In this document: piece after piece, positions 1 through 64,000 of the stretch | Numbering within the stretch: position 1 is the stretch's first letter | Layout: every line of letters starts with the position of its first letter | Source: Patescibacteria group bacterium | GTDB lineage: Bacteria > Patescibacteriota > Microgenomatia > 0-14-0-10-38-17 | Reading direction: 5' to 3' | NCBI GenBank assembly: GCA_050953885.1 | Contig: JBMNNJ010000001.1 | Coordinates: forward strand, 399,437-463,436 | Length of the DNA stretch: 64,000 nucleotides | Program-made: the position numbers and the translations under genes | The notes under the pieces: model-generated | What the model was told of the DNA's origin: nothing | Database searches by the model: none | The model's input: only the letters and a program-made list of their open reading frames with translations

Positions 1-289
1 GAAGCTGAATCATTATCCCTCCTACTTTTTCATCGTCATTCAAATCGCGAATTTTGGCAATTATTTCTTTCGTGGCTAAGCTATCTGGCCAAAAATACTC
101 TTCAAAGTTGATGCCCACCCTCCAAGCCGCCTCTTTCTTAAGATCCAGATAAATTTTGCTAGCTTTACTTTCACCAATTAAAATATCCACCAGTTTTTTA
201 TTTTTCTTTTCCCCAAGCGCTTGCCATCTTTCCCGCAAAATCTTTTCTTTTTCCGAAGCTATTTTGCGGCCGTCAAAAATAATCGTCAT
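1..289 (-). CDS. folD: Bifunctional methylene-THF dehydrogenase/cyclohydrolase FolD, N-terminal part only. The gene runs off the window start, so its 3' end lies upstream of position 1.
   Basis: Minus-strand ATG at 287-289. Translation MTIIFDGRKIASEKEKILRERWQALGEKKNKKLVDILIGESKASKIYLDLKKEAAWRVGINFEEYFWPDSLATKEIIAKIRDLNDDEKVGGIMIQL matches the FolD N-terminus, including the (V/I)xGxxxxSxxY and hGIhVQLP motifs. It sits next to glyA. Confidence 0.75.
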   Translation of the reverse strand, partial: MTIIFDGRKIASEKEKILRERWQALGEKKNKKLVDILIGESKASKIYLDLKKEAAWRVGINFEEYFWPDSLATKEIIAKIRDLNDDEKVGGIMIQL

Positions 290-298
290 AAAGCGTTT

Positions 299-1546
299 TT
301 ACGAATAAATTGGAAAACGAAATGTTAATTTCTCCACTTCTTTTCTTACCAATCCCGCTTTCTGCGGAGCACTAATAACCCTTGCTATCCAGACGGCAAT
401 TTCTTCCATTTCCTTCTCCTTCATTCCCCGAGTCGTTAGCGCTGGTGTTCCTAAACGAATTCCAGAAGGCCGATATGGCGGGTTAGGATCATCGGGAATA
501 GTATTGGCATTAACAACAATACCCGCTTTCTCCAAAGCTACCGCCGCCGTTTTGCCATCAATTCCCTTATTTCTTAAATCAGCCAAAAGCAAATGATTAT
601 CCGTCCCGCCGGAAACCAAATTAAAGCCCCTTTTCTGAAGAGCGCTCACCAGCTGGCAGGCATTTTTTACCACCTGATGAGCATATTCCCTAAATGACTC
701 TTTCCCTGCTTCTTTTAAGGCTACTGCCATTGCCGCAATCGTGTTCTCATGGGGGCCACCCTGAAGACCGGGGAAAACCGCCCGATCAATTTTCTCGGCC
801 AGTTTTGGGTCCTTTTCCAATCCTTTCTTGGTTACCATAATCATTGCCCCTCTGGGCCCGCGTAAAGTTTTGTGAGTGGTCGTGGTCACCACATGAGCAT
901 AAGAAACCGGCGAGGGATGAACGCCCGCCGCCACTAGCCCGGCGATATGAGCAATATCCGCCAAAAGATAAGCGCCTACTTTTTCGGCAATTTGGCCAAA
1001 CTTCTTAAAATCCAAGATCCGCGGATAAGCGGTGGTGCCGGCAACAATAATTTTTGGCCGTTGCTCCTTTGCCTGCTTTTCAATTTCCTCGTAATCCAAG
1101 AGCCCATTCTTACCCACGGCGTACTGAACGCTCTGAAAATAACGGCCGGAAAAGGTAATTTTTGGATGGCCGTGAGTCAAGTGGCCTCCTGAATCAAGCG
1201 ATAATCCCATAATTTTGTCTTGCGGCTCCAAAAGGGCAAAGTAAACCGCGCTGTTAGCCGGTGAGCCAGAATAAGGCTGAACATTAACGTGGGGAACACC
1301 AAAAAGCTTTTGCGCTCTTTTTTGAGCTAAATTTTCAATTTCGTCAATAATTTCGTTACCCTGATAATAACGTTTCCCGGGGTAGCCTTCAGCATATTTA
1401 TTCTGCGTCACCGAGCCCAAAGCCGCCAACACGGCCGGGGAAGCATAATTTTCCGAAGGGATCATCATCAAAGTTTCCTCCTGACGCCTTTTCTCTTTTT
1501 CAATCAACTTGGCAATTTGGGGATCAACGGTATTAAGAGACATCAT
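299..1546 (-). CDS. glyA: Serine hydroxymethyltransferase
   Basis: 415-aa ORF with SHMT hallmarks: the PLP-lysine region TTTTHKTLRGPRGAMI, GHLTHGH and SGSPAN. Confidence 0.95.
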   Translation of the reverse strand: MMSLNTVDPQIAKLIEKEKRRQEETLMMIPSENYASPAVLAALGSVTQNKYAEGYPGKRYYQGNEIIDEIENLAQKRAQKLFGVPHVNVQPYSGSPANSAVYFALLEPQDKIMGLSLDSGGHLTHGHPKITFSGRYFQSVQYAVGKNGLLDYEEIEKQAKEQRPKIIVAGTTAYPRILDFKKFGQIAEKVGAYLLADIAHIAGLVAAGVHPSPVSYAHVVTTTTHKTLRGPRGAMIMVTKKGLEKDPKLAEKIDRAVFPGLQGGPHENTIAAMAVALKEAGKESFREYAHQVVKNACQLVSALQKRGFNLVSGGTDNHLLLADLRNKGIDGKTAAVALEKAGIVVNANTIPDDPNPPYRPSGIRLGTPALTTRGMKEKEMEEIAVWIARVISAPQKAGLVRKEVEKLTFRFPIYS

Positions 1547-1559
1547 TGTTAAATTGATA

Positions 1560-1890
1560 AGCTGTTAAATTGTTGGGGATGGGATAGTTCGTAATGCGTA
1601 ATAAAGAAACGCAAAGTGCAAATATCAAAAATCAAAACCAAGCTCAAAAACCAAAACTATAAATTAAAACTCAAAACGCAAATGTCAAATGTCAAAACTA
1701 CATGTTAAATCTCAAATATTTTTAGAGCTTAATCCGCCAGCTGGCGGATTGAGTTGTAGTTTTGAGTTTTGCGATTTAACATTTGAGTTTATTTATTATT
1801 TTTGAACTTTTATTTAGGCTTTGATTTTTGATATTTGCGATTTGAGTTTTTTCATACTTAATACTTGATACAAAATACCAGATACTAACT
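1560..1890. repeat. Long AT-rich intergenic palindromic element (family E) with a central family A box. It is the representative of a family found in most intergenic spacers.
   Basis: Left arm ...aaaactcaaaacgcaaatgtcaaatgtcaaaactacatg... Centre aatCCGCCAGCTGGCGGatt (1734-1747). Right arm gagttgtagttttgagttttgcgatttaacatttgagttt... is the imperfect reverse complement. Related elements are at 3700-4040, 8790-9030, 11700-11950, 13000-13130, 15300-15480, 26250-26520, 28830-29070, 39130-39620, 41495-41630 and 43740-44110. Confidence 0.7.
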
Positions 1891-1894
1891 CTTA

Positions 1895-2614
1895 TTATAC
1901 CCCTCTTTCCCTAACTTGGGCTCCGGGGATTTTCTTCCACTGCCCGCAAGACATTTTGCCTTCCCAGCAAATTTTTTCCGTTTGGCAACTGGGGCCAGCA
2001 TCAGCAAAAAGCGTTGGCGCCGCTTTTTTAACCAACCTCAACATTTCCCAAGCAAGAGCCCTGATTTCCCACTGCGCCCGCTGGCAGCAACGAAGACGGA
2101 AAAAATTATGCAGTTCCCGCGCATTCATGGTCACCACTATTTTTGTTTCACAAGCATTGGGCAAAACAAAACGCGCGTCTTCCTTTTCGACACCAAGACT
2201 CACTAGTCGCTGGTAAGAATTTTCCGCTTTCCCCAAACTTTTAAGAAAAATTTTTTCTGCTTTGGAATCCTTCTTAATTTGAGGAGGAATAATATAAGAA
2301 AGAGATTCCGTTGGCTTCACATACCGTTGCGATTGTTGCGAGTAAGAAGCCAGGCGATGCCGTACCAGCTGATGAGAACAAGCCCGAGAAATGCCCTCAA
2401 TTGCAAAGGTAAAAGAAGCATGCTCAATCGTAGAAGTGTGACCGGAGGAAATGACTTGCTTAACTAACCTTTCTCTTGTTTCCTGACTGGTTTTTTTCAA
2501 AAGATCTTCTGCCCCCACCGGGCTATAGCACTGGCGAATTGCCGCCGCCGCCACCTCTTCTGGTTTTTTGGTGTAAGACAAAAGAATAACCTTGAGTTTT
2601 TGCTCTTTAGGCAT
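1895..2614 (-). CDS. thyX: Flavin-dependent thymidylate synthase ThyX
   Basis: 239-aa ORF with the ThyX signature RHRxxSxxxxSxR (VRHRLASYSQQSQRY). Confidence 0.9.
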   Translation of the reverse strand: MPKEQKLKVILLSYTKKPEEVAAAAIRQCYSPVGAEDLLKKTSQETRERLVKQVISSGHTSTIEHASFTFAIEGISRACSHQLVRHRLASYSQQSQRYVKPTESLSYIIPPQIKKDSKAEKIFLKSLGKAENSYQRLVSLGVEKEDARFVLPNACETKIVVTMNARELHNFFRLRCCQRAQWEIRALAWEMLRLVKKAAPTLFADAGPSCQTEKICWEGKMSCGQWKKIPGAQVRERGV

Positions 2615-3185
2615 TTATTTTGGTCAAAATTTCTTCCACTTTTGCTTCCAGCTCTTTTATTGTCCCTTTATTAATTAAAACATCATCCGCTTTTTTAAGA
2701 CAAGCTTTTATATTTCTTCCTTTTTCTCCCTGGCCGCTTTTAAAATCAATCCTATCAATTCTTAAAAAATCCTTCCACTCAACAGGATCAGACTCCCGCT
2801 GACGTGAAAGTAGCCGCTGATACCGCAAACGCCGCGGTGCCGTCACCCCAATCAAATAAAAATTCGGCTTCTTTTTAAGAAAATTAACTTCCGCCTCACC
2901 ACGAATAGAATCAATAACCACCCTAGCGCCCCCTTTTTCCCTAACTATTTCCCAAGTTCTTCTAGCCAAAACTTCTCCCCCAAATTCATGGCGCAAATCA
3001 TCGGCAATCTTTTGTAAATTCTCTCGCGTAATTTCTATGCCTCTTTTTTCAATTTCTTCACGTACCCGGTCAGAAGTTGAAGAATAGAAAAACCCTTTCT
3101 TTTTTAAGAATTCTGCGACTATGCCCTTGCCACCCGCAATGGGACCAGTCAAGCCAATAATAATCATTTTTTGGGAAAACACCAT
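2607..3185 (-). CDS. P-loop nucleotide kinase-like protein, possibly a (d)NMP or dephospho-CoA kinase-like enzyme. The family is uncertain.
   Basis: N-terminal Walker [13 protein letters not shown]. 192 aa. Overlaps thyX and the dCMP deaminase gene, suggesting one operon. Confidence 0.45.
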
Positions 3186-3655
3186 TTTTCTAATTTAACC
3201 TTCGCTTCTTTTAATAAACCTTGGGCGAATTCATCGGGGTAAGGGTCAAGATAAACAATACGCTTAATGCCGGCGCCGATTAAAATTTTCGTGCAAATTG
3301 TGCAAGGTTGATGAGTAATATAAATCGTACTCCCCCGAGTAGGCACACCATAAACCGCGCACTGAATAATCGCGTTTTGCTCGGCATGAATAGCCCGACA
3401 AATTTCTGCCCGCGTCCCCGAGGGAATTTTTAGCTGATCACGAATACAGCCGATATCCAAACAATGCGCCATCCCTGACGGCGCGCCATTATAGCCAGTC
3501 GCTAAAATCCTCTTGTCGCGCACCAAAACCGCTCCCACCTGACGTCTTAAGCAAGTACTGCGCGTGGCAACCAGCTGCGCTAATTTCATAAAATATTCAT
3601 CCCATGCTGGCCTAATTTTTCCCGCCTTTGTTCTGACCTGGTTTTCGCTTACCAT
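3164..3655 (-). CDS. dCMP deaminase (ComEB-like cytidine/deoxycytidylate deaminase)
   Basis: Zinc-binding motifs HAEQNAI and PCTICTKIL, in the spacing typical of dCMP deaminase. Confidence 0.85.
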
Positions 3656-4043
3656 ATTTAATTTACCTAAAAAAACGATGCTATAATTTAGCGCGCACCT
3701 ATCACCTCTAATAAAAACAACCCTGCTTCATTATGTTTTTTGATTTTGATTGGTAATGGGTAATAAAAAAGCGCAAAATGCAAAGAGCCTCGCCGCCAGC
3801 GGGGCCCCGCTATGGCGGGATAAAACCTGAATCAAAATTCAAAATTCAAAAGTTAAAAGTTAAAATTACAAGTTAAAATTCAAAAGTAGAACAAAAAACT
3901 TTTAACTTGTAATTTTGATCCGCCAGCTGGCGGATTGACTTTTGCCTTTTGAATTATTTTTGCGCCAGTCATTCGCTTATTCGTGTCTATTCGTTTCCTA
4001 TTTGTTTTAATTCGTGTCTTTTAGCAACTTAATAATGATTTTC

Positions 4044-5561
4044 TTATTCGTTCTTCACCTTTGCCGTTTGCCCATCAGTAGAAACCCAAATTCCTAGTTT
4101 TGAAAAAATACTTTGCTCTGCCGCTGATAATTCATGAGTGGTATGCATAAAGCAACCGCGTAAGTTATTCAAAAATCCTTGCGCTTTTTGCGCCACGGGA
4201 CTAACTTGGGAAGAAACTGCCAAAGCCAAAAGGGCTTCGGTGCAGTTCAGGCTGGTTGATTTTTCCTTAATTTGCTTTTTCAATTTATTAATCTGCTTAA
4301 TAATTGCTGGCGAAATTAAATCAAGATTATCTGGGATTTCCCCTAAAACCTTAATCGCGTTCAAAACTGCCGCCGCTTCCGCATGAAGAAGGGGAGAATT
4401 TTTCCCGCTGATAATTCTCCCATCAGGAAGTTCAATTGCCGCTCCACAATAAATTCCCCTTTCTCCCTTTCCTCTTTTTTGCGTTGCCTCTTTTTTTGCC
4501 CGCCGCGCTGCGGGCACTATTTTAAGATCTTCCTCGCTTATCCCCAAACGCTTCATAATCACTTCCACCCTCTCTATCGTCTTCTTATCAACCAACCCCT
4601 TTTTATATTCCTGCCGATAGCGAAAAAGATAGAAGATAATTTCTTTCTTAGCCGCCTCGCAAACAACTTTTTCGTCAATAATCCCCTGACTTAAAACATT
4701 AAACCCCACATCGGTAGGAGAACAATAAGAACGCGAAAAATTTTTATCGCTCAAAATTTTTTCAAAAATAGCCTTGATAATTGGAAAAGCCTCCACGTCG
4801 CGATTATAATTAACCGCAATCTTTTGGTAAGCCTGAAGATGAAAAGGATCAATGAGATTAAAATCACCTAAGTCAGCCGTCGCGGCTTCATAGGCAAGAT
4901 TAACAGGATGGTCAAGCGGCAAATCCCAAACAGGAAAGGTTTCAAATTTAGCGTAACCAGAATTAAGCCCTTTCTTCGCGTCAAGATATATCTGCCCTAA
5001 ACAAGTTGACAATTTCCCCGACCCGGGTCCGGCTCCCCAAACCACCACCAAGGGTTTTTTGGTCTTAAGATCTTCATCGCGGCCATAGCCTTGGGCGCTC
5101 AAGATATTCTCGAGATTACGGGGATAACCGTCAATCTCATAGCGCCTAAAAACCTTTATTCCCATCCGTTTTAGTCTCTTTTCCAAAATTTTTGCCTCGT
5201 TCTCTCCCTCAAAGCGATTAATCACCACCCCCGCCACTGCCAAACCAATTGCCTCTAAATCTTCTAAGGCCTTAATCGTGGCCAAATCATAACCCATTCC
5301 CCAGTCGCCGCGAATTTTACCATTGGCTAATTGCTTAGCAGAAACACAATAAAGCACCTCTAAATCTTGATGTAAAGCTTTAAGTAAGCGCACTTTAGCG
5401 TCAGGATCGTAGCCTGGCAGGCTGCGGGCGGCGTGGAAATCAGCCATCAATTTCCCCCCAAACTCCAAATAAAGCCGGCCGGAAAATTTAGCTAATCGCT
5501 CTCTAATCGCCTTCTCTTGAGCCGCCAAATACCTTTTGGTATCAAAACCTATTTTATTCAT
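4044..5561 (-). CDS. UPF0371/DUF1846-like family protein. This call rests on remembered family sequence.
   Basis: 505-aa ORF whose N-terminus, MNKIGFDTKRYLAAQEKAIRERL, resembles the UPF0371 family. Its stop overlaps the topA start (ATGA). Confidence 0.45.
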   Translation of the reverse strand: MNKIGFDTKRYLAAQEKAIRERLAKFSGRLYLEFGGKLMADFHAARSLPGYDPDAKVRLLKALHQDLEVLYCVSAKQLANGKIRGDWGMGYDLATIKALEDLEAIGLAVAGVVINRFEGENEAKILEKRLKRMGIKVFRRYEIDGYPRNLENILSAQGYGRDEDLKTKKPLVVVWGAGPGSGKLSTCLGQIYLDAKKGLNSGYAKFETFPVWDLPLDHPVNLAYEAATADLGDFNLIDPFHLQAYQKIAVNYNRDVEAFPIIKAIFEKILSDKNFSRSYCSPTDVGFNVLSQGIIDEKVVCEAAKKEIIFYLFRYRQEYKKGLVDKKTIERVEVIMKRLGISEEDLKIVPAARRAKKEATQKRGKGERGIYCGAAIELPDGRIISGKNSPLLHAEAAAVLNAIKVLGEIPDNLDLISPAIIKQINKLKKQIKEKSTSLNCTEALLALAVSSQVSPVAQKAQGFLNNLRGCFMHTTHELSAAEQSIFSKLGIWVSTDGQTAKVKNE

Positions 5562-7561
5562 TTATTATTTGTTATTTCTCTGGGCTTTCGCCAAGAAGCC
5601 CACTTACAGTTAGGATAAGCCGAACAACCATAAAAACGCCTTCCTTTTTTGCTTCTTCTTATTACCACTTGAGCCCCGCACTGGGGACATTTTACTCCTT
5701 CCAATTTTTCATTATAAGGGGCGGTATAATCGCATTCAGGAAAGCGTGAACATGATAAAAATTTACCAAAACGGCCTGTTCTCACCACCAACTTTCCCTG
5801 TCCGCATTTGGGGCAAGTTTTTTCTGTTTCCTCAACTGGCACGGCTACCCGCGGCGCTTCTTTCTCTACCTTGGCTAATTTCTGCGAGAAAGGCTGGTAA
5901 AAACGCTTAATTAAATTCGTCCAGCGCCTTTGACCACTAGCCACTTCATCAAGGCCTTCCTCCATTTGCGCGGTAAAAGGCAAGTCAACAATTTCGGCAA
6001 AGTTACCTACCAGAAAATCATTAACCGTCTCCCCTAAAACGGTAGGCTTAAATACCCCCTCTTCCTTTTCAACATAATAACGATTTTCCACCGTGGTAAC
6101 AATCGGCGCATAAGTTGAAGGTCGGCCAATCCCTTCTTTTTCCAAAACCGCAATTAAGCTCGCCTCGTTATAACGAGGGGGCGGATTAGTTGCCAATTTG
6201 AGAGGGCTTAAGCAAAAAAGAGAAACTTTTTCTCCTTTTTTCAAATCGGGAAAACTTGAGTCTAAAAATTCTTTTGCCAAAACTTGGCGAAAACCGGGAA
6301 AAACCAATTTTTGGCCAGAAGTTTCAAATAAATACTGCCCTCCTTTAATTTTGGCGGTTACTTTTTCAAAAACGGCCGGCGTCATTTGTGAAGCGATAGC
6401 CCTTTTCCAAATTAACTGGTAGAGTTTATCTTCCTGCCCGCCTAAGCTAATTTTTTGGCGCTGAATATCAGTCGGACGAATAGCCTCGTGAGCTTCTTGC
6501 GCCACCCGGCTGCGTGTTTTGTAAAAAATTGCTTTAGGGGGAAGAAAACGAGGGCCATATTTTTTCAAAATCAAGCTTCTTATTTTTTCCACCGCCTCTT
6601 TTGCTAAAGCCGTCGAATCGGTCCGGTGATAGGTAATTAAACCCTGCTCATAAAGGCGCTGGGCCAGTCTCATTGTCTGTCTTGAGGAAAAACCAAAAAG
6701 ACGGTTCGCCCCTTGCTGCATTGTTGAAGTTGTTAAAGGGGGAGAAGGATAACGGCGGCTTTCTTTTCTAATCACTTCTTCTACTAAAAAAGGGGATAAA
6801 AAACAGTCGGCGATAATGGCCAAAGCTTCTTTTTCGTTTTTAATCTTGCTGGAAGAAAAAGTATAATCGCCGGCAAAAAGGGAAATTTTATGACGCTCTT
6901 CAACTTTCTCCCCATTAATTGCCACCAACCCCGCCGGAAAAATTTCCCCTTCTTTTTTAAAACCACCCTCCAAACGCCAATATTCTTGGGAAGAAAAAAT
7001 TTTAATCTCCCTTTCTCGCTCGACGATTAAACGCACCACTACCGACTGAACCCGACCGGCTGACAAGCCTCGTCTTATTTTCTTCCATAAAATCGGTGAA
7101 AGTTTATAGCCCACCAGCCGATCCAAAACCCGCCGGGCAGTTTGCGCGTCCACCAGAGAAAGATTAATTTCTCCCGCCTGCTGAATTGCTTTTTTCACCG
7201 CCTCAAGGGTAATTTCATGAAAACTAATTCGAGCAAAATGGTTTGTTTTTTTGTCAGGCGCCTGGCATAATACCATTACCTGATAAGCGATTGCTTCCCC
7301 TTCCCGATCCGGATCAGAGGCCAAAAAAACTCTTTCTGCCTTTTTAACGCTTTTTTTAATTTCGTTAATCGTTGCTTTTTTACCGGGAAGAATTTCATAT
7401 TGAGGAGCAAAGTTATTCTCAACATCCACTCCTAACTTGCTTTTTGGCAAATCGCGAAGATGGCCTTTAGTTGCCAAAATCTGGTATTCCTCCCCCAAAA
7501 ACCGAGATAATGTCTTTGCCTTAGTGGGTGATTCAACAATAATAAGATTCATATTCCCCAT
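5558..7561 (-). CDS. topA: DNA topoisomerase I
   Basis: 667 aa. TOPRIM N-terminus (LIIVESPTKAKT), the GYKLSPILW region, and C-terminal C4 zinc ribbons (CPKCGQG...C, CPQCG...C). Confidence 0.95.
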   Translation of the reverse strand: MGNMNLIIVESPTKAKTLSRFLGEEYQILATKGHLRDLPKSKLGVDVENNFAPQYEILPGKKATINEIKKSVKKAERVFLASDPDREGEAIAYQVMVLCQAPDKKTNHFARISFHEITLEAVKKAIQQAGEINLSLVDAQTARRVLDRLVGYKLSPILWKKIRRGLSAGRVQSVVVRLIVEREREIKIFSSQEYWRLEGGFKKEGEIFPAGLVAINGEKVEERHKISLFAGDYTFSSSKIKNEKEALAIIADCFLSPFLVEEVIRKESRRYPSPPLTTSTMQQGANRLFGFSSRQTMRLAQRLYEQGLITYHRTDSTALAKEAVEKIRSLILKKYGPRFLPPKAIFYKTRSRVAQEAHEAIRPTDIQRQKISLGGQEDKLYQLIWKRAIASQMTPAVFEKVTAKIKGGQYLFETSGQKLVFPGFRQVLAKEFLDSSFPDLKKGEKVSLFCLSPLKLATNPPPRYNEASLIAVLEKEGIGRPSTYAPIVTTVENRYYVEKEEGVFKPTVLGETVNDFLVGNFAEIVDLPFTAQMEEGLDEVASGQRRWTNLIKRFYQPFSQKLAKVEKEAPRVAVPVEETEKTCPKCGQGKLVVRTGRFGKFLSCSRFPECDYTAPYNEKLEGVKCPQCGAQVVIRRSKKGRRFYGCSAYPNCKWASWRKPREITNNK

Positions 7562-8772
7562 TCGCCTCTGCCTAAATTTTTAATCGCCCCCTTAATTTCT
7601 AATAATCCTAAAAGGGCATTAACTTTCTCTGCCGGCCAAACTGCCTTTTTAATTATCTCATCAACCGTCAAGTTTTCCTGCGAAAGAAGATCGATAACTC
7701 TTTTCTCATCAGGAGATAAACTTTCTGGAGAAATATTACCCAAAAGCCTTTTTCCTTTTAAATTAAATTCTTCTAAAATATCCTCGGCGCTGCTTACTAA
7801 TTTTGCCCCATTTTTTAAAAGAAAAATTGGACCGGCGCAAAGAGGATAAGTAATCGGGCCGGGAACGGCAAAAACTTCCCGCCCAAAATCAGCTGCTAAA
7901 GAAGCGGTGATTAACGATCCCGACTTCTGCGCCCCCTCGGTAACCAAAACCCCCGCTGATAACCCGGCAATAATCCGATTCCGGGAAGGAAAATTACCCG
8001 GCAGGGGCGGCATCCCCGGGGGAAACTCGGAAATAATCAAGCCTTTTTGGGCAATTTCTTCACTTAATTGATAAGCTTGAGGGGGATAAACCATATTAAT
8101 CCCACATCCCAAAACGGCAATTGTTTTCCCCCCTTTTCTTAGGGCAGTCTGATGAGCCAGCGAATCAACCCCCCAGGCCAAACCCGAAACAATCACCAAA
8201 CCTGCCTCCGCTAAATCTTGAACCAATAAGCTTGTTACCTGTCGACCGTAAGCGGTCATTCTTCTTGTCCCCACCACTCCCAGGGAAGGACAGGAAAAAA
8301 AATCTTTCTTCTCAAAAACTTCGCTCTGCCGTCCTCTGACATAAATCAAAAAAGGCGGTGAGCTAATTTCTTTCAGGAGAGGAGGATAAGATTCATCGGC
8401 CAAAGTTAAAGGCCAAACTGGTACATTCTCCCCTTTTAAATACTCTCCTTTTCTTCTAACCCAAGAATAATCTTTTTCCTGTTCCTGATTATTAAAACCA
8501 AATTTTTCTCCCTCTCCTAACTTACCCGAAATTAATTTCTCAAAATATTCTTCAGGAGAAAAATGCTGACGAAAGCTTAAAAATTGCCTCGTCAATTTTT
8601 CTCCTAAATTAAGTTTCCACCATTCTTCTTCTCTTGCTTCCCAGGCTAAGCGCGCCCCGCTAAAGTAACGTAAAATCGCCAAAAACTTTTGGGGGCCAAT
8701 TCCCTGGAAAACATTAAAAGCCACCCAATAAGGGCGGTCTTTGTCGATATTAATTTTTTTAAAATCAAACAC
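7549..8772 (-). CDS. dprA: DNA processing protein DprA/Smf
   Basis: 407 aa with a Rossmann-like DprA core (GVVGTRRMTAYGRQV, LVIVSGLAWGVDSLAH). The dprA-topA arrangement is common. Confidence 0.8.
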   Translation of the reverse strand: MFDFKKINIDKDRPYWVAFNVFQGIGPQKFLAILRYFSGARLAWEAREEEWWKLNLGEKLTRQFLSFRQHFSPEEYFEKLISGKLGEGEKFGFNNQEQEKDYSWVRRKGEYLKGENVPVWPLTLADESYPPLLKEISSPPFLIYVRGRQSEVFEKKDFFSCPSLGVVGTRRMTAYGRQVTSLLVQDLAEAGLVIVSGLAWGVDSLAHQTALRKGGKTIAVLGCGINMVYPPQAYQLSEEIAQKGLIISEFPPGMPPLPGNFPSRNRIIAGLSAGVLVTEGAQKSGSLITASLAADFGREVFAVPGPITYPLCAGPIFLLKNGAKLVSSAEDILEEFNLKGKRLLGNISPESLSPDEKRVIDLLSQENLTVDEIIKKAVWPAEKVNALLGLLEIKGAIKNLGRGEWGI

Positions 8773-8872
8773 CGTTATTAAATTTTACTAAAATATACAA
8801 ATTAACACGGATGGGAAACAAGAAAATAACTTAAAATGCAAAAGTCAAAATTCAAAATTGCAAATACAATTC

Positions 8873-8964
8873 TGTAGGGGCGGACCCATGTGTCCGCCCA
8901 TCAAAGGGTCCGTGCTGCTTATTTAAAACCATTAATCGGGTCGACACATGGGTCGACCCCTACA
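8873..8964. repeat. Family C ~92-nt double-hairpin element. A second copy lies at 24641-24734 in inverted orientation.
   Basis: tgtaggggcggacccatgtgtccgccc...gggtcgacacatgggtcgacccctaca. The other copy is its near-exact reverse complement. Both are intergenic. Confidence 0.8.
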
Positions 8965-9033
8965 AATATTCCTTTGCGTTTTGCGATTTAACATTTGAGT
9001 TTATTTAATGAAACAATGCGGCAATGAAACAAT

Positions 9034-10647
9034 TTAATCTCCTTTAAAATACTCTTCTAAAATTTCTCTGGCAATAGGAGCCGCTTCTCGTGAGCCTTCT
9101 CCGCCTTCTTCTAAAAAAACCGTCACCGAAATTTCCGGGTTGTCAATGGGCGCAAAAGCGGTAAACCAGGCGTGGGCGCTTTCCTCGCCTACTTCCGCCG
9201 TGCCTGTTTTGCAGGCAACTTTATTCTCCTCTCCTCTTACTTTAAAATCAAAAAAAGGATAAGCTGTCCCCCCCACCCCATCAGTCGCTAAAGCGGGAGA
9301 ACAAGCTTCCTTCATCCCTTCTATCACCAAATCAAGGTTCTCTTTCTTCAAAGAAAGAGAAGAACATTTTTCCTTAACCGCTGGCTCTCCTTCTTTCTCT
9401 TTTACTACAAACGGCACGCAGAAATTACCGCCATTGGCAAAAACGTTGGTCATCATATTTACCTGAAGCGGAGTAAGCGCTAAATCCCCTTGGCCAATAG
9501 CAAAATGGTAAGTATTCCCCAAAAACCAATCTTCTCCCTTGGTTTCTTTTTTCCACTGCGGCGAGGGCACCAAACCGGCAACTTCCGCCGGCAGATCAAC
9601 TCCTGTCGGTCGGTCAAGATAAAAATTTTTAGCCCAAAAAGCAAGCTTTTCCGCTCCCAACCTTTCCCCCACCTTGTAAAAAAAGACATCATTTGACCGC
9701 TTTATGGCGGTAACAAGATCCACTAATCCCTCTTTTTTACCATACTGTAAAAAATACCAGTTAGCGTAACGAAAATCACCAACTTCAATTACCCCGGTGT
9801 CCTCAATTCGTGTTTGGCCATCAATTACCCCTTCTTCCAAGGCAGCGATCGCTGTTACCAACTTAAAAACAGACCCCGGCGGGAAACGGGCAGAAATAAC
9901 CCGATTTAAAAAGGGGTTGCGCCGATCGCTTAAAAGCGCCTCAATTTTTCCCTCATCTCGTTTGTAGGTAAAAAGATTGGGATCAAAAGAGGGAGAAGAA
10001 GCCAAGGCCAGCACTTCCCCATTTTGAGGGTTGGTTACCACCACTGCGCCTCGTTTTTCCCCCAAAAGAGAAGCTACTTTCTGTTGAAGTTTTGAAGAAA
10101 TCGTCAGTTTTAGATCTTTACCCGGTTTTGCCTCCTGGCGACCAATTTCCCGTAAATTATTCCCTTGGATATCAGTTTCTATCAAGCGCTTTCCTGCCTC
10201 CCCTCTCAACCAACACTCGTACTCTTCTTCCACCCCTCCCCTCCCTTTCCAATCATCAGGAGAATAAGCGCCACAATCATTATTTTCTTTTAGTTCTTCC
10301 TCGCTTACCGGTCCTAAATAGCCCAAAAGATGCGCAAAAGAAGCCCCAAAAGGATAGTAACGCTGATAGGCTAATCTTGCTTCGTGATTATTTGCCTTAT
10401 TCTTTAAGTACTCATCACGACTAATTGCCTTTTCCCCCAAAAAATATTGAGGCAAGTTAACCGCCAAAGGCTCGCGGTCGCGATCAAAAATTATTCCCCG
10501 TGGCGCAGAAATTTTTTCCATCACCAAGCGGTTTTCCTCCGCCATTGTCTGGTATTTTCCTCCCAAAATAATAGTAAGATAAAAAAGCCGACCTGCCAAA
10601 AGGCAAAGCAAGCCAAGAACTAAAAAGCGAAAAATTTTTTTGGCCAT
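9034..10647 (-). CDS. mrdA: Penicillin-binding protein 2-like peptidoglycan transpeptidase
   Basis: N-terminal TM segment plus transpeptidase motifs SVFK (SxxK), SND and KTGT. Lies directly downstream of mreBCD. Confidence 0.85.
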   Translation of the reverse strand: MAKKIFRFLVLGLLCLLAGRLFYLTIILGGKYQTMAEENRLVMEKISAPRGIIFDRDREPLAVNLPQYFLGEKAISRDEYLKNKANNHEARLAYQRYYPFGASFAHLLGYLGPVSEEELKENNDCGAYSPDDWKGRGGVEEEYECWLRGEAGKRLIETDIQGNNLREIGRQEAKPGKDLKLTISSKLQQKVASLLGEKRGAVVVTNPQNGEVLALASSPSFDPNLFTYKRDEGKIEALLSDRRNPFLNRVISARFPPGSVFKLVTAIAALEEGVIDGQTRIEDTGVIEVGDFRYANWYFLQYGKKEGLVDLVTAIKRSNDVFFYKVGERLGAEKLAFWAKNFYLDRPTGVDLPAEVAGLVPSPQWKKETKGEDWFLGNTYHFAIGQGDLALTPLQVNMMTNVFANGGNFCVPFVVKEKEGEPAVKEKCSSLSLKKENLDLVIEGMKEACSPALATDGVGGTAYPFFDFKVRGEENKVACKTGTAEVGEESAHAWFTAFAPIDNPEISVTVFLEEGGEGSREAAPIAREILEEYFKGD

Positions 10648-10650
10648 TTT

Positions 10651-10935
10651 TTATTCCGGTAGCCTTAAACGACCGCCTCCTTTTTTCTCGCCAAAATTTT
10701 CTCTTAAAAAGACCACCAAAAAAACAATCGTCAAATTAATTAGCGCCCACTTCCCTAAGTGATCCATAAGCAAAAAATCCAAGAAAAGGCCAGACCAAAA
10801 AGCGGCGATAAAAATTTTCTCCCCTTGTAAATAAGCCAAAACTAGCACCAGGAAAGGTAATAAAAATTTCCCTCCCAAAACAGCCTCAAACAAAGCCGCC
10901 AAAAATAAAATTAAAAACCAAACTATATTCGTCAT
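10651..10935 (-). CDS. mreD: Small polytopic membrane protein, probably a short MreD
   Basis: 94-aa hydrophobic ORF located between mreC and the PBP2 gene. Only position and hydrophobicity support it. Confidence 0.45.
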   Translation of the reverse strand: MTNIVWFLILFLAALFEAVLGGKFLLPFLVLVLAYLQGEKIFIAAFWSGLFLDFLLMDHLGKWALINLTIVFLVVFLRENFGEKKGGGRLRLPE

Positions 10936-11690
10936 TTAATCACAAAAACATAAACTATTTCTGCCAAAGGAATTTCTCGCTTCACTCTTGCTTCCTTGAA
11001 GACTTTATCCTGGCTTTCTTTTACTTCTACCACTTCTCCCAAGAGAATACCATTTGGGCCGCCAAGAAGAGAAACCAGATCACCGCTTTCTACCTTTTCT
11101 TCTCTTAAAATTTCTTTAATTTCCTCTCCTTTTAAAATTCCCTTTCCTTTTTGACAAGAATCCTCAACCCCTTCTTGGCTCAAACAACCACTTTTATTAG
11201 CAAAAATTAAAACCGGAACCGCCAATCGAGGAGAATCTGCCCGCAAAACTTGACTTCGCTTCTTTTCCACCTTAAAAATCCTCCCCACTAAAAAATTATC
11301 CGCCAAAACTAACTGTTCTTCGCTAATCCCCGCTTCCTCCCCTTTATCAATAATAAAAAAGTCTTTCTCCTGACCAATTATCTTAGCGTCAATAAAACCT
11401 AAGTTTTCCGGCAAGGGAAGCTGAAGAAGACGACGAAGACGGCGGTTTTCTTCTTCAAGCTGTTCTTGGCTTACAAGTTGGCTTTGACAAAAAGCTAATT
11501 TCTGACGAATTTCTTGCTCTTCCTTTGGCAAGGCCAATTCTTCCTTTTTCTCCCTAAAATAAGCCAATAAGGGATTGGTAAAAGAGGCAAAAAAATTCTT
11601 CGCGGGTCCAAAAAGAGGGGTAAAATCCAAAATAAAAATTGCCAGCGCTGTTGCTACCAAGAAAAGATACTTCTTATTATCCTTTTTCAT
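10932..11690 (-). CDS. mreC: Rod shape-determining protein MreC
   Basis: N-terminal TM segment, a coiled-coil segment, then a beta-rich domain. Follows mreB. Confidence 0.7.
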   Translation of the reverse strand: MKKDNKKYLFLVATALAIFILDFTPLFGPAKNFFASFTNPLLAYFREKKEELALPKEEQEIRQKLAFCQSQLVSQEQLEEENRRLRRLLQLPLPENLGFIDAKIIGQEKDFFIIDKGEEAGISEEQLVLADNFLVGRIFKVEKKRSQVLRADSPRLAVPVLIFANKSGCLSQEGVEDSCQKGKGILKGEEIKEILREEKVESGDLVSLLGGPNGILLGEVVEVKESQDKVFKEARVKREIPLAEIVYVFVIK

Positions 11691-11952
11691 AAAATAAATA
11701 ACTAAGCTACTAAATTGCTAAAAACCGAGACACGATACAAGGAGACAAAGAAACACGCTAAGCGCTAAGGTCAAATCTCAAATCTCAAAACCATAAATTA
11801 AAACTCAAAACGCAAATGGCAAATGGCAAAACTACATGTCAAATCTTAAATCTTTCTTAGAGCTTAAAAGTGTTTTTTAGATTTGAGTTTTGAGTTGTAG
11901 TTTTGACATTTAACATTTGAATTTTGCGTTTATTTTTCGTGTCCATTCGTGT

Positions 11953-12990
11953 TTATAATTCTATTTTCACCCGCTCTCTTAATTTGGGGTTATCTAATAA
12001 TTTTGCCGCTCCCAAAACCACTGCCGCTTGGGGATCGGAAGCAATAAAAACAGGCATTTTAATTTCCCGGGAAAAAAAATTGGCTATTTGGGGAAGTTCC
12101 GCCACTCCTCCACATAAAGTAATGCCTCTTTCTAAAAAATCATCCATTAGCTCTGGAGGTGATTCTTCAATCATTTCACTTATCTGGCCAACAATTTGAT
12201 TAAGCACCGGCGTAATCGCCTCCCGCACCTCTTCCGAACTAACTTTAACCGAAATAGGCAAGCCAGTTTCCAAACTTCGGCCACGCACCACCATTACTCT
12301 TTCTTTCTCCAGAGGTAGGGCACTGCCGATATTAATCTTAATTTCCTCCGCCGTAGTCTCACCAATCAAAAGGGAGTATTTCAACCTCAAAAAATTAACT
12401 AACGCTTTATCCATTTTGTAACCCGCCACCCCCAAAGAGCGGTTTAAAACAATCCCCCCCAGAGAAATAACCGCGATTTCCGTTGTCCCCCCACCAATAT
12501 CGCAAATTAAAACTCCGCCCGGTTGCTCCACCGGCAAATCAGCCCCTAATGCCGCCGCCAACGGTTCCTCCACCAAAAAACAGCTTCCCGCTCCTGCCTC
12601 AAGAGTCGCCTCCAAAACCGCCCGCCTTTCTACCTCGGTAGAACCGGAAGGAGTCCCCACCACCACCAAAGGCTTAAAAAAAGCATTCCAAATTTTTCCC
12701 TCCGGGGTCAACTGCTCTAAATAATAGCCAATCATCGCCCGAGCGGCGTCAAAATCGGCAATTACCCCCTCATGCAAAGGGTAAAAGGCTTCAATTGCCT
12801 GGGGGGTCTTGCCAACCATTTTTTTTGCTTCTCCCCCCACGGCCACAATTGCCCCATCTTTTTTCTGTCTGGCAACTACCGAAGGCTGACGAAAAACAAT
12901 CCCCTTCCCTTTTTGATAAACTAAAGTATTAGCCGTTCCCAAATCAATGGCTAATTTTTGCGAAAAACGATCTTTTAAAAAGCTAAGCAT
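11953..12990 (-). CDS. mreB: Rod shape-determining protein MreB
   Basis: 345 aa with actin-fold motifs: IDLGTANTLVY, the phosphate-2 loop DIGGGTTEIAV and LCGGVAELP. Confidence 0.95.
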   Translation of the reverse strand: MLSFLKDRFSQKLAIDLGTANTLVYQKGKGIVFRQPSVVARQKKDGAIVAVGGEAKKMVGKTPQAIEAFYPLHEGVIADFDAARAMIGYYLEQLTPEGKIWNAFFKPLVVVGTPSGSTEVERRAVLEATLEAGAGSCFLVEEPLAAALGADLPVEQPGGVLICDIGGGTTEIAVISLGGIVLNRSLGVAGYKMDKALVNFLRLKYSLLIGETTAEEIKINIGSALPLEKERVMVVRGRSLETGLPISVKVSSEEVREAITPVLNQIVGQISEMIEESPPELMDDFLERGITLCGGVAELPQIANFFSREIKMPVFIASDPQAAVVLGAAKLLDNPKLRERVKIEL

Positions 12991-13135
12991 TATATAAAGT
13001 ATAACATCGGAGAAGAAAACTAAGAAATGATATAATTAAAATTGAAATGCTAAATTGATATCCAAAATAAAGACACAAAAAACCACGATAAAAAATTCAA
13101 AATACAAAATACTAAATACTCGCTTTCAACTATTC

Positions 13136-13212
13136 GGGCCCGTAGCTCAGTTGGCTAGAGCGTCCGCATGGCATGCGGAAGGTCAGGGGTTCAACTCCCC
13201 TCGGGTCCACCA
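13136..13212 (+). tRNA. tRNA-Ala (anticodon GGC)
   Basis: Cloverleaf GGGCCCG-TA-GCTC..GAGC-TCCGC-ATGGCAT-GCGGA-AGGTC-AGGGG-TTCAACT-CCCCT-CGGGTCC-ACCA. It has the Ala identity pair G3:U70 and an encoded CCA. Confidence 0.9.
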
Positions 13213-13217
13213 AAACC

Positions 13218-15287
13218 ATGCCTGAAAAAATAAACCAGAATCTTTCTAAAATTATTTTCTCCTCCTTTTTTCTCCTCTTTTTTCTTGTTCCTCTTTTCTT
13301 CCTCCCCCTCACTTCCGAAATATTTGAAATTAACAAAATGCTCTTAAGCTATGCTTTAGGGGTAACTATTTTTTGGGCTTGGGCCAGTAAGGCTTTTTTG
13401 GGAAAAAATAAAAACTTTGAAAAAACGCCTCTTTTTTGGCCCCTGCTTGCCTTTTGGCTTTCCCAGCTTTTGGCCACCGTTTTCTCAATTCATCCTCGCA
13501 CCTCCTTGCTTGGTTATTATACCCGCCTTAATGGCGGGCTCTTCTCACTCACTCTCTATCTTTTCCTTTATTTTGCCTTTATCAACAATAGCGAAAATAG
13601 CCAAAAAACCAAAAGACTCTTTCTTGGCGCCAATCTTGGCGCCGCCTTTTTAGTTTGCTCTTACGGTATTCTCCAACATTACGGTATTGACGACCAATTT
13701 TGGGTTCAAGATGTCAAACGCCGTGTTTTTTCCACCTTGGGCCAGCCAAACTGGTTGGCCGCCTGGATTGACGCCCTAATTTTTCTCCCTCTTTTTTTCG
13801 CCTCAAAAAAAAATTCTTCTCCCAAAAAAAAGCGCGCAGGAAGTTTGCTCTTTGTTATTTGTTTTATCTGTCTTCTTTTTACCCGCTCCCGCTCCGGGCT
13901 TTTAGCTTTCTTAGCCATTTACCCTCTTTTTTGGTTTCTTCTCTTTTGGCTTAAGCCCAAAAAAGAAAGAAAAAAACTTTTCGCCCCTCTTTTCTTTTTT
14001 AGTTTCCTTATCATCTTTTTAACTTGGATTATTGATCCGGCATTAATAAAGGAAACATTCTCTTCTCTTTCTCCCGTCACTTCCTCTCCTGCCACCACAG
14101 AGATTCCTTCAATTGAACAAGGAGGTAGCCCCACCGAGGAAATCCGTAAAGTTGTCTGGCAAGGGGCAATTAATCTTGGCAAAAAGTACCCTCTTTTGGG
14201 AACCGGTCCAGAAACCTTTGCTTATGCCTACTACTGGGTTCGGCCAAAAGAGCATAATCTTTTATCCGAATGGGATTTTCTTTATAACAAAGCTCATAAC
14301 GAATATCTCAATTATTTGGCTACCAGCGGTTATTTGGGCCTTCTTGCTTACTTGGGATTTATTTTTGCTTTTATTATTATTTATCTTCGAAAAATTAACA
14401 GACAAAAAAGGAGTCGTCTGCAAAACGAAGATTCTTTCTTAACCATTGCTTTATTTTGCGGCTTTCTTACCATTCTTATTACCAATTTTTTTGGCTTTTC
14501 GGTTGTCGCTGTTAATCTTCTTTTCTATCTTATCCCCGCCTTTATTTTTTCTCTTTTTAGAAAAGAAAATAATCATCAAGAGAATCTTTTAAAAACAAAA
14601 ACCAACTCTCTCCCTAAAGAGATCCTTTTTCCCCTCTTTGTTTTTTTACTTTTCTCCTATTTTTTAATCATCAATTACTGGCTGGCGGATTATTATTTTA
14701 ATAAAGCAGAAAAGCATTATCAAGAAGGCCAATACTCATTGGCAAAAAAGGAATACGACCGGGCAAGACAAAAAGCCCCCCATGAGCCTCTTTACCAAAG
14801 CAGCGCCGCTCTCAACACCGCTTCTCTGGCACTAATCGCCGCACCGCAGGAGGGAAAAACCTTAAGCGAACAATTTGGCCAAGAGGCCTTTAAGCTCGGG
14901 CAGGAGGCGATTAAAAATAACCCTTATCACCTGAACCTTTATCGCCAATACGCCCAAACTCTTTTTCTTTTGGGACAAATTGATCCTCAATATTTATCTT
15001 CCTTAGAAAAGGTTCTCTCTGCCGCCCAAAAACTCGCCCCCACCGACCCTAAAATCACCTACAATTTAGGAGTTTTGGCTTCAAGACGAGGAGAAAAAAA
15101 CGAAGCGATTAATTGGCTTGAACAAACAATTAATCTTAAGCCAAACTATGAAACGGCGCGACTGGCTTTAGCAAAAATTTACCAGCAAACAGGTGAAAAA
15201 GAAAAAGCCGAAGAGCAACTAAAATATCTACTTCAATTTATCAATCCTCAAAACGAAGAAGCCCAAAAGTTGCTTGAAGGGTTATAA
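13218..15287 (+). CDS. O-antigen ligase-like (Wzy_C) polytopic membrane protein with C-terminal TPR repeats
   Basis: Many TM helices and a C-terminal TPR region. The ORF-track start at 13173 lies inside tRNA-Ala, so the start was moved to the first ATG after the tRNA (MPEKINQ). The coding sequence contains A9 and A8 tracts. Confidence 0.7.
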   Translation: MPEKINQNLSKIIFSSFFLLFFLVPLFFLPLTSEIFEINKMLLSYALGVTIFWAWASKAFLGKNKNFEKTPLFWPLLAFWLSQLLATVFSIHPRTSLLGYYTRLNGGLFSLTLYLFLYFAFINNSENSQKTKRLFLGANLGAAFLVCSYGILQHYGIDDQFWVQDVKRRVFSTLGQPNWLAAWIDALIFLPLFFASKKNSSPKKKRAGSLLFVICFICLLFTRSRSGLLAFLAIYPLFWFLLFWLKPKKERKKLFAPLFFFSFLIIFLTWIIDPALIKETFSSLSPVTSSPATTEIPSIEQGGSPTEEIRKVVWQGAINLGKKYPLLGTGPETFAYAYYWVRPKEHNLLSEWDFLYNKAHNEYLNYLATSGYLGLLAYLGFIFAFIIIYLRKINRQKRSRLQNEDSFLTIALFCGFLTILITNFFGFSVVAVNLLFYLIPAFIFSLFRKENNHQENLLKTKTNSLPKEILFPLFVFLLFSYFLIINYWLADYYFNKAEKHYQEGQYSLAKKEYDRARQKAPHEPLYQSSAALNTASLALIAAPQEGKTLSEQFGQEAFKLGQEAIKNNPYHLNLYRQYAQTLFLLGQIDPQYLSSLEKVLSAAQKLAPTDPKITYNLGVLASRRGEKNEAINWLEQTINLKPNYETARLALAKIYQQTGEKEKAEEQLKYLLQFINPQNEEAQKLLEGL

Positions 15288-15480
15288 TAGAGCTACATTG
15301 CTAAATTGTTATACTGTCTGCGGGAGATTTTCCCCCAGGAAGGCTAAATTATTTCATTGTTAAATTGATACAGAATACAAGAAAACAAAAAAACACGAGA
15401 AAATAAATTAAAACTCAAATATCAATTTGCCAGCTGGCGGATTACATTTTGCGCTTCTTTATTACGCATAACAAACCTTT

Positions 15481-16017
15481 ATGCTTAAAATTCTCACCGC
15501 TCCCCATCCAGTCTTAACTAAAAAATCAAAACCGATAAGTGATTTTGGGCCGAAAACAAAAGATTTTTGCCGTCAATTATCAGAAACCTTACTTTCCTGC
15601 CAAAATCCAACCGGAGTTGGTTTAGCCGCGCCCCAAGTCGGGAAAAACTGGCAAATCTTTGTTATCAGCCTGCCGGGGGAAAAACCAACTGCTTTTATTA
15701 ACCCAAAAATCGTTAGTCATCCTCAAAAGAAAACCTTTTTTTTGATAGAAAACGAAAAAGGCCAAAAAGGGGAACCCTTCTTAGAAGGCTGCCTATCGCT
15801 ACCTAAAATTTTCGGCGCCGTTAAACGCTGGCCAAAAATTAAAGTAGAGTTTTTTAACCCCGCCGGGGAAAAACAAAAAGCTAAGCTTGAGAACCTTGCC
15901 GCCATTGTTTTTCAACACGAGTATGATCACCTTCAGGGAATTCTCTTTACCCAAAGGATCATCAAACAAGGAGGAGAAGTTTTTCAAGAAAAAAATGGCC
16001 AACTGGAAAAAATCTAA
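15481..16017 (+). CDS. def: Peptide deformylase
   Basis: All three PDF motifs are present: GVGLAAPQVG, EGCLSLP and QHEYDHLQG. Confidence 0.9.
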   Translation: MLKILTAPHPVLTKKSKPISDFGPKTKDFCRQLSETLLSCQNPTGVGLAAPQVGKNWQIFVISLPGEKPTAFINPKIVSHPQKKTFFLIENEKGQKGEPFLEGCLSLPKIFGAVKRWPKIKVEFFNPAGEKQKAKLENLAAIVFQHEYDHLQGILFTQRIIKQGGEVFQEKNGQLEKI

Positions 16018-16912
16018 ACCGCCCTTTCCTTTAGTTTTTTTTGGTTCGGCAGAAAATTCCAACCAAATTTTGGCTTCGCTTCTTAATTTAAAATCTTGTC
16101 AGGTTGTTCTCGCGGTTACCCAGCCGCCTCAACCAACAGGCCGCCAGCAAACACTTCAACCTTCTCCAGTGGCTATTTTTGCCCAAGAAAAAAAAATCCC
16201 GCTTTTGGAAAGTGCTAAACTAGATCAAAAAATAATTGAAATTATTAAAAGTAAAAATCCCTACTTGGGGATAATTGCCGCCTACCGGCAAATAATCCCT
16301 CAAGCCCTAATTGATATTTTCCCCGCCGGCATTATTAATTTTCATCCTTCTTATCTTCCCGAACTTCGCGGCCCAAGCCCTGTCCAAAGTGCCATTTTAC
16401 AAAACAAAAAAACCACCGGCGTCTCCCTAATCTTAATTGACAATAAGATTGATCATGGCCCTATCTTGGCGCAAAAGAAAATCGCCATTTTCCCAAAGGA
16501 CAATCAAGTCACCCTCTCCCAACGCCTTTTTAAAGAAGGCGCAAAATTAATAGAAAAAACCCTGCCTCAATATTTAAAAGGGGAAATTAAACCCTGCCCC
16601 CAAGACCATCATCACGCCAGCTACACCCCACTTCTTAACCGTAATGATGGTCTTATTAAACCACAAGACCTAAAAGAAGCAGTAAATATTGGTGGCAAGA
16701 AGGCAGAATTAATAGAAAGAAAATGGCGCGCTTATCATCCCTGGCCCGGTATTTACACCTTTCTTTCCCTATCCCAAAAGCCCCAAAAAAGAGTAAAAAT
16801 TCTCTCTCTTCACCTTGAAGGCAAAAAATTAGTTTTAGACCAAGTTCAATTTGAGGGAAGAAAACCAATTTCTTGGGATAAAAACTTAAATAAAATCTAC
16901 TTTGAAGAATGA
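15995..16912 (+). CDS. fmt: Methionyl-tRNA formyltransferase
   Basis: Formyltransferase motif NFHPSYLPELRGPSPVQSAI plus a C-terminal Fmt domain. The start was moved to the MANWKK ATG at 15995, so the gene overlaps the def stop. Confidence 0.9.
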   Translation: MANWKKSKPPFPLVFFGSAENSNQILASLLNLKSCQVVLAVTQPPQPTGRQQTLQPSPVAIFAQEKKIPLLESAKLDQKIIEIIKSKNPYLGIIAAYRQIIPQALIDIFPAGIINFHPSYLPELRGPSPVQSAILQNKKTTGVSLILIDNKIDHGPILAQKKIAIFPKDNQVTLSQRLFKEGAKLIEKTLPQYLKGEIKPCPQDHHHASYTPLLNRNDGLIKPQDLKEAVNIGGKKAELIERKWRAYHPWPGIYTFLSLSQKPQKRVKILSLHLEGKKLVLDQVQFEGRKPISWDKNLNKIYFEE

Positions 16913-17871
16913 AAAAAAAGCTCTTTATACTTCTCGCCCTTTCTTTAATTTTTGGTTTAGCCGCCCTTGTCTTTTCTGAAAGAAAAAAGAATCAATCCCA
17001 GCCAATTATTTCTCCCCTTATTTTAAAAGAAGAAATTTTTTCCCAAGAGAATAAAAAACCAATTTGGCAACCCCAAGAGCAACCTAACTTTTTAAACGAA
17101 GATAAGCTTTTCCTTGAAGCCAAGTCGGCTCTTGCTATCGATTGGACCACTGATAAAGTCCTTTTTGCTAAAAATGCCCACCAAAGCTTACCGATCGCTT
17201 CTCTTACCAAATTAATGACCGCTTTTGTTGCCCAAGAAATTGCTCCTCTCAAAACAGAGCTGATCGTTTCTCAAGAAGCCACCAAAGACGGCGAGGCAAG
17301 CATGGGCTTATTAAGTGGGGAAAAATTAACTTTGGAAGAACTTCTTTATGGTCTTTTCCTTGTTTCCGGTAATGACGCCGCCAATGTTATTGCCGAAAAT
17401 TTAGGCGGCCGAAAACAAGCTTTTGTCGCCGCAATGAATCAAAAAGCCAAGCAATTAGGTCTTGAAAAAACCATTTTTTATAATCCCCATGGGTTGGACG
17501 AAGAAAACCAGCCGCCAAATCAAAGCACTGCTTATGAGTTAGCTATCCTAACACGAGCACTATTGGATCAGTTTCCCCAAACACGAGAAATTGTCAAAAC
17601 ACGAGAAATTACTTTCCCCGCTAATAAGGATCATCAAGAATATCGCCTTAAGAATGTATTAGGTCTTGAAGAAACTTATCCGGGTATGGTAGGCGTTAAA
17701 CCGGGGAATACTTTCAGCGCCGGTTATTGTCTTGTTGGCTTAGCGCAAAATAATGGCCATGAAGTTCTTACTGTGCTTTTGAATTCCCCTAACCCAAAGG
17801 AAGAGGTGCGACAATTATTTAACTTTAGCTTCAGTCAACTGACTCTTTCCCCTACCCCCATCGATCGCTAA
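16909..17871 (+). CDS. Serine-type D-Ala-D-Ala carboxypeptidase (peptidase S11, DacA-like)
   Basis: Signal peptide/TM segment, SLTKLMT (SxxK), SGND (SxN) and KPGNT (KTG-like). Confidence 0.8.
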   Translation: MKKKLFILLALSLIFGLAALVFSERKKNQSQPIISPLILKEEIFSQENKKPIWQPQEQPNFLNEDKLFLEAKSALAIDWTTDKVLFAKNAHQSLPIASLTKLMTAFVAQEIAPLKTELIVSQEATKDGEASMGLLSGEKLTLEELLYGLFLVSGNDAANVIAENLGGRKQAFVAAMNQKAKQLGLEKTIFYNPHGLDEENQPPNQSTAYELAILTRALLDQFPQTREIVKTREITFPANKDHQEYRLKNVLGLEETYPGMVGVKPGNTFSAGYCLVGLAQNNGHEVLTVLLNSPNPKEEVRQLFNFSFSQLTLSPTPIDR

Positions 17872-18072
17872 CCGCCCCTCTTTTTTCAATTTACTAAGAC
17901 AACCGGTACATACTTTTATTTCCCTTTTTTCTCCTTTCTCAAAAACGGTTACCTTCTGAAGGTTTGGTAAGCGTACTACCTTTACCCTTTTTTTTACCCA
18001 CTTGCCCGTGCCGGTACGAATAATTTTTCTCCCCTTTGCTGGTCCTTTACCACAAATTTGACAGCGCGCCAT
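17815..18072 (-). CDS. rpmB: 50S ribosomal protein L28
   Basis: MARCQICGKGPAKGRKI...NLQKV resembles the L28 N-terminus. Confidence 0.65.
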   Translation of the reverse strand: MARCQICGKGPAKGRKIIRTGTGKWVKKRVKVVRLPNLQKVTVFEKGEKREIKVCTGCLSKLKKEGRLAIDGGRGKSQLTEAKVK

Positions 18073-18145
18073 TTTTAAAAAGTTAAAAGTTTATCTTGTG
18101 CTATACTAACACAGTAAGGTCAAATTATCAATCAGTTAACCAACG

Positions 18146-18796
18146 GTGCTTTCTTATCTTTTTACTAACCCCCTTTCTTTTTTAATCTTTTTGGCGGCTC
18201 TCTTTTTGGCAATTTCTATTCATGAAGCCGCTCATGCTTGGGCGGCAGACCGTTTAGGTGATCCCACCGCTCGTTTTTCCGGTCGCCTTACTCTTAACCC
18301 CTTTGCTCATCTTGACCCCTTGGGAACTTTAATGCTTTTCCTTTTTGGCTTTGGCTGGGGAAAGCCCGTTCCGGTTGATTATTATAACTTACGTCAGCCC
18401 CGCCGCGATGCCGCTTTAATTTCTCTTGCCGGCCCGCTTTCAAACCTTGTCCTGGCAATTTTCATTTCTCTTGCCTGGCATTTGGGAATTTATCTTTCCC
18501 CTCCTTCCGCTCAAATTCTTTCTTTCTTTTTCTTCCCCCTACTCCAGCTAAACTTAGTTTTAGGCATTTTTAACCTCCTTCCTCTTAATCCTTTAGACGG
18601 CGGAAAAATTTTAACCGGTTTTCTTCCTTCTCCCCAATCAGAAGCAGTCGAAAGCTTTTTAGAAAGTTATAGTCTTATTCTTCTCATTCTCCTTTTCCTT
18701 CCCTTATTTGGGGGTCATTCTCTTCTTGACTTTATTATCAGTCCCTTGATCAACTTTTTCCAAACCCTTCTTACCCCCCATTCCTTTCTTCTTTAG
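18146..18796 (+). CDS. Site-2 protease family (peptidase M50) membrane metalloprotease
   Basis: HEAAHAW (HExxH) in a TM helix plus NLLPLNPLDGGKI (the LDG motif). Confidence 0.8.
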   Translation: MLSYLFTNPLSFLIFLAALFLAISIHEAAHAWAADRLGDPTARFSGRLTLNPFAHLDPLGTLMLFLFGFGWGKPVPVDYYNLRQPRRDAALISLAGPLSNLVLAIFISLAWHLGIYLSPPSAQILSFFFFPLLQLNLVLGIFNLLPLNPLDGGKILTGFLPSPQSEAVESFLESYSLILLILLFLPLFGGHSLLDFIISPLINFFQTLLTPHSFLL

Positions 18797-18804
18797 AAAA
18801 AAAT

Positions 18805-18962
18805 AGTCCTGCCTTGAGGTTTAAACAAGAAGTGTTCCCCGGCTAAAGCCAAGGCGGGATCCTGTCTGCTTTTATTTGAAAAAGCAAGAACGCGGTATCC
18901 CTTACACTCATTGTTGGTGAGGAAGACTCTCTTGTTTTGCTTCCCCTCTTTGGCAGGACTAA
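18805..18962 (+). ncRNA. Candidate structured small RNA closed by a terminal helix AGTCCTGCC...GGCAGGACT. Its identity is unknown; SRP RNA or 6S RNA are possibilities. Strand assignment is uncertain.
   Basis: A 158-nt non-coding gap between the M50 protease gene and tRNA-Thr. A perfectly complementary 9-nt closing stem encloses GC-rich internal hairpins. There is a weak resemblance (AAAGCCAAGGCGGGA) to the SRP domain IV motif. Confidence 0.25.
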
Positions 18963-19093
18963 TTAAAGAATAGCAAAAATAAACTTTCTTGTCAACCCCG
19001 CCTTTTTCTGCTAAAATCAAAGTCACCTGATAAAGCCTTAGACTGATCTTGTCGCCTTAGTTTAAACGGTAGAATAATTGTTTTGTCTGTCTG

Positions 19094-19174
19094 TTTTGAT
19101 ATGCCGTCCTGGCTCAATGGCAGAGCAATGGTTTTGTAAACCATAGGTTGTCGGTTCGAATCCGACGGACGGCT
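19094..19174 (+). tRNA. tRNA-Thr (anticodon UGU)
   Basis: Acceptor stem GCCGTCC/GGACGGC, anticodon arm ATGGT-TTTGTAA-ACCAT, TpsiC arm GTCGG-TTCGAAT-CCGAC. No encoded CCA. Confidence 0.85.
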
Positions 19175-19266
19175 CAAGGCGCGTCGGCACGGTAAACCGT
19201 TGATAACAATTCCCTGCCAGCCACCTTTGCCTAAATGGCTGAGTGGTAAAAACCCTACACTTTTCG

Positions 19267-19338
19267 CCAAGGTAGCTCAGTTGGTAGAGCACGTCTTTGG
19301 TAAAGACGAGGTCACGGGTTCGATCCCCGTCCTTGGCT
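19267..19338 (+). tRNA. tRNA-Thr (anticodon GGU)
   Basis: Acceptor stem GCCAAGG/CCTTGGC, anticodon arm CGTCT-TTGGTAA-AGACG, TpsiC arm ACGGG-TTCGATC-CCCGT. Confidence 0.85.
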
Positions 19339-19482
19339 CAAGAATAAAAGCGCGCGGGTGGAACCAATTCCCTCTTCCGGGCCTACAAAAAAATAAGGGA
19401 ACAACAGCAAGTCGCAGACTTAAACTCCCAACTCAAGCTTAAGGGGGTGACTTTTTGAAAAAAATAGGTTAAAATAAGAAAG

Positions 19483-19653
19483 ATGAGTCAAAAAACGAAA
19501 AAGAAAAACGTTAATTTTCAGGCAAAACCAAAGCAAGGGGGCTTTTACCAGCAATTATTGGCCTACTTTGAAACTAAAAGACTTAAGAGTTTGGGAAAAA
19601 TAAAATTTCAAACTCCTCATTGGTGGCAAATAAAAAACAAAAATAAAAAATAA
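19483..19653 (+). CDS. Small lysine-rich hypothetical protein (56 aa)
   Basis: ORF MSQKTKKKNVNFQAKPKQGG... that ends 3 nt before rpmG. The evidence is only ORF structure and position. Confidence 0.2.
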   Translation: MSQKTKKKNVNFQAKPKQGGFYQQLLAYFETKRLKSLGKIKFQTPHWWQIKNKNKK

Positions 19654-19656
19654 TCT

Positions 19657-19830
19657 ATGGCTAAAAAAGGAGCCCGACAATTTATCGGTTTAGTTTGTGC
19701 CGCTTGCGGTCAGCAAAATTATGTGAGTCAGAAAAATAAAACTAACACGCCCCAAAAGGTTAACATCAAGAAATATTGTCCTTTCTGCCGCAAGACCACG
19801 GATCACAAAGAAACGAGCAAGTTGAAATAA
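19657..19830 (+). CDS. rpmG: 50S ribosomal protein L33
   Basis: 57-aa ORF MAKKGARQFIGLVCAACGQQNYVSQKNKTNTPQKVNIKKYCPFCRKTTDHKETSKLK. The zinc-ribbon C-x2-C...C-x2-C and the KKYCPFCRK motif are typical of L33. It is below the ORF-track size cutoff. Confidence 0.85.
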   Translation: MAKKGARQFIGLVCAACGQQNYVSQKNKTNTPQKVNIKKYCPFCRKTTDHKETSKLK

Positions 19831-19879
19831 AGCAAGAATTACTTTTAATTTTTTCCGCCTCAGGCGGAAAACTTTTTTT

Positions 19880-19952
19880 AGGGACGTAGCTCAATTGGCA
19901 GAGCCGCGGTCTCCAAAACCGCAGGTTAGAGGTTCAACCCCTCTCGTCCCTG
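19880..19952 (+). tRNA. tRNA-Trp (anticodon CCA)
   Basis: Acceptor stem AGGGACG/CGTCCCT, anticodon arm GCGGT-CTCCAAA-ACCGC, TpsiC arm AGAGG-TTCAACC-CCTCT. It follows rpmG, as in the classical rpmG-tRNA-Trp-secE-nusG region. Confidence 0.85.
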
Positions 19953-19979
19953 CCCTATTTTAGCCCTTTACTGAGGAAC

Positions 19980-20615
19980 TTACCTCTCCTGCTCCTGATA
20001 CAAAATCCAGTCGGCACTGTTAACCACGCCGTCTTTGTTAATATCGAATTCGGCGTTACTCGTCCCAAACACCTTCTTAAAATCATCCAAGGTATATTTT
20101 CCTCCTGTTGGAGAAATAACCGGTGATAAATTTTGCGTCGGCGTTGCTATTGGCCGAGAAATAACCGCCGTCGGAGAAACTAAGGGAAGTGTTGGCGACA
20201 CCCCCGGCGAAGGCATCTTTGCCACCGCTTCTTTGGTGGTAAAAGAGTAAGGAGCGCCGTTATCATCGTAAATCTCCTCCCCTACTCTGATACGAAAATA
20301 ATAAATCGTTTCCGGCAAAAGCGGCGAGAGACTAACATTATGATTAGTGGTTGGCGATGTTTCTGTTGCCCGCAGTAAAAAACTTCCCGGAGTTGTCCCG
20401 TATTCAACTTGTCCTACCACCGGCTCTGTTGTTTGCCAAGAAATAGCCGCGCTGTTAGCGCTAATATTGGCCACCCGCACTCCCTGCGGTTTTGCCCCTC
20501 CTGTCGCTTCACCAAAAAAAGTCCGAATTGCTCCCATTTGCCAAACAACAATTCCCACCACCACAATCGCTAAAATCCCTCCCCCTGCCATCAAAATTGT
20601 CTTTTTATTCTTCAT
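19980..20615 (-). CDS. Membrane-anchored protein with a fibronectin type III domain and a C-terminal dockerin-like Ca-binding repeat
   Basis: N-terminal TM helix. FN3-like block ISWQTTEPVVGQVEYGTTPG...IYYFRIRV. C-terminal DINKDGVVNSADWIL matches the dockerin D-x-N-x-D-G-x-V-N-x-x-D pattern. Confidence 0.5.
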   Translation of the reverse strand: MKNKKTILMAGGGILAIVVVGIVVWQMGAIRTFFGEATGGAKPQGVRVANISANSAAISWQTTEPVVGQVEYGTTPGSFLLRATETSPTTNHNVSLSPLLPETIYYFRIRVGEEIYDDNGAPYSFTTKEAVAKMPSPGVSPTLPLVSPTAVISRPIATPTQNLSPVISPTGGKYTLDDFKKVFGTSNAEFDINKDGVVNSADWILYQEQER

Positions 20616-20635
20616 TGCTCAAACAACGCTCAATT

Positions 20636-21319
20636 TTAGGCAGAGTTTTCTTCTCTTCTTTTTAAAGACCAAGCCACCCCGCCTAAGGAAAAGAAAAAAC
20701 CTATCCCTAAAAGCCCCGCCGTTAATTCAAAAACGCCTGTCTCGGGTAAAGCTGTCGAAGTAGCCTCACCGGTCGGGGTTGCTTCTCCCCCTCCCACCGG
20801 CACGGTTGCCGCTGTAATGGTGTAAGAGCCGGTGCCATTGGCACTACAAACAATCACATCTATTTGCCCTTCGTTGATATTGGAATCGGCCGTTGAACCG
20901 CTTTGGCAACTAAAAGTAAGCCTGGCTGTGCCTGCCTTTTTGGCCTTAAAATTAATCGTGGCCAGCGTTCCGGTACCGGTTTTGGGGGCATTGCTATCCG
21001 CCACGCCATAAATTTTTACTTCTCCCAAAACACTGGTATCACTCGTCGTGGTAGGGAAAAATCGCCCTTCTTCAACACTCGTTACCTCCAAAAGGCTGCT
21101 GTCAAAAGCCACCACCGCATCAGCACTGCTAATACTTTTCCCGCCGGTATTAATTTCCACCGCCACCGCTAATGTTTCTCCTGTTTCTATAGTAGTTGCC
21201 GCCGGGGAAAAAGAAAAATGCGGTGACACAGTCTGCGCCTCCACAGCACTCCCCCCTAACAACAAACCAAAACTAGCGACTAAAACTAAAAAAGAAAAGA
21301 AAAACTTTCGCTTACTCAT
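20636..21319 (-). CDS. Secreted cohesin-like domain protein with a C-terminal LPXTG sortase-anchoring signal
   Basis: Signal peptide. The cohesin-like pattern is LAVAVEINTGGKSISSADAVVAFDSSLLEVTSVEEGRFF ... GTGTLATINFKAKKAGTARLTF. The C-terminus is LPETG + hydrophobic stretch + KRRE tail. Confidence 0.5.
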   Translation of the reverse strand: MSKRKFFFSFLVLVASFGLLLGGSAVEAQTVSPHFSFSPAATTIETGETLAVAVEINTGGKSISSADAVVAFDSSLLEVTSVEEGRFFPTTTSDTSVLGEVKIYGVADSNAPKTGTGTLATINFKAKKAGTARLTFSCQSGSTADSNINEGQIDVIVCSANGTGSYTITAATVPVGGGEATPTGEATSTALPETGVFELTAGLLGIGFFFSLGGVAWSLKRREENSA

Positions 21320-21456
21320 TTCTTAATCATCTTATACTAATAAAAGTCCTAATGTCAAGAAGAAAGTTTTCCTAAAATTAGGAATGATAAATAAAGGTTA
21401 TTATCTTTGGGCAACAATTACAAGAGGAAAAACAATCAATTAAAAGAGGATCATGG

Positions 21457-22212
21457 CTACACCGCCACGTTTACACCCGGTCCCATTGTCGCGCAAATTA
21501 TTATTTTTTTAATATTCTCTTTGCCTACCCCACTAATCACCGCCTGCAAGTTCTCTTGCAATTCTTTTTCCGCCTGGCTAACTTGACCAAAAACAAGATG
21601 AATTAAAGGAGCTTTTTTTTCTGTTCGCACTATCGCCGCCCCTTTCCCCATCTCCTCCGCTGCTTTTTGGGGGTTTTCCACCAAAGTACCATTCTTGGGA
21701 TTGGGCATCAATCCCAAGGGGCCTAAAGTTTTAGCATAAGGCAAAAGAGCAGGCATCGTTTTGGGGCTAGCAAGAAGAACATCAAAGTCAATTTGCCCTT
21801 TTTTAATCTTTTCAACTACTTCAGGGTCATCAGCAATCGCGATTCTCTTTTGTTTGCCCGTGGAGTAAGGAAAATTTACTTTGGCCGTTAAACCTACTTT
21901 TTTTACCACCAAATGAGCCTCTGCTTTCCCATCAAAACGGCTTATTGAAGTTTTTTTTAACAGAGCAACCGCCTCTTTAAGGGGATATTTTTTACCTTTC
22001 TCCAATTGGGTCACTATTTTTTGGTATTTTTTTCCTCTTGCCTTCCTCTTAGCGGCTTTTCCCTTTCGGATTTTTCCTTTTTCCCCCTGCTCTTTCTCCG
22101 TAATTTCTTTTACCGGCTTCTTTTCTTCCCTCCTTTCTCCCATTTTCTTTTCTTCCGGTTTTTTTTCTTTTTTTTGGTTTTCACCTACTGAGGTAATTCT
22201 TTTTTTTCCCAT
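21457..22212 (-). CDS. rplA: 50S ribosomal protein L1 with a ~60-aa K/E-rich N-terminal extension
   Basis: The L1 core starts near GKKYQKIVTQLEKGKKYPLKEAVALLKK. The preceding 60 residues are lysine/glutamate-rich low complexity. An alternative start at M24 is possible. Confidence 0.85.
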   Translation of the reverse strand: MGKKRITSVGENQKKEKKPEEKKMGERREEKKPVKEITEKEQGEKGKIRKGKAAKRKARGKKYQKIVTQLEKGKKYPLKEAVALLKKTSISRFDGKAEAHLVVKKVGLTAKVNFPYSTGKQKRIAIADDPEVVEKIKKGQIDFDVLLASPKTMPALLPYAKTLGPLGLMPNPKNGTLVENPQKAAEEMGKGAAIVRTEKKAPLIHLVFGQVSQAEKELQENLQAVISGVGKENIKKIIICATMGPGVNVAV

Positions 22213-22229
22213 AATAAAATTTAAATTTT

Positions 22230-22655
22230 TTAACTGGTCACCTCTATTCCCATGCTGCGCGCCGTTCCCGCCACAATTTTTTTTGCTTTCTCTGGGTCAG
22301 ACGTATTAAAATCCTCTTTCTTAATTTGGGCAATTTTTTCTATCTGCGCCGCGCTTATCTTCCCCACAATATTTTTTCCCGCCTCCATTGATCCCTTTTC
22401 AATCCCTACTTCTTTTTTAATCAAATCCGTCACCGGCGGCAATTTAGTCACAAAATCAAAAGAATGATCTTCATAAACAGTAATTACAGCCGGAATAATC
22501 ATCCCCTTTTTCTCTGCCGTCTGCGCGTTGTATTCTTTTACAAAATCCATAATCGGAACGCCGTGCTGCCCTAAAATCGGCCCCACCGGCGGCGCCGGAG
22601 TGGCTTCTCCTGCGGGTAAGTTAATTTTAATTTTGGCAATAACTTTTTTAGCCAT
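22230..22655 (-). CDS. rplK: 50S ribosomal protein L11
   Basis: 141 aa. [33 protein letters not shown] is the canonical L11 N-terminus. Confidence 0.9.
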
Positions 22656-22666
22656 CAGTTTTTTAT

Positions 22667-23263
22667 TTAAACTTTCCTTGCTTGCAAAAAATCTAATTCT
22701 ACTGGGGTTTCTCGGCCAAAAATAGAAACCATCACCTTAAGTTTCCCTTTTTCTTCGTCAACCTCATCAACCGTTCCTAAAAAATCGGCAAAAGGACCTT
22801 CAGTAATCTTTACCGCTTCTCCGGGAGAGAATTTAACCTTAAACTTAGGTTTTTCCGCCGCCAGATACTTTTCGATTACTCTTACCTCCTGTTCGGAAAC
22901 CGGTGTGGGCTGATTACCGCCCGTCCCCACAAAACCCGCAACCCCCCATGTTTCCCTCACTACCGCCCACGAATTATCGTCCAAAATCATTTTCACAAAA
23001 ACATAACCCGGAAAAAGCACTTCTTTTTTCGAAAACCGCTTCCCTCCTCTAATTTTTAGTCTTTCCTCTTTAGGGATCAAAATCTCCCAAAACTTATCTT
23101 CCTGCTTGAACGACTTAATCCTTTGTAAGAGCATTTTGGCCACCTTGTCTTCCTGCCCAGAATAAGTATGAATAATATACCATTGGGCTTGAGGATGCTG
23201 GTCTTCCCTTAAAATCCAATGGCTTTCCTCTCCTTTATTTTTTTTCTTTCCTGTTTTAGCCAT
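22667..23263 (-). CDS. nusG: Transcription termination/antitermination factor NusG
   Basis: NGN domain ([14 protein letters not shown]) and C-terminal KOW ([21 protein letters not shown]). Confidence 0.9.
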
Positions 23264-23269
23264 ATAAAA

Positions 23270-23449
23270 TTATAGAATCAAATTGATAAATTGGGTAAAT
23301 AAAAAATCAATGCCCGCAAAAAATAAACCTAAGCCAAGGCACACACTTATTACCAAAAGCGTCAAATGAATTACCTCCTCTCGCGCTGGCCATGTTACTC
23401 TCTTTAGCTCCCCAAAAGCTTCTTTAATAAACTTCTTTAGTTTTCTCAT
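23270..23449 (-). CDS. secE: Preprotein translocase subunit SecE (59 aa)
   Basis: Hand-translated minus-strand ORF MRKLKKFIKEAFGELKRVTWPAREEVIHLTLLVISVCLGLGLFFAGIDFLFTQFINLIL. It has the SecE (E)L+KV+WP motif followed by one TM helix. It is below the ORF-track size cutoff. Confidence 0.75.
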   Translation of the reverse strand: MRKLKKFIKEAFGELKRVTWPAREEVIHLTLLVISVCLGLGLFFAGIDFLFTQFINLIL

Positions 23450-23488
23450 GGCCTTATTTTATCACAAGAAGCTTATTCTTTTAGCCTC

Positions 23489-23875
23489 TTATTTTAATTC
23501 TACTTTCGCCCCCGCGGCTTCCATTTTCTTCTTTGCCTCCTCTGCTTCTTCTTTTTTTACCTCTTTTAAAATTTCTGCGGGCGCGCTTTCCACTAAATCT
23601 TTAGCCTCTTTAAGCCCTAATGCCTGATTAACCTCTCTTACCGCCTTAATAACGGCAATTTTGTTTGCCCCGGCATCGGTTAAAACAAGATTATATGCAG
23701 ACTTTTCTTCTTGCGGTTCTTCTGCAGCGGTACTCGCCACAGGAGCAGCCATCATTGTAGGCGAAACCCCAAATTTTTCCTCCAAGGCTTTTACTAATTC
23801 CGCCAACTCCAACACTGAAAGTTTGGAAATTGACTCAATAATGGTTTCTACTTGAGAACTTTTCTTTTCTTCCAT
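23489..23875 (-). CDS. rplL: 50S ribosomal protein L7/L12
   Basis: N-terminal dimerisation helix, an Ala/Glu-rich hinge, and the C-terminal domain ([28 protein letters not shown]). Confidence 0.9.
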
Positions 23876-24432
23876 TAATTTTCACCTCCCTTAATTTCTT
23901 TGTTTTGACTAATTTGTCTAAGAACAAAAATAAAATTGCCAAGCAATCCTGATAAAACCAATTGCATCCTCATCAGCGGTCCTTCTATTCCTAAAATTGT
24001 TTGGCCAATTAACTCTTCAAACGAAGGAAGATTAGCCAACCTGCTCACTTCCTCTCCTTTTAAAAGCAACGGTTCCTCTTTGCCTAAAAGCGCTCCTCCT
24101 TTAAAAACAACCTCCATTCCCTCTTTCTTTAAAATCTCAAAAACTTTTTTTAGCGCTTTAATTTCTTCCTCGCGGCCAAAGATACAGACCGTCGGGCCCA
24201 TTAAGAGCCTCTCATCCAAATTAATTCCTTGTGCCGTTAAAGCTCTATGAAAAAGACTATTTTTAACCACTAAAAACTCTCCTCCCGAATTTCTTGCTTC
24301 TTGGCGCAACCTATTCATCAGGTCTGCCTTAATACCATTAAAATTAACTAAAAAAAAGCTTTGCGCCTCCTTTACCTTTTTCTCCAAATCTTCCACCTGG
24401 CGGATTTTATTTTGATTAACCATTTTTTCCAT
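23875..24432 (-). CDS. rplJ: 50S ribosomal protein L10
   Basis: 185 aa. Matches the L10 family in the [19 protein letters not shown] region. The stop is adjacent to the rplL start. Confidence 0.85.
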
Positions 24433-24936
24433 AAAAAAACACCTCTTGCCGAGGTGTCTTTTCTCAAACTAAAACAGTTCTTTTCCTCGGCAGGAAATTA
24501 AGCTTTCTTAAAAAAGCGCCTGCTGTCTTTGGCTTTTTTATTTTTACCACGAACGGGGATTAATGTCAACTACCAGATACATGAGACGAGAACAAAGCTC
24601 GTAATACCGTAATAGGTAATAAAATAGGTAATAAAAATTGGTAGGGGCCGAACCCATGTGTCGACCCGATTAATGGTTTTAAACGGACGAATTACAGGCC
24701 CTTTCACGGGCGGACACATGGGTTCGCCCCTACAATTCGTGTCTATTCGTTTCCCATTCGCATTAATTCGCGTATCCCAACATATAGTAATGTGTTTTTT
24801 TAATTTCTCAATTTCAGCGAGCGAAGCGAGCGAATTTCTTAATTTCTTTTTTTAATAACGTAACCGTTTAATAATTTAGAAATATTTTCCCTGTTGACAA
24901 TCTAATAAATATTTTGATATACTTTTAACTATAAAA

Positions 24937-25167
24937 ATGGAAAACACTAACTCTTCAGCCAAAAATAAATCAAAGCTCTCTTTAGAAAACCTGCCCGATC
25001 TTCTGACCGTCCGGGAAGTAGCCGAAATCCTGCGGGTTTCTCCCCTAACAATCAAACGCTGGGGCAAAAGAGGTAAATTACCGGCAATTAGAATCAACGC
25101 CCGAGGCGATCGGCGCTACCGCAAAGAGCAAGTTCTCTGGCTTCTAGGAATGGAAGAAAAAAAATAA
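24937..25167 (+). CDS. Excisionase-family helix-turn-helix DNA-binding protein
   Basis: LLTVREVAEILRVSPLTIKRWGKRGKLPAIRI is a close match to the excisionase/MerR-type HTH (TIGR01764-like). Confidence 0.65.
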   Translation: MENTNSSAKNKSKLSLENLPDLLTVREVAEILRVSPLTIKRWGKRGKLPAIRINARGDRRYRKEQVLWLLGMEEKK

Positions 25168-25173
25168 AAACCT

Positions 25174-26244
25174 TTAACCTCTTAGGGAATGCTGATATAA
25201 ATCAATGTTTTCAAGAGCAACCCCTATCCCCTTAATGACACAATAAAGAGGATCGGGGGCAATAAAACAAGGCACGCCTGTTTCTTGAGTAAGGAAACGA
25301 TCCAGACCGGCAAGAAGACTGGTACCACCGCTAATTATCATCCCCCGATCGATAATATCCCGAGAAAGTTCTGGCGGTGTCTCCTCAAAAACCTCCTTAA
25401 TCCCCCTCACTATCTGATGCAAAACAGGCATCATCGCCTTATTAACTTCACCGCTGGTAAGGCTAATCGATCGGGGCAAGGCAGTAAGAGAGTCTCTTCC
25501 CTTAATCTCCATTGTCTTCTCTCCTTTTCTCTCCATAGCGCTACCAATCGTAATTTTAATTTCTTCTGCTGTCTGCTCGCCGATAATTAAACCGTAATTT
25601 TTACGCAGGTAAGAAGCAATGGCTTCATCTAATTTATTTCCTCCCACTCGTAATGACTGATGAGCGACCACTCCTCCCAAGGCGATAACGGCAATTTCCG
25701 CCGCCCCGCCACCAATGTCAACAATCATATTTCCCGAAGCTTCGGCAATAGGCATTTGGCTACCAATTGCGGCCGCTAATGGCTCATCAATAAGATAAAC
25801 CTTGCGCGCGCCGGCGGAAAGGGCCGCTCCAATCACCGCCCTTCTTTCTACCTGCGTTGCTCCGGCAGGAATACACACCATTATCTCCGGTTTAAAAAAA
25901 TGAGCTCCCAAAGATTTTCTAATAAAATAGCGAATAAGCGCTTCGGTAACTTTATAGTTTGCCACCACTCCTTCCTTAAGAGGTCTTAAAATAGTAATGT
26001 TTTGCGGGGTTTTGCCTAACATTTTTTTTGCTTCCTGCCCTATAGCAAGCACACGATTATCCTTATAGGCAAGCGCCACCACTGTTGGCTCATTCAAAAC
26101 AATTCCCTTACCCTTAAGGTAAACCAAAGAATTAGCCGTGCCTAAATCAACCCCCAAGGCGGGAGAGGAAAATTTCTCATTAAAAAAATTGACCAGCTTT
26201 CTTTCCATAAAAACACTAAATACCTTAAACTTATTATATAGCAT
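25174..26244 (-). CDS. MreB/Mbl-like actin homolog (second paralog)
   Basis: GVDLGTANSLVYLKGKGIV, DIGGGAAEIAV and IISGGTSLLAG. The true start is probably the internal M (MERKLVNFF). Confidence 0.85.
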   Translation of the reverse strand: MLYNKFKVFSVFMERKLVNFFNEKFSSPALGVDLGTANSLVYLKGKGIVLNEPTVVALAYKDNRVLAIGQEAKKMLGKTPQNITILRPLKEGVVANYKVTEALIRYFIRKSLGAHFFKPEIMVCIPAGATQVERRAVIGAALSAGARKVYLIDEPLAAAIGSQMPIAEASGNMIVDIGGGAAEIAVIALGGVVAHQSLRVGGNKLDEAIASYLRKNYGLIIGEQTAEEIKITIGSAMERKGEKTMEIKGRDSLTALPRSISLTSGEVNKAMMPVLHQIVRGIKEVFEETPPELSRDIIDRGMIISGGTSLLAGLDRFLTQETGVPCFIAPDPLYCVIKGIGVALENIDLYQHSLRG

Positions 26245-26521
26245 TAAACAGAGATTGTTATATTGCTAAACTGTTAAATTGCTAAAGAAATTCAAAAATT
26301 AAAATTTAAAAGTCAAAAGTACAAGTCAAAATTCAAAAGTAGAGCGAAAACTTTTAACTTTTAACTTGTAATTTTGAATTTTGACTTTTGCATTTTGAAT
26401 TATTTTTACACCGACCATCGGCTCATTCGTGTCTATTAACAACATAGTAACTTCAGCCCTTCTCGCCCCAAAAATTCCCAAAATGTATTATAATAAGGTA
26501 TCTATTAATTTAACCTGAAAA

Positions 26522-27787
26522 ATGACCCGAGCGCAAAAAAGAATTGCCATCAGCCTTTTAACTCTTTTTGTTGTCCTAGGCGGGACAATCTCAATCAGCC
26601 TTTTAGCCCGCGGTTATCGTCCTGATTTCCAAGAAAAAGAACTTAAGCCCACCGGCTTATTGGTAGTTAATTCTTTTCCCAAAGGAGCCCAAGTTTTTAT
26701 TAATGGCAAACTAACCACCGCCACCAACCAAACCATCAATCTTCCGCCGGGAGAATATCGGGTAACCATTAAAAAACCAGGGTTTTCTTCGTGGGAAAAA
26801 AACATTACCTTAGAAAAAGAAATTGTTACCAATATCGACGCTTATCTTTTTCCCCTTGCGCCCGACCTTAAAGCCCTTACTTTTTCTCCTACTCTGAACC
26901 CTCTTCTTTCGCCCGACGGCACCAAGCTAATTTACTTTTCTCCCCAAGAAAAAGAAAACCCTCAAGTCCAAAATGCCACCCAAACAGCTACTCTTCTCCC
27001 TCAAGAAAGAGGAGGCATCTGGCTTATTGATTTAACAGAAAAACCTCTTGGCCGTTCTTTTCAGCCCCGTCTTTTAGTGAAAACACCTCAGGACCTATCT
27101 CTTGAGCAAATTGAAACCGAATGGTCTCCCGACTCCAGACAAATTCTTCTTACTATTAACTCAAAAGACGAAAAAAGTAAGCAATATTTTCTTCTCGAAG
27201 TTAATCAAACTTATGACTTCACTCTTTCTCCTCTTATCAGCACTACAAGCGCTCAAGTGATAACTATTCTTAACTCTTGGGAAAAACAAAAAAACCAGCA
27301 AAATAAAGCTCTTTTAAAGAGATTGCCCGAAGAAATGCAAACCCTTTTAGAAGAAAAAGCTGTTAGCTTCTCTTTTTCTCCTGATGAAAGCAAAGTGCTC
27401 TATCAGGCAGGAAGTGACTTCCAAATCAAAGAAAAGCTTTTACCCCACGAAATTATTGGCGCCTCAACCCAAAAAGAAGAAAGAACAGTTAAGAAAAACC
27501 AATGGTACGTTTATGACCTTAGAGAAGACAAAAACTTTCTTGTCCTTAGCAATGAAGAAAATACTAAAATTAGCTGGTTCCCCACTTCTCTCCACCTCCT
27601 TTTAATAAAAGAAGGTGAGGTGGCAATTGAAGATTATGACGGCAAGGTACGCACTACTGTTTATGCCGGCCCTTTTGATAACGGCTTTGTTTTCCCCCTC
27701 CCTTCCGCCAAGGGATTGCTAATTCTCACTTCTTTAAACAACAATACCGACTACACTCCAAATCTCTACTCTATCAATTTTTACTAA
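26522..27787 (+). CDS. PEGA domain-containing membrane-anchored protein with a large C-terminal beta-rich domain
   Basis: N-terminal TM segment, then the PEGA-like module VVNSFPKGAQVFINGKLTTATNQTINLPPGEYRVTIKKPGF. Confidence 0.55.
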   Translation: MTRAQKRIAISLLTLFVVLGGTISISLLARGYRPDFQEKELKPTGLLVVNSFPKGAQVFINGKLTTATNQTINLPPGEYRVTIKKPGFSSWEKNITLEKEIVTNIDAYLFPLAPDLKALTFSPTLNPLLSPDGTKLIYFSPQEKENPQVQNATQTATLLPQERGGIWLIDLTEKPLGRSFQPRLLVKTPQDLSLEQIETEWSPDSRQILLTINSKDEKSKQYFLLEVNQTYDFTLSPLISTTSAQVITILNSWEKQKNQQNKALLKRLPEEMQTLLEEKAVSFSFSPDESKVLYQAGSDFQIKEKLLPHEIIGASTQKEERTVKKNQWYVYDLREDKNFLVLSNEENTKISWFPTSLHLLLIKEGEVAIEDYDGKVRTTVYAGPFDNGFVFPLPSAKGLLILTSLNNNTDYTPNLYSINFY

Positions 27788-27925
27788 ACCTCCCCTTTTC
27801 CTGCAAATCAAAGATTAATAAAGATGGCGAGGCTTATCAAGATAATATCTAGGAATATCCCGTAGTAATTTAACAATTTAGCAACTTAACAGTTTAACAA
27901 TCCTATTTTTACTTTTGACTTTAAG

Positions 27926-27997
27926 TGCCTCTACCAGGAATTGAACCTGGATCGACCGCTTAGGAGGCGATTGCTCTTTCCGTTGAGCTATAGAGGC
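27926..27997 (-). tRNA. tRNA-Arg (anticodon CCU)
   Basis: The minus-strand cloverleaf GCCTCTA-TA-GCTC..GAGC-A-ATCGC-CTCCTAA-GCGGT-CGAT-CCAGG-TTCAATT-CCTGG-TAGAGGC-A has a perfect acceptor stem. Confidence 0.8.
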
Positions 27998-28054
27998 TAA
28001 CTTTATTGAATTTTATCATTTTTTCGGCTAAAATAAAAAAAAGAAGAAGACTCT

Positions 28055-28131
28055 TCGGGGATTGGCCTAGCGGCTTAAGGCGCCACGTTCGGGACGTGGA
28101 GATCACCAGTTCAAATCTGGTATCCCCGACC
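28055..28131 (+). tRNA. tRNA-Pro (anticodon CGG)
   Basis: CGGGGAT-TG-GCCT..AGGC-G-CCACG-TTCGGGA-CGTGG-AGATC-ACCAG-TTCAAAT-CTGGT-ATCCCCG-A-CCA. All stems are perfect and CCA is encoded. Confidence 0.85.
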
Positions 28132-28246
28132 AAAACAAATAAACTTTTTTTCACGTGATACCCTCATCGCTTCCTTAATTTCGAAAGTTATCGCCACCCC
28201 CGGAGTTGCTGCTTTGGCAATTCCGGGGGTAGCTTTTAACCACTTT

Positions 28247-28804
28247 CTAATAGGAAAAAATTTCCTCCTCTTTAAACCAAAGCTGTTTTTCTAAACTTGC
28301 CTCATCAGGGCTCCCGGAAGCGTGAACTAAATTATGAACGGATCTTTTTTCCCGATTCGACAAAGAAGGTGAATCCAGACCAAAATCTCCCCTGATTGTT
28401 CCCGGCGGCGCTGTTAAAGGATAAGTAGGGCCCACAATTTTGCGAACTACCTCTATCGCTACCGGTCCTTCCCAAACCATTGCCAAAACCGGCCCTTCGG
28501 TTAAATAATCCACATTCCATTTTTGAACTAATTTTCCTATCTGGCGGTTGGTAAGCTTGGAAAACTCTTCTCCTTCATCCAAGCCCTCCTGCTGATAAAA
28601 CTCCTTCACTTTTCGGCCCACATTTTCAAACCACTCGTCATTATAACCATAATGTTTTGTAGCCAGTTCAGGCTTTACGACAACCAATTTTGCGGCTACC
28701 ATTTTTAACCCCGCTTTTTCAAAACGAGAAATAATTTCGCCCACCAGACCGCGCTTCACGCCATCAGGCTTAATTAAAACTAAAGTTTGTTCCATTCTTC
28801 TCAC
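28247..28804 (-). CDS. ndk: Nucleoside diphosphate kinase, an unusually long 185-aa form with an internal insertion
   Basis: LVLIKPDGVKRGLVGEIISRFEKAGLKMVAAK and NLVHASGS (active-site His). About 40 extra residues compared with a canonical ~140-aa NDK. Confidence 0.8.
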   Translation of the reverse strand: MRRMEQTLVLIKPDGVKRGLVGEIISRFEKAGLKMVAAKLVVVKPELATKHYGYNDEWFENVGRKVKEFYQQEGLDEGEEFSKLTNRQIGKLVQKWNVDYLTEGPVLAMVWEGPVAIEVVRKIVGPTYPLTAPPGTIRGDFGLDSPSLSNREKRSVHNLVHASGSPDEASLEKQLWFKEEEIFSY

Positions 28805-29072
28805 CTCCTCTTTGTTAAGATATTAAGATACTAAGATACAAAGAAACACACTAAAAAATTTAAAAGTCAGTAATCCGTAATTAAAGAAGTGTAAAGTGCA
28901 AATATCAAAGAGTAAAGCCTAAATCAAAGTTCAAAAATATTTTTAATCTTTAGTTTTTGATTTTGGTTTTGCGCTTTGATTTTTGATATTTGATTTATTT
29001 TTATATTATTCGCTCATTCGTGTTCATTCGTTTCCTATTCGTTTTAATTCGTGTTTCTTAACAATTTGTTCT

Positions 29073-30287
29073 TTATCCCACAATCACTTCCCCAATATTA
29101 TTGGCAGTAAAAATTTTCTCTCCCACTTCCACTACTTCCGCCAATTTTACCTTTTTTATTTTCTTAATTATCTTTTCTGGTTCAACTATTTTTCCTTCTA
29201 AAAGAATTTCTTTTCCATAAAACAAGGCTTGAGCAAGGGAATCCTCCAAAGAAAGCGCCAACTGGCCTTGAAAATAGTTTTTAGCCTTGGCAAGCTCCTC
29301 TTGACTAATACTCTTAATATTTTTTAGCTCTTTTCTTATTTCTTTTACTCCTTTTTCTGCCTTCTGGCGATTTAAACCGGCACTTATTAAAAAAACACCC
29401 GTATCGGCTAATGCCTCCGCTTCTGACTTTACAGAATAAGCCAAACCTGCCTCTTCCCTAATCCGCTGGAAAAGCCGCGACGACATCCCCTGTCCTAAAA
29501 TAATATTTAAAAGCGTTTGCGGAAAACGTTCGCGGGAAAAATAGGAAAAAGCCCGTCCTCCAAGCGATAAATGGGCTTGGTCTGTTTTCCTTCTGATTCT
29601 TTTTTTTGCCACCTTCCCAATAGGCAAAACGGGGAGAAATTCTCTTGGCTCACCTGTCTTCATCTTAGCAAAATAATTTTCTGCCATTTTTTTAACCTCC
29701 TCTTTGGGAAAATTACCCGCCACCACTAAAACTGTTTTATCAGCAGTATAAAAGTTTTGCTGAAAATATAAAAAGTCTTCCCGCCTGATTCTCTCTATCG
29801 TTCGGGGAGAACCAACGCCCGTTTTCCCTAAGGGATGGCGGGGATAAAGCAGCTTCATTATCTCCATTTCTGCCTTATATTGAGGCACGTCTTCGTACAT
29901 ATGAAGCTCTTCCAAGATAATCTTTTTTTCAACGTCAAGACTTTCTTCTGCCAAGAGAGGTTCCACCAAAAGTTGTGAAACAATTTCTAAAGCTGATTGA
30001 AGGTAAACTGCGGCACTTTTAACATAGTAAAAAGTATATTCTTGAGCGGTAGCACCATTATATTCTGCCCCTATCTTGTCAACTGTTAGGGCAAGCTCTT
30101 TTTTGGTGGGGTATTTTTTGGTTCCCCGAAAAACCAAGTGTTCATAAAAATGCGCTAATCCTTCTTTCTCTGGCTTATCATAACGCGAGCCGGTTTTTAC
30201 CATTCCCATCACTGCCACGCTTGGCAATTCGGCAAGAGGGACCAAAATTAAACGTAACTGATTTTTAAGCTGATAGGCTTCTACCAT
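29073..30287 (-). CDS. Peptidase M16 (pitrilysin/insulinase-like) family zinc protease
   Basis: Inverted zinc motif HFYEHLVFRGT (HxxEH) near the N-terminus. 404 aa. Confidence 0.8.
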   Translation of the reverse strand: MVEAYQLKNQLRLILVPLAELPSVAVMGMVKTGSRYDKPEKEGLAHFYEHLVFRGTKKYPTKKELALTVDKIGAEYNGATAQEYTFYYVKSAAVYLQSALEIVSQLLVEPLLAEESLDVEKKIILEELHMYEDVPQYKAEMEIMKLLYPRHPLGKTGVGSPRTIERIRREDFLYFQQNFYTADKTVLVVAGNFPKEEVKKMAENYFAKMKTGEPREFLPVLPIGKVAKKRIRRKTDQAHLSLGGRAFSYFSRERFPQTLLNIILGQGMSSRLFQRIREEAGLAYSVKSEAEALADTGVFLISAGLNRQKAEKGVKEIRKELKNIKSISQEELAKAKNYFQGQLALSLEDSLAQALFYGKEILLEGKIVEPEKIIKKIKKVKLAEVVEVGEKIFTANNIGEVIVG

Positions 30288-30434
30288 GCCGTTTTATTTT
30301 ACCACCCTTTTTTAACAGAAAGAAGATGTTATAATTAAGCACGCAGGATACAACAGGATTAAATACAGGATTTAACAGGATTTTTATCCTGTTTAATCCC
30401 GTGTACTTTACCAACAATTTGACAATTTTTCCCC

Positions 30435-31715
30435 ATGTTCAATCCTTCCGCTTTAAAGATTATCCCCAAGGGAAAAACAGAAATTATTCTTCCTCGTTAC
30501 CAAGATTATTGTTTTGCCAATCTCCCCCTTACGATTCTTAAGCTGTTTGGCTGTCATCACTCCAACCCCACCCTCCCTCAAGACGCTTTTCCCTATCCTC
30601 AAAAATACCAACGCCTTATTCTTATTCTCCTTGATGCTTTTGGCTTCCAAAATTTTAAGAACCAGCAAAGTCAATTTCGCTTCCTTACCAACAAAGCAAT
30701 CGTTTCTCCTCTTACTTCCGTTTTCCCCAGCACCACTGCCGCCGCCCTTTCCACTCTTCATACCGGGGTTTTACCTAAAAAGCACGGTCTTATTGAATGG
30801 CATCTTTATCTACCGGAAGTTGGCCAAATAATCACCACTCTCCCTTTTTCTTTTTCGTCATCTTGCCAAGACGAGCTTTTAAAACAAGGTTTTTCGCCAA
30901 AGCTACTTTTAAACCAAAAAACTATTTTTCAAGCTCTTGCCCAACAAAAGGGCGTCCGTTCTTTTACTTTCGTCAAAAGAGATTATGCCCGTAGCGCCTA
31001 TAGCAAAATTTCTCAAAAAGGCGCCAAAACCATTGCTTATCAAGGCCTAACCGATCTTTTTGTCAATCTTAAAAATGTTTTCCAACATCAGGCAAAAAAA
31101 TCCTCACCCGCTTATTTTTATGCTTATATTGACTCTCTTGATTCTCTTGGCCACCAGTATGGCCCCCAAAGCGAGGCTTATCAAGAAGAAGTAAAAAGAA
31201 TCGCTTGGTCCTTAAAAAACATCTTTTTATCAAACCTCTCCCCTAAAGAAAAAGAAAAAACACTTCTTATCATCACCGCCGATCATGGCCAAATAGATAT
31301 TGACCCGCAAAAAAACTTTTCTCTCAACCACTTCTTAAAACTTAAAAAGAATCTAAAAACCAATCCCATGGGCGAAAAAATTCTTGCCACCGGTGGACCG
31401 AGAGATCTTTTTCTTCATCTTGAAAAAGAAAAAATCCCCGCCACTCTTTTTTACCTTCAAAAAAAACTAGGCAACACCGCTTTTGTTTATTCTTTAAAAA
31501 CTGCCGAAAAAATGGGTTTTTTCGGACCGGGAAAAACTTCCAAAAGATTTCGCCAACGCGCCGGCGACATTCTCATTCTCCCCCGCGGCAAAATCACTTT
31601 CTGGCTGGAAAAAGAAAAAAGAAAAAAGCCACCTAAATTAGGCCATCATGGAGGCTTATCTATCGAAGAAATGCTTATTCCCCTAATCGCCGCCAATCTT
31701 TCACATCTTTCTTAA
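30435..31715 (+). CDS. Alkaline-phosphatase-superfamily enzyme of the type I phosphodiesterase/nucleotide pyrophosphatase (NPP)-like group
   Basis: LILLDAFGFQNF resembles the NPP metal-site DGFR motif. FPSTTAAALSTLHTGVLPKKHG resembles FPSxTxPxHxxxxTGxxPxxHG. Also ITADHGQ and GHHGG. Confidence 0.55.
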   Translation: MFNPSALKIIPKGKTEIILPRYQDYCFANLPLTILKLFGCHHSNPTLPQDAFPYPQKYQRLILILLDAFGFQNFKNQQSQFRFLTNKAIVSPLTSVFPSTTAAALSTLHTGVLPKKHGLIEWHLYLPEVGQIITTLPFSFSSSCQDELLKQGFSPKLLLNQKTIFQALAQQKGVRSFTFVKRDYARSAYSKISQKGAKTIAYQGLTDLFVNLKNVFQHQAKKSSPAYFYAYIDSLDSLGHQYGPQSEAYQEEVKRIAWSLKNIFLSNLSPKEKEKTLLIITADHGQIDIDPQKNFSLNHFLKLKKNLKTNPMGEKILATGGPRDLFLHLEKEKIPATLFYLQKKLGNTAFVYSLKTAEKMGFFGPGKTSKRFRQRAGDILILPRGKITFWLEKEKRKKPPKLGHHGGLSIEEMLIPLIAANLSHLS

Positions 31716-33476
31716 AACCTCAAGACCTAAAATACCCAAACCTTCTTCCAAAATCTTTGCCGTTAAGGCGGTTAGGCCCAAACGAAGACTTTCTTTTTCC
31801 CTCTCTTCTTGTAAAATCTGGTGTTGGTTGTAAAAATGATTATAGTCTTGAGCTAATTGATACAAAAAGTCGGCGACAAGATTGGGAGAAAATTTTTGCG
31901 CCGCCTCGGAAATTACTTCATCCCAATGGCAAGAAAGTCTAACAATTGCTAACTCTTCTTGATTAAGCTGAATTTTCGGTAAATTCTCAAAACTTCTCCT
32001 CCTGCTTTTCTCAAGCACCGAAAAACAGCGCGCCGCTGTATACTGAAGATAAGGGCCAGAGTTTCCTTCTAAGGTAAGCATCTTTTCCCAGTTAAAAATA
32101 ATATCCGTCCGGGGGTTTTGCTTTAAATCATTATATTTAACCGCTCCTATCCCTACTGCCCGGGCCACTTTTTCTTGCTCTTTTGGGGAAAGCTTCTTGG
32201 CCACCCCCGCTTCTGCTGTTAATTTTCGCGCTTTCTTAATTGCTTCTTCCAAAACCGCTTCTAAATGAATTGTTTTGCCGCTCCGGGTGGAAAATTTGCC
32301 TTCTAAACCTAAAATCATCCCGTGCGCCACATGAACTAAGGCTTCCGGCGAGCAATAGCCCAAAAGCGAAGCAACCGAAAAAAGCTGTTGAAAATAGAAA
32401 GCTTGGTCCGCTCCCACCTCATAAATAATTAAATCGGGCCGCCAGCGCTCCTGCCGATATTTAATTGTCGCTAAATCGCGTAAAAGATAGGTGGTTGCCC
32501 CGTCTGATTTAACTAACATTGCCGGTGTTTCCTCGCCGGGCAGGAAAATCACTTTCGCTCCTCGGCTCTGGCAAAGTAATCCCTTTTCTTGGGCATCGGC
32601 AATTACCGCCGCCATTTTATCCTGATAAAAACTTTCCCCTAAAAAAACATCAAAAGAAATACCAAGCATTTTATAAACCCGGCTAAATTCTTTCATTGAT
32701 AAATCGACAATCTTTTGCCAAATTTCTCTTGCCTCCCGATCGCCCTCCTCAAGCCTCTTAAACCATTCTCTTGCCTCCCCTTTTAAACGAGGGTTTTTTT
32801 CTGCCTCCCGATGAAACTCAACATATAGATTTTCTAAATCTTCAATGGTTAGGTCTTCCAGCCCTTTATTATCGTCATTCTGACGAAAATCAGAATCCAG
32901 CTTTGGTTTGCCTTCCCTGCGACATTTTTTAGATAAACCTCGCCGTTTAACCTGATAAAGCAAAACCCCAAATTGCGTTCCCCAATCACCCAAATGATTA
33001 TCGCCAATCACTTTATAACCCAAAAAAGCATAAAGATTATAAAGCGCCTGGCCGATAATGGTGGAGCGCAAATGCCCCACGCCAAAGGGCTTGGCAATAT
33101 TAGGCGAAGAATAGTCAATAATGACCGTTTTCCCCTCCCCTGTTTTAGAAACCAATCTCTCCCTTGAGGAAATTATTTCCTCGCTTGCTTTCAAAAGAAA
33201 GTTTGGCTTTAAATAAAAATTGATAAATCCCGGGGGGGCCACTTTAATTTCCTCAACAAACGATAAAGAAGAAAGTAAAGAAATTTCTTCTTTAATTTTT
33301 TGAGCAACATGAAGTGGCGGTTGATTTAATTTTTTCCCCGCCAAAAGCGCCGCATTAGTAGCATAATCACCAAAAGAGGACAGCTTAGGCGTTTCTAAAG
33401 AAAAATTAACCGCGGGAACACCCAAAGAAGCCAGCGAATCTTTAATTGCTTTAGAGATTTCTTTCTTAAAATTCAT
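31701..33476 (-). CDS. argS: Arginyl-tRNA synthetase
   Basis: 591 aa with class I motifs PNIAKPFGVGHLRSTIIG (HIGH-like) and a KMSK-like GKFSTRSGK. The overall layout is ArgRS-like. Confidence 0.9.
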   Translation of the reverse strand: MNFKKEISKAIKDSLASLGVPAVNFSLETPKLSSFGDYATNAALLAGKKLNQPPLHVAQKIKEEISLLSSLSFVEEIKVAPPGFINFYLKPNFLLKASEEIISSRERLVSKTGEGKTVIIDYSSPNIAKPFGVGHLRSTIIGQALYNLYAFLGYKVIGDNHLGDWGTQFGVLLYQVKRRGLSKKCRREGKPKLDSDFRQNDDNKGLEDLTIEDLENLYVEFHREAEKNPRLKGEAREWFKRLEEGDREAREIWQKIVDLSMKEFSRVYKMLGISFDVFLGESFYQDKMAAVIADAQEKGLLCQSRGAKVIFLPGEETPAMLVKSDGATTYLLRDLATIKYRQERWRPDLIIYEVGADQAFYFQQLFSVASLLGYCSPEALVHVAHGMILGLEGKFSTRSGKTIHLEAVLEEAIKKARKLTAEAGVAKKLSPKEQEKVARAVGIGAVKYNDLKQNPRTDIIFNWEKMLTLEGNSGPYLQYTAARCFSVLEKSRRRSFENLPKIQLNQEELAIVRLSCHWDEVISEAAQKFSPNLVADFLYQLAQDYNHFYNQHQILQEEREKESLRLGLTALTAKILEEGLGILGLEVLRKM

Positions 33477-33499
33477 ATTTTCTCTTTCTTATTCTACCA

Positions 33500-34450
33500 C
33501 TATTCTTCTATCCACCACCGCTGACCGTTACTTACCACCACCACATCGCCATCTTGATCGGTCCGCTTTATCAACAGGCCCTCTTTCTCAAGCTGTTCTC
33601 TTAAAATCTGATGAGGATGACCCCACGGATTTTTCCCCACCGAAATAACCGCCAAAAGGGGTTGGGCTTTTTCCAAAAATTCGTCGGTAAAAGCATATTT
33701 TGAGCCATGGTGGGCCACTTTTAAAACCTCAACCGGAGAAAAAGAAACCGTGGCTAAAATCTCCGGTTGAATCCGGCTGTCAGCATCGCCGGTCAAAAGT
33801 AAGTCAAAATTACCAAAAGAAACCCGCGCCACTAAAGAAAAATCATTCCAAGAAGCCTCTGGCGCTAAAACCTGATCCACTAAAATCTCTTTTGATTGAT
33901 AAAGATCGGCCCCAGAAACCTTATCGGCTGATAGTTTCTTAAAAAACCACTCTTTTTGAGGCCAAAGGAATAAAAAATTTACCCCATTAAAGGAAATTTT
34001 ATCCCCCTGCCAAGGGTTTATCAATGTTATCTTGCCATTGCTAACCAAATCCGATAACCCGTTAAATAATTTATTTTCTTTTGCCAAGGGACTTTTAACA
34101 AAATAATTCACTTGATATCTTTCTATAACCGAGGCGAGGCCGCCAAAATGATCTTTTTCCGGATGGGTTAAAACGACTATCTCCAAACAACGATCCCAAA
34201 AAGGCATGTGCCTACCTAAGCAGGTTAAAACCGCCTCATCTTCCCCACCGTCTACCAAAATCTGGTTATCTCCTCGTGTTAATAAAACCGCGTCTCCTTG
34301 GCCTACATCGCAAAAGACCACCCGTAAATTATCATCCGGCTGTTGCCAAAGAAAAAGGCAAACTACTCCAAGGGCAATTAATAGTAAGGTGGGTAATAAT
34401 TTTCGCGACGCTATCTCCATATTTTTTGTGGCTGGAGCATGATTCGTCAT
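33500..34450 (-). CDS. Metallo-beta-lactamase-fold domain protein corresponding to the ComEC C-terminal domain, encoded as a separate ORF with its own TM anchor
   Basis: VVFCDVGQGDAVLL is the start of the ComEC-type MBL domain. VLTHPEKDHFGG and HHGS are also present. A 131-bp repeat-containing spacer separates it from the ComEC membrane-domain ORF. Confidence 0.7.
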   Translation of the reverse strand: MTNHAPATKNMEIASRKLLPTLLLIALGVVCLFLWQQPDDNLRVVFCDVGQGDAVLLTRGDNQILVDGGEDEAVLTCLGRHMPFWDRCLEIVVLTHPEKDHFGGLASVIERYQVNYFVKSPLAKENKLFNGLSDLVSNGKITLINPWQGDKISFNGVNFLFLWPQKEWFFKKLSADKVSGADLYQSKEILVDQVLAPEASWNDFSLVARVSFGNFDLLLTGDADSRIQPEILATVSFSPVEVLKVAHHGSKYAFTDEFLEKAQPLLAVISVGKNPWGHPHQILREQLEKEGLLIKRTDQDGDVVVVSNGQRWWIEE

Positions 34451-34581
34451 CTTGACAAATTCGCCAGCTGGCGGACAGGATTGTTACTTTGGCAGTAAGA
34501 AAGATCCTGAATCAAGTTCAGGATGACGCTAAATTAAATTTAAAATAACATCATAAATTATATCTCAGCCACTTTTTATAC

Positions 34582-35802
34582 CTATCTTTTTAAAATCATC
34601 GCCATCAAAATAGCACCATAAATTATCAATAACCACCAAGGCAAAGAAAAGGAAAAGAAAGGTAAAACTTGGCTCCAAAAGCTAACGCCCTTAACGAAAA
34701 ATTGAGCAGGCAAAAAAACAAGCCAGGAAAAAGGTGGCGCCAAAAATGGCAAGAAAAAACCAACTATTATCAAAATCGTCCCCAAAAGCATTATCGGCGA
34801 GATAAGCCAAAGGAGGGTAACGTTAGCTAAAAAAGAAAACGGCGAAAACTGGCCAAAAGAAATTAGTAAAAGAGGAACGGTAAAAATCTGGGCCGCCAAG
34901 GTGGTTAACAGGTCATCTTTGAAAGAGCCAAGAGTTGGCAACCAAGAAAAAAAGCTTTCCAAGCGATTTTTCAAAAAAATAATCCCCGCGCTTGAGGCAA
35001 AAGAAAGCTGAAAGCCAAGATCAAAAACAACCTCCGGAGTAAATAAGGCCAGTAAAACTGCCGCCAAAACCAGACCACGCCAACTTTCTTTTTGGCGGCC
35101 AAAGAAAGAGCCGCCCCAAGAAAAGCTGGTCATTATTGCCGCCCGAAGCAAAGGAGGCTCTGCTCCGCAAAGGAAAACATAAAACCAAATCAGCGGCAGG
35201 GTTAAAAGAAGAGCTTTGCGGCGATTAAAAAACTGGTTTAAAAGAGGGAAAGCAAAAGAGGCCACCAAAATCACATTCGCCCCCGAAGCAACCACCACAT
35301 GAAGCGTCCCGGTTCTCACCAAATCCTGATAAAAATCGTCAGGGAGAGCACTTTTAACCCCCAAAAGCACCCCTAACACCAGTGAGGCCGCCGGCTCGGG
35401 TAAAAGCCGCTGGAAGAAAAGAATTATTTTTTGACGAAGGGAAAAAATATTCTCAACCCACCCTTTGGTGGCCGCAGGAGCGAGCAAATTAACTTGAGGG
35501 TAGTTTAGCCAGAGCTCTTTTTGCCCCTTTTTTGTCAGCACTTGCTCAACTTTGCCAACAACTTCCACCCGATCTCCATAATGAAGAAACGGTTCTCTTG
35601 AGGTTTTAACCCTAATTCCTTGAAGGCGAAAACTTTGGCTTTGACCAAAAAGCTGCGGCTCTTCTTTTAAAACATCCTCAATTTTTATTTCTTCTCCTAT
35701 TAAGTTTTCTTTTTTTAAAGAAGCGGCCGTTTTCTGCCAACGACAAAACCAAAGGCTAACCAACGCCAAAAGAAAAAAAAGATAAGAAAAAAACCTCCTC
35801 AC
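34582..35802 (-). CDS. comEC: ComEC/Rec2 competence membrane-channel domain protein (N-terminal part of a split comEC)
   Basis: Polytopic membrane protein with the competence-domain motif GTLHVVVASGANVIL. Lies directly downstream of comEA. Confidence 0.75.
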   Translation of the reverse strand: MRRFFSYLFFLLALVSLWFCRWQKTAASLKKENLIGEEIKIEDVLKEEPQLFGQSQSFRLQGIRVKTSREPFLHYGDRVEVVGKVEQVLTKKGQKELWLNYPQVNLLAPAATKGWVENIFSLRQKIILFFQRLLPEPAASLVLGVLLGVKSALPDDFYQDLVRTGTLHVVVASGANVILVASFAFPLLNQFFNRRKALLLTLPLIWFYVFLCGAEPPLLRAAIMTSFSWGGSFFGRQKESWRGLVLAAVLLALFTPEVVFDLGFQLSFASSAGIIFLKNRLESFFSWLPTLGSFKDDLLTTLAAQIFTVPLLLISFGQFSPFSFLANVTLLWLISPIMLLGTILIIVGFFLPFLAPPFSWLVFLPAQFFVKGVSFWSQVLPFFSFSLPWWLLIIYGAILMAMILKR

Positions 35803-35804
35803 TT

Positions 35805-36443
35805 TTAATTGACACTAATCAAGTCTTTTATTTTTTCAAAAGTTTTCTCCCCTATTCCGGAGACATTTTTAATTTCTTCAATCGAGGAAAAATTGCCCTT
35901 CTCTTCTCGGTATTCCACAATCGCCGAAGCATAAGCAAAACCAATTTCGGGCAAAGTCTCAAGCTCTCCTACCGAAGCGGTATTAATATTAATCTTGCCA
36001 GCCACGGTTTCTCCTCCCCCTACTCCCGCTTTGCCGCCAGAAGAAAGCTGTTCCCCAATATAGGGAATATAAATTTTCTCGCCATCCTGAAGTAGTCGCG
36101 CCCGATTTAATTCCTTTTCTAAAAACGATCTTTGTGCCCAATTGGTAACCCCGCCAGCGGCGATCAATAAGTCGTTAACCCGCGAAGAGGCGGGCAGATA
36201 ATAAACACCCGGCTTGGCTACCGCTCCGCCAATATCTACCACCAGCTCCTCTGCTTTTTGGTCTTTCTCTGCCTTAATCACCGTTAAAGAAGCGCCTTTT
36301 TCTTCCTCAAGCCAACCAAACTGCTGGGCAAAACCAAAAAGAATTAAGGTCACGCCAACGGAGGCCAAAAACCACTCAAAAAGATTTTCTTTTAAAACCT
36401 GAAAAAAATTAACCGATTTTTCGGGGGCAGGAGGATTCTCCAT
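35805..36443 (-). CDS. comEA: Competence protein ComEA (helix-hairpin-helix DNA-binding)
   Basis: N-terminal TM segment and C-terminal tandem HhH (ININTASVGELETLPEIGFAYASAIVEYREEKGNFSSIEEIKNVSGIGEKTFEKI). Confidence 0.8.
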   Translation of the reverse strand: MENPPAPEKSVNFFQVLKENLFEWFLASVGVTLILFGFAQQFGWLEEEKGASLTVIKAEKDQKAEELVVDIGGAVAKPGVYYLPASSRVNDLLIAAGGVTNWAQRSFLEKELNRARLLQDGEKIYIPYIGEQLSSGGKAGVGGGETVAGKININTASVGELETLPEIGFAYASAIVEYREEKGNFSSIEEIKNVSGIGEKTFEKIKDLISVN

Positions 36444-36447
36444 TTTC

Positions 36448-39126
36448 TTAAATCACAAAATTAATTAGCCTTCCCGGCAAGAAAACTACTTTTTTAATCT
36501 TTTGACCTGATAAATATTTCTTAATCTTTTCTTCTCTCTTTACGGCCAAAATAACCGCATCTTTAGCATTCGCTTTATCGCTTTCTATATCAATTTTTCC
36601 CCTTGTCTTCCCGTTAATTTGCACAATAATTGTCGTCATTTTTTCTTCTAACTTCCTCGGGTCATAAGTTGGCCACTCTTGCTGATGAACCGAAAAAGGA
36701 TTCCCAAGAACATTGGTCCAAAGCTCCTCGGCTAAATAAGGAGCAAAGGGGGCAATAAGCTTAACCATTGTCTCCATTTCCTTTTTAGTCAAAACCAGTT
36801 CCTCTTCTTCTATTTTATTTAAAGCCTCCATCAACGCCGCCACCGCGGTATTATATTTAAAATGTTTTATATCCTCGCTTACTTTTTTCGTGAGGCGATG
36901 AAACAATGGTCTTAACTTTTTTCCTTCCTCCTTTGCCACCTTCATGTCCTCCCGAATTTTCTTCTCAAAACGGCGCAAAAACCTCACCGTTCCCTGAAAA
37001 GCGTTCTCGTTCCAAATTGTCGTTCCCTCATACGGCCCCATAAACATCAAATAAAGCCTTAAGGCGTCAACACCATAATTGCCCCAAACTTCGTCCGGGT
37101 TAATCACGTTACCACGCGACTTGCTCATCTTTTGACCATCGGCCCCCAAAACCATCCCGTGAGAAACTCGCCGATAATACGGCTCGGGATAGCGGCGAGG
37201 GAGAAACCCCAAATCATATAAAAACTGATAAATAAAACGTGAATAAAGAAGATGAAGGGTATTATGCTCATCGCCGCCGAAATAAATATCCACCGGCAGC
37301 CAATAGCTAAGAATATCTTTATTATCCATAAAAACATTTTGAGATTTTTGCTTATCGGTAAGTTTATCCGCAAAACAATAAGCAAGGTAGTACCAATCAG
37401 AACCCGCCCAATTAGGCATGGTGTCCGTTTCCCGTCGGGCAGCCTGCCCACAAACCGGGCAGGAAATTTCCCGCCAACCCGGCACACTGGCCAGAGGAGA
37501 TTCCCCGGTACCAGTAGGCTGGTATTTTTCCACCTTTGGCAACTCCACCGGCAAATCTTCTTCTGGCACCGGAAACCACCCCGCTAGTTCCCTTAAGTTA
37601 AAATTTTGAAACTTTTGACTTTTGTCCGCCAGTTGGCGGATTGAATTTTGACTTTTTTTACTGTCCCACCATGTTATCCCCTTCTTCGCGCAACTTGGAC
37701 AATAAATCATCGGAATCGGCTCCCCCCAATAATGCTGACGGGAGAAAATCCAATCCCGAAGATGATAGCTCACTGCTTTCTCGCCAATTTTCTTTTTCTC
37801 CAACCAAGCGATGGTTTCTTTAATTGCCTCTTTGGGACTAAGGCCATTAAGAAAACCAGAGTTGATCATTTTCCCCTTCTCAACTTGTGTATAAGCCCCT
37901 TTATCAAAATCCCAGTTTTCTCTTGGTTCAACCACAGGAATGATGGGTAAACCAAATTTTTTAGCAAATTGCCAATCTCTTTCGTCGTGAGCCGGCACCC
38001 CCATAATTGCCCCACTACCATAACTTTCCAAAACAAAATCAGAAACCCAAACAGGGATTTTCTTCCCCGTGGCCGGATTAACCGCGTAAAGGCCGGTAAA
38101 AACACCTGTTTTTTCCTTGGCCAAATCGGTTCTCTCCAAATCCGATTTTTTTCTTGCTCCCTCAACGTACTCGTCAATCTTTTGCAATTCTGAATTTTTT
38201 CCGCCAGCTGGCGGATTGAGTTTTGAATTTAGGAGCGCAGCGACAAGCGGATGTTCCGGCGCCAGAACAATAAAAGTCGCTCCCCAAAGAGTATCCGGCC
38301 TTGTCGTAAACACCTCAATTTCTTTAATGTCATCCTGAACTACCCCCTTCCCGTCATCCTGAACTTGATTCAGGATCGATCCTGAAATAAATTCAGAATG
38401 ACTAGCTATTGAGAATTTAATCTTTGCCCCTTCCGACTTGCCGATCCAATTAATCTGCGCCGCCTTAACTTTTTCGATAAAATCAACTTTGTTAAGACCT
38501 TCCAGAAGACGCTCGGCATAATCGGTAATTTTGACAATCCATTGCTCTAATTTTCTTTGGCTCACCGTGGCGCCACAACGCTCGCAACGGCCATTAACTA
38601 CCTCCTCATTAGCCAAACCAATTTTACAAGAAGGGCACCAGTTCACCGGCATGGCTTTTTTATAAGCCAAACCATTCTCGAAAAGCTTAATAAAAATCCA
38701 CTGGGTCCAGCGGTAATAAGCCGGGTCGGTAGTATTAATTTCCCGGCTCCAGTCAAAAGAAAAAGCCATTTTCTTCATCTGCCGCCGAAAATTAGCGGTA
38801 TTACGTTCGGTTACTTTTTGGGGATGAATACCGGTTTTAATGGCAAAGTTTTCCGTCGGCAAGCCAAAGGCGTCCCAGCCCATAGGAAATAAGACATTTT
38901 TTCCTTCCATTCGCCGCTGACGGGCGTAAACATCAGCGCCGGTAAAAGTAAAAGCATGACCAATATGAAGCCCCTCGCCCGAAGGATAAGGAAATTCCAC
39001 TAAAATGTACTCTTTTCCCCGTTTTTTATCCAAATCAATTGCCCGATATAAACCCGCTTTTTCCCACCGCTTCTGCCATTTTTCCTCGTCAATGGTTGTC
39101 TTTTCCCCTTTTGACTTCATTGTCAA
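36448..39126 (-). CDS. leuS: Leucyl-tRNA synthetase carrying three in-frame insertions of dispersed repeat elements
   Basis: 892 aa. PYPSGEGLHIGHAF (HIGH) and KMSKSRGN (KMSKS). The peptides NSIRQLADKSQKFQNFNL, NPPAGGKNSELQ and ILNQVQDDGKGVVQDD are translations of family A and family B repeat copies at 37626-37639, 38201-38214 and 38329-38402. Confidence 0.9.
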   Translation of the reverse strand: MTMKSKGEKTTIDEEKWQKRWEKAGLYRAIDLDKKRGKEYILVEFPYPSGEGLHIGHAFTFTGADVYARQRRMEGKNVLFPMGWDAFGLPTENFAIKTGIHPQKVTERNTANFRRQMKKMAFSFDWSREINTTDPAYYRWTQWIFIKLFENGLAYKKAMPVNWCPSCKIGLANEEVVNGRCERCGATVSQRKLEQWIVKITDYAERLLEGLNKVDFIEKVKAAQINWIGKSEGAKIKFSIASHSEFISGSILNQVQDDGKGVVQDDIKEIEVFTTRPDTLWGATFIVLAPEHPLVAALLNSKLNPPAGGKNSELQKIDEYVEGARKKSDLERTDLAKEKTGVFTGLYAVNPATGKKIPVWVSDFVLESYGSGAIMGVPAHDERDWQFAKKFGLPIIPVVEPRENWDFDKGAYTQVEKGKMINSGFLNGLSPKEAIKETIAWLEKKKIGEKAVSYHLRDWIFSRQHYWGEPIPMIYCPSCAKKGITWWDSKKSQNSIRQLADKSQKFQNFNLRELAGWFPVPEEDLPVELPKVEKYQPTGTGESPLASVPGWREISCPVCGQAARRETDTMPNWAGSDWYYLAYCFADKLTDKQKSQNVFMDNKDILSYWLPVDIYFGGDEHNTLHLLYSRFIYQFLYDLGFLPRRYPEPYYRRVSHGMVLGADGQKMSKSRGNVINPDEVWGNYGVDALRLYLMFMGPYEGTTIWNENAFQGTVRFLRRFEKKIREDMKVAKEEGKKLRPLFHRLTKKVSEDIKHFKYNTAVAALMEALNKIEEEELVLTKKEMETMVKLIAPFAPYLAEELWTNVLGNPFSVHQQEWPTYDPRKLEEKMTTIIVQINGKTRGKIDIESDKANAKDAVILAVKREEKIKKYLSGQKIKKVVFLPGRLINFVI
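38201..38214. repeat. Family A dispersed palindrome CCGCCAGCTGGCGG (contains a PvuII site). This copy is in-frame inside leuS.
   Basis: Other copies or variants: 1734-1747, 3920-3933, 15429-15440, 34462-34474, 37626-37639, 39319-39332, 39464-39476, 39533-39546, 43833-43846 and 45076-45087. Usually flanked by aatc / gatt. Confidence 0.85.
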
Positions 39127-39623
39127 AATATTCTATCATAATATCTAAGAGAAGAGGTAGATTACAAGAGCGCGCTCGTAAAAATATATTGATGGAGTTA
39201 AAAATGTCTGCATTTTAAATCTCAAAACGCAAATAGCAAATCTACATGGTAAATGTTAAAACTTTTTAAAGCTTAAAGTTGTTTTTTTTAGATTTGAGTT
39301 TTGAGTTGTAGTTTTGATCCGTCAACTGGCGGATTGAGTTGTCGGTTTGATACGCCTGGCGGGCAGAATCATCCCTGTAGCTGTCATCCTGACAAAAGTC
39401 AGAATCTAACTGATTCTGAATCAAGTTCAGAATGACGCTAATCATGGCCGTCATTCTGACAAATCCGCCAGCTGGCGAACAAAAGTTAAAAGTTTTTTCG
39501 TCTTACTTTTGAATTTTGACTTGCAATTTTGATCCGCCAGCTGGCGGATTGACTTTTGACTTTTGCATTATTCTTATGTCAATCATTCATTCGTGTCTAT
39601 TCGTTTTCCATTCGTGTTAATTC

Positions 39624-40367
39624 GTGTATTTTAACAAACAATCTAACTTTATGCCCTTTCACCAAACCGCTCTTACCATCTTAATCCTTTGTTTTTCTAC
39701 CGCCTTTTCTTTCCTTTGGGTTAATTCTCCTCTTGCCGCTTATAATCTCCAGCTAATTGCCTTGTTATTAATCTTTACCATAATTTTTTTCAGAAAAAAG
39801 AGAATAGCTACCTTTTGGAAAACTTTAATTGGCTTAACCGCCTTTAATATCGCCGTCCTTTTGCTTATCAGCCAAACTGGCAATCTTAACTCCCCCCTCT
39901 TTTTTCTAATCTATTTTTTCCTCTTGGGTTTAGGTTTTTTAACCACCCCGTCCGCTACTCTTATTATTACCCTAAGCCTCGTCTTTTTCTTCCTCCCCTT
40001 CTCCTCCATCCAAAGCGATTGGCTAAAACTTGGTTCCCTTTTTCTAATTACTCCCCTTTGCTTAATTTTGGGTTGGCAACGCCAAGAAATGGAAGAACAG
40101 GAAAAAATAAATTTAGCCCTAAAGGAAAAAAAGAAGGCTGCTGACCAGGCGCTTAGCCTTCAGGAGACCACCAGCCTCCTTTGGCTAAGCCTAACCTTAA
40201 AAAATAATTTAATCGAGATAACCGAGCTTTTAAACGAAGCCCTAAGCGACGTGGCCCATCTTCCCCTCCATCAAAAAGAAATTCTTCAAAAAGCCTACCG
40301 AAAAAGCAAGCGCCTGCTCAAAGAAAGTGATGCCGTTAAGAGCCTAATTGATCAACAAACCGACTAA
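39624..40367 (+). CDS. Polytopic membrane protein with a C-terminal coiled-coil. No assignable family.
   Basis: Hydropathy shows about 5 TM helices, then a charged helical tail. The gene is preceded by the cattcgtgtctattcg leader motif. Confidence 0.5.
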   Translation: MYFNKQSNFMPFHQTALTILILCFSTAFSFLWVNSPLAAYNLQLIALLLIFTIIFFRKKRIATFWKTLIGLTAFNIAVLLLISQTGNLNSPLFFLIYFFLLGLGFLTTPSATLIITLSLVFFFLPFSSIQSDWLKLGSLFLITPLCLILGWQRQEMEEQEKINLALKEKKKAADQALSLQETTSLLWLSLTLKNNLIEITELLNEALSDVAHLPLHQKEILQKAYRKSKRLLKESDAVKSLIDQQTD

Positions 40368-40369
40368 AA

Positions 40370-41491
40370 ATGAAAAAAATCACTTTGATTTTGGCTTCCA
40401 TTCTCGCCACGGTCACTATTATTTCTTTTGTTTTGGTTCTAACCGCTCCCCAAGAGGAAAAACCAATTATCAGCCCTGTGGCTAAAGATTTGGCGGACAA
40501 TTATTCCCCCACTCCCGATCTTAAAGAAGTAAAAACCGCCCAAGCTTATATTGACACTTCGCAGCAATTCTTAGCGCGAGCCGAGGAGCTCTCAAAAAAT
40601 CAAAATCAAAACGAAGAAGATAAAAAGCAAATTTTAACCCTTATCCAAGGGGCCTTGGAAGCCATTAACGAAGGCCTCACCCTTTATCCCCAAGACGATC
40701 GCCTTTGGGCCCAGCGGGCAAAAATCTATCAAGGCATTGCTTCTTTTACTCCCCAAGCGGAAATGGCAGCTTTAGCAGACTTAGAACAAGCCCGCCAACT
40801 TTCCCCCCAAAATCCTAATTACCCTCAAAATCAAAGCTATCTTTGGGCTAAAAATGGTAATTATCAAAACGCCGTTTACTATGCTAATCTTGCCTACCAA
40901 CTTGATCCCACTAATCTTAGCCTCTTAAATAATTTAGGCCAATTACAAATAAAAGCTGGCCAAATTGAAGGGGCGGTAAAAACTTTGCAAAAATTAAGTC
41001 TACTTTTACCAAAAAGCGACCCTTCCTGGGAAAAAGTTAACCAAGAAGTTAAAACCTTAGAAGGCCTTCTGGCGCAAGCCAAAAAAGAAAAAGGCAGCCA
41101 ATTGCAACTAGCCGGAGAAAACCTTAACCAAAAACCGGTAATAGAGGAAACGATCCCCTTGGAGATTCAGATTTCCCCGCAAGAACAAGCAAGAACTGCC
41201 CAAAATCTTATTATCGCCGCGCCAGCGCAAGAGGGAACCGTTAATATTGAGGCTTCCGTTGATCCTAACGCTACCGCGGGCGAGGCAATTATCCCTGCCG
41301 GAGAAGAAGAAATTAAAATCGCCAACAATCATCTTAGCGACAACTGTTCTATCTACTTAGCCCCCCAAGATGATCTTGAGAATCACCTTCTTTTTCTAAA
41401 AACCAAAAATACTGACGAAAAATACTTTACCGCTGCTCTCAATAAACCCCTCCAGAAAGATATTAGATTTAAATGGTGGGTAATAGAATAA
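40370..41491 (+). CDS. TPR-repeat protein with an N-terminal membrane anchor
   Basis: Its ATG overlaps the stop of the preceding ORF. TM helix, then TPR-like helical repeats (AQRAKIYQGIA, WAKNGNYQNAVYYANLAYQLDP). Confidence 0.55.
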   Translation: MKKITLILASILATVTIISFVLVLTAPQEEKPIISPVAKDLADNYSPTPDLKEVKTAQAYIDTSQQFLARAEELSKNQNQNEEDKKQILTLIQGALEAINEGLTLYPQDDRLWAQRAKIYQGIASFTPQAEMAALADLEQARQLSPQNPNYPQNQSYLWAKNGNYQNAVYYANLAYQLDPTNLSLLNNLGQLQIKAGQIEGAVKTLQKLSLLLPKSDPSWEKVNQEVKTLEGLLAQAKKEKGSQLQLAGENLNQKPVIEETIPLEIQISPQEQARTAQNLIIAAPAQEGTVNIEASVDPNATAGEAIIPAGEEEIKIANNHLSDNCSIYLAPQDDLENHLLFLKTKNTDEKYFTAALNKPLQKDIRFKWWVIE

Positions 41492-41632
41492 GAAAAGACA
41501 CGAAGGGGAAAAGAACAAACACGAATCTGGAGGGACGCATCACGATGCGCCCTCATATCGGTATGAATCCGCGCCGGTTATTCGTTCATTCGTGTCTATT
41601 CGCTTTTAATTCGCGTTAATTCGCGTTTTACC

Positions 41633-42385
41633 ATGAACCAATATAGACATCTTTTCTTTCTCCTGGCTATTCTTAACTTCTCACTTTTAATCTTTAATTC
41701 GAGCGAAGCAAACGCCCAAACAATGCGTTCCGACAGCTACGAAATTCATATGGGGAATTTTAATATGACCGCCGGCAAAAAGTCTTCCGAAAACTACCAA
41801 GTTGCCGACACCGTTGGCCAAACTGCTTCCGGCCTTTACGAATCCGAAGGTTATCAGGTTGGCGCCGGCTTTTGGTATCTTAAAAGAAAAGTCCCCTTTA
41901 CATTCACCATTTCCGAGATTAACCTTAATTTTGGTTTACTTACCCCCCAAGTTCCCAAGGTGCTTACCAACACCCTCACTGTTTCTGCCGGCGGCGCCGG
42001 CGGTTATCAGGTAAGTGCTTTTGAAAACCATCCCTTAATGTCGGCGGCGGAGAATTATATCCCCGACACCTTAGGCGATAACGGCCAAGCCTCGGAAATC
42101 ACCGCCTCCTCGTGGGTCCAAAATACCACTTATGGGTTTGGCTTTAAAATGGAAGGTGATGATATCCCCGCTGATTTTACCAACCCTGCTTGTCTTCCCA
42201 ATTGTTTTCGCCAGTTTGCCGACCCGACCGCCAGCCCCCCCGAAGAACCGCAAATTGTGATGAGCTCGGTTGATCTGGCCCGCCACGCCGAAGCCACCGC
42301 TTCTTATAAAATTAACATCTCCGGTGACCAGCCGGCCGGCGTTTACCAAAACCAAATTATTTTTATCGCCATTCCTTTATATTGA
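41633..42385 (+). CDS. Secreted hypothetical protein
   Basis: Signal peptide MNQYRHLFFLLAILNFSLLIFNSSEANAQ. No recognisable family. Confidence 0.5.
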   Translation: MNQYRHLFFLLAILNFSLLIFNSSEANAQTMRSDSYEIHMGNFNMTAGKKSSENYQVADTVGQTASGLYESEGYQVGAGFWYLKRKVPFTFTISEINLNFGLLTPQVPKVLTNTLTVSAGGAGGYQVSAFENHPLMSAAENYIPDTLGDNGQASEITASSWVQNTTYGFGFKMEGDDIPADFTNPACLPNCFRQFADPTASPPEEPQIVMSSVDLARHAEATASYKINISGDQPAGVYQNQIIFIAIPLY

Positions 42386-42394
42386 TATATTGAT

Positions 42395-42739
42395 TTGGAC
42401 GAATTCCAAATTATGCCCAACCACCTGCACACCATCATCATTATCAATAATTCTGTAGGGGCGTATTGCCATACGCCCGCCAACAGGAAACAGGCAGCCA
42501 ATACGGGTTTATGCAATAAACCCCTACAAAAACCATGGTATCAATCATCATCAATTGGCCTGGGAGCGATAGTCAGGGGTTTTAAATCGGCCACCACCAA
42601 ACAAATCAACCGATTACGAAATACGCCTCAACAATTGGTTTGGCAAAGAGGATCTTATGAACACATCATTAACCTCAAACCCCTCAACCCCCTGATGTGG
42701 TTAAAAGACGAGGATAATTTAGAAAGGCCAAAAAAAATT
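42395..42739 (+). pseudogene. Decayed REP-associated tyrosine transposase (RAYT/TnpA_REP, IS200-like HUH) fragment. It is fused in-frame to the downstream gene and interrupted by a REP-like element.
   Basis: HUH motif PNHLHTIII and catalytic-Tyr region LVWQRGSYEHIIN (compare the RAYT motifs PEHMHCIWTLP and IWQPRFWEHAIRN). The N-terminal ~50 residues are missing. A 73-bp palindromic element (42455-42527) sits between the two motifs. Confidence 0.55.
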
Positions 42740-43735
42740 ATGGAAGAAATTAAATCCGCTCCTAATCCGTGTAAATCCATAATTAGTTTTCTTGCTATCA
42801 CCATCCCCTTTTCTTTCTTCTTATTAATGTTGTTGACGCTGCTAATCAAGCCCACTCCCGTTTTCTCCCAATCTTTCTCTCTCTCCCTCTCACCGCCGGT
42901 GGTTGAGGTGATGATGCAACCGGGAAGAAAAGCTACCTACGCCTTCCAGCTTAAAAACAATTCCTCCTCACCAGTAAACCTTCTCCCCAAGATTATCCCT
43001 TTTCAACCCCAAGGAGAACAAGGTCAAGTTAAATATCCCCCAGAAAACGGCAACTGGCCGGGTCAGGACTATTTTTCTTTTTTAAATGCCGACTTGCAAA
43101 TAAATCAGCCCTTCCTGCTTGCTCCCGATGAGGAAATTCAGCTGGTTTTAAAAATTTCCCTTCCTCAAAACGCTCCCGAAGGCGATTATTATCAAAGCCT
43201 TATTTTGGAACAACTCGCCGCTAACACCCCAAACCAAACTCAAACCCAATTGGTAGGCCAAATCGGCAGTCATATTCTTCTCACCGTTTCCTCCTCGGGA
43301 AAACCAAAAAAAGAAGCCGCCATTGTTGAATTTTTCTCCCCTTCTCTTCTTTTTGGCAAAATATTAGATTCTTTTGATGCTCTTAACCTTGAACTTCGGA
43401 TTAAAAATACCGGCCAGGCCTTTTTCAAACCTTTTGGGGAAATTATCATTTTAAATAACAATGAAGAAAAAGTTGCCTCTCTTCCTCTGCGGCCTGACAA
43501 CATTTTAAAAGACACTACCCGCCAAATTTATTGCCAAGAAGGCCCTTGCCGGGCTGATAAGCTGAACTTTCTTGGTCGTTACCAAGCTCAAGTCCAGTTT
43601 ACCGCTGACGAAAACGGCCCGGTTAGCAAACAAGGTTTTATCTTTTGGGTTCTACCAATTAAATTGATGCTGGGGTTGGTTTTAGGACTGCTTTTGGCTA
43701 TTTTTATCTGGTGGGGATATCGGAAGCGGAAATGA
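42740..43735 (+). CDS. Secreted beta-rich protein with a C-terminal TM anchor
   Basis: Internal Met (MEEIKSAP...) is followed by a signal/TM segment. C-terminal TM helix plus a YRKRK tail. The ORF-track start at 42395 includes the transposase remnant. Confidence 0.5.
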   Translation: MEEIKSAPNPCKSIISFLAITIPFSFFLLMLLTLLIKPTPVFSQSFSLSLSPPVVEVMMQPGRKATYAFQLKNNSSSPVNLLPKIIPFQPQGEQGQVKYPPENGNWPGQDYFSFLNADLQINQPFLLAPDEEIQLVLKISLPQNAPEGDYYQSLILEQLAANTPNQTQTQLVGQIGSHILLTVSSSGKPKKEAAIVEFFSPSLLFGKILDSFDALNLELRIKNTGQAFFKPFGEIIILNNNEEKVASLPLRPDNILKDTTRQIYCQEGPCRADKLNFLGRYQAQVQFTADENGPVSKQGFIFWVLPIKLMLGLVLGLLLAIFIWWGYRKRK

Positions 43736-43867
43736 TAAAAACAAAACACAATATAAGGATAAAAAGAAACATGCTAAGCGCTAAGGTCAAATCTCAAATC
43801 TCAAATATCAAAACTCAAAACTACAACTCAATCCGCCGGCTGGCGGACAAGAATAACGATAATCGCA

Positions 43868-43965
43868 CCTGTCATCCTGACGAAAGTCAGGATCTAATTG
43901 ATTCTGAATCAAGTTCAGAATGACACTAATCGTGGTCGTCATTCCTGAATTAAATTCAGGATGAC
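43868..43965. repeat. Family B hairpin repeats (GTCATCCTGAAYTTGATTCAGGATGAC and the TTCTGAATCAAGTTCAGAATGAC variant). This is a cluster of two or three units.
   Basis: Other copies: 34504-34527 (between the comEC halves), 38329-38402 (inside leuS), 39376-39460 and 45038-45170. Confidence 0.8.
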
Positions 43966-44115
43966 GCCATTCGTTCATTCGCGTTCATTCGCTTTTAATT
44001 CGCACATCCCAGCAATATAGCAATGTGTTTCCTAATTTCTTAATTTCAGCCCCGCCAGGGCGGGGCGAATTTCTTAATTTCTTTTTTAGCAATTCAACAA
44101 TATCGCAATTTAACC

Positions 44116-45126
44116 ATGAAACAACATTACCTTTTCCTTGCTTTTCTGGTTTTTCTTTCCCTCATCTTTCCTCATCCCACCCTTGCCTCAACCACCGTTC
44201 TCTGGCAGAAAATAAGCGAGGAAGGACCAAAAGAAACAATCGGATCTTCAAGCCAGGAAGTGGCTCTTTCTGCGCTGGTAGGCCAAGGGATTTTTACTAT
44301 TGAAGGCTACTCTTCGCCCGGGGCGACTATTTTTCTCACCAGCTCTCAAGGCAACTTAAGCCCACAAACCGTTAAGGCAGATAAAAACGGCTATTTTATT
44401 TTTAAAAATGTTCTCCTGCCGGTAAACCCCGGCGAGCTTTGGTTTCAAGCCCGCGACCAAAAGGGAAATTTTACTACTCCCTTGGCTATTGCCCAGCCGC
44501 CAAGGGAAGTAGAAAAAATTAAGGATGTTTTCCTTCCTCCCACCTTTTCCCAAACCAAAGGGCAAATAATTACCGGTGAAAATGCTTTTTTATGGGGATA
44601 TAGCCTGCCCGACGCTACCGCCGAAATTTATTTTTTCAAAACCCCCACAAAGAAATGGTGGCAAGCTTTTATCGGCCGACCCGCCCTTGCTTTTGAACCT
44701 CTTAAAATAGAAATTAAAACCGACCAAAACGGCTATTTCGAAGTAAATCTTCCTAATACTGCTCGGGGGCACTACCAAATTTTTGCCTCAAGTCAAAAAG
44801 AAGAAAATCCTTCTCCTAAAAGTAATACCCTCTCATTTCGGATTTTGGGAAAATGCGAAACCTTTTGGTTTTTTCTTAAGGCTTTATTCACACGATTAGC
44901 CTTGTTCCTAAAAAAGATTGTCGCTGATTTACTTTTTTGGATTACGATCGAGCTGATTATCTTAATTTATTTAATCTGGAAAATAAGACAAAAAAAAGAA
45001 TTGCCGCTAACCGTGTCACCACAACAAAACAAGGCCATCATTCCTGAATTAAATTCAGGACAGGCTCTGACGAATCCGCCAGCTGGCAGACAGGATCTAA
45101 CTGATTCTGAATCAAGTTCAGAATGA
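44116..45126 (+). CDS. Secreted protein with a C-terminal TM helix. Its last ~40 residues are encoded by family A and family B repeat elements.
   Basis: Signal peptide MKQHYLFLAFLVFLSLIFPHPTLAS. C-terminal TM helix (LLFWITIELIILIYLIW). The tail ...NPPAGRQDLTDSESSSE is translated from repeat copies at 45038-45125. Confidence 0.5.
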   Translation: MKQHYLFLAFLVFLSLIFPHPTLASTTVLWQKISEEGPKETIGSSSQEVALSALVGQGIFTIEGYSSPGATIFLTSSQGNLSPQTVKADKNGYFIFKNVLLPVNPGELWFQARDQKGNFTTPLAIAQPPREVEKIKDVFLPPTFSQTKGQIITGENAFLWGYSLPDATAEIYFFKTPTKKWWQAFIGRPALAFEPLKIEIKTDQNGYFEVNLPNTARGHYQIFASSQKEENPSPKSNTLSFRILGKCETFWFFLKALFTRLALFLKKIVADLLFWITIELIILIYLIWKIRQKKELPLTVSPQQNKAIIPELNSGQALTNPPAGRQDLTDSESSSE

Positions 45127-45240
45127 CGCCCGAGTTATTTTAACAAAATTCAGAATGACGATTGCGCTATCCCTAAATTTATCAGAAATAACGCCCACCA
45201 CAGAATGGCAACACCGAGGGTTACCACCAAAAGAGAAAGC

Positions 45241-45269
45241 TTGACAAAAAAACTTTATTAGTTTATGCT
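45241..45269 (+). promoter_or_regulatory. Sigma70-like promoter TTGACA-17 nt-TATGCT, placed so that the transcript of the 45277 gene would be leaderless or have a very short leader
   Basis: TTGACA at 45241-45246, a 17-nt spacer, then TATGCT at 45264-45269. The ATG is at 45277. Confidence 0.35.
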
Positions 45270-45276
45270 TTAGGAA

Positions 45277-45708
45277 ATGGCCGAAGAAAAAAAAAGGAGC
45301 TTGGCACCAGTTTTGGCGATCGCCATTGTTTTAATTTTAGTGGGGGTGGCGATGTTCTTATCCCAACAGGAAATTATTTTTCGGGGCCAAGCCTCTCCTT
45401 CCACCACCTATTCTTTGGCCAATTCCTACCTCTTTGGCTCTCCTCTTTCCGCCGCCGCTAATGGTCAGGAAAAAATTAAAGTCAGCGTTTTTCTCCTTAA
45501 CCAACAAGGATTAGGCGTGGATAAAAAACAAATTACCCTAAAAACCCAGCCAAGTGGGGGGTTAAACATCGAAGCCAGCCAACCCACCACCGATAAATCC
45601 GGCCAAGCTATTTTCTATCTTTCTTCCTCCACCCCGGGCAGTTTTGAAATAAGCGCCCAGGTAGAGGGACAGGAGTTCCCCCAAAAAATAAGCGTTCACT
45701 TCCGATAA
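45277..45708 (+). CDS. Membrane-anchored bacterial Ig-like (Big_1/invasin-like) domain protein
   Basis: TM anchor, then a Big_1-like pattern (KVSVFLLNQQGLGVDKKQITLKT...TDKSGQAIFYLSSSTPGSFEISAQV). An A9 homopolymer at 45287-45295 lies inside codons 4-7. Confidence 0.5.
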   Translation: MAEEKKRSLAPVLAIAIVLILVGVAMFLSQQEIIFRGQASPSTTYSLANSYLFGSPLSAAANGQEKIKVSVFLLNQQGLGVDKKQITLKTQPSGGLNIEASQPTTDKSGQAIFYLSSSTPGSFEISAQVEGQEFPQKISVHFR

Positions 45709-45762
45709 ACCACGGGACACGAAACAAGGAAAAACAAGGAGGATTGCTACATTGTTACGTTT

Positions 45763-45836
45763 GTGGTGGGCGTATTGCCATACGCCCGCCAACAAGAAAC
45801 AGACAACCAAGACGGGTTTATGCAATAAACCCCTAC
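45763..45836 (+). repeat. Family D REP-like 73-nt palindromic element. A second copy lies at 42455-42527, inside the RAYT remnant.
   Basis: g(t/g)ggggcgtattgccatacgcccgccaaca(g/a)gaaacag(g/a)ca(g/a)ccaa(t/g)acgggtttatgcaataaacccctac. Contains the perfect hairpin GGGCGTATtgccATACGCCC. Confidence 0.8.
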
Positions 45837-46129
45837 TTCTCATTTGCGTATTTTTAACAACATTACCTCTAACTACAGGCTTTTTCACGAAAAAATTATC
45901 CGTCTTCTTTCTTTCCCTAAGAATTCCCAATCTCTTCGTTTTTAATCCTTTAAAAACCTCCTTTTAAAAACGGGCAAATAAATGTTTTGGCTGATAAAAT
46001 GATAAAAAAAGAACTGTCGTTTTTTTTATCAATCTCACCTCATCACTGATAAAAAACCGCCCTTTGGCCCAAAAACTCTCTTTTGCTATAATATTTTTGT
46101 GAAAAAAACCAAAATAACAACCAAAAGGC

Positions 46130-46340
46130 GATAGTCTTATAATAAATTAGATTTTTTGGGGTAATTTTTCCCTTTTTTAAAAAAATTTTTTCTGAATTTT
46201 TTTTGGCAATTTTTCAAAAATTTTTCTGAAATTTTTTTATTTTCTTAAAACTTTTTATTATTTTTTTTCAATTTTTAATTTTTAATAAAAAAATTTAATA
46301 AATTTTAAAAAGTTTTAATAAATTTAAAAAAATCTTTCTT
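46130..46340. promoter_or_regulatory. Extremely AT-rich, phased A/T-tract low-complexity region upstream of the giant-protein locus. It may be a curved-DNA upstream region or the boundary of an acquired segment.
   Basis: Runs of aaaaatttttt / ttttttaaaa repeat for ~200 nt. No ORF. Sequence character changes sharply between the flanks. Confidence 0.4.
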
Positions 46341-46720
46341 AAGAACCCTACCCTCCTTCTTCTTTCCACTTCTTAATATTAAGATGTCTTAATTTACCTT
46401 TTGATATGCGGCTAAAATTCGCATGAAATTCATGTGAAAAAATACCCGCAAACTTCTGCGGTAATTACTAAAGCTATTTCTCCATTTTTAGGGCCTATCT
46501 AAAACCATCAAAATATATCAACTTTAAAAAATAGGGGACTTGACAAACATTTTATAATAGTGTACGCTTTTTATAATTCTGATAATTTATGATAATTTAA
46601 GGCTAAAATTTTATTACCGCAAAAATCATGAACAATCAAAAGGCATCAAACCAAATAGTAGACTTTCTTACTGTTTTTTTGATTTTTTTAATGAGTTTTA
46701 TTTGGCTGTTTATTTAACAT

Positions 46721-47203
46721 ATGCCCCAAACCCTGCTCTCCTCTTTCCGGCTTTATCTTAAAGCCCAAGGGAAAAAGGAAAACACCATCAGGAATTATCT
46801 TCAGGACATTGATCACTTTTTCTCTTGGCTTTCCTCCCAAATTAAAGATTCTTCACTGCAAGCGCTTCTTAACGACCCTAACAAAATAGCTCAAAACATA
46901 ACGGTTAAAAATTTAACTGTCTATCAGCGATTTTTGGAAAAAAATGAAGTTTCCCCTACCACTATCAACCGCCGCCTTTCCTCTCTTCGCCAATTGACAA
47001 AGTTTTTCCTTTCTCAAGGTTGGTTAAAAGAAGACCCAATAAAAAAATTAGCCAATATCTCCATTGAAAAAGAAACCGATAAAACTTCGCAAATTCTGGA
47101 AAAGTTTGCCAAAGCGCTTGAAGAAGAAGGGAAAAGCAAAACCACCATTAGAAATTATCTTTCTGACGTGAAGGGGTTTTTGGAATGGCACGAAAAAGAT
47201 TAA
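46721..47203 (+). CDS. Small protein made of tandem phage-integrase-N-terminal-like (SAM-like/core-binding) modules, with no catalytic domain
   Basis: Three ~35-aa modules of the pattern FxxYLxxxGxSxxTIxxYLxxxxxFxxW: SFRLYLKAQGKKENTIRNYLQDIDHFFSWL, VYQRFLEKNEVSPTTINRRLSSLRQLTKFF and LEKFAKALEEEGKSKTTIRNYLSDVKGFLEW. Confidence 0.5.
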   Translation: MPQTLLSSFRLYLKAQGKKENTIRNYLQDIDHFFSWLSSQIKDSSLQALLNDPNKIAQNITVKNLTVYQRFLEKNEVSPTTINRRLSSLRQLTKFFLSQGWLKEDPIKKLANISIEKETDKTSQILEKFAKALEEEGKSKTTIRNYLSDVKGFLEWHEKD

Positions 47204-47215
47204 AAAGTTAAAAAA

Positions 47216-47776
47216 ATGACCAACAGAATTATTTTGCCTCACGGCAATTATCGTCAGCTTAAATCGTTCCAAACTACAACAATTATTTACGATTTCACGA
47301 TGGCTTTTTGTAATCAATACCGGTCCCTCCTGACTTACAAGAACTACGAGCAAATGATCGGTGGTGCCAGATCGGGTAAGCAAAATATCGCCGAAGGCAG
47401 TCAGGTTTCTGGCACTTCTAAAAAAACAGAGATAAAACTTACCAGCGTTGCCCGTGGGTCACTTGAAGAATTGCTTCAAGATTGCCTTGATTTTCTTCGC
47501 CAAAACAATCTTGTTTTGTGGGATAAAAACGATCCCCGGGCTATTACCATCCGCAAGATTGCTTATAAGCCTGATCGGTCTTATGAGTCCTACAAGTCCT
47601 ATCTTAAAGACCCGGAAAGCGCCGTCAACTGCCTAATTTGCTTAATTCATCAGGCTAATTTTCTTCTTGACCGTCAGCTTGAAGCTTTAGAAAAAGATTT
47701 TTTAGAAAATGGCGGCTTCACTGAAAGGCTTTATCGGGAAAGAAGCGAAGCAAGAAAAAAGCAAAAATATGACTAA
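47216..47776 (+). CDS. Four-helix-bundle protein (23S rRNA intervening-sequence protein / Avd-like family), long form
   Basis: Family motifs NIAEGS...S and ARGSLEEL in the expected spacing. The stop overlaps the start of the giant gene (ATGACTAA). Confidence 0.55.
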   Translation: MTNRIILPHGNYRQLKSFQTTTIIYDFTMAFCNQYRSLLTYKNYEQMIGGARSGKQNIAEGSQVSGTSKKTEIKLTSVARGSLEELLQDCLDFLRQNNLVLWDKNDPRAITIRKIAYKPDRSYESYKSYLKDPESAVNCLICLIHQANFLLDRQLEALEKDFLENGGFTERLYRERSEARKKQKYD

Positions 47777-50700
47777 TAGGACTAATAGGACCAATAATAG
47801 GACCAACTCAGCGGGCTTTTTAGAACCATTGCAAATTCAGGCTTACCTGAAAAGGCTTAAAAAGGAAGGGGCTTCTCCGGCCACTCTTAAACGCAAGGAG
47901 GCGGCCTTAAAAAAATTCCAAAGCTGGCAGGGAAAAGAATACGGACCAAAGTATCCCTTGCCAAAAGGCGCCCCTAAGCCCAAAAAGATAATCTCTAAGA
48001 AGGGAATTTTCCCCAAGGCTTTTCCTCCTTTTTTAAGATATTTTTCTTTCCTAATCGGTTTGGTGCTTTTGGCTAGTTTAGGCTGGGGAGTTTATAGCCA
48101 ATTTTTTGCCCAGCCGAAAGAAACCCCCTCCATGGCCTTCCCTACTAACCCGCCGCTCTTAATTTCTTTTCAGGGTCAGCTTACCGATGATGACGGCACT
48201 CCGATTAATGCCACTATTCCTGCCATTTTCCGCCTTTATAATGTGGACGAGGGTGGTACCGCTCTTTGGGAAGAGCAAAAAAATGTCTCCACCGACCAGG
48301 ACGGCATTTTCAATACTTTCTTGGGTGACACCGCCACGCTGGATCCGGCCATTTTTCGCGACAATATGAATCTTTGGCTGGCAATTGAAATCGACAACGA
48401 CGGGGAAATGGAACCCCGTCAGCAAATTGCCACCGTGGGCTATGCTTTCAATTCCCGCTATCTTCAAGGTTATGAGGCCACCACAGCAGCTACCGCTAAC
48501 ACCATACCGGTTATTAATGCCGATGGCGATTTAATTTTAGCCTCCTCCTCTCCCGCCATTGAAGCCACCTCCGGCACCTTTGGCCTTAAAGGCGAAGCGA
48601 TTACTATTCAATCAACCGGCGGCACGGGCGGCGGGGATATTTTAATTCAGCCCGATGCCGATACCCAAGGACAGGTAATTATCTACTCGGCAACTACCGC
48701 CGACAATTCTTTTACCGTTCAAAATAGCAATATCACCACTGGCTCGCTAATTTATGGCGAGGCCGGTACTAGCGCTAGCGGTTATAACCTGCTAAAACTT
48801 ACCTCCGGAAGCCTTTTAACCGATAAGTTTGTGGTTGACTATGCCGGCAACACCGACATCGCCGGCAACTTAACCGTTGACAGTTCCGGATTTTTTGGCA
48901 ATAGTGTCGGCATCGGCACCACCAGCCCCGGGGCAACCTTGGATGTTAACGGCAACTTACGAATTGGCACCCTGACAACAGGCTCCACCGATACCGTCTT
49001 AACCCACTCCAACAATATTGTCCAGCAAAGAACAATTGATCCCCGGGTTTGGGGGGAAACCTTGGTAGACGGCAGCGGTAGTGCCGGCTATGTGGCCTAC
49101 TGGCAGGATGCCAATACCCTGACGGGGGAGCAATACCTCGCCACCTCAAGAGGTGGCACCGGCGATGACACCTCCTCTACCACTGGTGTCCCCTACATTT
49201 CTTCCGGCAACTGGCAATATGAATCAAGTTTAAATGTGAGCCGGGGCGGCACTGGGTTTTCTTCTTTAGCAGCTGGCTCCCTAATCTACGGTTCCGGCTC
49301 CTCCCCAATGAACGCTTTAGCAATTGGCACTACTAACTATGTTTTAACCTCCAATGGTTCTGCTCCTAACTGGTCACTAATTAGCCAGGCAAATATCAGT
49401 CCTGATTCTCTAGACTTTGACCAATTCCAGGATACCCTAGATCTGGATACTGACTTAGTCTTAAATCAAGCCGCTTACACCTGGACGCAAAACTTTACCG
49501 GAGCAACTACTACCGGCTTAACTTACAACGCTAATGCTTTAACTTCAGGAAAAGGGGTATATGTTTCTTCTACTTCAACTGGTTTAACAGGAAACTTGGC
49601 AGAAATAAGTCTGTCGGGAAACAATGCCGCCAACACCGGTAATGTTTTAAGACTGGCCCAAACTGGCGCCTTATCAGCGGCAATTCCTTTAATGGTGACC
49701 AATCTTGGCGCCGGCGCTTCCTTCAGGGTTAACGATGAAACGGGCGACAATGACAGCACCCCCTTTATTATTGATGCTTCCGGCGCTGTGGGGGTGGGAA
49801 CAGCCATGCCAAACGCCTCGGCAATTCTTGATTTAACTTCAACCGCCAAGGGCTTTCTTGCTCCAAGAATGACTACCAGCCAAAGAGATGCTATTGTTAA
49901 CCCCGCCGCCGGCCTTTTAATCTATAACACCACCACCAATCAATATAACATGTATAACGGCACGGGCTGGACTCTTATTGGCGGCGGAGATGTTTCTTGG
50001 AGTAGCTTAATTGACCCGACAGAAAATCTCTTGCTAAACCATGGGGCCTACACCACCACCTTTACCTGGGGAGCCTCAACCGGAGCTAATAACCTCTTTA
50101 CCCTTACCGATACGGCCAACAATACCGGCACGGGCTACCTTTTAAACCTTAATACCGCCACGGGGTCAAGTCTTAAACCTTTAAGGGTGGCTTCGGCCGG
50201 AGTTGAGGCTTTGGCCATCGATGCCGCCGGCAATGTGGGGATCGGGACAACGAGCCCGGGAGAAAAGTTGGATGTAGTTGGAGCAATCCGTTCCAGTGGA
50301 GTCGATGTATCATCTTTAAATCCAGGAACAAGCACCACCGGAGGTTTATATTTAGGTGCACATATGGGACACCTTATACTTGACTTAAGAAATAATGATT
50401 CCAATGACTCAATTGCTTTCCGATATTCAGCGGCAAACAACACAGTAGTAGATACTATTGGTCTAGTTATGAAAGGCGGAACTGGCAACGTCGGCATCGG
50501 CACCACCAGCCCCGGGGCAACCTTGGATGTTAACGGCAACTTACGAATTGGCACCCTGACAACAGGCTCCACCGATACCGTCTTAACCCACTCCAACAAT
50601 ATTGTCCAGCAAAGAACAATTGATCCCCGGGTTTGGGGGGAAACCTTGGTAGACGGCAGCGGTAGTGCCGGCTATGTGGCCTACTGGCAGGATGCCAATA

Positions 50701-53700
50701 CCCTGACGGGGGAGCAATACCTCGCCACCTCAAGAGGTGGCACCGGCGATGACACCTCCTCTACCACTGGTGTCCCCTACATTTCTTCCGGCAACTGGCA
50801 ATATGAATCAAGTTTAAATGTGAGCCGGGGCGGCACTGGGTTTTCTTCTTTAGCAGCTGGCTCCCTAATCTACGGTTCCGGCTCCTCCCCAATGAACGCT
50901 TTAGCAATTGGCACTACTAACTATGTTTTAACCTCCAATGGTTCTGCTCCTAACTGGTCACTAATTAGCCAGGCAAATATCAGTCCTGATTCTCTAGACT
51001 TTGACCAATTCCAGGATACCCTAGATCTGGATACTGACTTAGTCTTAAATCAAGCCGCTTACACCTGGACGCAAAACTTTACCGGAGCAACTACTACCGG
51101 CTTAACTTACAACGCTAATGCTTTAACTTCAGGAAAAGGGGTATATGTTTCTTCTACTTCAACTGGTTTAACAGGAAACTTGGCAGAAATAAGTCTGTCG
51201 GGAAACAATGCCGCCAACACCGGTAATGTTTTAAGACTGGCCCAAACTGGCGCCTTATCAGCGGCAATTCCTTTAATGGTGACCAATCTTGGCGCCGGCG
51301 CTTCCTTCAGGGTTAACGATGAAACGGGCGACAATGACAGCACCCCCTTTATTATTGATGCTTCCGGCGCTGTGGGGGTGGGAACAGCCATGCCAAACGC
51401 CTCGGCAATTCTTGATTTAACTTCAACCGCCAAGGGCTTTCTTGCTCCAAGAATGACTACCAGCCAAAGAGATGCTATTGTTAACCCCGCCGCCGGCCTT
51501 TTAATCTATAACACCACCACCAATCAATATAACATGTATAACGGCACGGGCTGGACTCTTATTGGCGGCGGAGATGTTTCTTGGAGTAGCTTAATTGACC
51601 CGACAGAAAATCTCTTGCTAAACCATGGGGCCTACACCACCACCTTTACCTGGGGAGCCTCAACCGGAGCTAATAACCTCTTTACCCTTACCGATACGGC
51701 CAACAATACCGGCACGGGCTACCTTTTAAACCTTAATACCGCCACGGGGTCAAGTCTTAAACCTTTAAGGGTGGCTTCGGCCGGAGTTGAGGCTTTGGCC
51801 ATCGATGCCGCCGGCAATGTGGGGATCGGGACAACGAGCCCGGGAGAAAAGTTGGATGTAGTTGGAGCAATCCGTTCCAGTGGAGTCGATGTATCATCTT
51901 TAAATCCAGGAACAAGCACCACCGGAGGTTTATATTTAGGTGCACATATGGGACACCTTATACTTGACTTAAGAAATAATGATTCCAATGACTCAATTGC
52001 TTTCCGATATTCAGCGGCAAACAACACAGTAGTAGATACTATTGGTCTAGTTATGAAAGGCGGAACTGGCAACGTCGGCATCGGCACCACCAGCCCCGGG
52101 GCAACCTTGGATGTTAACGGCAACTTACGAATTGGCACCCTGACAACAGGCTCCACCGATACCGTCTTAACCCACTCCAACAATATTGTCCAGCAAAGAA
52201 CAATTGATCCCCGGGTTTGGGGGGAAACCTTGGTAGACGGCAGCGGTAGTGCCGGCTATGTGGCCTACTGGCAGGATGCCAATACCCTGACGGGGGAGCA
52301 ATACCTCGCCACCTCAAGAGGTGGCACCGGCGATGACACCTCCTCTACCACTGGTGTCCCCTACATTTCTTCCGGCAACTGGCAATATGAATCAAGTTTA
52401 AATGTGAGCCGGGGCGGCACTGGGTTTTCTTCTTTAGCAGCTGGCTCCCTAATCTACGGTTCCGGCTCCTCCCCAATGAACGCTTTAGCAATTGGCACTA
52501 CTAACTATGTTTTAACCTCCAATGGTTCTGCTCCTAACTGGTCACTAATTAGCCAGGCAAATATCAGTCCTGATTCTCTAGACTTTGACCAATTCCAGGA
52601 TACCCTAGATCTGGATACTGACTTAGTCTTAAATCAAGCCGCTTACACCTGGACGCAAAACTTTACCGGAGCAACTACTACCGGCTTAACTTACAACGCT
52701 AATGCTTTAACTTCAGGAAAAGGGGTATATGTTTCTTCTACTTCAACTGGTTTAACAGGAAACTTGGCAGAAATAAGTCTGTCGGGAAACAATGCCGCCA
52801 ACACCGGTAATGTTTTAAGACTGGCCCAAACTGGCGCCTTATCAGCGGCAATTCCTTTAATGGTGACCAATCTTGGCGCCGGCGCTTCCTTCAGGGTTAA
52901 CGATGAAACGGGCGACAATGACAGCACCCCCTTTATTATTGATGCTTCCGGCGCTGTGGGGGTGGGAACAGCCATGCCAAACGCCTCGGCAATTCTTGAT
53001 TTAACTTCAACCGCCAAGGGCTTTCTTGCTCCAAGAATGACTACCAGCCAAAGAGATGCTATTGTTAACCCCGCCGCCGGCCTTTTAATCTATAACACCA
53101 CCACCAATCAATATAACATGTATAACGGCACGGGCTGGACTCTTATTGGCGGCGGAGATGTTTCTTGGAGTAGCTTAATTGACCCGACAGAAAATCTCTT
53201 GCTAAACCATGGGGCCTACACCACCACCTTTACCTGGGGAGCCTCAACCGGAGCTAATAACCTCTTTACCCTTACCGATACGGCCAACAATACCGGCACG
53301 GGCTACCTTTTAAACCTTAATACCGCCACGGGGTCAAGTCTTAAACCTTTAAGGGTGGCTTCGGCCGGAGTTGAGGCTTTGGCCATCGATGCCGCCGGCA
53401 ATGTGGGGATCGGGACAACGAGCCCGGGAGAAAAGTTGGATGTAGTTGGAGCAATCCGTTCCAGTGGAGTCGATGTATCATCTTTAAATCCAGGAACAAG
53501 CACCACCGGAGGTTTATATTTAGGTGCACATATGGGACACCTTATACTTGACTTAAGAAATAATGATTCCAATGACTCAATTGCTTTCCGATATTCAGCG
53601 GCAAACAACACAGTAGTAGATACTATTGGTCTAGTTATGAAAGGCGGAACTGGCAACGTCGGCATCGGCACCACCAGCCCCGGGGCAACCTTGGATGTTA

Positions 53701-56700
53701 ACGGCAACTTACGAATTGGCACCCTGACAACAGGCTCCACCGATACCGTCTTAACCCACTCCAACAATATTGTCCAGCAAAGAACAATTGATCCCCGGGT
53801 TTGGGGGGAAACCTTGGTAGACGGCAGCGGTAGTGCCGGCTATGTGGCCTACTGGCAGGATGCCAATACCCTGACGGGGGAGCAATACCTCGCCACCTCA
53901 AGAGGTGGCACCGGCGATGACACCTCCTCTACCACTGGTGTCCCCTACATTTCTTCCGGCAACTGGCAATATGAATCAAGTTTAAATGTGAGCCGGGGCG
54001 GCACTGGGTTTTCTTCTTTAGCAGCTGGCTCCCTAATCTACGGTTCCGGCTCCTCCCCAATGAACGCTTTAGCAATTGGCACTACTAACTATGTTTTAAC
54101 CTCCAATGGTTCTGCTCCTAACTGGTCACTAATTAGCCAGGCAAATATCAGTCCTGATTCTCTAGACTTTGACCAATTCCAGGATACCCTAGATCTGGAT
54201 ACTGACTTAGTCTTAAATCAAGCCGCTTACACCTGGACGCAAAACTTTACCGGAGCAACTACTACCGGCTTAACTTACAACGCTAATGCTTTAACTTCAG
54301 GAAAAGGGGTATATGTTTCTTCTACTTCAACTGGTTTAACAGGAAACTTGGCAGAAATAAGTCTGTCGGGAAACAATGCCGCCAACACCGGTAATGTTTT
54401 AAGACTGGCCCAAACTGGCGCCTTATCAGCGGCAATTCCTTTAATGGTGACCAATCTTGGCGCCGGCGCTTCCTTCAGGGTTAACGATGAAACGGGCGAC
54501 AATGACAGCACCCCCTTTATTATTGATGCTTCCGGCGCTGTGGGGGTGGGAACAGCCATGCCAAACGCCTCGGCAATTCTTGATTTAACTTCAACCGCCA
54601 AGGGCTTTCTTGCTCCAAGAATGACTACCAGCCAAAGAGATGCTATTGTTAACCCCGCCGCCGGCCTTTTAATCTATAACACCACCACCAATCAATATAA
54701 CATGTATAACGGCACGGGCTGGACTCTTATTGGCGGCGGAGATGTTTCTTGGAGTAGCTTAATTGACCCGACAGAAAATCTCTTGCTAAACCATGGGGCC
54801 TACACCACCACCTTTACCTGGGGAGCCTCAACCGGAGCTAATAACCTCTTTACCCTTACCGATACGGCCAACAATACCGGCACGGGCTACCTTTTAAACC
54901 TTAATACCGCCACGGGGTCAAGTCTTAAACCTTTAAGGGTGGCTTCGGCCGGAGTTGAGGCTTTGGCCATCGATGCCGCCGGCAATGTGGGGATCGGGAC
55001 AACGAGCCCGGGAGAAAAGTTGGATGTAGTTGGAGCAATCCGTTCCAGTGGAGTCGATGTATCATCTTTAAATCCAGGAACAAGCACCACCGGAGGTTTA
55101 TATTTAGGTGCACATATGGGACACCTTATACTTGACTTAAGAAATAATGATTCCAATGACTCAATTGCTTTCCGATATTCAGCGGCAAACAACACAGTAG
55201 TAGATACTATTGGTCTAGTTATGAAAGGCGGAACTGGCAACGTCGGCATCGGCACCACCAGCCCCGGGGCAACCTTGGATGTTAACGGCAACTTACGAAT
55301 TGGCACCCTGACAACAGGCTCCACCGATACCGTCTTAACCCACTCCAACAATATTGTCCAGCAAAGAACAATTGATCCCCGGGTTTGGGGGGAAACCTTG
55401 GTAGACGGCAGCGGTAGTGCCGGCTATGTGGCCTACTGGCAGGATGCCAATACCCTGACGGGGGAGCAATACCTCGCCACCTCAAGAGGTGGCACCGGCG
55501 ATGACACCTCCTCTACCACTGGTGTCCCCTACATTTCTTCCGGCAACTGGCAATATGAATCAAGTTTAAATGTGAGCCGGGGCGGCACTGGGTTTTCTTC
55601 TTTAGCAGCTGGCTCCCTAATCTACGGTTCCGGCTCCTCCCCAATGAACGCTTTAGCAATTGGCACTACTAACTATGTTTTAACCTCCAATGGTTCTGCT
55701 CCTAACTGGTCACTAATTAGCCAGGCAAATATCAGTCCTGATTCTCTAGACTTTGACCAATTCCAGGATACCCTAGATCTGGATACTGACTTAGTCTTAA
55801 ATCAAGCCGCTTACACCTGGACGCAAAACTTTACCGGAGCAACTACTACCGGCTTAACTTACAACGCTAATGCTTTAACTTCAGGAAAAGGGGTATATGT
55901 TTCTTCTACTTCAACTGGTTTAACAGGAAACTTGGCAGAAATAAGTCTGTCGGGAAACAATGCCGCCAACACCGGTAATGTTTTAAGACTGGCCCAAACT
56001 GGCGCCTTATCAGCGGCAATTCCTTTAATGGTGACCAATCTTGGCGCCGGCGCTTCCTTCAGGGTTAACGATGAAACGGGCGACAATGACAGCACCCCCT
56101 TTATTATTGATGCTTCCGGCGCTGTGGGGGTGGGAACAGCCATGCCAAACGCCTCGGCAATTCTTGATTTAACTTCAACCGCCAAGGGCTTTCTTGCTCC
56201 AAGAATGACTACCAGCCAAAGAGATGCTATTGTTAACCCCGCCGCCGGCCTTTTAATCTATAACACCACCACCAATCAATATAACATGTATAACGGCACG
56301 GGCTGGACTCTTATTGGCGGCGGAGATGTTTCTTGGAGTAGCTTAATTGACCCGACAGAAAATCTCTTGCTAAACCATGGGGCCTACACCACCACCTTTA
56401 CCTGGGGAGCCTCAACCGGAGCTAATAACCTCTTTACCCTTACCGATACGGCCAACAATACCGGCACGGGCTACCTTTTAAACCTTAATACCGCCACGGG
56501 GTCAAGTCTTAAACCTTTAAGGGTGGCTTCGGCCGGAGTTGAGGCTTTGGCCATCGATGCCGCCGGCAATGTGGGAATTGGGACGACGAGTCCGGGGGCA
56601 AAGCTACATGTAAATGCTGGTGCAGCACAATTGACAATGGAAAGAGATGAAACCCACATTAACACATGGGATTTCAGAATCACTCAGGAGGCGGGCATCT

Positions 56701-59700
56701 CTGCAAACTCCCTATACCTGAGAGCGTCAGAAAATACAGCCGACTTTGGAATAAGGGCAGCTAATTCTGGGAACGTCCAGTTCATTTTGAAGGGCCCAAC
56801 AGGCAACGTCGGCATCGGGACGACGGCGCCGGGGGCGAAGCTTGATGTTAACGGAACGGGTAGGTTTGCCACTTCCGTGTCTTCGCCTCTTTTTCAAGGT
56901 GATACCGGGGCGGTTACCTTTGGCAATGCTTCCTATGCCACCACCATTGCCGGTTCAGGATTAACCATCTCTCCTACTGCCTGGACAGCCACTCCTACCA
57001 TATCAGGGCTTATTACCGCTACTTTAGGATTAACCGCCAATGGAGCCTTAACCGCCAACAGCACCTTCACTTTAGGAGACGGCGCTGATGCCGGTTCGGT
57101 TAATACCTCAAGTTGGGATATCTCCACCACTGGCGTCGCCTCGGGATTTACCGGCCTTACTTCCTCCGGCACGATCACCTTCTCTTCTCTGGCCGCCAAC
57201 CGACTGGTGACCACCACCACAGGAGGAGAACTAACCACCAGCGCCGAGGGGACTGTCGGCCAGCCCTTACTTTCCGGAGGGACATCCTCCCCCAACTGGG
57301 GGACTCTTGGTCTGGTTTATGGCGGTACCAATGCCGATCTTTCCGGGGTGGCCCAAGGAGGGCTAATTTACAAGGAAACTTCCGCCTTAGCCGGCACCGG
57401 GGCCTTAACGGGAATTCTTCAGGGAAATAACGCCAGCGCCCCCACCGCCATCACCGGCACCGCCAATTATCTGCCCAAATGGTCCTCAACCGCCCCTTAC
57501 CTCACCACCGCTTCCCAAATTTTCGACAGCGGCGCTAATGTCGGCATTGGCAATAGCAATCCTCAAGCCCTGCTTCATGTGGGCGCCGGCGGCACGCCCA
57601 ATTATGCTTCAAGCGGCGATGTTTATATCCAAAACGATCTCGAAGTGGACGGCACCATTTACGGCGCGCTGGATATTACCGACGCCACTTTTGACTTTTT
57701 GGAAGTTAAGCGGGCGGCCACTTTCTCCGCCCAAATCGCCTCGGATATTCCCATTACCGTTAAAAACACCGGCGGCAATGAGGTGGCGCGGTTCACCAAC
57801 GAGGGCAAGCTAAGACTTGGTTCTGCCGGCGCGCCCACCGACACTTTAGATATTGATGGCGACGCTGATATTTCCGGCAACTTGGATGTGGGCAATGGCC
57901 TTGATGTTTTAGGCGCCAACTTCACCGTCGGCGGCGCTAACTTTACCGTTAGCCAAGCCGGCACGGTGACCGGCGGCACCTACAACGGCCAAACTATTTC
58001 CTCCACTGCCAGCTTTACCGGCACTCTTAGCGTCGCTTCAACCTTCAACGCTAATAGCAATGTGGGCTTGGGAAACGAAGCCACCGACACCATCAACGCC
58101 GCCGGGCAATTTGTCTCCGGCCTTATCCCCCAAACAAACAGTTATAACCTTGGCTCCCCCACTAACCACTGGGGCGCTTTGTACGTTGATTCCATTTACG
58201 GCGGTCAGGTGGGCGAATTTGACTTTCTTAAGGCCCGGGGCGCCACCCTCTCGGCCGAAATCCCCACCGACAAAACCTTGGTTTTGGAAGGCCTTGCTTC
58301 CGGCCATACCGCCAATTTAATTGAAGCCAACGCCAACGGCGCCACCGCTCTCACCCTCTCCCCGGCCGGCAATTTAACCTTAGGAGGAACGATAACTTTA
58401 CCCAACGGTAACACCTTAACCGGCGTGGCTTCTTATATTCAATTTAACAATGGCATAAGCGTTGGCGGGGGAACCACCTATCGGCTCACCTCCACTGGCG
58501 ACGCATATCTTAATAATCTCTACACCGGCGGAACGCAAAGGCTTTCTTCAACCGGCGCCCTTGCCAACATTACCGACTACAGCCAATCCTCCGGCAATTT
58601 CGCCATTTCGGGAACTGGCACTTTCTCTACCGCCACCGGCAATATCTCCCTAAATGGAGCCACCACCGTAGCCGACGGCAAATCTTTCACCGCCAACGGG
58701 CCGGTGACCTTGGGCGACGGGGGCGATGCGGTGGCCATTAACAGCAACATTTGGGATATTACCTCGGCCGGCGTCGCTTCCGGCTTAACCCAATTAACCG
58801 TTGACAACCTCCAGCTTGACGGCAACACTCTTTCTTCAACCACGGACAACATTACTCTTGACGCCGCCGCTTACTTGGTGATTGCCGACCAAATTGCCTC
58901 AAGCTTAATTCCTTCCGCCACCAACACTTATGATTTGGGCTCCCCGGAGAACTACTGGGACGATGCTTACATCAACACTTTAACCGCTAATTCGCTAAAT
59001 TTTGATTTTATCGCCGCCCGCGGCGCCACTTTTTCGGCCGAAATCCCCACCGACAAAACCTTGGTTCTTAATGCCGCTACCGGCCAAACCGCCAATCTTT
59101 TGGAAATCAATTCCGCCCCCGGCGCCAGCGGCGACTTAATGGTGGTCACCGGCGGCGGCAATGTCGGCATTGGCAACAGCAATCCGGGAACATATAAATT
59201 AGATGTGGCGGGCACGGGAAGATTTAATTCCACCGCTAATCCGGGGTTAACGGTTGGCAACGGCGCTATTGGCTATTTAAAAATTGGCGGCTCAACTATT
59301 TATGATAACAACAGCGACTTAACTTTAGACTCCGATACTGCCTTGGTGATTTTAGCCGATGATTTGCAAATTAACGGCAATGATATTTATGATTCCGGCG
59401 CAAACCAGAGAATCAATTTGGGCGCCACCACCACTTTATACAACACCACCACCATCCTTTCGGGCACCACCGCCTTAACCGCCTCTTCCTTGGCAACCTT
59501 TACCACCGCCTCCTCTTTGGCAATGCCCGCCACCACCTCTTTAACCTTAGGCGGTTCAGCAACCATCTACGGCGGCACGACGGCTTCAGGAACACTAACT
59601 CTTCAGTCAACTTCAAACGCCACCAAAGGCAATATCCTAATTAATCCTTCTGGCGGCAATGTCGGCATCGGGACGACGGGGCCGGGGGCGAAATTATCTA

Positions 59701-62700
59701 TTAATGGCTCGCCAGCGATAGAGTTTGCTTCTTGCGGGACTTCTTACGGAGGTTGTTATATCAAGGAAGGATGGGGCCCTGAATTATATTCCAATACATC
59801 GCAACCTTTTCAAGTTTTAAATACTTCACTTTTGGTTGGATATGACCAAACAGATTCAACCGCCAGAGGAAGCGGTAATTTACTCGTAAGCGGCAATGTC
59901 GGCATCGGGACGACGGGGCCGAACACTGAACTAAGTTTAAATCACGGTTATATAAATTTTGAGCCCTCGCTAACCTCGTGGCTAAAAACTGGAGGAGAAG
60001 GAATACTTATGTGGAACTCTAATGATATTGAGTGGCTCGAATCAACATACGAGAGCGGATACGGCCACAGATTATATTCCATCGATCCTGGGGCAGGTGC
60101 AGTTACACACCTTCGGCTAGCCGCAAGAAATAACTCTGCCTCGTGGACAGATATGGTTACTTTTGTTTCTAACGGCAACGTCGGCATCGGGACGACGGGG
60201 CCACAACATAAATTACATATTTATACGACAACCGCACAAGAGGGAATAATTATTAACGCTGGCACTTATCCAGAAATCAGATTTGAAGAGGCTGGAACAG
60301 TAAGAGGCTATCTTAGCGTTGCTGGAAGCGCAGGAGGATATGGAACAGGCACATTAGCTGATTCTATGATACTTCGCGCTGAAGGTAATATGCATCTTAT
60401 TACGAATGCAGGGACTGTGGTACAAACATTAACCAGTGGCGGCAATGTGGGCATTGGGACAACAACTCCGGGGGCAAGACTGGATGTTAACGGCAATTTA
60501 AAAATCGCCACCCTGACAACCGGCGCCACCAATACGGTTTTAACCCACAGCGGCAATATTGTCCAGCAAAGAACCATTGATTCCCGAGTTTGGGGATCAG
60601 CGTTGGTTGATTATTCCGGCACCTCGGCTAACTACATTCCCAAAATGCTTGACGCCGACACGATTACCAATTCCCTAATTTACGAAGCCGCCAGCAGCCG
60701 CCGCATCGGCATTAGCACCACCAGCCCGGGTTCAAAATTAACCGTTGCCGGCGGCGCTTCCTATTTTGGCGCCCTGCCTGCCCCCACCGGAGTAGTGGCC
60801 ACTCCCACCTCGGGAGGCGGCTTAGTGGCGGGAACTTACTATTATGTGGTCAACGCCTTTGACAGCAACAACCTTTCCTCAAACAAATCAAGCCAGGTTT
60901 CCTGCACGGTTGATGGCTCTACCACCACCGCCTGCCAAATTTCCTGGGTGGCCGTTCCCGGCGCCACCAACTACCGCGTTTACGGCAGAGCCAGCAACGC
61001 CCAAAACCAATACTGGCAAACCACTTCTCTCTACTACACCGACACCGGCGCCGCCGGCGCCAGCGACACGCCGCCGGGACCAATCTCCGCTTTCTTTACC
61101 GGCAATATAAAAGCGGAACGCTTTGCGGATTCGGCTAACGACACCTACTACCTTGATCCGGCCTATGCCACTCTTTCCCTCACCACCGCCGGAGCGGCGG
61201 GCATCGGCTACTCGGCCGGCCAGATGAGCGGTGCCACCGCCAAGCTGGCCGTTGACGGCAATGTGGGAATTGGGACGACGAGTCCGGGGGCAAAGCTACA
61301 TGTAAATGCTGGTGCAGCACAATTGACAATGGAAAGAGATGAAACCCACATTAACACATGGGATTTCAGAATCACTCAGGAGGCGGGCATCTCTGCAAAC
61401 TCCCTATACCTGAGAGCGTCAGAAAATACAGCCGACTTTGGAATAAGGGCAGCTAATTCTGGGAACGTCCAGTTCATTTTGAAGGGCCCAACAGGCAACG
61501 TCGGCATCGGGACAGTTTTCGGCGAAGCAGATACTACAGGAAAATTGAACGTAAGAAAAGATAGCACAGCAGATGGAATGATTAGCGATGTTCTTACGTT
61601 GCGCAATCATTGGCATACCGTTACTAATATAGGAACTGGAATTGCATTGAGATTTAAACAAGGATCAACCAGCGAAACCGGAAAGCTTGTTGATATTGGT
61701 TCAATTGCTGAAAGTGGGTGGAGCAACGCAGTCGGTTTCTTTGTTAAGACTGGTGGTACTGAAAGGTTAAGAATAAGTAACGGCGGCAACGTCGGCATCG
61801 GGACAGCGAGTCCAAGTTACCCACTACACGTATATAAAAATGCAGGTGACTGGACGGCGCGCTTCCAAAACACTTCGGGATCCATAGATATTGGACCAGC
61901 CAATGGTAGTGGAGCCCACATTTATACAGACCTAAGCCAATTTTTCTTTAATCAACCCATTACCCTCACGGGCACCAGCAGTATTTCTTCTTATTCCACG
62001 AATAATCTCTATCTTAAAACAGGTACGCAGGCTAACACAAGGATGACAATTCTTGCTAGTAATGGCAATGTCGGCATCGGGACGACGGGGCCTGTTCAAA
62101 AATTGCATGTTGAAGGCAATTGTGTAACGGGAGATACAAAGTTAGCAATTTTTGAGGATCACAGTTCACAGTTCACAGTTCACAGCAATGCTCCTTCAGA
62201 GCAGATCACAGATCACAGATCACAGTTCACGGAAATACAAATAAAGGATATAAAATCAGGAACAAAAGTATATTCGCTAAATCAAGAAACTGGGAAACTA
62301 GAACCTGCTAGGATCAACAAACTTCTTGACATGGGAACAAAGCCTGTATTTAAATTAACTACAGAGGGTGGAAAAGAGATTCGCACCACTGGCAACCACC
62401 CATATCTTGCCCAACTATCTTATGAACAATACCAGCAAAGAGTTCAACTTCGAGAAACTGGAAGTTTGGAAGAAGAGTATGGCCTTAGTCAAGGCGATCT
62501 ATCAGTTGCTCGAGAGTTTTCCCAAACACGAGAGGTATGGTCTAGTGGATCAACTTCGCCGAGCAGCAACCTCAATTCTTCTGAATATCGCCGAGGGGAA
62601 CGGGAGGTACAGCCACAAGGAATTTATCCAATTTCTCTATCAGGCCAGGGGCAGTCTCTACGAGGTGGTGGCTTGTCTCAAACTAACTCAAGAGCTGGGT

Positions 62701-64000
62701 TACTTAACTCAGCAACAGATTACTCCTCTACTCCAACAGACTCACGAGATCAACAGGATGCTCTCGGGGCTGATCAATTATCTCAAGAAGAAAGCTGGCA
62801 AAGCCAGCTAAATCACGGTTCACCGTTCACGGATCACAGATGGGTGAAGGTGATTTATTTATCTCCAGGTGACTCTATTGCTACCGCTTCTTTCTGTGAA
62901 CCAAGAACAGTGAACGGTGAACCACGAGCCGAAGGCGAGTATAACTCCCGTGAACTACGATCTGTGAACTGTGAACCATACGTTGTTTGGGACAAAATCG
63001 TTTCCATCGAGTATGTTGGCTATGAGCAGGTCTATGACATAGAGGTTGAGGGCACGCATAACTTTGTTGCTAATGGAATTTTGGCCCATAACACGTATAT
63101 TAGCGGCAATGTCGGCATCGGGACGACGAGTCCGGGGTACAAACTAGACGTAAATGGAACACTAAACGCCACATCAATCTATGAGAACGGAACACCGCTC
63201 TCTAACAGTTATAGCAACGTTGTTTATAAATATGGGCCAACAGGTTTAAATGGAGCGGCCACTAGTGATTTTGGATTAAGAATTACTCACTCAACTGGTG
63301 ATACCAGTCACGCTGACCATGGTTCTTATTTAGTTAACATTAAAAGCAGGTACATTGATGAAACGTGGCTTTTCTACTTAGCATCTGAATATCTCGGGGC
63401 ATACAAGTATAATATAGAGCGGGTGGGTGGGCATACGAACAGCGTTACCGCAGTACTGGTAACAAATACTAGTACGAGTTTTCAATTAGAACTGCAAACA
63501 TCAGGATCACAAAATGACTGGCATAGCGTAACGGTCACTAGAGTTGGGTATTCTCAGTCCGGTAATCCAACGTTTAGTTACATTGATTCCACAGCATTTA
63601 GTGCTGGTACTACTGTTGGTAGGAAATCTTGGATTGGGAATAACAATGGTGGAACAAGTACTTACTATAGCGGCAACGTCGGCATCGGGACGACGAGTCC
63701 AGGGTATACACTACATGTTAACGGCACGGCCAATATCGGCTCTTCTTTATACGTTGCCGGCAACCAACGCTTTAATTCCTCCGGCGCTCTTATTCCCCAT
63801 ACCGTTTCTTCAACCACTAAATTTACTAACCTTAACGCCGATATGGTTGACGGTTATAGCTACTCCTCCTCTTGGCCAAATGCCTCAAATACTGTCCTGC
63901 GTTCAGGCTCCACTACAAACTACATACCAAAATGGAGCGGAACCTATACCCTAACTAATTCAATTATCTACGATAACGGCACCAATGTCGGCATCGGGAC
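47769..64000 (+). CDS. Giant tail-fibre-like repeat surface protein, more than 5,400 codons in the window and still open at the window end
   Basis: The frame of 47769 (positions divisible by 3) has no listed stop to 64000. Hand translation of several long stretches confirmed it is open. N-terminal integrase-CB-like module (IQAYLKRLKKEGASPATLKRKEAALKKFQSW), a TM anchor (FLIGLVLLASLGWGVY), then modules with the GNVGIGTTxPxxKL(D/H)VNG motif. Also LAPRMTTSQRDAIVNPAAGLLIYNTTTNQYNMYNGTGW, and an FN3 segment (YYYVVNAFDSNN...ISWVAVPGATNYRVYG). All ORF-track entries in this span are in other frames or antisense. Confidence 0.85.
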   Translation, partial: MTNRTNRTNNRTNSAGFLEPLQIQAYLKRLKKEGASPATLKRKEAALKKFQSWQGKEYGPKYPLPKGAPKPKKIISKKGIFPKAFPPFLRYFSFLIGLVLLASLGWGVYSQFFAQPKETPSMAFPTNPPLLISFQGQLTDDDGTPINATIPAIFRLYNVDEGGTALWEEQKNVSTDQDGIFNTFLGDTATLDPAIFRDNMNLWLAIEIDNDGEMEPRQQIATVGYAFNSRYLQGYEATTAATANTIPVINADGDLILASSSPAIEATSGTFGLKGEAITIQSTGGTGGGDILIQPDADTQGQVIIYSATTADNSFTVQNSNITTGSLIYGEAGTSASGYNLLKLTSGSLLTDKFVVDYAGNTDIAGNLTVDSSGFFGNSVGIGTTSPGATLDVNGNLRIGTLTTGSTDTVLTHSNNIVQQRTIDPRVWGETLVDGSGSAGYVAYWQDANTLTGEQYLATSRGGTGDDTSSTTGVPYISSGNWQYESSLNVSRGGTGFSSLAAGSLIYGSGSSPMNALAIGTTNYVLTSNGSAPNWSLISQANISPDSLDFDQFQDTLDLDTDLVLNQAAYTWTQNFTGATTTGLTYNANALTSGKGVYVSSTSTGLTGNLAEISLSGNNAANTGNVLRLAQTGALSAAIPLMVTNLGAGASFRVNDETGDNDSTPFIIDASGAVGVGTAMPNASAILDLTSTAKGFLAPRMTTSQRDAIVNPAAGLLIYNTTTNQYNMYNGTGWTLIGGGDVSWSSLIDPTENLLLNHGAYTTTFTWGASTGANNLFTLTDTANNTGTGYLLNLNTATGSSLKPLRVASAGVEALAIDAAGNVGIGTTSPGEKLDVVGAIRSSGVDVSSLNPGTSTTGGLYLGAHMGHLILDLRNNDSNDSIAFRYSAANNTVVDTIGLVMKGGTGNVGIGTTSPGATLDVNGNLRIGTLTTGSTDTVLTHSNNIVQQRTIDPRVWGETLVDGSGSAGYVAYWQDANTLTGEQYLATSRGGTGDDTSSTTGVPYISSGNWQYESSLNVSRGGTGFSSLAAGSLIYGSGSSPMNALAIGTTNYVLTSNGSAPNWSLISQANISPDSLDFDQFQDTLDLDTDLVLNQAAYTWTQNFTGATTTGLTYNANALTSGKGVYVSSTSTGLTGNLAEISLSGNNAANTGNVLRLAQTGALSAAIPLMVTNLGAGASFRVNDETGDNDSTPFIIDASGAVGVGTAMPNASAILDLTSTAKGFLAPRMTTSQRDAIVNPAAGLLIYNTTTNQYNMYNGTGWTLIGGGDVSWSSLIDPTENLLLNHGAYTTTFTWGASTGANNLFTLTDTANNTGTGYLLNLNTATGSSLKPLRVASAGVEALAIDAAGNVGIGTTSPGEKLDVVGAIRSSGVDVSSLNPGTSTTGGLYLGAHMGHLILDLRNNDSNDSIAFRYSAANNTVVDTIGLVMKGGTGNVGIGTTSPGATLDVNGNLRIGTLTTGSTDTVLTHSNNIVQQRTIDPRVWGETLVDGSGSAGYVAYWQDANTLTGEQYLATSRGGTGDDTSSTTGVPYISSGNWQYESSLNVSRGGTGFSSLAAGSLIYGSGSSPMNALAIGTTNYVLTSNGSAPNWSLISQANISPDSLDFDQFQDTLDLDTDLVLNQAAYTWTQNFTGATTTGLTYNANALTSGKGVYVSSTSTGLTGNLAEISLSGNNAANTGNVLRLAQTGALSAAIPLMVTNLGAGASFRVNDETGDNDSTPFIIDASGAVGVGTAMPNASAILDLTSTAKGFLAPRMTTSQRDAIVNPAAGLLIYNTTTNQYNMYNGTGWTLIGGGDVSWSSLIDPTENLLLNHGAYTTTFTWGASTGANNLFTLTDTANNTGTGYLLNLNTATGSSLKPLRVASAGVEALAIDAAGNVGIGTTSPGEKLDVVGAIRSSGVDVSSLNPGTSTTGGLYLGAHMGHLILDLRNNDSNDSIAFRYSAANNTVVDTIGLVMKGGTGNVGIGTTSPGATLDVNGNLRIGTLTTGSTDTVLTHSNNIVQQRTIDPRVWGETLVDGSGSAGYVAYWQDANTLTGEQYLATSRGGTGDDTSSTTGVPYISSGNWQYESSLNVSRGGTGFSSLAAGSLIYGSGSSPMNALAIGTTNYVLTSNGSAPNWSLISQANISPDSLDFDQFQDTLDLDTDLVLNQAAYTWTQNFTGATTTGLTYNANALTSGKGVYVSSTSTGLTGNLAEISLSGNNAANTGNVLRLAQTGALSAAIPLMVTNLGAGASFRVNDETGDNDSTPFIIDASGAVGVGTAMPNASAILDLTSTAKGFLAPRMTTSQRDAIVNPAAGLLIYNTTTNQYNMYNGTGWTLIGGGDVSWSSLIDPTENLLLNHGAYTTTFTWGASTGANNLFTLTDTANNTGTGYLLNLNTATGSSLKPLRVASAGVEALAIDAAGNVGIGTTSPGEKLDVVGAIRSSGVDVSSLNPGTSTTGGLYLGAHMGHLILDLRNNDSNDSIAFRYSAANNTVVDTIGLVMKGGTGNVGIGTTSPGATLDVNGNLRIGTLTTGSTDTVLTHSNNIVQQRTIDPRVWGETLVDGSGSAGYVAYWQDANTLTGEQYLATSRGGTGDDTSSTTGVPYISSGNWQYESSLNVSRGGTGFSSLAAGSLIYGSGSSPMNALAIGTTNYVLTSNGSAPNWSLISQANISPDSLDFDQFQDTLDLDTDLVLNQAAYTWTQNFTGATTTGLTYNANALTSGKGVYVSSTSTGLTGNLAEISLSGNNAANTGNVLRLAQTGALSAAIPLMVTNLGAGASFRVNDETGDNDSTPFIIDASGAVGVGTAMPNASAILDLTSTAKGFLAPRMTTSQRDAIVNPAAGLLIYNTTTNQYNMYNGTGWTLIGGGDVSWSSLIDPTENLLLNHGAYTTTFTWGASTGANNLFTLTDTANNTGTGYLLNLNTATGSSLKPLRVASAGVEALAIDAAGNVGIGTTSPGAKLHVNAGAAQLTMERDETHINTWDFRITQEAGISANSLYLRASENTADFGIRAANSGNVQFILKGPTGNVGIGTTAPGAKLDVNGTGRFATSVSSPLFQGDTGAVTFGNASYATTIAGSGLTISPTAWTATPTISGLITATLGLTANGALTANSTFTLGDGADAGSVNTSSWDISTTGVASGFTGLTSSGTITFSSLAANRLVTTTTGGELTTSAEGTVGQPLLSGGTSSPNWGTLGLVYGGTNADLSGVAQGGLIYKETSALAGTGALTGILQGNNASAPTAITGTANYLPKWSSTAPYLTTASQIFDSGANVGIGNSNPQALLHVGAGGTPNYASSGDVYIQNDLEVDGTIYGALDITDATFDFLEVKRAATFSAQIASDIPITVKNTGGNEVARFTNEGKLRLGSAGAPTDTLDIDGDADISGNLDVGNGLDVLGANFTVGGANFTVSQAGTVTGGTYNGQTISSTASFTGTLSVASTFNANSNVGLGNEATDTINAAGQFVSGLIPQTNSYNLGSPTNHWGALYVDSIYGGQVGEFDFLKARGATLSAEIPTDKTLVLEGLASGHTANLIEANANGATALTLSPAGNLTLGGTITLPNGNTLTGVASYIQFNNGISVGGGTTYRLTSTGDAYLNNLYTGGTQRLSSTGALANITDYSQSSGNFAISGTGTFSTATGNISLNGATTVADGKSFTANGPVTLGDGGDAVAINSNIWDITSAGVASGLTQLTVDNLQLDGNTLSSTTDNITLDAAAYLVIADQIASSLIPSATNTYDLGSPENYWDDAYINTLTANSLNFDFIAARGATFSAEIPTDKTLVLNAATGQTANLLEINSAPGASGDLMVVTGGGNVGIGNSNPGTYKLDVAGTGRFNSTANPGLTVGNGAIGYLKIGGSTIYDNNSDLTLDSDTALVILADDLQINGNDIYDSGANQRINLGATTTLYNTTTILSGTTALTASSLATFTTASSLAMPATTSLTLGGSATIYGGTTASGTLTLQSTSNATKGNILINPSGGNVGIGTTGPGAKLSINGSPAIEFASCGTSYGGCYIKEGWGPELYSNTSQPFQVLNTSLLVGYDQTDSTARGSGNLLVSGNVGIGTTGPNTELSLNHGYINFEPSLTSWLKTGGEGILMWNSNDIEWLESTYESGYGHRLYSIDPGAGAVTHLRLAARNNSASWTDMVTFVSNGNVGIGTTGPQHKLHIYTTTAQEGIIINAGTYPEIRFEEAGTVRGYLSVAGSAGGYGTGTLADSMILRAEGNMHLITNAGTVVQTLTSGGNVGIGTTTPGARLDVNGNLKIATLTTGATNTVLTHSGNIVQQRTIDSRVWGSALVDYSGTSANYIPKMLDADTITNSLIYEAASSRRIGISTTSPGSKLTVAGGASYFGALPAPTGVVATPTSGGGLVAGTYYYVVNAFDSNNLSSNKSSQVSCTVDGSTTTACQISWVAVPGATNYRVYGRASNAQNQYWQTTSLYYTDTGAAGASDTPPGPISAFFTGNIKAERFADSANDTYYLDPAYATLSLTTAGAAGIGYSAGQMSGATAKLAVDGNVGIGTTSPGAKLHVNAGAAQLTMERDETHINTWDFRITQEAGISANSLYLRASENTADFGIRAANSGNVQFILKGPTGNVGIGTVFGEADTTGKLNVRKDSTADGMISDVLTLRNHWHTVTNIGTGIALRFKQGSTSETGKLVDIGSIAESGWSNAVGFFVKTGGTERLRISNGGNVGIGTASPSYPLHVYKNAGDWTARFQNTSGSIDIGPANGSGAHIYTDLSQFFFNQPITLTGTSSISSYSTNNLYLKTGTQANTRMTILASNGNVGIGTTGPVQKLHVEGNCVTGDTKLAIFEDHSSQFTVHSNAPSEQITDHRSQFTEIQIKDIKSGTKVYSLNQETGKLEPARINKLLDMGTKPVFKLTTEGGKEIRTTGNHPYLAQLSYEQYQQRVQLRETGSLEEEYGLSQGDLSVAREFSQTREVWSSGSTSPSSNLNSSEYRRGEREVQPQGIYPISLSGQGQSLRGGGLSQTNSRAGLLNSATDYSSTPTDSRDQQDALGADQLSQEESWQSQLNHGSPFTDHRWVKVIYLSPGDSIATASFCEPRTVNGEPRAEGEYNSRELRSVNCEPYVVWDKIVSIEYVGYEQVYDIEVEGTHNFVANGILAHNTYISGNVGIGTTSPGYKLDVNGTLNATSIYENGTPLSNSYSNVVYKYGPTGLNGAATSDFGLRITHSTGDTSHADHGSYLVNIKSRYIDETWLFYLASEYLGAYKYNIERVGGHTNSVTAVLVTNTSTSFQLELQTSGSQNDWHSVTVTRVGYSQSGNPTFSYIDSTAFSAGTTVGRKSWIGNNNGGTSTYYSGNVGIGTTSPGYTLHVNGTANIGSSLYVAGNQRFNSSGALIPHTVSSTTKFTNLNADMVDGYSYSSSWPNASNTVLRSGSTTNYIPKWSGTYTLTNSIIYDNGTNVGIG
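48906..56575 (+). repeat. Perfect tandem array of five 1,584-bp coding units (528 aa each; the fifth is ~0.84 of a unit) inside the giant gene
   Basis: Unit starts at 48906, 50490, 52074, 53658 and 55242. The ORF-track antisense ORFs recur with an exact 1,584-bp period and identical sequences. Sequence diverges at about 56575. Confidence 0.9.
56558..56820 (+). repeat. Copy 1 of an exact ~252-bp duplication inside the giant gene. Copy 2 is at 61255-61507.
   Basis: By eye, identical from ggcaatgtgggaattgggacgacgagtccgggggcaaagctacatg ... to ggcaacgtcggcatcggga in both places. Confidence 0.85.
62157..62990 (+). repeat. Heptamer (TTCACAG/CTGTGAA) direct and inverted repeat blocks that bracket the intein interior and the nested four-helix-bundle ORF
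   Basis: Left block 62157-62231 (cacagttcacagttcacagttcacag...cacagatcacagatcacagttcacgg). Right blocks 62811-62843 (direct), 62893-62923 and 62949-62978 (inverted: ctgtgaactgtgaacc). These allow a long-range stem L/R3 and a local hairpin R1/R2. Confidence 0.7.
62422..62811 (+). CDS. Four-helix-bundle protein (23S rRNA intervening-sequence protein / Avd-like family) encoded in the +1 frame inside the intein
   Basis: The ORF-track ORF 62368..62811 contains a near-canonical family sequence: [83 protein letters not shown]. The likely start is MNNTSKEF at 62422. It sits where an intein homing endonuclease would be. Confidence 0.8.
   Translation: [129 protein letters not shown]

What the first reader, a model, noticed from the sequence alone, without database searches (positions are those of the whole stretch)
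46721..47950. Orphan integrase-N-terminal-like (core-binding/SAM-like) modules: three in a small ORF and a fourth at the N-terminus of the giant protein
Four ~35-aa modules fit the pattern of the tyrosine-recombinase N-terminal core-binding domain (FxxYLxxxGxSxxTIxxYLxxxxxF). None is attached to a catalytic domain. One is the first folded segment of the giant fibre protein, before its TM anchor. DNA-binding recombinase arms reused as stand-alone or cytoplasmic-tail modules of a surface fibre locus is unusual. They could anchor the locus to a regulator or a recombination process.
Basis: inference. Interest (0 to 1): 0.55.

Follow-up and report, generated by a model that had tools for sequence, protein, structure and literature searches.

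The report
Split recombinase-arm domains on giant fibre
A giant surface fibre of an ultra-small (CPR) bacterium carries, on its inner end, two copies of the DNA-gripping arm of a recombinase without the enzyme part; here the second copy is broken across two genes, and this unstudied design recurs in hundreds of related genomes.

Summary
ORF1 (46721-47203, 160 aa) matches Phage_int_SAM_1 at E 1.7e-17. The first 53 residues of the giant protein (start 47769) carry a fourth module.

The four modules are not equivalent orphans. They are alpha-hairpins of two alternating types, and together they make two complete core-binding (CB) domains. The second CB domain is split between its hairpins. Its first half ends ORF1 and its second half opens the giant protein, ahead of a basic linker and one membrane helix.

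Joined in silico, the two halves give one end-to-end domain match of 48.7 bits, against about 23 bits each.

The design is a large family in the Microgenomates group of CPR bacteria, with 373 clusters at E<=1e-30 and 276 species genomes. Many members have CB-CB-membrane helix-fibre in one chain. Split and fused forms intermix on a tree.

Most likely the small protein docks on the fibre's cytoplasmic tail by completing the fold. No catalytic domain exists in the window, so it is not a recombinase. What the module binds (DNA is my guess) is untested.

ORF2 between the halves is a selfish-type four-helix-bundle cassette. This junction hosts different cassettes in relatives.

The parts
46628..46717 (+). 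Mini-ORF of 29 aa (MNNQKASNQIVDFLTVFLIFLMSFIWLFI). It is a predicted single membrane helix and ends 3 nt before the ORF1 start. It is an associated part only in this sub-clade.
   Evidence: It is conserved at the same place in L007, L008 and L009, abutting or overlapping the ORF1 start. dN/dS is 0.18 against L007. It has no Pfam hit. It is absent in distant loci such as L001.
46721..47203 (+). ORF1, a 160-aa cytoplasmic protein made of one complete core-binding (CB) domain plus the first alpha-hairpin of a second CB domain.
   Evidence: PF02899 E 1.7e-17. AlphaFold2 pLDDT 86.6. Fold matches are to Xer, IntI and lambda Int CB domains. Homologues were found: 38 and 373 clusters at E<=1e-30. dN/dS is 0.12.
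46727..47017 (+). CB domain 1 (ORF1 aa 3-99), made of hairpin A (helices 3-15 and 20-40) and hairpin B (helices 62-74 and 79-99). It contains the near-invariant motif TINRRLSSLR.
   Evidence: Full-length profile match 3-83/83.
47081..47197 (+). Hairpin A' (ORF1 aa 121-159), the first half of CB domain 2. The protein ends 1 residue later.
   Evidence: It matches PF13495 positions 1-35 and PF02899 positions 2-34. It covers positions 2-41 of the natural domain-2 profile with 45.3 bits. dN/dS is 0.13. All 37 aligned homologues stop just after this hairpin.
47216..47776 (+). ORF2, a 186-aa four-helix-bundle protein with the suffix domain. It is an inserted cassette of the type found in 23S rRNA intervening sequences, and it sits in the break of CB domain 2. 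It is not part of the CB module.
   Evidence: TIGR04258 E 3.8e-22 and TIGR02436 E 1.8e-6. The cassette is absent at this junction in L001-L003, L005, L006 and L008. It is present in L007, L009, L015 and L046, and is replaced by a GxxExxY gene in L024.
47769..64000 (+). Giant fibre gene. It is more than 5410 codons long and runs off the window end. The start ATG at 47769 overlaps the ORF2 stop.
   Evidence: Translation. An alternative in-frame ATG lies about 60 nt upstream. Close homologues begin MTNR....
47817..47927 (+). Hairpin B' (giant protein aa 17-53), the second half of CB domain 2.
   Evidence: It matches PF02899 profile positions 44-78. It covers positions 56-93 of the natural domain-2 profile with 31.4 bits, E 2.5e-11. 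Helices at aa 20-32 and 37-61 in the AlphaFold2 fusion model have pLDDT of about 90. The same half-domain opens the downstream gene in 68 of 75 split loci.
47928..48038 (+). Lysine-rich cytoplasmic linker (giant protein aa 54-90).
   Evidence: Residues 1-87 have net charge +17 and pI 10.7, against -1 after the membrane helix. By the positive-inside rule the N-terminus is cytoplasmic.
48039..48107 (+). Single membrane helix (aa 91-113, YFSFLIGLVLLASLGWGVYSQFF) acting as a signal-anchor.
   Evidence: The sequence is. A membrane helix follows the half-domain at 60-150 residues in most related loci.
48150..48341 (+). First extracellular domain (aa 128-191). It weakly resembles the cell-proximal N-terminal domain of Bdellovibrio MAT fibres.
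   Evidence: NF053851 Bdello_MAT_N E 1e-6, 28.6 bits, which is below the cut-off of 60. The role of that domain is described in PMC10769870.
46539..46566 (+). Conserved TTGACA-containing block, CTTGACAA..TTTTATAATAGTGTA, upstream of the mini-ORF. It is a putative operon promoter.
   Evidence: It is invariant in the window, L007, L008 and L009. The consensus promoter scan did not list it. Promoter function is inferred only.

Best explanation
ORF1 and the first ~55 residues of the giant protein together encode one cytoplasmic module of two core-binding (CB) domains. The domains are of the tyrosine-recombinase type and have no catalytic domain.

The module belongs to the inner, N-terminal end of a giant surface fibre. 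The order along the fibre protein is cytoplasmic N-terminus, one membrane helix, then the fibre outside the cell.

In this genome the module is made in two pieces. ORF1 supplies CB domain 1 plus the first alpha-hairpin of CB domain 2. The giant protein supplies the second hairpin. The break lies in the loop between the two hairpins, and a four-helix-bundle cassette gene now sits in it.

My inference is that after translation the free hairpin of ORF1 packs against the hairpin on the fibre's tail. This would complete the four-helix CB fold and dock the small protein on the fibre base.

Shown: the domain identities, the split, its conservation, and the existence of one-chain relatives.

Inferred: the docking itself. 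Also inferred is what the module does. I think it most likely holds nucleic acid (DNA) or a partner protein at the membrane under the fibre. It is not a recombinase.
For: - **The two halves add up to one domain.** The virtual fusion of the ORF1 C-terminus and the giant N-terminus gives a single PF02899 match over positions 1-78/83. It scores 48.7 bits (E 9e-13), against 22.5 and 23.3 bits for the halves alone. The L001 pair behaves the same way, at 42 bits.
- **The halves fit a natural second domain.** Against a profile of natural, unbroken second domains the fusion scores 76.3 bits. The ORF1 part covers profile positions 2-41 and the giant part covers 56-93.
- **Domain 2 is a full copy of domain 1.** A profile comparison of domain 1 against natural domain 2 gives probability 99.94%, E 4.5e-37.
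- **One-chain relatives exist.** P0060, P0064, P0078, P0090 and P0144 have CB-CB-linker-membrane helix-fibre in a single protein. P0033 (split) and P0060 (fused) are 67% identical over the module.
- **The split is conserved.** All eight loci read by eye show it, as do 68 of 75 split loci in the survey.
- **The half-domains are under purifying selection.** dN/dS is 0.13 for hairpin A' and 0.10-0.14 for the giant N-terminus.
- **The split is real, not recoding.** Stops are TAA in 22 of 31 adjacent junctions, frame offsets are mixed, and a restart ATG lies close by.
- **Topology.** The tail has net charge +17 before the membrane helix.
- **Fold.** The AlphaFold2 model and its PDB matches are.
Against: - No complex prediction or experiment was possible. 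The AlphaFold2 fusion model was built from a single sequence and gave no coordinates, so packing of hairpin A' against B' is not shown.
- Hairpin A' could instead pair with itself to form a homodimer, or pack on domain 1.
- The function of the module is unknown. DNA binding is inferred only from retained recombinase-like polar and basic motifs (TIRNYLSD, TINRRLSSLR, RK..SL.KF) and from net positive charge.
- I found no candidate DNA target.
- The search profile was built from split forms, so the ratio of split to fused forms is biased. The neighbour-joining tree behind the count of 18 switches is rough.
Confidence: 0.65

Rival explanations
1. ORF1 is an independent soluble DNA-binding regulator of the fibre operon. 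Its extra hairpin serves self-association, and the hairpin on the giant protein has a separate role. The two never assemble.
For: ORF1 always sits directly upstream of the giant gene, behind a conserved promoter-like block. The CB domain is a DNA-binding fold. ORF1 is basic, with pI 9.4.
Against: Fused relatives carry exactly these two hairpins as one contiguous domain. Split and fused forms interchange between close relatives. That is hard to explain if the halves had separate roles. In fused forms the whole module is tethered to the membrane.
Confidence: 0.15
2. The CB modules are accessory DNA-binding arms for a recombinase encoded elsewhere. That recombinase would rearrange the fibre gene (its 1584-bp repeats) or move the cassettes at the junction.
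For: The junction carries different cassettes in close relatives: a four-helix-bundle gene here and a GxxExxY gene in L024. 9-nt arrays flank the cassettes. The giant gene has 4.84 perfect tandem repeats.
Against: There is no catalytic domain in the 64-kb window or in the neighbourhoods read. The cassettes are of the type found in rRNA intervening sequences and may simply use a permissive gap inside an operon. Most split loci have no cassette at all. Membrane tethering in fused forms fits poorly with a role in a recombination complex.
Confidence: 0.07
3. The two ORFs are joined during translation, by programmed frameshift or stop read-through, into one protein. On this view the split is only apparent.
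For: In 10 of 31 adjacent junctions a single in-frame stop separates the ORFs.
Against: Frame offsets are mixed (16, 10 and 5). The stops are mostly TAA, and a nearby ATG restart is the rule. In this window a 561-nt gene in another frame lies between the two ORFs.
Confidence: 0.03
4. The modules are decayed leftovers of an integrase gene, that is, pseudogene fragments.
For: Public annotation calls the small proteins 'site-specific integrase' or 'XerD'.
Against: The length is conserved at 150-190 aa across 125 divergent members. dN/dS is 0.12. No catalytic remnants are present. The locus lies in a housekeeping chromosomal region, and the family holds 373 clusters.
Confidence: 0.02

Closest known systems
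Core-binding (N-terminal SAM-like) domain of tyrosine recombinases (XerC/XerD/XerA, integron integrase, lambda Int, Cre)
   Same: The fold and sequence motifs are the same: two orthogonal alpha-hairpins, S..T..NY..D..F..W and T.NRRLS.LR. Pfam matches are above cut-off, and the best structural matches are 4a8e, 2a3v, 5hxy and 1z19.
   Different: There is no catalytic domain anywhere in the locus. The domain is duplicated in tandem, placed before a membrane helix of a giant fibre, and in this genome broken across two genes.
Membrane-bound one-component regulators of the ToxR/CadC type (established knowledge, not tested here)
   Same: The topology is the same: an N-terminal cytoplasmic DNA-binding-type domain, one membrane helix, and a large outside part.
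   Different: The DNA-binding fold differs (CB versus winged helix). The outside part is a fibre of more than 5000 aa, not a sensor domain. DNA binding and regulation are not shown here.
Gene fission/fusion pairs ('Rosetta stone' proteins) and naturally split domains such as split inteins (established knowledge)
   Same: One domain is encoded by two adjacent genes, with one-chain relatives. This implies that the parts assemble non-covalently.
   Different: The break lies inside a small four-helix domain. It recurs at the same loop many times (at least 18 switches on a rough tree). No splicing chemistry is involved.
Bdellovibrio MAT (mosaic adhesive trimer) fibres (PMC10769870)
   Same: The first outside domain of the giant protein weakly resembles the conserved cell-proximal N-terminal domain of MAT fibres. 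Both are long surface fibres of bacteria that live on other bacteria.
   Different: MAT proteins start with a cleaved signal peptide and have no cytoplasmic tail. The match is below the family cut-off.
Four-helix-bundle (TIGR02436/TIGR04258) and GxxExxY (TIGR04256) genes of 23S rRNA intervening sequences (applies to ORF2 only)
   Same: ORF2 passes both family cut-offs. It is flanked by short periodic repeats with complementary stretches, as intervening-sequence cassettes are.
   Different: It sits inside a protein-coding operon, in the break of a split domain, rather than in an rRNA gene.

Membership tests
Tyrosine recombinase (XerC/XerD/integrase) | N-terminal core-binding (SAM-like) domain | tested here: met
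   PF02899 63.9 bits against a cut-off of 22.3. Fold matches are to recombinase CB domains.
Tyrosine recombinase (XerC/XerD/integrase) | C-terminal catalytic domain (PF00589) with the R-K-H-R-H/W-Y active site | tested here: not met
   ORF1 ends at residue 160. XerC/XerD equivalog scores are 57 and 53 bits against cut-offs of 335 and 330, and cover only the N-terminal ~100 positions. There is no PF00589 hit in ORF1, in the giant N-terminus or in any window ORF of 150 aa or more.
Tyrosine recombinase (XerC/XerD/integrase) | A cognate recombination site (inverted core repeats around a 6-8 bp spacer) | tested here: inconclusive
   Repeat and k-mer searches of the upstream region and the junction found short conserved blocks and 9-nt arrays. 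None has core-site architecture.
Pfam Phage_int_SAM_1 domain family | Score above the gathering cut-off over the full profile | tested here: met
   ORF1 aa 8-100 covers profile 3-83/83. The virtual domain 2 covers profile 1-78/83 at 48.7 bits. The giant half alone scores 19.9-23.3 bits, which is borderline.
CB-CB-membrane helix-fibre family of Microgenomates (defined here) | Two tandem CB domains, fused or split at the last inter-hairpin loop, followed by a basic linker, one membrane helix and a long fibre | tested here: met
   The window pair fits profiles built from family members. Synteny with a Big_1 protein upstream is conserved.
ToxR/CadC-type membrane-bound regulators | OmpR-type winged-helix DNA-binding domain at the cytoplasmic N-terminus | tested here: not met
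   Only CB-type domains are found in the tail. The resemblance is in topology only.
ToxR/CadC-type membrane-bound regulators | Sequence-specific DNA binding and transcriptional control | not testable with these tools
   This needs gel-shift, DAP-seq or reporter assays.
Four-helix-bundle protein with suffix domain (ORF2) | TIGR02436 and TIGR04258 above cut-off | tested here: met
   28.1 bits against a cut-off of 24, and 77.9 bits against a cut-off of 40.
Bdellovibrio MAT fibre | Conserved N-terminal beta-rich domain above the family cut-off, following a signal peptide | tested here: not met
   28.6 bits against a cut-off of 60. The giant protein has an uncleaved anchor with a cytoplasmic tail instead of a signal peptide.

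The most novel reading that the evidence does not exclude
The tandem CB module is a membrane-tethered DNA-binding tail. It would link a giant host-contact fibre directly to the chromosome. One version is a ToxR-like route from fibre engagement to gene expression. Another is a tether that holds the fibre's own 16-21-kb gene at the membrane for export during translation. On this reading, splitting the module makes the DNA-binding part exchangeable or separately dosed. The splits themselves would have been created by cassette insertions into the inter-hairpin loop.
Probability: 0.2. Interest if true: 0.8.

Novelty: new variant of a known kind. Interest (0 to 1): 0.6.

Why it matters
CPR bacteria live attached to other microbes, and how they sense and hold their hosts is largely unknown. 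This locus shows that a whole group of them (Microgenomates) places recombinase-type DNA-gripping domains on the cytoplasmic end of giant surface fibres. It also shows that evolution repeatedly cuts this module in the middle of a domain without losing either half.

- **A missing link.** If the module binds DNA, it would be a direct physical connection between a host-contact organelle and the genome.
- **A model for protein evolution.** The family offers many independent examples of a domain split across two genes that presumably re-forms by fold complementation.
- **An annotation error.** Hundreds of these small proteins are labelled 'site-specific integrase/XerD' in public databases although they cannot recombine DNA.

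Tried and rejected
- **Recoding (frameshift or read-through) as the cause of the split.** Rejected. Frame offsets are mixed, TAA stops dominate, and a whole gene intervenes here.
- **Integrase pseudogene.** Rejected on conservation and dN/dS.
- **Catalytic domain nearby.** None found in 36 window ORFs scanned with Pfam. A local profile search found no second CB copy in the six-frame translation.
- **Known RNA families.** The window gave only tRNAs and the L10 leader. The junction elements of L008 and L009 gave no credible hit.
- **Covariation test of the RNA-like junction element.** The alignment was too poor, with only 5 weak pairs.
- **Shared DNA motif upstream of the operon as a possible CB target.** Only AT-rich words, a CCGCAAA word and a promoter-like block turned up, and nothing looked like a core site.
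- **Packing of hairpins A' and B' in an AlphaFold2 fusion model.** The model folded (pLDDT 77; hairpin B' about 90), but the output gives no coordinates or contacts. The Foldseek result cannot tell the two domains apart.
- **PDB sequence search with the family profile.** This gave one hit, a Xer-like chain labelled RaiA in 9i5v, which was not informative.
- **Literature.** No paper in the held library links SAM-like/CB domains to CPR giant proteins.
- **Tandem Repeats Finder.** It missed the 1584-bp repeat because its period limit is 500. I measured the repeat by self-offset instead.
Full report
**What is at the coordinates.**

The interval 46721-47950 holds three things on the + strand.
- ORF1 (46721-47203, 160 aa).
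- ORF2 (47216-47776, 186 aa).
- The start of a giant ORF. Its ATG is at 47769, it overlaps the ORF2 stop, and it stays open for more than 5410 codons to the window end.

A 29-codon mini-ORF (46628-46717) ends 3 nt before ORF1.

The window is a housekeeping chromosomal stretch of a small-genome bacterium. It carries SHMT, ThyX, TopA, DprA, PBP2, MreB/C, ribosomal proteins, ArgRS, LeuRS and ComEA/ComEC. Relatives of the locus come from Shapiro-, Gottesman-, Roizman-, Woese-, Beckwith- and Blackburnbacteria, which are Microgenomates within the CPR.

**Checking the observation.**

ORF1 matches Phage_int_SAM_1 at 63.9 bits, E 1.7e-17, and also matches SAM_4 and SAM_5.
- Residues 8-100 span the entire 83-position profile. 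Reader modules 1 and 2 are therefore the two halves of one complete core-binding (CB) domain.
- Residues about 117-159 (module 3) match only profile positions 1-35.
- Giant residues 19-53 (module 4) match only positions 44-78.

An AlphaFold2 model of ORF1 built with 37 homologues has pLDDT 86.6. It shows three helical hairpins at 3-15/20-40, 62-74/79-99 and 121-135/140-159. Its best PDB matches are all CB domains of tyrosine recombinases: archaeal Xer 4a8e, integron integrase 2a3v, XerA 5hxy, lambda Int and Cre. Foldseek gives probability about 1.0, with E-values of 0.05-0.2 as expected for a domain this short.

The modules alternate between two types (A-B-A'-B').

**The central result: a domain split across two genes.**

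I joined the ORF1 C-terminus to the giant N-terminus in silico.
- The fusion gives a single end-to-end PF02899 match (positions 1-78/83, 48.7 bits, E 9e-13). The halves alone score 22.5 and 23.3 bits. The pair from the distant locus L001 behaves the same way.
- A profile of domain 1 from 172 family members aligns to a profile of the natural, unbroken second domain from 40 one-chain relatives with probability 99.94%, E 4.5e-37.
- Against that second-domain profile, the window fusion scores 76.3 bits. ORF1 covers profile positions 2-41 and the giant protein covers positions 56-93.

The break therefore lies in the loop between the two hairpins of CB domain 2.

**The split is conserved, and one-chain relatives exist.**

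Thirty-eight close-to-distant homologues of ORF1 are all 137-196 aa. All stop a few residues after the DVxxFLxW helix.

In L001 (36% identity, 290-kb contig) the small ORF is followed 1 nt later by a 7082-aa protein that opens with LLSKYEEYLLRQGLSPVSIERKLSSVRAYLTF. This is hairpin B'. L002, L003, L005, L006, L007 and L008 show the same arrangement.

An exhaustive profile search found 373 clusters at E<=1e-30 and 1496 at E<=1e-10. Of 185 sequences in hand, 125 end within 30 residues of hairpin A'. About 50 continue past it.

The long ones, such as P0060 (2148 aa), P0064, P0078 (2590 aa), P0090 (2652 aa) and P0144, read CB-CB-linker-membrane helix-fibre in one chain. Variants with one CB domain (P0045) and small proteins with 2.5 CB domains (P0046, P0050) also exist.

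On a rough neighbour-joining tree, split and fused states change at least 18 times. P0033 (split) and P0060 (fused) are 67% identical.

In a survey of 90 loci, 75 small ORFs are split forms (three of these loci duplicate others). Of these, 68 have a hairpin-B' match downstream on the same strand, usually followed by a membrane helix 60-150 residues later.

**The split is genuine.**
- In 31 directly adjacent junctions the frame offsets are 1 (16 cases), 0 (10 cases) and 2 (5 cases).
- The stops are TAA in 22 cases, TAG in 7 and TGA in 2.
- An ATG follows within a few bases.
- In this window a whole gene lies between the two ORFs.

This is ordinary operon restart, not recoding.

Both halves are under purifying selection against L007 and L024. 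dN/dS is 0.12 for ORF1, 0.13 for hairpin A' and 0.10-0.14 for the giant N-terminus.

**Topology.**

Giant residues 1-87 have net charge +17 and pI 10.7. Residues 91-113 form a hydrophobic helix. The next 30 residues have net charge -1. By the positive-inside rule the half-domain is cytoplasmic, as is ORF1, which has no signal or membrane segment.

After the membrane helix comes a domain that weakly resembles the cell-proximal N-terminal domain of Bdellovibrio MAT fibres (E 1e-6, below cut-off). It is followed by 4.84 perfect copies of a 1584-bp unit.

**How it most likely works.**

Shown:
- The locus encodes a catalytically empty, two-domain CB module at the cytoplasmic base of a membrane-anchored giant fibre.
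- The module is delivered in two polypeptides.

Inferred:
- The free hairpin of ORF1 completes the fold with the hairpin on the fibre tail and so docks ORF1 there. I put this at about 0.65.

The grounds for the inference are threefold. One-chain relatives exist, which is the fusion-implies-interaction argument. Split and fused states switch freely, which is tolerable only if the halves reassemble. A half-domain that cannot fold alone is nonetheless under selection.

The purpose of the module is not shown. The recombinase-type polar and basic motifs (TIRNYLSD, TINRRLSSLR; RK..SL.KF in B') persist across hundreds of diverged members that have no enzyme domain, and the module is basic. I therefore favour nucleic-acid binding at the membrane, at about 0.35. 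A protein scaffold is the alternative. It is not a recombinase, because the catalytic domain is absent from the locus, the window and all the neighbourhoods I read.

**ORF2 and the junction.**

ORF2 is a four-helix-bundle protein with the suffix domain (TIGR04258 E 3.8e-22). This kind of gene is known from 23S rRNA intervening sequences. The junction content varies among relatives.
- Empty or nearly empty: L001-L003, L005, L006 and L008.
- The same kind of cassette as here: L007, L009, L015 and L046.
- Short four-helix-bundle genes: L018, L066 and L070.
- A GxxExxY gene: L024, whose ORF1 is 90% identical to the window's.
- A NYN-like gene: L036.
- A recurrent ~55-aa ORF with no family hit: at least 10 loci.

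The break in the domain is thus a hot spot for small cassettes. Either the gap inside the operon is simply a permissive site, or cassette insertion created the splits. I could not decide between these.

**Comparison with what is known, and novelty.**

The closest families are the CB domains of XerC/D-type recombinases. The fold is the same, but the defining catalytic domain was tested and not met.

In topology the design resembles ToxR/CadC-type membrane-bound regulators, but the DNA-binding fold is different and the function is untested.

I found no paper linking CB/SAM-like domains to CPR giant proteins in the held library. Public annotation calls the small proteins 'site-specific integrase/XerD'.

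I rate it a new variant of a known kind. A known domain appears in an undescribed architecture, with a recurrent break inside the domain.

**Caveats.**
- No multimer prediction or coordinates were available.
- The fusion model was built from a single sequence.
- The search profile favours split forms.
- The tree is approximate.
- Many record titles ('uncultured Gammaproteobacteria', one 'Helarchaeota', one 'Omnitrophota') look like placeholder or mis-binned labels. I did not verify them.

Noticed in passing
window 47216-47776; L007 1958-2512; L009 2461-3669; L015, L018, L024, L036, L046, L066, L070 junctions: The gap between the small CB gene and the giant gene is a hot spot for small cassettes of the type found in rRNA intervening sequences. 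These include four-helix-bundle genes (with or without suffix), a GxxExxY gene and a NYN-like gene. L024 has an ORF1 90% identical to the window's but carries a GxxExxY gene where the window has the four-helix-bundle gene, so turnover is fast.
   Followed up: partly
window 47772-47806 and 47574-47605: A 9-nt periodic array (TAATAGGAC, 3 copies) encodes the giant protein's first residues, MTNRTNRTNNRTN. A stretch inside ORF2 is 78% complementary to it over 32 nt and covers the giant start codon at 47769. This may form an RNA stem that couples giant translation to ORF2 translation. Similar arrays flank the cassettes in L007, L009 and L024.
   Followed up: partly
window 46628-46717: A 29-aa hydrophobic mini-ORF lies directly upstream of ORF1. 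It is conserved in L007, L008 and L009 (consensus ..IIDF.TALLIF..SFLWLF) with dN/dS 0.18. It is probably a tiny membrane protein of the same operon.
   Followed up: partly
window 48906-56575: The giant gene contains 4.84 tandem copies of a 1584-bp (528-aa) unit with zero mismatches over 6086 nt of self-overlap. This is either a very recent expansion or an assembly collapse or duplication artefact.
   Followed up: partly
window 62121-63095: A 325-aa intein (Intein_splicing PF14890, E 5e-22; CVTGDTKLA ... VANGILAHN|T) interrupts a GNVGIGTT-type repeat of the giant fibre protein.
   Followed up: partly
L025, L027, L030, L032, L033, L039, L047, L059, L068, L071 (between small ORF and giant gene): A recurrent ~55-aa ORF has the motif AYQSLKxWFDPAxEGxPY and a basic tail. 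It shows synonymous third-position variation, which suggests a real coding gene. It has no hit in NCBIfam. It is not present in the window.
   Followed up: partly
L008 4150-4225; L009 2930-3020; L011, L014, L017, L021 junctions: An RNA-like element sits between the small ORF and the giant gene. Its pattern is GGCCGG...AAAAC-UGGGGGAAA...CCCGACCC followed by a T-rich run. It has long-range complementary ends (for example GCGGTGGACC/GGTCCACCGC in L014). It could be an attenuator or terminator. It has no Rfam match, and the alignment was too poor for a covariation test.
   Followed up: partly
window 33500-39126 (- strand): ComEC (called as two ORFs: Lactamase_B part at 33500-34450 and Competence part at 34582-35802), ComEA and LeuRS lie next to the fibre locus. 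The same neighbours appear in the distant loci L001 and L006. Whether this link between DNA-uptake genes and the fibre locus is functional or just conserved gene order is unknown.
   Followed up: no
window 39624-45708 (+ strand): Six genes upstream of the locus are mostly without Pfam hits. One is a TPR protein and two are Big-like proteins, including the 143-aa Big_1 protein at 45277-45708. The set is syntenic with L001, L003 and L008, and may be fibre assembly factors.
   Followed up: no
PDB 9i5v chain 14: The only PDB chain matched by sequence with the family profile (E 8e-5) is a 401-aa Xer-like chain deposited under the name 'Ribosome-associated translation inhibitor RaiA'. The label looks wrong.
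   Followed up: no

What the first reader, a model, noticed from the sequence alone, without database searches (positions are those of the whole stretch)
47769..64000. Giant (>5,400-codon) tail-fibre-like surface protein gene that the ORF track misses
Reading frame 0 is open from the ATG at 47769 to the window end, so the gene continues past 64000. It does not appear in the six-frame list only because it has no stop in the window. Every listed ORF in this span is antisense or out of frame. The protein has an integrase-core-binding-like N-terminal module and a single TM anchor. It is then built from dozens of modules, each opening with GNVGIGTTxPxxKL(H/D)VNG, with an FN3 segment among them. It is visibly GC-richer than the housekeeping part of the window. 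For a genome of this small-genome type it would be one of the largest genes and probably the main cell-surface fibre or adhesin.
Basis: seen in the sequence. Interest (0 to 1): 0.8.

Follow-up and report, generated by a model that had tools for sequence, protein, structure and literature searches.

The report
Giant fibre gene with gene-carrying intein
The giant open frame is a real gene for a membrane-anchored, phage-tail-fibre-like surface fibre of an ultra-small (Patescibacteria) bacterium, and it is interrupted by a self-splicing intein that carries a second complete gene written in a different reading frame, an arrangement I found described in no paper.

Summary
The core observation holds. 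Frame 0 from ATG 47769 to 64000 is open for 5,410 codons. The organism is a Shapirobacteria-related Patescibacteria MAG. The protein has a short SAM-like cytoplasmic N-terminus, one TM helix, an N-proximal domain shared by thousands of proteins (many 2,000-6,300 aa), and a shaft of GNVGIGTT modules homologous to Bdellovibrio MAT fibres (PDB 8OND) and phage tail fibres. No FN3, S74 or pectate-lyase domain was detected. Of the 5,410 codons, 2,112 come from a base-perfect 4.84-copy array of a 1,584-nt unit, and its copy number is assembly-dependent. Relatives suggest about 1,050 more codons beyond the window.

Residues 4785-5108 are a canonical class-1 intein at a fixed module junction (…KLHVEG(N/Q)|C…HN|TYISGNVGIGTT), a site shared by about 40 inteins in about 30 MAG contigs. 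Its endonuclease slot holds a full-length 23S-rRNA-IVP gene (62422-62811) in the +1 frame. The host frame is kept open by codon-level selection (40 of 40 at-risk junctions avoid T; P about 1e-7). This replicates in five further loci and is absent from free-standing IVP genes. Sister inteins carry antisense toxin-antitoxin genes or an in-frame NYN nuclease.

The parts
47769..64000 (+). Giant ORF, 5' 16.2 kb (5,410 codons), running off the window. An alternative in-frame ATG lies at 47709.
   Evidence: No stops. The same sequence is present in JGI contig Ga0591961_000493 up to 50616. A syntenic complete orthologue, P0374, has 5,631 aa.
47811..47939 (+). Cytoplasmic N-terminal SAM-like half-domain (aa ~15-57), followed by a Lys/Pro-rich linker.
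   Evidence: Phage_int_SAM_1 at E 1.4e-3, below the cut-off. BLASTP E 2e-4 to aa 126-160 of the upstream SAM-like protein. The segment is rich in K and R, consistent with the positive-inside rule (sequence).
48024..48104 (+). Single transmembrane helix (aa ~86-112), acting as a signal-anchor.
   Evidence: It is the only stretch with a Kyte-Doolittle 19-aa mean above 1.6.
48105..48896 (+). Conserved N-proximal extracellular domain (aa ~113-376), MAT_N-like.
   Evidence: NF053851 Bdello_MAT_N at aa 128-191, E 2e-6, below the cut-off. aa 20-376 are conserved in 278 representatives at E<=1e-30 and 5,006 at E<=1e-10.
48906..56575 (+). Base-perfect tandem array: 4.84 copies of a 1,584-nt (528-aa) unit. 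Both array boundaries fall inside GNVGIGTT-coding motifs.
   Evidence: The JGI short-read contig ends 127 nt into copy 2. The 94%-identical strain L127 shows a single 0.84 copy.
49764..49997 (+). PF26696 (PTL_trimer)-type subdomain of the unit (aa 666-743). It is repeated every 1,584 nt within the array.
   Evidence: Homologues that carry PF26696 align to unit residues 289-366 at 50-68% identity. It is the only confident part of the AF2 unit model, at pLDDT 91-94.
56564..56821 (+). 258-nt exact repeat, copy 1. Copy 2 is at 61256-61513.
   Evidence: 100% identity, 4,692 nt apart.
61617..62120 (+). Beta-helix-type fibre modules (aa ~4617-4784) ending in the N-extein flank …GNVGIGTTGPVQKLHVEGN.
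   Evidence: phrog_18345 at E 6e-28 and phrog_9942 at E 1e-23. PDB 8OND Bd2133 at E 8e-9 and 8OJN at E 1e-4. Phage tail fibres at 30-39% identity.
62121..63092 (+). Class-1 intein, 324 aa. Cys1 is aa 4785, block B T4874..H4877, C-terminal His-Asn ends at aa 5108, and +1 is Thr5109.
   Evidence: PF14890 at E 4.5e-22. TIGR01445 and TIGR01443 above their cut-offs. AF2 Hint core at pLDDT >90. Foldseek top hits are DnaB mini-inteins with TM 0.80-0.88. Residues checked.
62422..62811 (+). Nested gene in the +1 frame: a full-length 23S_rRNA_IVP (four-helix-bundle, Avd-like) protein of 129 aa.
   Evidence: PF05635 at E 2.8e-41, profile 1-106 of 106. Dual-coding constraint and controls.
62157..62236 (+). 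Heptamer arrays A1 (62157-62189) and A2 (62204-62236), G(T/A)TCAC(A/G)G, in the + orientation.
   Evidence: 11 pattern matches against 0.38 expected, and only here in the window. TRF.
62811..62843 (+). Heptamer array B, directly after the IVP stop codon.
   Evidence: Predicted to pair with array C1.
62896..62978 (-). Heptamer arrays C1 (62896-62924) and C2 (62950-62978), in the inverted orientation.
   Evidence: Inverted repeats I1-I14. RNA fold z = -6.5 with A2:C2 and B:C1 pairing.
63093..64000 (+). C-extein, starting TYISGNVGIGTT… The last 330 nt are 93% identical to relatives whose gene runs about 1,054 aa further.
46721..47203 (+). Upstream gene: 160-aa protein made only of integrase-type SAM-like domains. 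It is syntenic in the orthologous locus.
   Evidence: PF02899 at E 1.7e-17. Synteny in L126 and L127.
47216..47776 (+). Upstream gene: 186-aa IVP-like protein that overlaps the giant gene's start by 8 nt. This gene pair is conserved next to giant fibre genes.
   Evidence: PF05635 at E 8e-6, below the cut-off. Homologues lie directly upstream of giant genes in L126 (twice), L047, L040 and L127.

Best explanation
47769->64000 is the 5' 16.2 kb of a genuine, very long gene of a Patescibacteria (Shapirobacteria-related) bacterium.

**The protein.** It is a type-II membrane-anchored fibre. It has a short cytoplasmic SAM-like N-terminus, one TM helix and a conserved N-proximal domain. After that comes a long shaft of phage-tail-fibre / Bdellovibrio-MAT-type beta-helical modules punctuated by the motif GNVGIGTTxPxxKLxV. 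Part of the shaft is a 528-aa unit amplified to 4.84 identical copies by recombination between motif-coding sequences. By comparison with close relatives, a conserved C-terminal region of about 650-770 aa ending in …FNWWIIN lies beyond the window, for a total of about 6,460 aa.

**Inferred function.** By analogy, the protein is exported through Sec with its signal-anchor, trimerises, and projects from the cell to bind the surface of the host bacterium on which these epibionts depend.

**The intein.** The shaft is interrupted by a canonical class-1 intein at a module junction, and the intein must splice out to give a continuous fibre. The intein is bracketed by 36-nt direct repeats that encode the motif. 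It could therefore spread to, or be lost from, any module junction by ordinary homologous recombination, without an endonuclease.

**The nested gene.** The intein's endonuclease slot is occupied by a complete 23S-rRNA-IVP gene in the +1 frame. The peptide this stretch encodes in the host frame is discarded with the intein. Selection therefore only has to keep that frame free of stops, and it visibly does so.

**What is shown and what is inferred.** Shown: the ORF, the homologies, the intein anatomy and fold, the nested gene, and the dual-coding constraint. Inferred: export, trimerisation, adhesion, actual splicing, expression of the IVP gene, and recombinational mobility.
For: - **ORF:** 5,410 codons with no stop. 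The sequence is identical in an independent JGI contig up to the repeat.
- **Taxon:** LeuRS is 100% identical to an NCBI Patescibacteria MAG protein and about 65% to Shapirobacteria.
- **Fibre homology:** PHROG tail-fibre families at E 6e-28 and 1e-23. PDB Bd2133 8OND at E 8e-9, with the alignment running through the motif. Phage tail fibres at 30-39% identity. Weak MAT_N hit. Homologues are named 'tail fiber domain-containing' or 'cell wall surface anchored', and some end in PF13884. MAT family definition from PMC10769870.
- **Anchor:** a single TM helix and a K/R-rich N-terminus.
- **Family and orthologue:** 278 representatives at E<=1e-30 and 5,006 at E<=1e-10, with a median length of 2,007 aa and a maximum of 6,346 aa among the top 150. 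The syntenic 5,631-aa orthologue has 5 inteins and the same C-terminus as L062.
- **Intein:** Pfam and TIGRFAM hits above cut-offs. Cys1, TxxH, HN and +1 Thr are present. AF2 model plus Foldseek. About 40 inteins share the identical site. 826 homologues.
- **Nested gene:** PF05635 at E 2.8e-41. 0 of 40 at-risk junctions carry a third-position T, against 33% elsewhere (P about 1.4e-7), and 0 of 20,000 resamplings keep the frame open. This replicates in 4 other loci at 0-0.6%. The IVP frame is more conserved than the host frame in all 4 comparisons. Free-standing IVP genes have 6-16 stops in the equivalent frame, against 0 in every nested copy. AF2 pLDDT is below 50 exactly over the overlap.
- **Flanking repeat:** 62057-62092 and 63098-63133, 86% identical, 1,041 nt apart, which is in frame.
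Against: - The gene's 3' end is not in the window, and the exact source contig could not be fetched. Total length and the tip domain are therefore extrapolated from relatives that match only the last 330 nt at 93%.
- The array copy number is unverified. A 94%-identical strain shows one 0.84 copy, and the orthologue's internal repeats are only 81-97% identical.
- The monomer AF2 model of the unit is poor (pLDDT 56), so the beta-helical trimeric fold rests on sequence homology for a subset of modules.
- The MAT_N and SAM-like hits are below curated cut-offs.
- No expression, splicing or localisation data exist.
- How an intein splices in a Sec-exported protein is unresolved.
- No promoter or RBS for the IVP gene was found above background.
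Confidence: 0.75

Rival explanations
1. The gene is real, but its length in this window is inflated. On this view the 4.84-copy perfect array is an assembly or polishing artefact, or a strain-specific and very recent expansion. The typical allele would have one or two units, about 3,300-3,800 codons in the window span.
For: The array is 100% identical over 7.67 kb, which is unusual even for the family, where the orthologue's repeats are 81-97% identical. A short-read assembly breaks exactly 127 nt into copy 2. The 94%-identical strain L127 runs through a single 0.84 copy into 56799+.
Against: The JGI contig contains a unit-end to unit-start junction, so at least 2 tandem copies exist in that sample. 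L127 has about 1x coverage, and short-read assemblers collapse tandem cycles. Every copy number keeps the frame, since 1,584 = 3 x 528. A 597-kb contig suggests a long-read or well-curated assembly.
Confidence: 0.25
2. It is a prophage or tailocin tail-fibre gene, not a cellular surface protein.
For: The best-scoring annotated families are phage tail-fibre PHROGs and cyanophage tail fibres.
Against: The protein has an N-terminal cytoplasmic domain plus a TM anchor. The flanks are housekeeping genes (LeuRS, ArgRS, ComEC, NDK, the L10 operon, tRNAs). The same three upstream genes and the same anchor occur in a second Patescibacteria genome. Thousands of homologues share the anchor architecture. 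No capsid, terminase or baseplate hits appeared among the neighbours scanned.
Confidence: 0.04
3. The Hint domain does not splice. Instead it acts as a BIL-like autoproteolytic module that cleaves the fibre, for example releasing or maturing the distal part.
For: The host is a variable, non-essential surface protein, which is the typical BIL context (PMC7765530). Weak PT-HINT and Hint hits occur in sister copies. BIL2 structures are among the fold matches.
Against: All canonical splicing residues are present, including the +1 Thr that A-type BILs lack. The intein N- and C-terminal TIGRFAM models score above their cut-offs. The best fold matches are DnaB mini-inteins. Both extein flanks are highly conserved and would rejoin into a normal module junction.
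Confidence: 0.12
4. The nested IVP ORF is a decaying relic of an insertion, and the open host frame across it is chance or composition.
For: No promoter or RBS signal above background. The product is not called as a gene in any assembly on record.
Against: The HMM match is full-length at E 2.8e-41. The copy has 46-71% identity across five loci and is always more conserved than the host frame. None of the 40 at-risk junctions carries a T (P about 1e-7), and this replicates. Free-standing homologues have 6-16 stops in that frame. Gene callers cannot report same-strand nested ORFs, which explains why it is absent from the records.
Confidence: 0.05
5. The fibre is a structural envelope component (an S-layer-like lattice, sheath or spacer) rather than a host-binding adhesin.
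For: There is no recognisable lectin or receptor-binding domain in the window. The shaft is highly repetitive. The C-terminal region is conserved across relatives at 30% identity, whereas MAT and phage fibre tips are usually variable.
Against: The closest characterised relatives (MAT fibres, phage tail fibres) are receptor-binding fibres. The gene is mosaic between close strains, as expected for host-range determinants. Length-variable shafts are typical of adhesins.
Confidence: 0.2

Closest known systems
Bdellovibrio bacteriovorus MAT (mosaic adhesive trimer) fibres, e.g. Bd2133 (PDB 8OND) and 8OJN/8ONB/8ONC (Caulton et al. 2024, PMC10769870)
   Same: The sequences are homologous through the (G)xVGIxTxxPxxKLHV motif and the following beta-helix module (E 8e-9). 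There is a weak match to the MAT N-terminal domain. The construction is mosaic and chimeric, with a conserved base and a modular shaft. Both belong to bacteria that attack or attach to other bacteria.
   Different: This protein is about 5-6 times longer. It is anchored by its own TM helix plus a cytoplasmic SAM-like domain, rather than by a secreted N-terminal domain. It contains an intein and a perfect tandem array. No S74 chaperone was detected in the window or in the close relative's C-terminus. The MAT_N score is below the family cut-off. The phylum is different.
Phage tail fibres (PHROG 18345 and 9942; cyanophage S-SM2, S-B28 and pelagiphage fibres)
   Same: The module homology is significant. 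Relatives of the host protein sometimes end in the Peptidase_S74 chaperone.
   Different: The context is chromosomal and housekeeping, the protein has a membrane anchor, and it is far larger.
Canonical mini-inteins (e.g. Ssp/Npu DnaB inteins, PDB 6FRG, 4O1R, 1MI8)
   Same: The Hint fold matches (TM 0.80-0.88). Cys1, TxxH, HN and the +1 nucleophile are all present, and the insertion is in frame.
   Different: The host is a repetitive, non-essential surface fibre rather than a replication or repair enzyme. The same site recurs up to 5 times within one gene. The endonuclease slot holds a gene in another frame rather than an in-frame endonuclease or a short linker.
Bacterial intein-like (BIL) domains (Amitai et al. 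2003; summarised in PMC7765530)
   Same: These are also Hint domains in variable bacterial surface or secreted proteins.
   Different: A-type BILs lack the +1 nucleophile and B-type BILs lack the C-terminal motif. Here both are present, and canonical intein models score above threshold.
23S_rRNA_IVP ORFs in rRNA intervening sequences and in CPR rRNA insertions (PMC11270868)
   Same: The protein family is the same (PF05635). In both cases the gene sits inside an insertion that is removed from the mature host product, and both occur in CPR bacteria.
   Different: Here the self-removing host element is an intein that is removed at the protein level. The passenger therefore has to be translated through in a second frame, so there is true dual coding.
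Overlapping (overprinted) genes of viruses (PMC8227390)
   Same: Two reading frames cover one DNA stretch, and one of them encodes a disordered product.
   Different: The older, structured frame is the imported passenger. The overlapping host-frame peptide has no function of its own and is discarded by protein splicing. The arrangement is chromosomal and bacterial.
Ter DnaB-1 intein of Trichodesmium with large tandem repeats in the endonuclease position (Yang, Meng & Liu 2004; recalled from memory, not checked here)
   Same: It is a precedent for unusual non-endonuclease sequence tolerated in the intein slot. The window's copy likewise has heptamer arrays there.
   Different: That case has in-frame repeats only, with no second gene.
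Giant genes of Omnitrophota and other host-associated bacteria (bioRxiv 10.1101/2023.11.21.568195; PMC11573180)
   Same: These are very long, repeat-rich surface proteins that fragment assemblies. They are linked to predatory or epibiotic lifestyles.
   Different: The domain families differ, and inteins are not mentioned in either paper.

Membership tests
Intein (class 1) | N-terminal Cys/Ser/Thr nucleophile (block A) | tested here: met
   Cys4785 in …HVEGN|CVTGDTK. TIGR01445 scores 33.8 bits against a cut-off of 24.5.
Intein (class 1) | Block B TxxH | tested here: met
   T4874-G-N-H4877. These positions are at least 90% conserved in a 40-sequence alignment.
Intein (class 1) | C-terminal His-Asn followed by a +1 Cys/Ser/Thr | tested here: met
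   …GILAHN5108|T5109. TIGR01443 scores 42.5 bits against a cut-off of 15.6.
Intein (class 1) | Hint fold | tested here: met
   The AF2 core has pLDDT >90. Foldseek top hits are DnaB mini-inteins at E 1e-10 with TM 0.80-0.88.
Intein (class 1) | Protein splicing actually occurs | not testable with these tools
   This needs expression followed by MS or SDS-PAGE.
Intein with homing endonuclease | In-frame LAGLIDADG, HNH or other nuclease between the splicing halves | tested here: not met
   The only Pfam hit in the host frame is Intein_splicing. The slot has pLDDT <50. A sister intein in L042 has an in-frame NYN domain.
BIL domain (A or B type) | Lacks the +1 nucleophile (A type) or lacks the C-terminal HN motif (B type) | tested here: not met
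   Both HN and +1 Thr are present.
23S_rRNA_IVP (PF05635), for the nested ORF | Full-length HMM match above the gathering score | tested here: met
   140.4 bits against a cut-off of 33.8, E 2.8e-41, profile 1-106 of 106.
Diversity-generating retroelement (Avd context) | Reverse transcriptase plus a TR/VR pair with adenine-specific mismatches | tested here: not met
   No ORF of at least 120 aa has a YxDD motif. The mismatches in the one diverged repeat pair are not A-specific. The bAvd Pfam hit is below its cut-off. The gene's 3' end was not seen.
Bdellovibrio MAT fibre family | Invariant N-terminal MAT domain (NF053851) | tested here: inconclusive
   E 2e-6 but only 27.7 bits against a cut-off of 60, covering aa 128-191.
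Bdellovibrio MAT fibre family | Beta-helix fibre modules homologous to the solved MAT structures | tested here: met
   8OND at E 8e-9 and 8OJN at E 1e-4.
Bdellovibrio MAT fibre family | Trimeric assembly and surface display | not testable with these tools
   The monomer AF2 model of the unit was poor, at pLDDT 56. No multimer tool was available.
Bdellovibrio MAT fibre family | C-terminal S74 chaperone or an alternative tip domain | tested here: inconclusive
   The C-terminus lies outside the window. The close relative L062/L004 has no Pfam hit. More distant homologues do carry PF13884.
Phage tail fibre | Encoded in a phage or prophage with virion genes | tested here: not met
   The flanks are housekeeping genes, and the gene order is syntenic in a second genome.
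FN3 domain | Match to a Pfam fn3-type model | tested here: not met
   No hit at E<=0.1 on the long segments or at E<=10 on aa 4320-4460. A structure-based test was not done.
Phage integrase N-terminal SAM-like domain | Pfam PF02899 above the gathering score | tested here: inconclusive
   19.3 bits against a cut-off of 22.3, covering only profile positions 44-78. Paralogue match at E 2e-4.

The most novel reading that the evidence does not exclude
Inteins at the module junctions of Patescibacteria and DPANN fibre genes may form a previously undescribed kind of 'safe harbour'. Small selfish or defence-type genes (23S-rRNA-IVP/Avd-like, ParE toxins, DUF433-DUF5615 PIN-like pairs) would settle there in alternative frames or antisense. 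They would be expressed from there and be maintained under a dual-coding regime in which the host-frame peptide is junk that protein splicing throws away. A stronger version would make the IVP family a general accessory of self-removing insertions (rRNA intervening sequences and inteins alike), contributing to their maintenance or mobility. That would give a first functional handle on this uncharacterised family.
Probability: 0.4. Interest if true: 0.85.

Novelty: new variant of a known kind. Interest (0 to 1): 0.72.

Why it matters
**The fibre.** It adds a very large, membrane-anchored relative of phage tail fibres and Bdellovibrio MAT fibres to ultra-small epibiotic bacteria. That makes it a concrete candidate for the still poorly understood host-attachment apparatus of CPR cells. 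Its length can change in 528-aa steps.

**The intein.** This is the more surprising part.
- It sits in a non-essential, repetitive surface protein at one fixed motif junction.
- The same site can be occupied up to five times in one gene.
- It is bracketed by repeats that offer an endonuclease-free route of spread and loss.

**The nested genes.** The endonuclease slot holds complete genes in another frame or on the other strand. There is clear, replicated codon-level selection that keeps the host frame open. Reviews list only endonuclease-containing, mini and split inteins, and this would be a fourth configuration. It would be an unusually clean natural example of dual coding in a bacterial chromosome.

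**A practical consequence.** Gene callers cannot report such nested genes: the product is on record nowhere. Annotations of these genomes are therefore systematically missing them.

Tried and rejected
- **Finding the gene's end.** A genome-contig scan and a metagenome-contig scan found no 100% match to the window's last 900 nt. They found only a 93% relative (L004 = L062). Look-ups through the upstream ORF, LeuRS and the nested IVP product did not return the 597-kb contig. The stop codon was therefore not found.
Pfam, NCBIfam and PHROG scans gave no S74, pectate-lyase or FN3 hit.
- **My own recollection.** I thought the relative's C-terminus ('DLAEMVP…GIVSTQPG') resembled a Peptidase_G2/IMC domain. 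Pfam did not confirm it, and there was only a weak PHROG tail-fibre hit at E 1.4e-3.
- **AlphaFold of one 528-aa unit.** The model was poor (pLDDT 56), so I did not use it for fold search.
- **DGR hypothesis** (raised because IVP is Avd-like). No RT and no A-biased repeat were found.
- **Heptamer arrays as a family feature.** They are absent from all 127 other loci and from the other IVP-bearing inteins.
- **Own promoter or terminator for the IVP gene.** Nothing above shuffled background.
- **Permutation test on codon-aligned antisense passengers.** It is uninformative by construction and gave 1.0. I replaced it with a TTA/CTA/TCA-avoidance test.
- **Literature.** Searches on inteins with overlapping, antisense or TA genes, inteins in CPR giant proteins, and inteins with NYN domains found nothing relevant.
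Full report

Translating 47769-63998 in frame gives 5,410 sense codons with no TAA, TAG or TGA. The nearest upstream in-frame stop is at 47703. Chance cannot produce this. The ORF tool omits ORFs that run off the source, which explains why it is missing from the list.

GC is 0.497 against 0.413 for the rest of the window. By codon position the exteins have GC1/2/3 of 0.47/0.52/0.51, against 0.51/0.37/0.40 in other genes. Most of the excess is therefore amino-acid composition (Gly+Ala+Thr+Ser = 45%), with a real rise at position 3 as well.

Only one hydrophobic stretch exists, at aa ~86-112. It is preceded by a K/R-rich segment.

An in-frame ATG also lies at 47709, and the JGI gene call uses it. 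The orthologue starts 'MTN…', like the 47769 start, and overlaps its upstream gene by only a few bases, so 47769 is the better start.

**2. The tandem array**

s[i] = s[i+1584] holds for every base from 48906 to 54991. That defines an array at 48906-56575, which is 4.84 copies of a 528-codon unit at 100% nucleotide identity. Both array ends fall inside GNVGIGTT-coding motifs. This points to unequal recombination between motif copies.

Three assemblies bear on the copy number:
- A JGI short-read contig is 100% identical to window 37216-50616 and stops exactly 127 nt into copy 2. That is the signature of a k=127 assembler meeting a tandem cycle. It also shows that a unit-end to unit-start junction exists.
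- A 94%-identical strain (L127, about 1x coverage) runs from the N-terminus through a single 0.84 unit into the sequence at 56799+.
- The orthologue's internal repeats are only 81-97% identical.

The array is therefore either very recent or partly an assembly product. It contributes 2,112 of the 5,410 codons. A second exact 258-nt repeat (56564-56821 = 61256-61513) shows that sequence exchange between modules is ongoing.

**3. Organism and locus**

The window's LeuRS is 100% identical to an NCBI 'Patescibacteria group bacterium' MAG protein on a 597,657-nt contig. The next named relatives are Candidatus Shapirobacteria at about 65%. The flanks are housekeeping: LeuRS, ArgRS, ComEC, NDK, the L10 leader and six tRNAs.

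Directly upstream lie three genes: a Big_1-like gene, a 160-aa protein made only of integrase-type SAM-like domains, and a 186-aa IVP-like ORF that overlaps the giant gene's start. The same trio precedes a complete 5,631-aa orthologue (P0374, L126) in another Patescibacteria MAG.

**4. What the protein is**

Pfam finds nothing in the shaft, but other searches do:
- PHROGs give tail-fibre families (phrog_18345 at E 6e-28, phrog_9942 at E 1e-23).
- tblastn finds cyanophage and pelagiphage tail fibres at 30-39% identity.
- The PDB sequence search hits Bd2133 (8OND, E 8e-9) and 8OJN/8ONB/8ONC, with the alignment running through the motif.

The PDB hits are the Bdellovibrio 'mosaic adhesive trimer' (MAT) fibres. 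These are surface-displayed trimeric beta-helix fibres with an invariant N-terminal domain and swappable S74 or non-S74 tips (PMC10769870).

NCBIfam's MAT N-terminal model hits aa 128-191, but below its cut-off.

Each 528-aa unit contains a subdomain of about 75 aa (aa 666-743 in the first copy). This matches proteins that carry PF26696 'PTL_trimer', a model newer than the local Pfam copy. It is the only confidently modelled part of the unit.

The anchor region (aa 20-376) defines a large family: 278 representatives at E<=1e-30 and 5,006 at E<=1e-10. Among the best 150, the median length is 2,007 aa and the maximum is 6,346 aa.

The close relative L062 (= L004) matches the window's last 330 nt at 93% and has a different module upstream of that, so the gene is mosaic. 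Its gene continues for about 1,054 aa. Its C-terminus aligns with that of P0374 (E 4e-66), and both end in …FNWWIIN. Extrapolating gives about 6,460 aa for the window's gene.

The 'FN3 segment' was not detected, and no S74 or pectate-lyase domain was found.

**5. The intein**

aa 4785-5108 (nt 62121-63092) begin CVTGDTK… They contain TTGNHP and end …THNFVANGILAHN, followed by Thr. The evidence that this is a canonical class-1 intein:
- Pfam Intein_splicing at E 4.5e-22, with both TIGRFAM intein-end models above their cut-offs.
- An AlphaFold model built on a 40-sequence alignment gives a Hint core at pLDDT 92-97.
- Foldseek's best PDB matches are DnaB mini-inteins, with TM 0.80-0.88 normalised to the target.

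tblastn over the fetched loci found about 40 inteins in about 30 MAG contigs. These come from many Patescibacteria lineages, Omnitrophota, Elusimicrobia and a DPANN archaeon. All sit at the same junction: …GNVGIGTTxPxQKLHVEG(Q/N) | C(V/I)TGD… …HN | TYISGNVGIGTT…. One gene can hold up to five (L016/L126, L044). 826 homologous proteins exist, and nearly all are fragments on short contigs.

In the alignment to Bd2133, the site falls at about the E813/N814 boundary between two beta-helix domains described in the paper. This assumes chain 8OND_A is numbered from N662, so it is approximate.

The intein is bracketed by 36-nt direct repeats that encode the motif (62057-62092 and 63098-63133). They are 86% identical and 1,041 nt apart, which is in frame. 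Recombination between motif copies could delete the intein cleanly or copy it to another junction. That step is inference.

**6. The nested gene**

Read in the +1 frame, 62422-62811 encodes a 129-aa protein that matches PF05635 (23S_rRNA_IVP) over the whole profile, at E 2.8e-41. The giant gene's frame stays open across it, and the other sense frame has 23 stops.

A stop would arise in the host frame wherever an IVP codon ending in T precedes a codon starting AA, AG or GA. There are 40 such junctions, and none has T. Elsewhere, 32.6% of codons end in T, which gives P of about 1.4e-7. None of 20,000 synonymous resamplings keeps the frame open.

The arrangement recurs elsewhere:
- The same +1 arrangement occurs in L011, L015, L016 (= L126), L020 and L039, with 46-71% IVP identity.
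- Permutation leaves the host frame open in only 0-0.6% of trials in the four of these loci tested, L011, L015, L016 and L020.
- The IVP frame is always more conserved than the host frame: 71/54/46/49% against 48/30/24/35%.

The control is clean. Free-standing family members in the same set of loci have 6-16 stops in the equivalent frame, every nested copy has 0, and the third frame has 7-16 stops in both classes.

The AF2 model has pLDDT below 50 exactly over the overlap (residues 160-246 of the model).

So the IVP protein is the selected product of this stretch. The host-frame peptide only has to lack stops, which makes sense if it is removed with the intein. No assembly on record calls this gene.

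**7. Sister inteins**

Other copies at the same site carry different contents in the slot:
- L032 carries antisense ParE toxins (E 4e-7 and 1.5e-6).
- L024 and L033 carry antisense DUF433 + DUF5615 (PIN-like) pairs (E 1e-21 to 3e-15). L043 has a pair that reads the same way but was not scanned with Pfam.
- L042 carries an in-frame NYN nuclease (E 1e-20).

The host frame has no stops over the antisense genes. The codon-aligned antisense genes use none of the three codons (TTA, CTA, TCA) that would create stops in the host frame. Each case has P between 6e-4 and 0.05.

IVP genes are already known as passengers of self-removing insertions in rRNA genes, including in CPR bacteria (PMC11270868). 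Reviews list only endonuclease-containing, mini and split inteins (PMC7765530). I found no paper describing genes in alternative frames inside inteins, or inteins in these fibre proteins.

**8. Unexplained**

Five clusters of the heptamer G(T/A)TCAC(A/G)G occur inside the window's intein: three direct and two inverted. There are 11 matches against 0.38 expected, and nowhere else in the window or in 127 loci. They encode low-confidence loops in the host frame. They are predicted to pair A2:C2 and B:C1 in RNA, with a z-score of -6.5. Their role is unknown.

**9. Verdict**

The finding is real and its interpretation is broadly right. It is a giant, tail-fibre-like, membrane-anchored surface fibre, best compared with MAT fibres. 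It belongs to an existing large family, its length is partly an unstable perfect amplification, and several claimed domains are not there.

Export, trimerisation, adhesion, splicing, IVP expression and recombinational mobility are all inferences that need the experiments listed.

Noticed in passing
window 62157-62236, 62811-62843 (+); 62896-62978 (-): Five arrays of the heptamer G(T/A)TCAC(A/G)G lie inside the intein. They occur nowhere else in the window or in 127 other loci. They are predicted to form long-range RNA helices (A2:C2 and B:C1; z = -6.5) around the N-intein/IVP region and around a 54-nt intein segment. Their function is unknown.
   Followed up: partly
window 46721-47203 and 47216-47776; L126 4858-6004 and 22898-23461; L047 5498-6031; L040 5006-5572; L127 80-1118: A SAM-like-only small protein and a ~186-aa IVP-like ORF sit directly upstream of giant fibre genes in several genomes, with the ORF overlapping the giant gene's start. 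In L126 the IVP-like ORF type precedes each of two consecutive giant genes. This is a conserved gene pair of unknown role.
   Followed up: partly
L032 1814-3613; L024 8939-10027; L033 1295-2419; L043 3955-5079; L017 10094-11323: Sister inteins at the same fibre junction carry antisense genes while the intein frame stays free of stops. Pfam confirmed ParE toxins in L032 and DUF433 + DUF5615/PIN-like pairs in L024 and L033. L043 has a pair that looks the same but was not scanned. L017's RelE/ParE-like ORFs gave no Pfam hit.
   Followed up: partly
L126 6001-22896 (= P0374; same contig as L016): A complete 5,631-aa orthologue carries five inteins of this family in one gene. The fifth corresponds to the window's intein and also holds the +1 IVP gene.
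   Followed up: partly
L042 5378-6646; proteins P0019, P0026, P0028, P0034, P0035, P0039, P0064: Some inteins of this family have an in-frame NYN (PIN-like nuclease) domain in the endonuclease position. This is a possible unconventional homing nuclease. No paper in the library mentions inteins together with NYN domains.
   Followed up: partly
window 56564-56821 and 61256-61513: An exact 258-nt repeat lies 4.7 kb apart within the gene and encodes the same 86-aa module. This suggests recent gene conversion between modules.
   Followed up: no
window 50135-50599, 51719-52183, 53303-53767, 54887-55351 (-): Four identical antisense 154-aa TTG-start ORFs are listed by the ORF tool. They are copies of one antisense frame of the repeat unit. 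I did not test whether they are coding.
   Followed up: no
L062 1-640 versus window 63000-63671: The closest relative shares the gene's 3' part at 93% nt identity but has an unrelated module immediately upstream. This is a mosaic breakpoint at about window 63672.
   Followed up: partly
L125 4441-8944 versus window 26000-36447: In one JGI sample the identical LeuRS gene is followed by a different set of genes than in the window. This could be a rearrangement or a strain difference.
   Followed up: no
window 1-64000: GC skew is negative in every 2-kb bin of the window (-0.33 to -0.001). It is weakest over the giant gene.
   Followed up: no

What the first reader, a model, noticed from the sequence alone, without database searches (positions are those of the whole stretch)
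47216..47776. Second Avd-like four-helix-bundle protein translationally coupled to the giant gene. It could be a diversity-generating-retroelement accessory factor, or belong to a new partnership between four-helix-bundle proteins and a giant fibre.
The stop of the 186-aa four-helix-bundle gene overlaps the start codon of the giant gene (ATGACTAA), which implies co-expression. DGR accessory variability determinants (Avd) belong to this same fold and family, and DGRs commonly diversify giant surface proteins. No reverse transcriptase or template/variable repeat pair with adenine-specific mismatches is visible in this window, and the gene's 3' end lies beyond 64000. Without a DGR, two four-helix-bundle paralogs tied to one fibre gene, one upstream and one inside its intein, would still be an undescribed association.
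Basis: inference. Interest (0 to 1): 0.7.

Follow-up and report, generated by a model that had tools for sequence, protein, structure and literature searches.

The report
Repeat-flanked four-helix-bundle cassette, not DGR
The small gene in front of the giant fibre gene is a real, conserved member of a widespread but uncharacterised "four-helix-bundle plus suffix" family. It sits on a compact insertion-type cassette bounded by 9-base repeats, not in a diversity-generating retroelement, although such cassettes turn up beside giant surface-protein genes unusually often.

Summary
ORF 47216-47776 (186 aa) is intact. Its TAA (47774-76) overlaps the ATG (47769-71) of an ORF that stays open to base 64000.

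- **Family:** It belongs to NCBIfam TIGR04258/TIGR02436 (the 23S-rRNA-IVS-protein superfamily), not the bAvd family.
- **No DGR:** There is no reverse transcriptase and no template/variable repeat pair in the 64-kb window, and none within about 10 kb in about 90 homologous loci. No relative occurs in 2.9 M viral contigs.
- **Position:** The gene lies at the break point of a split integrase-SAM-like domain, between ORF 46721-47203 and the giant gene. Sister genomes have the same split with no four-helix gene. They carry an ~85-nt hairpin or an IS200-like gene there instead.
- **Repeats:** Across phyla the family is flanked, and invaded in frame, by arrays of a 9-nt near-palindromic unit (ATAGGWCCT). 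Here the array supplies the giant gene's ATG and the TAA. A sister strain has two separate arrays and no overlap, so the "coupling" is a lineage-specific deletion.
- **Open point:** These cassettes are about 6-fold enriched next to proteins of 1000 aa or more, and several CPR giants are bracketed by two four-helix genes.

Best reading: an intervening-sequence-like cassette encoding a nucleic-acid-binding protein.

The parts
46064..46143 (+). Two promoter-like sites (10 of 12 matches each) in a 750-nt AT-rich leader. This is the likely start of the transcription unit SAM-like ORF / four-helix gene / giant gene.
   Evidence: One search gives the sites at 46064-46092 and 46114-46143, and finds no + strand terminator before 48400. 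One search shows GC of 18-30% over 45950-46700. These are consensus matches only; function is inferred.
46721..47203 (+). 160-aa ORF with one complete integrase-type SAM-like domain plus the first half of a second one. It is the upstream piece of a split gene.
   Evidence: The C-terminal 43 aa match only profile positions 1-35 of Phage_int_SAM_1/4. The same truncation occurs in the orthologue L084.
47193..47215 (.). 5' junction: the TAA of the SAM-like ORF plus a degenerate A-rich repeat of about 9 nt that runs into the four-helix gene's ATG. The first unit of the gene (ATGACCAAC) resembles the last 3' unit (TAGGACCAAC).
   Evidence: (period 8-9, 2.6 copies) and the sequence. The sister strain L158 has 36 extra bases here.
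47216..47776 (+). Four-helix-bundle + suffix gene (186 aa, basic, pI 9.1). Helices 1-3 are residues 16-96, the repeat-encoded linker is residues 100-132, and the suffix (fourth bundle helix plus a terminal helix) is residues 133-185.
47574..47605 (+). Internal array of the 9-nt unit in GTCCTA orientation, encoding the conserved linker RSYESYKSY. It is the left arm of an inverted repeat.
   Evidence: I1: 32 nt, 78% complementary to 47764-47795. In one search the RNA fold pairs the two arrays (z = -2.5).
47766..47806 (+). 3' array: TATGACTAA TAGGACTAA TAGGACCAA TAA TAGGACCAAC. It contains the four-helix gene's TAA and the giant gene's ATG, and it encodes the giant's first 13 residues, MTNRTNRTNNRTN. 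It is the right arm of the inverted repeat.
   Evidence: D1; period 9, 3.4 copies, 90% matches; period 12, 2 copies. Copy number differs in L158 and in the 97-98% identical variants P0001-P0005.
47769..64000 (+). 5' part (5410 codons) of the giant surface or fibre-like gene. It begins with the second half of the split SAM-like domain (residues 18-53), then a transmembrane stretch, then a Gly/Thr/Ser-rich body with 4.84 identical 1584-bp repeats and one intein.
   Evidence: Pfam finds only the intein in it.
62422..62811 (+). Context: a canonical four-helix-bundle (23S_rRNA_IVP) gene nested in the intein (62121-63092), in the +1 frame relative to the host. It is only 33% identical to the upstream gene over 78 aa.

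Best explanation
**What it is.** The 186-aa gene is the cargo of a compact (~0.6 kb) insertion-type cassette of the "four-helix-bundle + suffix" family (TIGR04258). [quoted passage not shown]

**How the cassette is built.** It is delimited, and partly built, by arrays of a 9-nt near-palindromic unit (ATAGGWCCT). Because the unit is three codons long, arrays can sit inside reading frames. They are open in two frames and carry TAG/TAA in the third, and unit variants (TATGAC) provide ATGs.

**What it does here.**
- The cassette occupies the gap between the two halves of a gene that is split inside an integrase-SAM-like domain.
- The three ORFs are probably co-transcribed from the AT-rich leader near 46.1 kb.
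- The array hands translation on to the giant gene. It supplies the giant's ATG, and in this lineage a deletion between two arrays fused stop and start into ATGACTAA.
- The internal and 3' arrays can pair and hide that ATG until a ribosome reads through. Any translational coupling is therefore a by-product of array recombination, not a conserved design.

**Likely role of the protein (inferred).** The basic helical protein most likely binds nucleic acid, probably its own repeat arrays as DNA or RNA. It would serve the maintenance or spread of the cassette, as was proposed long ago for the ORFs of rRNA intervening sequences. It is not part of a DGR.

**Shown:** family membership, fold, purifying selection, absence of RT and TR/VR, the split domain, absence of the cassette in close relatives, and the repeat architecture.

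**Inferred:** co-transcription, re-initiation, nucleic-acid binding and mobility.
For: **Family and fold.**: Foldseek top hits are 2GSC and 2RLD (TM 0.71-0.73 on the target), and bAvd is absent from the top 50.

**No DGR parts.**. No relative in viral contigs. No defence-system model matches.

**Split domain.**
- The end of ORF 46721 matches SAM profile positions 1-35.
- The start of the giant matches positions 43-78.
- Joined, they give one domain covering 1-78 of 83 at 49 bits.
- The Levyibacteria homologue L022 has both domains intact in one protein.

**The cassette is facultative.**
- L084 and L086 (Shapirobacteria) keep the synteny Big_1 gene, then SAM ORF, then giant. Their gap is 121-131 nt and holds a hairpin, with no four-helix gene.
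- L085, whose giant N-terminus is 93% identical, has an IS200-like ORF end there instead.

**Repeat architecture.**
- Of 83 strict arrays in 1.19 Mb, 68 lie in or next to the four-helix gene; a shuffled control gives 1.
- The unit profile shows 96-97% conserved AT outside the search pattern.
- In-frame tripeptide runs occur at the N-terminus, loop 1, the linker and the C-terminus.

**Array plasticity and origin of the overlap.**

**Diverse neighbours.** secA, dnaK, an SNF2 helicase, Wzy and LamG giants.

**Hints of nucleic-acid binding.** Median pI is 9.3. Some members carry a topoisomerase-type zinc ribbon.

**Precedent.** rRNA intervening sequences with this ORF family are described as selfish elements of unknown mechanism (PMC4990558), and they occur in CPR rRNA genes (PMC11270868).
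Against: - No transposase, recombinase or nuclease is encoded, so there is no demonstrated way to move.
- No precisely empty site with target duplication was found.
- Some positions (after secA, after dnaK) are stable across species, so movement is at best rare.
- The split of the SAM-like domain is shared with relatives that lack the cassette. The cassette therefore probably entered an existing gap rather than causing the split.
- The enrichment next to giant genes, and giants bracketed by two four-helix genes, are not predicted by a purely selfish model.
- Pairing between arrays of the same locus is not stronger than between loci, so a conserved RNA stem is not supported family-wide.
- The neighbour analysis used crude ORF calling.
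Confidence: 0.5

Rival explanations
1. The four-helix-bundle + suffix protein is a dedicated accessory factor for giant surface-protein genes. It might be an RNA- or DNA-binding factor needed to transcribe, stabilise, translate or regulate very long genes. The repeat arrays at the 5' end would be its binding sites, and linkage to the giant gene would be functional rather than accidental.
For: - Adjacent ORFs are 1000 aa or longer in 15 of 116 cases, against 17 of 777 background ORFs (odds ratio 6.6, p=1.8e-6).
- Two CPR clades of the family are almost entirely next to giant surface genes of different kinds.
- The closest relatives (71-76% identity) sit 11-39 nt upstream of DUF2341/LamG giants.
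- L087 and L013 are bracketed by a suffix-type and a canonical four-helix gene. In L017 a giant is followed directly by a canonical one, with the suffix-type gene 1.5 kb upstream.
- The window shows the same pairing of the two types.
- Purifying selection is strong.
Against: - Orthologues of this giant gene do without it.
- Most family members neighbour ordinary genes such as secA, dnaK, helicases and enzymes.
- Moranbacteria-type copies follow a T-run and a TGTGGTATAAT motif, read here as a terminator and their own promoter (sequences).
- The overlap with the giant start is not conserved even in a strain about 87% identical.
- No four-helix gene occurs in 65 unrelated fibre-motif loci.
- The enrichment may simply reflect giant accessory genes being tolerant hot spots for inteins, GIY-YIG genes, IS200-like genes and similar elements.
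Confidence: 0.27
2. It is the Avd of a diversity-generating retroelement that diversifies the C-terminus of the giant protein. The reverse transcriptase and template repeat would lie beyond base 64000.
For: - It has a four-helix bundle of the same superfamily as Avd.
- DGRs are common in CPR and often target surface proteins (general knowledge; PMC10053308).
- The 3' end of the gene is unseen.
Against: - There is no RT and no TR/VR in 64 kb.
- An avd gene normally lies next to the TR and RT near the 3' end of the target. This gene is more than 16 kb upstream of that end.
- No RT-like ORF was found near about 90 homologues, and no A-biased repeats.
- There is no match to the bAvd profile at the E <= 0.01 used, and bAvd is not among the structural hits.
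- The family is absent from viral contigs.
- The suffix domain occurs only in small proteins of up to 300 aa and is never fused to or called with an RT.
- A related, much smaller fibre-motif protein (L093) ends in a segment that looks like an S74 chaperone domain (my reading of the translation; not profile-tested), which is not a typical DGR target fold.
Confidence: 0.03
3. It is an RNA-level intervening sequence. The complementary arrays form a double-stranded stem that RNase III cuts, as in 23S rRNA intervening sequences. The cut would separate the cistrons, release the small mRNA, and set the stability and translation of the giant mRNA's 5' end.
For: - The units are self-complementary (TAGGNCCTA).
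- In the window, 47574-47605 pairs with 47764-47795, and the predicted fold has z = -2.5.
- About 15 loci show strong array-array pairing.
- There is precedent for RNase III excision of IVS elements that carry this ORF family (PMC4990558).
Against: - Pairing within a locus is not better than between loci (p = 0.16-0.5).
- The stem in the window encloses only the suffix-coding part, so a cut would destroy the small gene's mRNA.
- No Rfam family matches.
- Many loci have an array on one side only.
Confidence: 0.1

Closest known systems
NCBIfam TIGR04258 / TIGR02436 'four helix bundle (suffix domain-containing) protein'
   Same: It scores above both curated cut-offs. Length, invariant motifs (HGGYR, RSGxQNIAEG, GTSKKTE, ARxSLEELL, LIHQxNxLLD, GGFxE) and architecture are the same as in thousands of annotated members.
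   Different: Nothing differs at the protein level, so it is a member. The family has no assigned function. I found no paper on it, and none describing the 9-nt arrays or the linkage to giant genes.
23S rRNA intervening-sequence protein (S23p; Pfam PF05635; structures 2GSC Xcc0516 and 2RLD BT_0352) and the IVS elements that carry it
   Same: - Same fold.
- A small ORF on a short insertion with repeats at its ends, sitting inside another gene without abolishing it.
- Sporadic distribution.
- Regarded as a selfish element of unknown mechanism (PMC4990558).
- Present in CPR rRNA insertions (PMC11270868).
   Different: - The host is a protein-coding gene or operon, not rRNA.
- The protein scores below the Pfam gathering score (26.4 against 33.8 bits) because the loop between helices 3 and 4 is expanded and a terminal helix is added.
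- The ends are tandem 9-nt arrays rather than one long inverted repeat.
- The host is kept functional by stop and restart of translation, not by RNase III excision.
bAvd, accessory variability determinant of DGRs (Pfam PF22296; PDB 4DWL)
   Same: A basic four-helix bundle of the same superfamily, and Avd binds nucleic acid and the RT (established knowledge; PMC10053308).
   Different: There is no RT and no TR/VR pair. It has no bAvd profile hit and is not a top structural match. The position relative to the putative target is wrong.
Free-standing homing-endonuclease genes that split host genes into two translated pieces, and homing-endonuclease genes nested in inteins (from my own knowledge of phage 'genes in pieces')
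   Same: A small foreign ORF sits between two halves of a domain that is contiguous in relatives. The halves are expressed as separate polypeptides. The same giant gene also hosts an intein carrying a foreign ORF. The same site is occupied by different selfish elements in different strains.
   Different: No nuclease domain is present. The split predates, or is independent of, this cassette.
Short tandemly repeated or palindromic intergenic repeats (cyanobacterial heptamer STRR, REP elements with their IS200-like RAYT transposases; from my own knowledge)
   Same: Short, near-palindromic units occur in tandem arrays between genes. An IS200-like ORF end occupies the homologous site in L085. Heptamer arrays flank the intein-nested four-helix gene.
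   Different: The unit is 9 nt, which preserves the reading frame, and arrays extend into coding sequence. They are tightly tied to one protein family (68 of 83 arrays). No transposase is linked in cis.

Membership tests
DGR accessory variability determinant (Avd) | Encoded next to a DGR reverse transcriptase | tested here: not met
   All window ORFs of 300 aa or more are assigned to other families, or lack any YxDD motif. No RT-like ORF lies within about 10 kb in 80 homologous loci, nor in the annotated loci L087-L092 and L158. DNA beyond 64000 was not seen.
DGR accessory variability determinant (Avd) | Template/variable repeat pair with adenine-specific mismatches, with the VR at the 3' end of the target gene | tested here: not met
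   A sensitive self-blastn of the window gave no A- or T-biased pair involving the giant gene. Twelve giant-linked loci gave none either. The 3' end of this giant gene is outside the window, and attempts to reach it failed.
DGR accessory variability determinant (Avd) | Match to the bAvd-like profile or structure | tested here: not met
   No PF22296 hit for the 186-aa protein at E <= 0.01. The profile search of PDB sequences finds only 2GSC. The Foldseek top 50 lacks bAvd.
DGR accessory variability determinant (Avd) | Four-helix-bundle fold, basic protein | tested here: met
   The AlphaFold model has pLDDT 92.8 and is all-helical. pI is 9.1.
Four helix bundle + suffix family (TIGR04258 with TIGR02436) | Scores above the curated cut-offs of both models, with the suffix at the C-terminus | tested here: met
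   TIGR04258 scores 77.9 bits (cut-off 40) over residues 133-181. TIGR02436 scores 28.1 bits (cut-off 24) over residues 17-99.
Four helix bundle + suffix family (TIGR04258 with TIGR02436) | Conserved family residues and a length of about 180-200 aa | tested here: met
   The window's protein has all 42 residues that are invariant in the 38-sequence alignment. Homologues are 177-217 aa long.
23S rRNA intervening-sequence element | Inserted in a helix of an rRNA gene | tested here: not met
   The flanks are protein-coding. Rfam finds no rRNA in the window.
23S rRNA intervening-sequence element | Encodes a PF05635-type four-helix-bundle ORF | tested here: met
   The PF05635 hit (8.3e-06, 26.4 bits) is below the gathering score of 33.8, but the fold matches 2GSC and 2RLD.
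23S rRNA intervening-sequence element | Terminal inverted repeats forming an RNase III stem that excises the element | tested here: inconclusive
   An inverted repeat exists (47574-47605 with 47764-47795; fold z = -2.5), but it brackets only the suffix-coding part. Family-wide pairing is no better than cross-locus controls. Cleavage cannot be tested here.
Autonomous transposable element or homing element | Encodes a transposase, recombinase or nuclease, and shows target-site duplication at a filled versus empty site | tested here: not met
   The only ORF is the helical protein. The suffix domain is never fused to an enzyme. Relatives lacking the cassette have other sequence in the gap, so no clean empty site was available.

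The most novel reading that the evidence does not exclude
The suffix-type four-helix-bundle cassettes would be a previously unrecognised class of intervening element for protein-coding DNA. A small basic protein recognises arrays of a frame-preserving 9-bp palindromic unit. Protein and arrays together let the cassette settle inside or between genes, preferentially at giant surface-protein genes. The arrays donate stop and start codons, so the host gene survives in pieces. The same logic (a canonical four-helix gene with heptamer arrays) would explain the copy nested out of frame in the intein, and ultimately how the classic rRNA intervening sequences spread.
Probability: 0.18. Interest if true: 0.75.

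Novelty: new variant of a known kind. Interest (0 to 1): 0.45.

Why it matters
ORFs of rRNA intervening sequences (the S23p / four-helix-bundle proteins) have been known since the early 1990s. They are among the commonest "hypothetical" families in CPR, Bacteroidota, Verrucomicrobiota and cyanobacteria. Neither their function nor how their elements spread is known.

This locus and its relatives give concrete handles:
- a defined cis-element (the 9-nt ATAGGWCCT arrays) tied to one subfamily;
- array copy-number changes between strains, with a close relative (L085) that lacks the cassette;
- a case where the cassette sits at the break of a split domain and supplies the downstream start codon.

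If the protein binds the arrays, that would be the first functional assignment for the non-DGR branch of the Avd superfamily.

The unexplained excess of these genes beside giant surface-protein genes also bears on how CPR bacteria build, express and reshuffle their largest genes.

For annotation, it warns against calling every PF05635 protein next to a large surface gene an Avd or a DGR.

Tried and rejected
**Reaching DNA beyond base 64000.**
- An exact 49-mer from the window's end was absent from genome contigs and metagenome contigs.
- A protein-based metagenome scan with the last 302 residues gave one relative at 79% identity (L093), which is a different, much smaller fibre-motif gene (its C-terminus looks like an S74 chaperone domain; not profile-tested), plus weak motif matches.
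- The JGI contig carrying the identical gene ends 2.8 kb into the giant gene.

**Group I or II intron, ribozyme or other known RNA in the gap.** Rfam gave nothing. With 12 nt upstream and about 30 nt downstream of the ORF, there is no room for an intron core.

**The idea that the cassette created the split of the SAM-like domain.** This was weakened because L084 and L086 share the split without the cassette.

**A conserved, covarying stem between the linker array and the 3' array.** Not supported family-wide.

**A defence-system component.** No PADLOC hit.

**A phage origin.** No relative in IMG/VR.

**Function from domain fusions of the suffix.** There were 1115 cluster representatives, all of 300 aa or less, with no enzymatic partners. 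Only a topoisomerase-type zinc ribbon appears in a few members.

**Recent paralogy of the two four-helix genes in the window.** Rejected: 33% identity over 78 aa.

**Recent transposition within one genome.** Two copies from the same metagenome-assembled genome (L038 and L044) are 86% identical including their flanks. This cannot be told apart from strain mixture or segmental duplication.

**Shine-Dalgarno analysis to choose between ATG 47709 and ATG 47769.** Uninformative, because only a few genes in this genome have such motifs.
Full report
**The observation**

The window carries an intact ORF at 47216-47776 (186 aa). Its stop TAA (47774-47776) lies inside the octamer ATGACTAA. The ATG of that octamer (47769-47771) opens a frame that runs 5410 codons without a stop to the end of the window.

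The ORF is a real gene:
- It passes the curated cut-offs of NCBIfam TIGR04258 (four-helix-bundle suffix domain; 77.9 bits against 40; residues 133-181) and TIGR02436 (28.1 against 24; residues 17-99). It gives a sub-threshold Pfam PF05635 match.
- More than 8000 homologues were scored, and the best 120 are at least 58% identical.
- Its sequence has all 42 residues that are invariant across the 38 aligned family members.
- Against a sister strain there are 22 synonymous-only and 4 non-synonymous codon differences.

An alignment-based AlphaFold model is confident (pLDDT 92.8). Helices 1-3 form the canonical part. A linker covers residues 100-132. The "suffix" then supplies the fourth bundle helix plus a terminal helix. 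Foldseek's best solved matches are Xcc0516 (2GSC) and BT_0352 (2RLD), the "S23 / rRNA intervening-sequence protein" structures. bAvd is not among the first 50, and a profile search of PDB sequences finds only 2GSC.

The fold claim is therefore right. The relationship to Avd is only at superfamily level.

**Is it a DGR part?**

The window is ordinary chromosome from a CPR (Microgenomates-like) bacterium. It carries genes for SHMT, ThyX, TopA, DprA, PBP2, MreB/C, ArgRS, LeuRS, ComEC and others. The closest named relatives of the giant gene are Candidatus Shapirobacteria.

- Every ORF of 300 aa or more is accounted for, and none is a reverse transcriptase.
- A permissive self-comparison gives no repeat pair with adenine-specific mismatches.
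- At family level, 80 loci from GTDB species representatives (Patescibacteria, Planctomycetota, Verrucomicrobiota, Ignavibacteria, Acidobacteriota, Desulfobacterota and others) contain no RT-like YxDD ORF within about 10 kb.
- The annotated contigs of the closest relatives show none either.
- Twelve giant-linked loci show no A-biased repeats.
- The family is absent from 2.9 million viral contigs.
- The suffix domain occurs only in small proteins.

I could not retrieve DNA beyond base 64000. A DGR at the far 3' end is not strictly excluded, but I put it at about 3%.

**What the surroundings show**

The upstream ORF 46721-47203 has one complete integrase-type SAM-like domain and then only the first half of a second (profile positions 1-35). 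The giant ORF begins, after 13 repeat-encoded residues, with the missing second half (positions 43-78). Joined in silico, the two halves give one full domain (positions 1-78 of 83, 49 bits, against 22 and 21 bits apart). A Levyibacteria homologue (L022) has both domains intact in one protein that continues into the region homologous to giant residues 87-370. The four-helix gene therefore sits exactly at the break of a split gene.

The split is older than, or independent of, the cassette:
- Two Shapirobacteria genomes (L084, L086) keep the synteny Big_1 gene, then SAM-like ORF (truncated at the same point), then giant gene. Their gap is only 121-131 nt and contains an ~85-nt inverted-repeat element. 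There is no four-helix gene.
- A contig whose giant N-terminus is 93% identical to the window's (L085) has the end of an IS200-like ORF abutting a remodelled start.
- A sister lineage about 86-87% identical in DNA (L158) has the cassette.

The site is therefore a hot spot where different small elements come and go. The cassette is dispensable for this giant gene.

**The repeat arrays**

Printing the flanks of all 80 homologous genes showed something I had not expected. On both sides, most carry tandem arrays of a 9-nt unit.

- With a strict detector (three phased RRGWC cores), 83 arrays occur in 1.19 Mb. Sixty-eight of them lie in or beside the four-helix gene. A shuffled control gives 1.
- The unit profile is A-T-(A/G)-(G/A/T)-G-(A/T)-C-(C/T)-(T/A). 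The leading AT lies outside the search pattern and is 96-97% conserved.
- TAGGNCCTA is self-complementary apart from its centre.
- Because the unit is three codons long, arrays extend into coding sequence without shifting the frame. Family members carry runs such as KTN, RSY, KSY or PIG at the N-terminus, in loop 1, in the linker and at the C-terminus.
- A third of the ATG starts lie in a unit variant ATG(A/T)C, against 17% for background ORFs.

In the window:
- The linker RSYESYKSY (47574-47605) is such an array in one orientation.
- The 3' array (47766-47806: TATGACTAA TAGGACTAA TAGGACCAA TAA TAGGACCAAC) contains both the small gene's TAA and the giant's ATG, and it encodes the giant's MTNRTNRTNNRTN.
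- The two arrays form the longest inverted repeat of the region (32 nt, 78% complementary), and a predicted RNA structure buries the giant's start codon (z = -2.5).

**Origin of the overlap**

In L158 the small ORF reads through a first array (…KQKDGTNRTNKTNEAGIKQHSR*). A spacer of about 50 nt follows. A second array then provides the giant's ATG (MTNRTNRTNSAG…). The window's ATGACTAA is what remains after a deletion between the first units of the two arrays, and the window also has one extra 12-nt unit.

The array-borne ATG is conserved, which supports 47769 as the true start. The stop/start overlap is a lineage-specific product of array recombination. Translational coupling may well occur here, but it cannot be the reason the genes are neighbours. 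This genome shows Shine-Dalgarno-like motifs at only a few genes (5 of 35 starts, by a permissive test). Promoter-like sites lie only in the AT-rich leader near 46.1 kb, and no terminator-like site on the + strand intervenes. Co-transcription of the three ORFs is the simplest reading, and it is inferred.

**Neighbours across the family**

The genes are mostly co-directional with their neighbours (85% upstream and 80% downstream, against a 71% background) and tightly packed, often with ATGA overlaps.

The neighbours are diverse:
- secA in five loci;
- dnaK in four loci;
- an SNF2 helicase;
- Wzy-type ligases;
- LamG/DUF2341 giants;
- a giant protein that starts with a MerR-type HTH domain.

A distance tree shows context-coherent clades: a secA clade, a dnaK clade, and two CPR clades in which nearly every member is next to a giant surface gene of one kind or another.

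Evidence for linkage to giant genes:
- Adjacent ORFs are 1000 aa or longer in 12.9% of cases, against 2.2% of background ORFs (odds ratio 6.6, p=1.8e-6).
- The closest relatives of the window's protein (71-76% identity) lie 11-39 nt upstream of LamG giants.
- In L087 and L013 a giant gene is bracketed by a suffix-type gene at its 5' end and a canonical four-helix gene at its 3' end. In L017 a giant is followed directly by a canonical one, with the suffix-type gene 1.5 kb upstream. This echoes the window, where the second copy is nested in the intein.

Evidence against a general link with fibres: 65 unrelated fibre-motif loci contain no four-helix gene.

The linkage to giant genes is therefore real but not obligatory, and I cannot explain it. 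I found no paper that mentions it, the arrays or the suffix family.

**Most likely mechanism**

I commit to an intervening-sequence-type cassette. It is a small, strongly conserved, basic protein (median pI 9.3). A few members carry a topoisomerase-type zinc ribbon, and Avd, a distant relative, binds nucleic acid. The protein most likely recognises the repeat arrays as DNA or RNA. The arrays let the cassette live inside operons and even at breaks in coding sequence, because they terminate the upstream frame and restart the downstream one. This extends the old proposal that the ORF of rRNA intervening sequences serves the element's own mobility or maintenance (PMC4990558). Such ORFs are known in CPR rRNA insertions (PMC11270868).

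- **Shown:** membership, fold, selection, lack of DGR parts, the split domain, absence of the cassette in close relatives, array architecture and plasticity.
- **Inferred:** nucleic-acid binding, co-transcription, re-initiation and any mobility. No enzyme for movement is encoded, and no clean empty site was found.

Confidence is about 0.5. The main rival, at about 0.27, is a host-beneficial accessory factor for very long surface-protein genes. An RNase-III-processed RNA element (about 0.1) and a true DGR Avd (about 0.03) follow.

**Verdict**

The DGR interpretation is not supported. The "undescribed association" is partly supported. The gene is a member of a known, uncharacterised family. The cassette architecture, its position at a split domain and its excess beside giant genes appear to be new details of a known kind of element.

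Noticed in passing
window 62121-63092 (intein), 62422-62811 (nested gene): A canonical four-helix-bundle gene (23S_rRNA_IVP 2.8e-41; bAvd-like 34 bits, below cut-off) is nested in the intein where a homing endonuclease would normally be. It is in the +1 frame, yet the intein/giant frame stays open across all 130 codons. None of 20000 synonymous recodings of the nested gene keeps the host frame open, so this is a selected overlapping-gene arrangement.
   Followed up: partly
window 62159-62185, 62202-62230, 62812-62841, 62950-62976: Heptamer tandem arrays (TCACAGT x3.9 perfect, CAGATCA x4.1, then GTGAACT in inverted orientation) flank the intein-nested four-helix gene and are translated as part of the intein. 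This parallels the 9-nt arrays of the suffix-type cassette.
   Followed up: no
window 48906-56575: The giant ORF contains 4.84 tandem copies of a 1584-bp (528-aa) unit with zero mismatches between copies. This is either very recent amplification or concerted evolution, or an assembly effect. Short-read contigs of the same organism break here (L001 ends 2.8 kb into the gene).
   Followed up: partly
window 24735-24782, 29016-29063, 39589-39636; also L158 3450-3495: Intergenic arrays of a ~10-nt unit ATTCGTNNNN (81-85% identical between copies). The same motif appears in the spacer between the four-helix gene and the giant gene of the sister strain, and its complement (ACGAAT) appears at that strain's 5' junction.
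   Followed up: no
window 42459-42527 and 45768-45836: Two copies (94% identical) of a 69-bp element with a GC-rich hairpin (GGGCGTATTGCCATACGCCC), resembling a REP or MITE element. One lies inside ORF 42395-43735 and the other follows the Big_1 gene.
   Followed up: no
L084 5866-5950; L086 4140-4225: In two Shapirobacteria genomes, the gap between the SAM-like ORF and the giant gene holds a conserved ~85-nt element with perfect 9-bp terminal inverted repeats (TAGGGTCGG...CCGACCCTA). Rfam finds no match. The overall fold is not unusually stable (z = -1.5).
   Followed up: partly
L085 3-176: In the contig whose giant N-terminus is 93% identical to the window's, an IS200/Y1-transposase-like ORF end (Pfam E = 0.021) overlaps the giant's start. 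The first ~27 codons of the giant are replaced.
   Followed up: partly
L087 142-5260; L013 8738-16474; L017 9995-18979: CPR giant surface genes (LamG in L087 and L013; L017 not checked) flanked by four-helix genes: a suffix-type gene at the 5' end (1.5 kb upstream in L017) and a canonical-type gene directly after the 3' end. No RT or repeat pair is present.
   Followed up: partly
window 46721-47203 and 47769-47930; L022 1264-1950; L013 4402-4620: Giant surface proteins next to these cassettes begin with cytoplasmic DNA-binding-type modules before the membrane span. These are two integrase SAM-like domains (window, L022, P0131) or a MerR-type HTH (L013 upstream giant). It is unknown whether these modules relate to the arrays at the genes' 5' ends.
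   Followed up: no
L059, L062, L070, L075, L081 (C-termini of the family members): Some non-CPR members of the suffix family carry a C-terminal topoisomerase-type C4 zinc ribbon (Zn_ribbon_Top1, 7.9e-10 in L059). This hints at DNA binding.
   Followed up: partly
L010 4679-7303; L080 8692-10671; L077 1894-3423: In these loci the four-helix ORF runs without a stop into, or out of, the neighbouring host gene (LamG protein, agmatine deiminase, peptidase S9). This gives apparent in-frame fusions across the arrays.
   Followed up: no
window 45950-46700: A 750-nt leader with 18-30% GC and several T-rich tandem repeats lies upstream of the SAM-like ORF. The only strong promoter-like sites of the region are here.
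   Followed up: no
window 47216-47776 versus L158 2861-3403: Between the two sister lineages the cassette ORF is more similar in DNA (94.7%) than the flanking SAM-like ORF (86.5%) or the giant N-terminus (91.5%). It has about half their synonymous divergence. Possible causes are recent exchange of the cassette or extra constraint on its RNA or DNA.
   Followed up: partly
L091 9919-10242: A GIY-YIG nuclease ORF overlaps the 3' end of a 1899-aa LamG giant that has a suffix-type four-helix gene at its 5' end. This is one more selfish-type gene at a giant-gene boundary.
   Followed up: no
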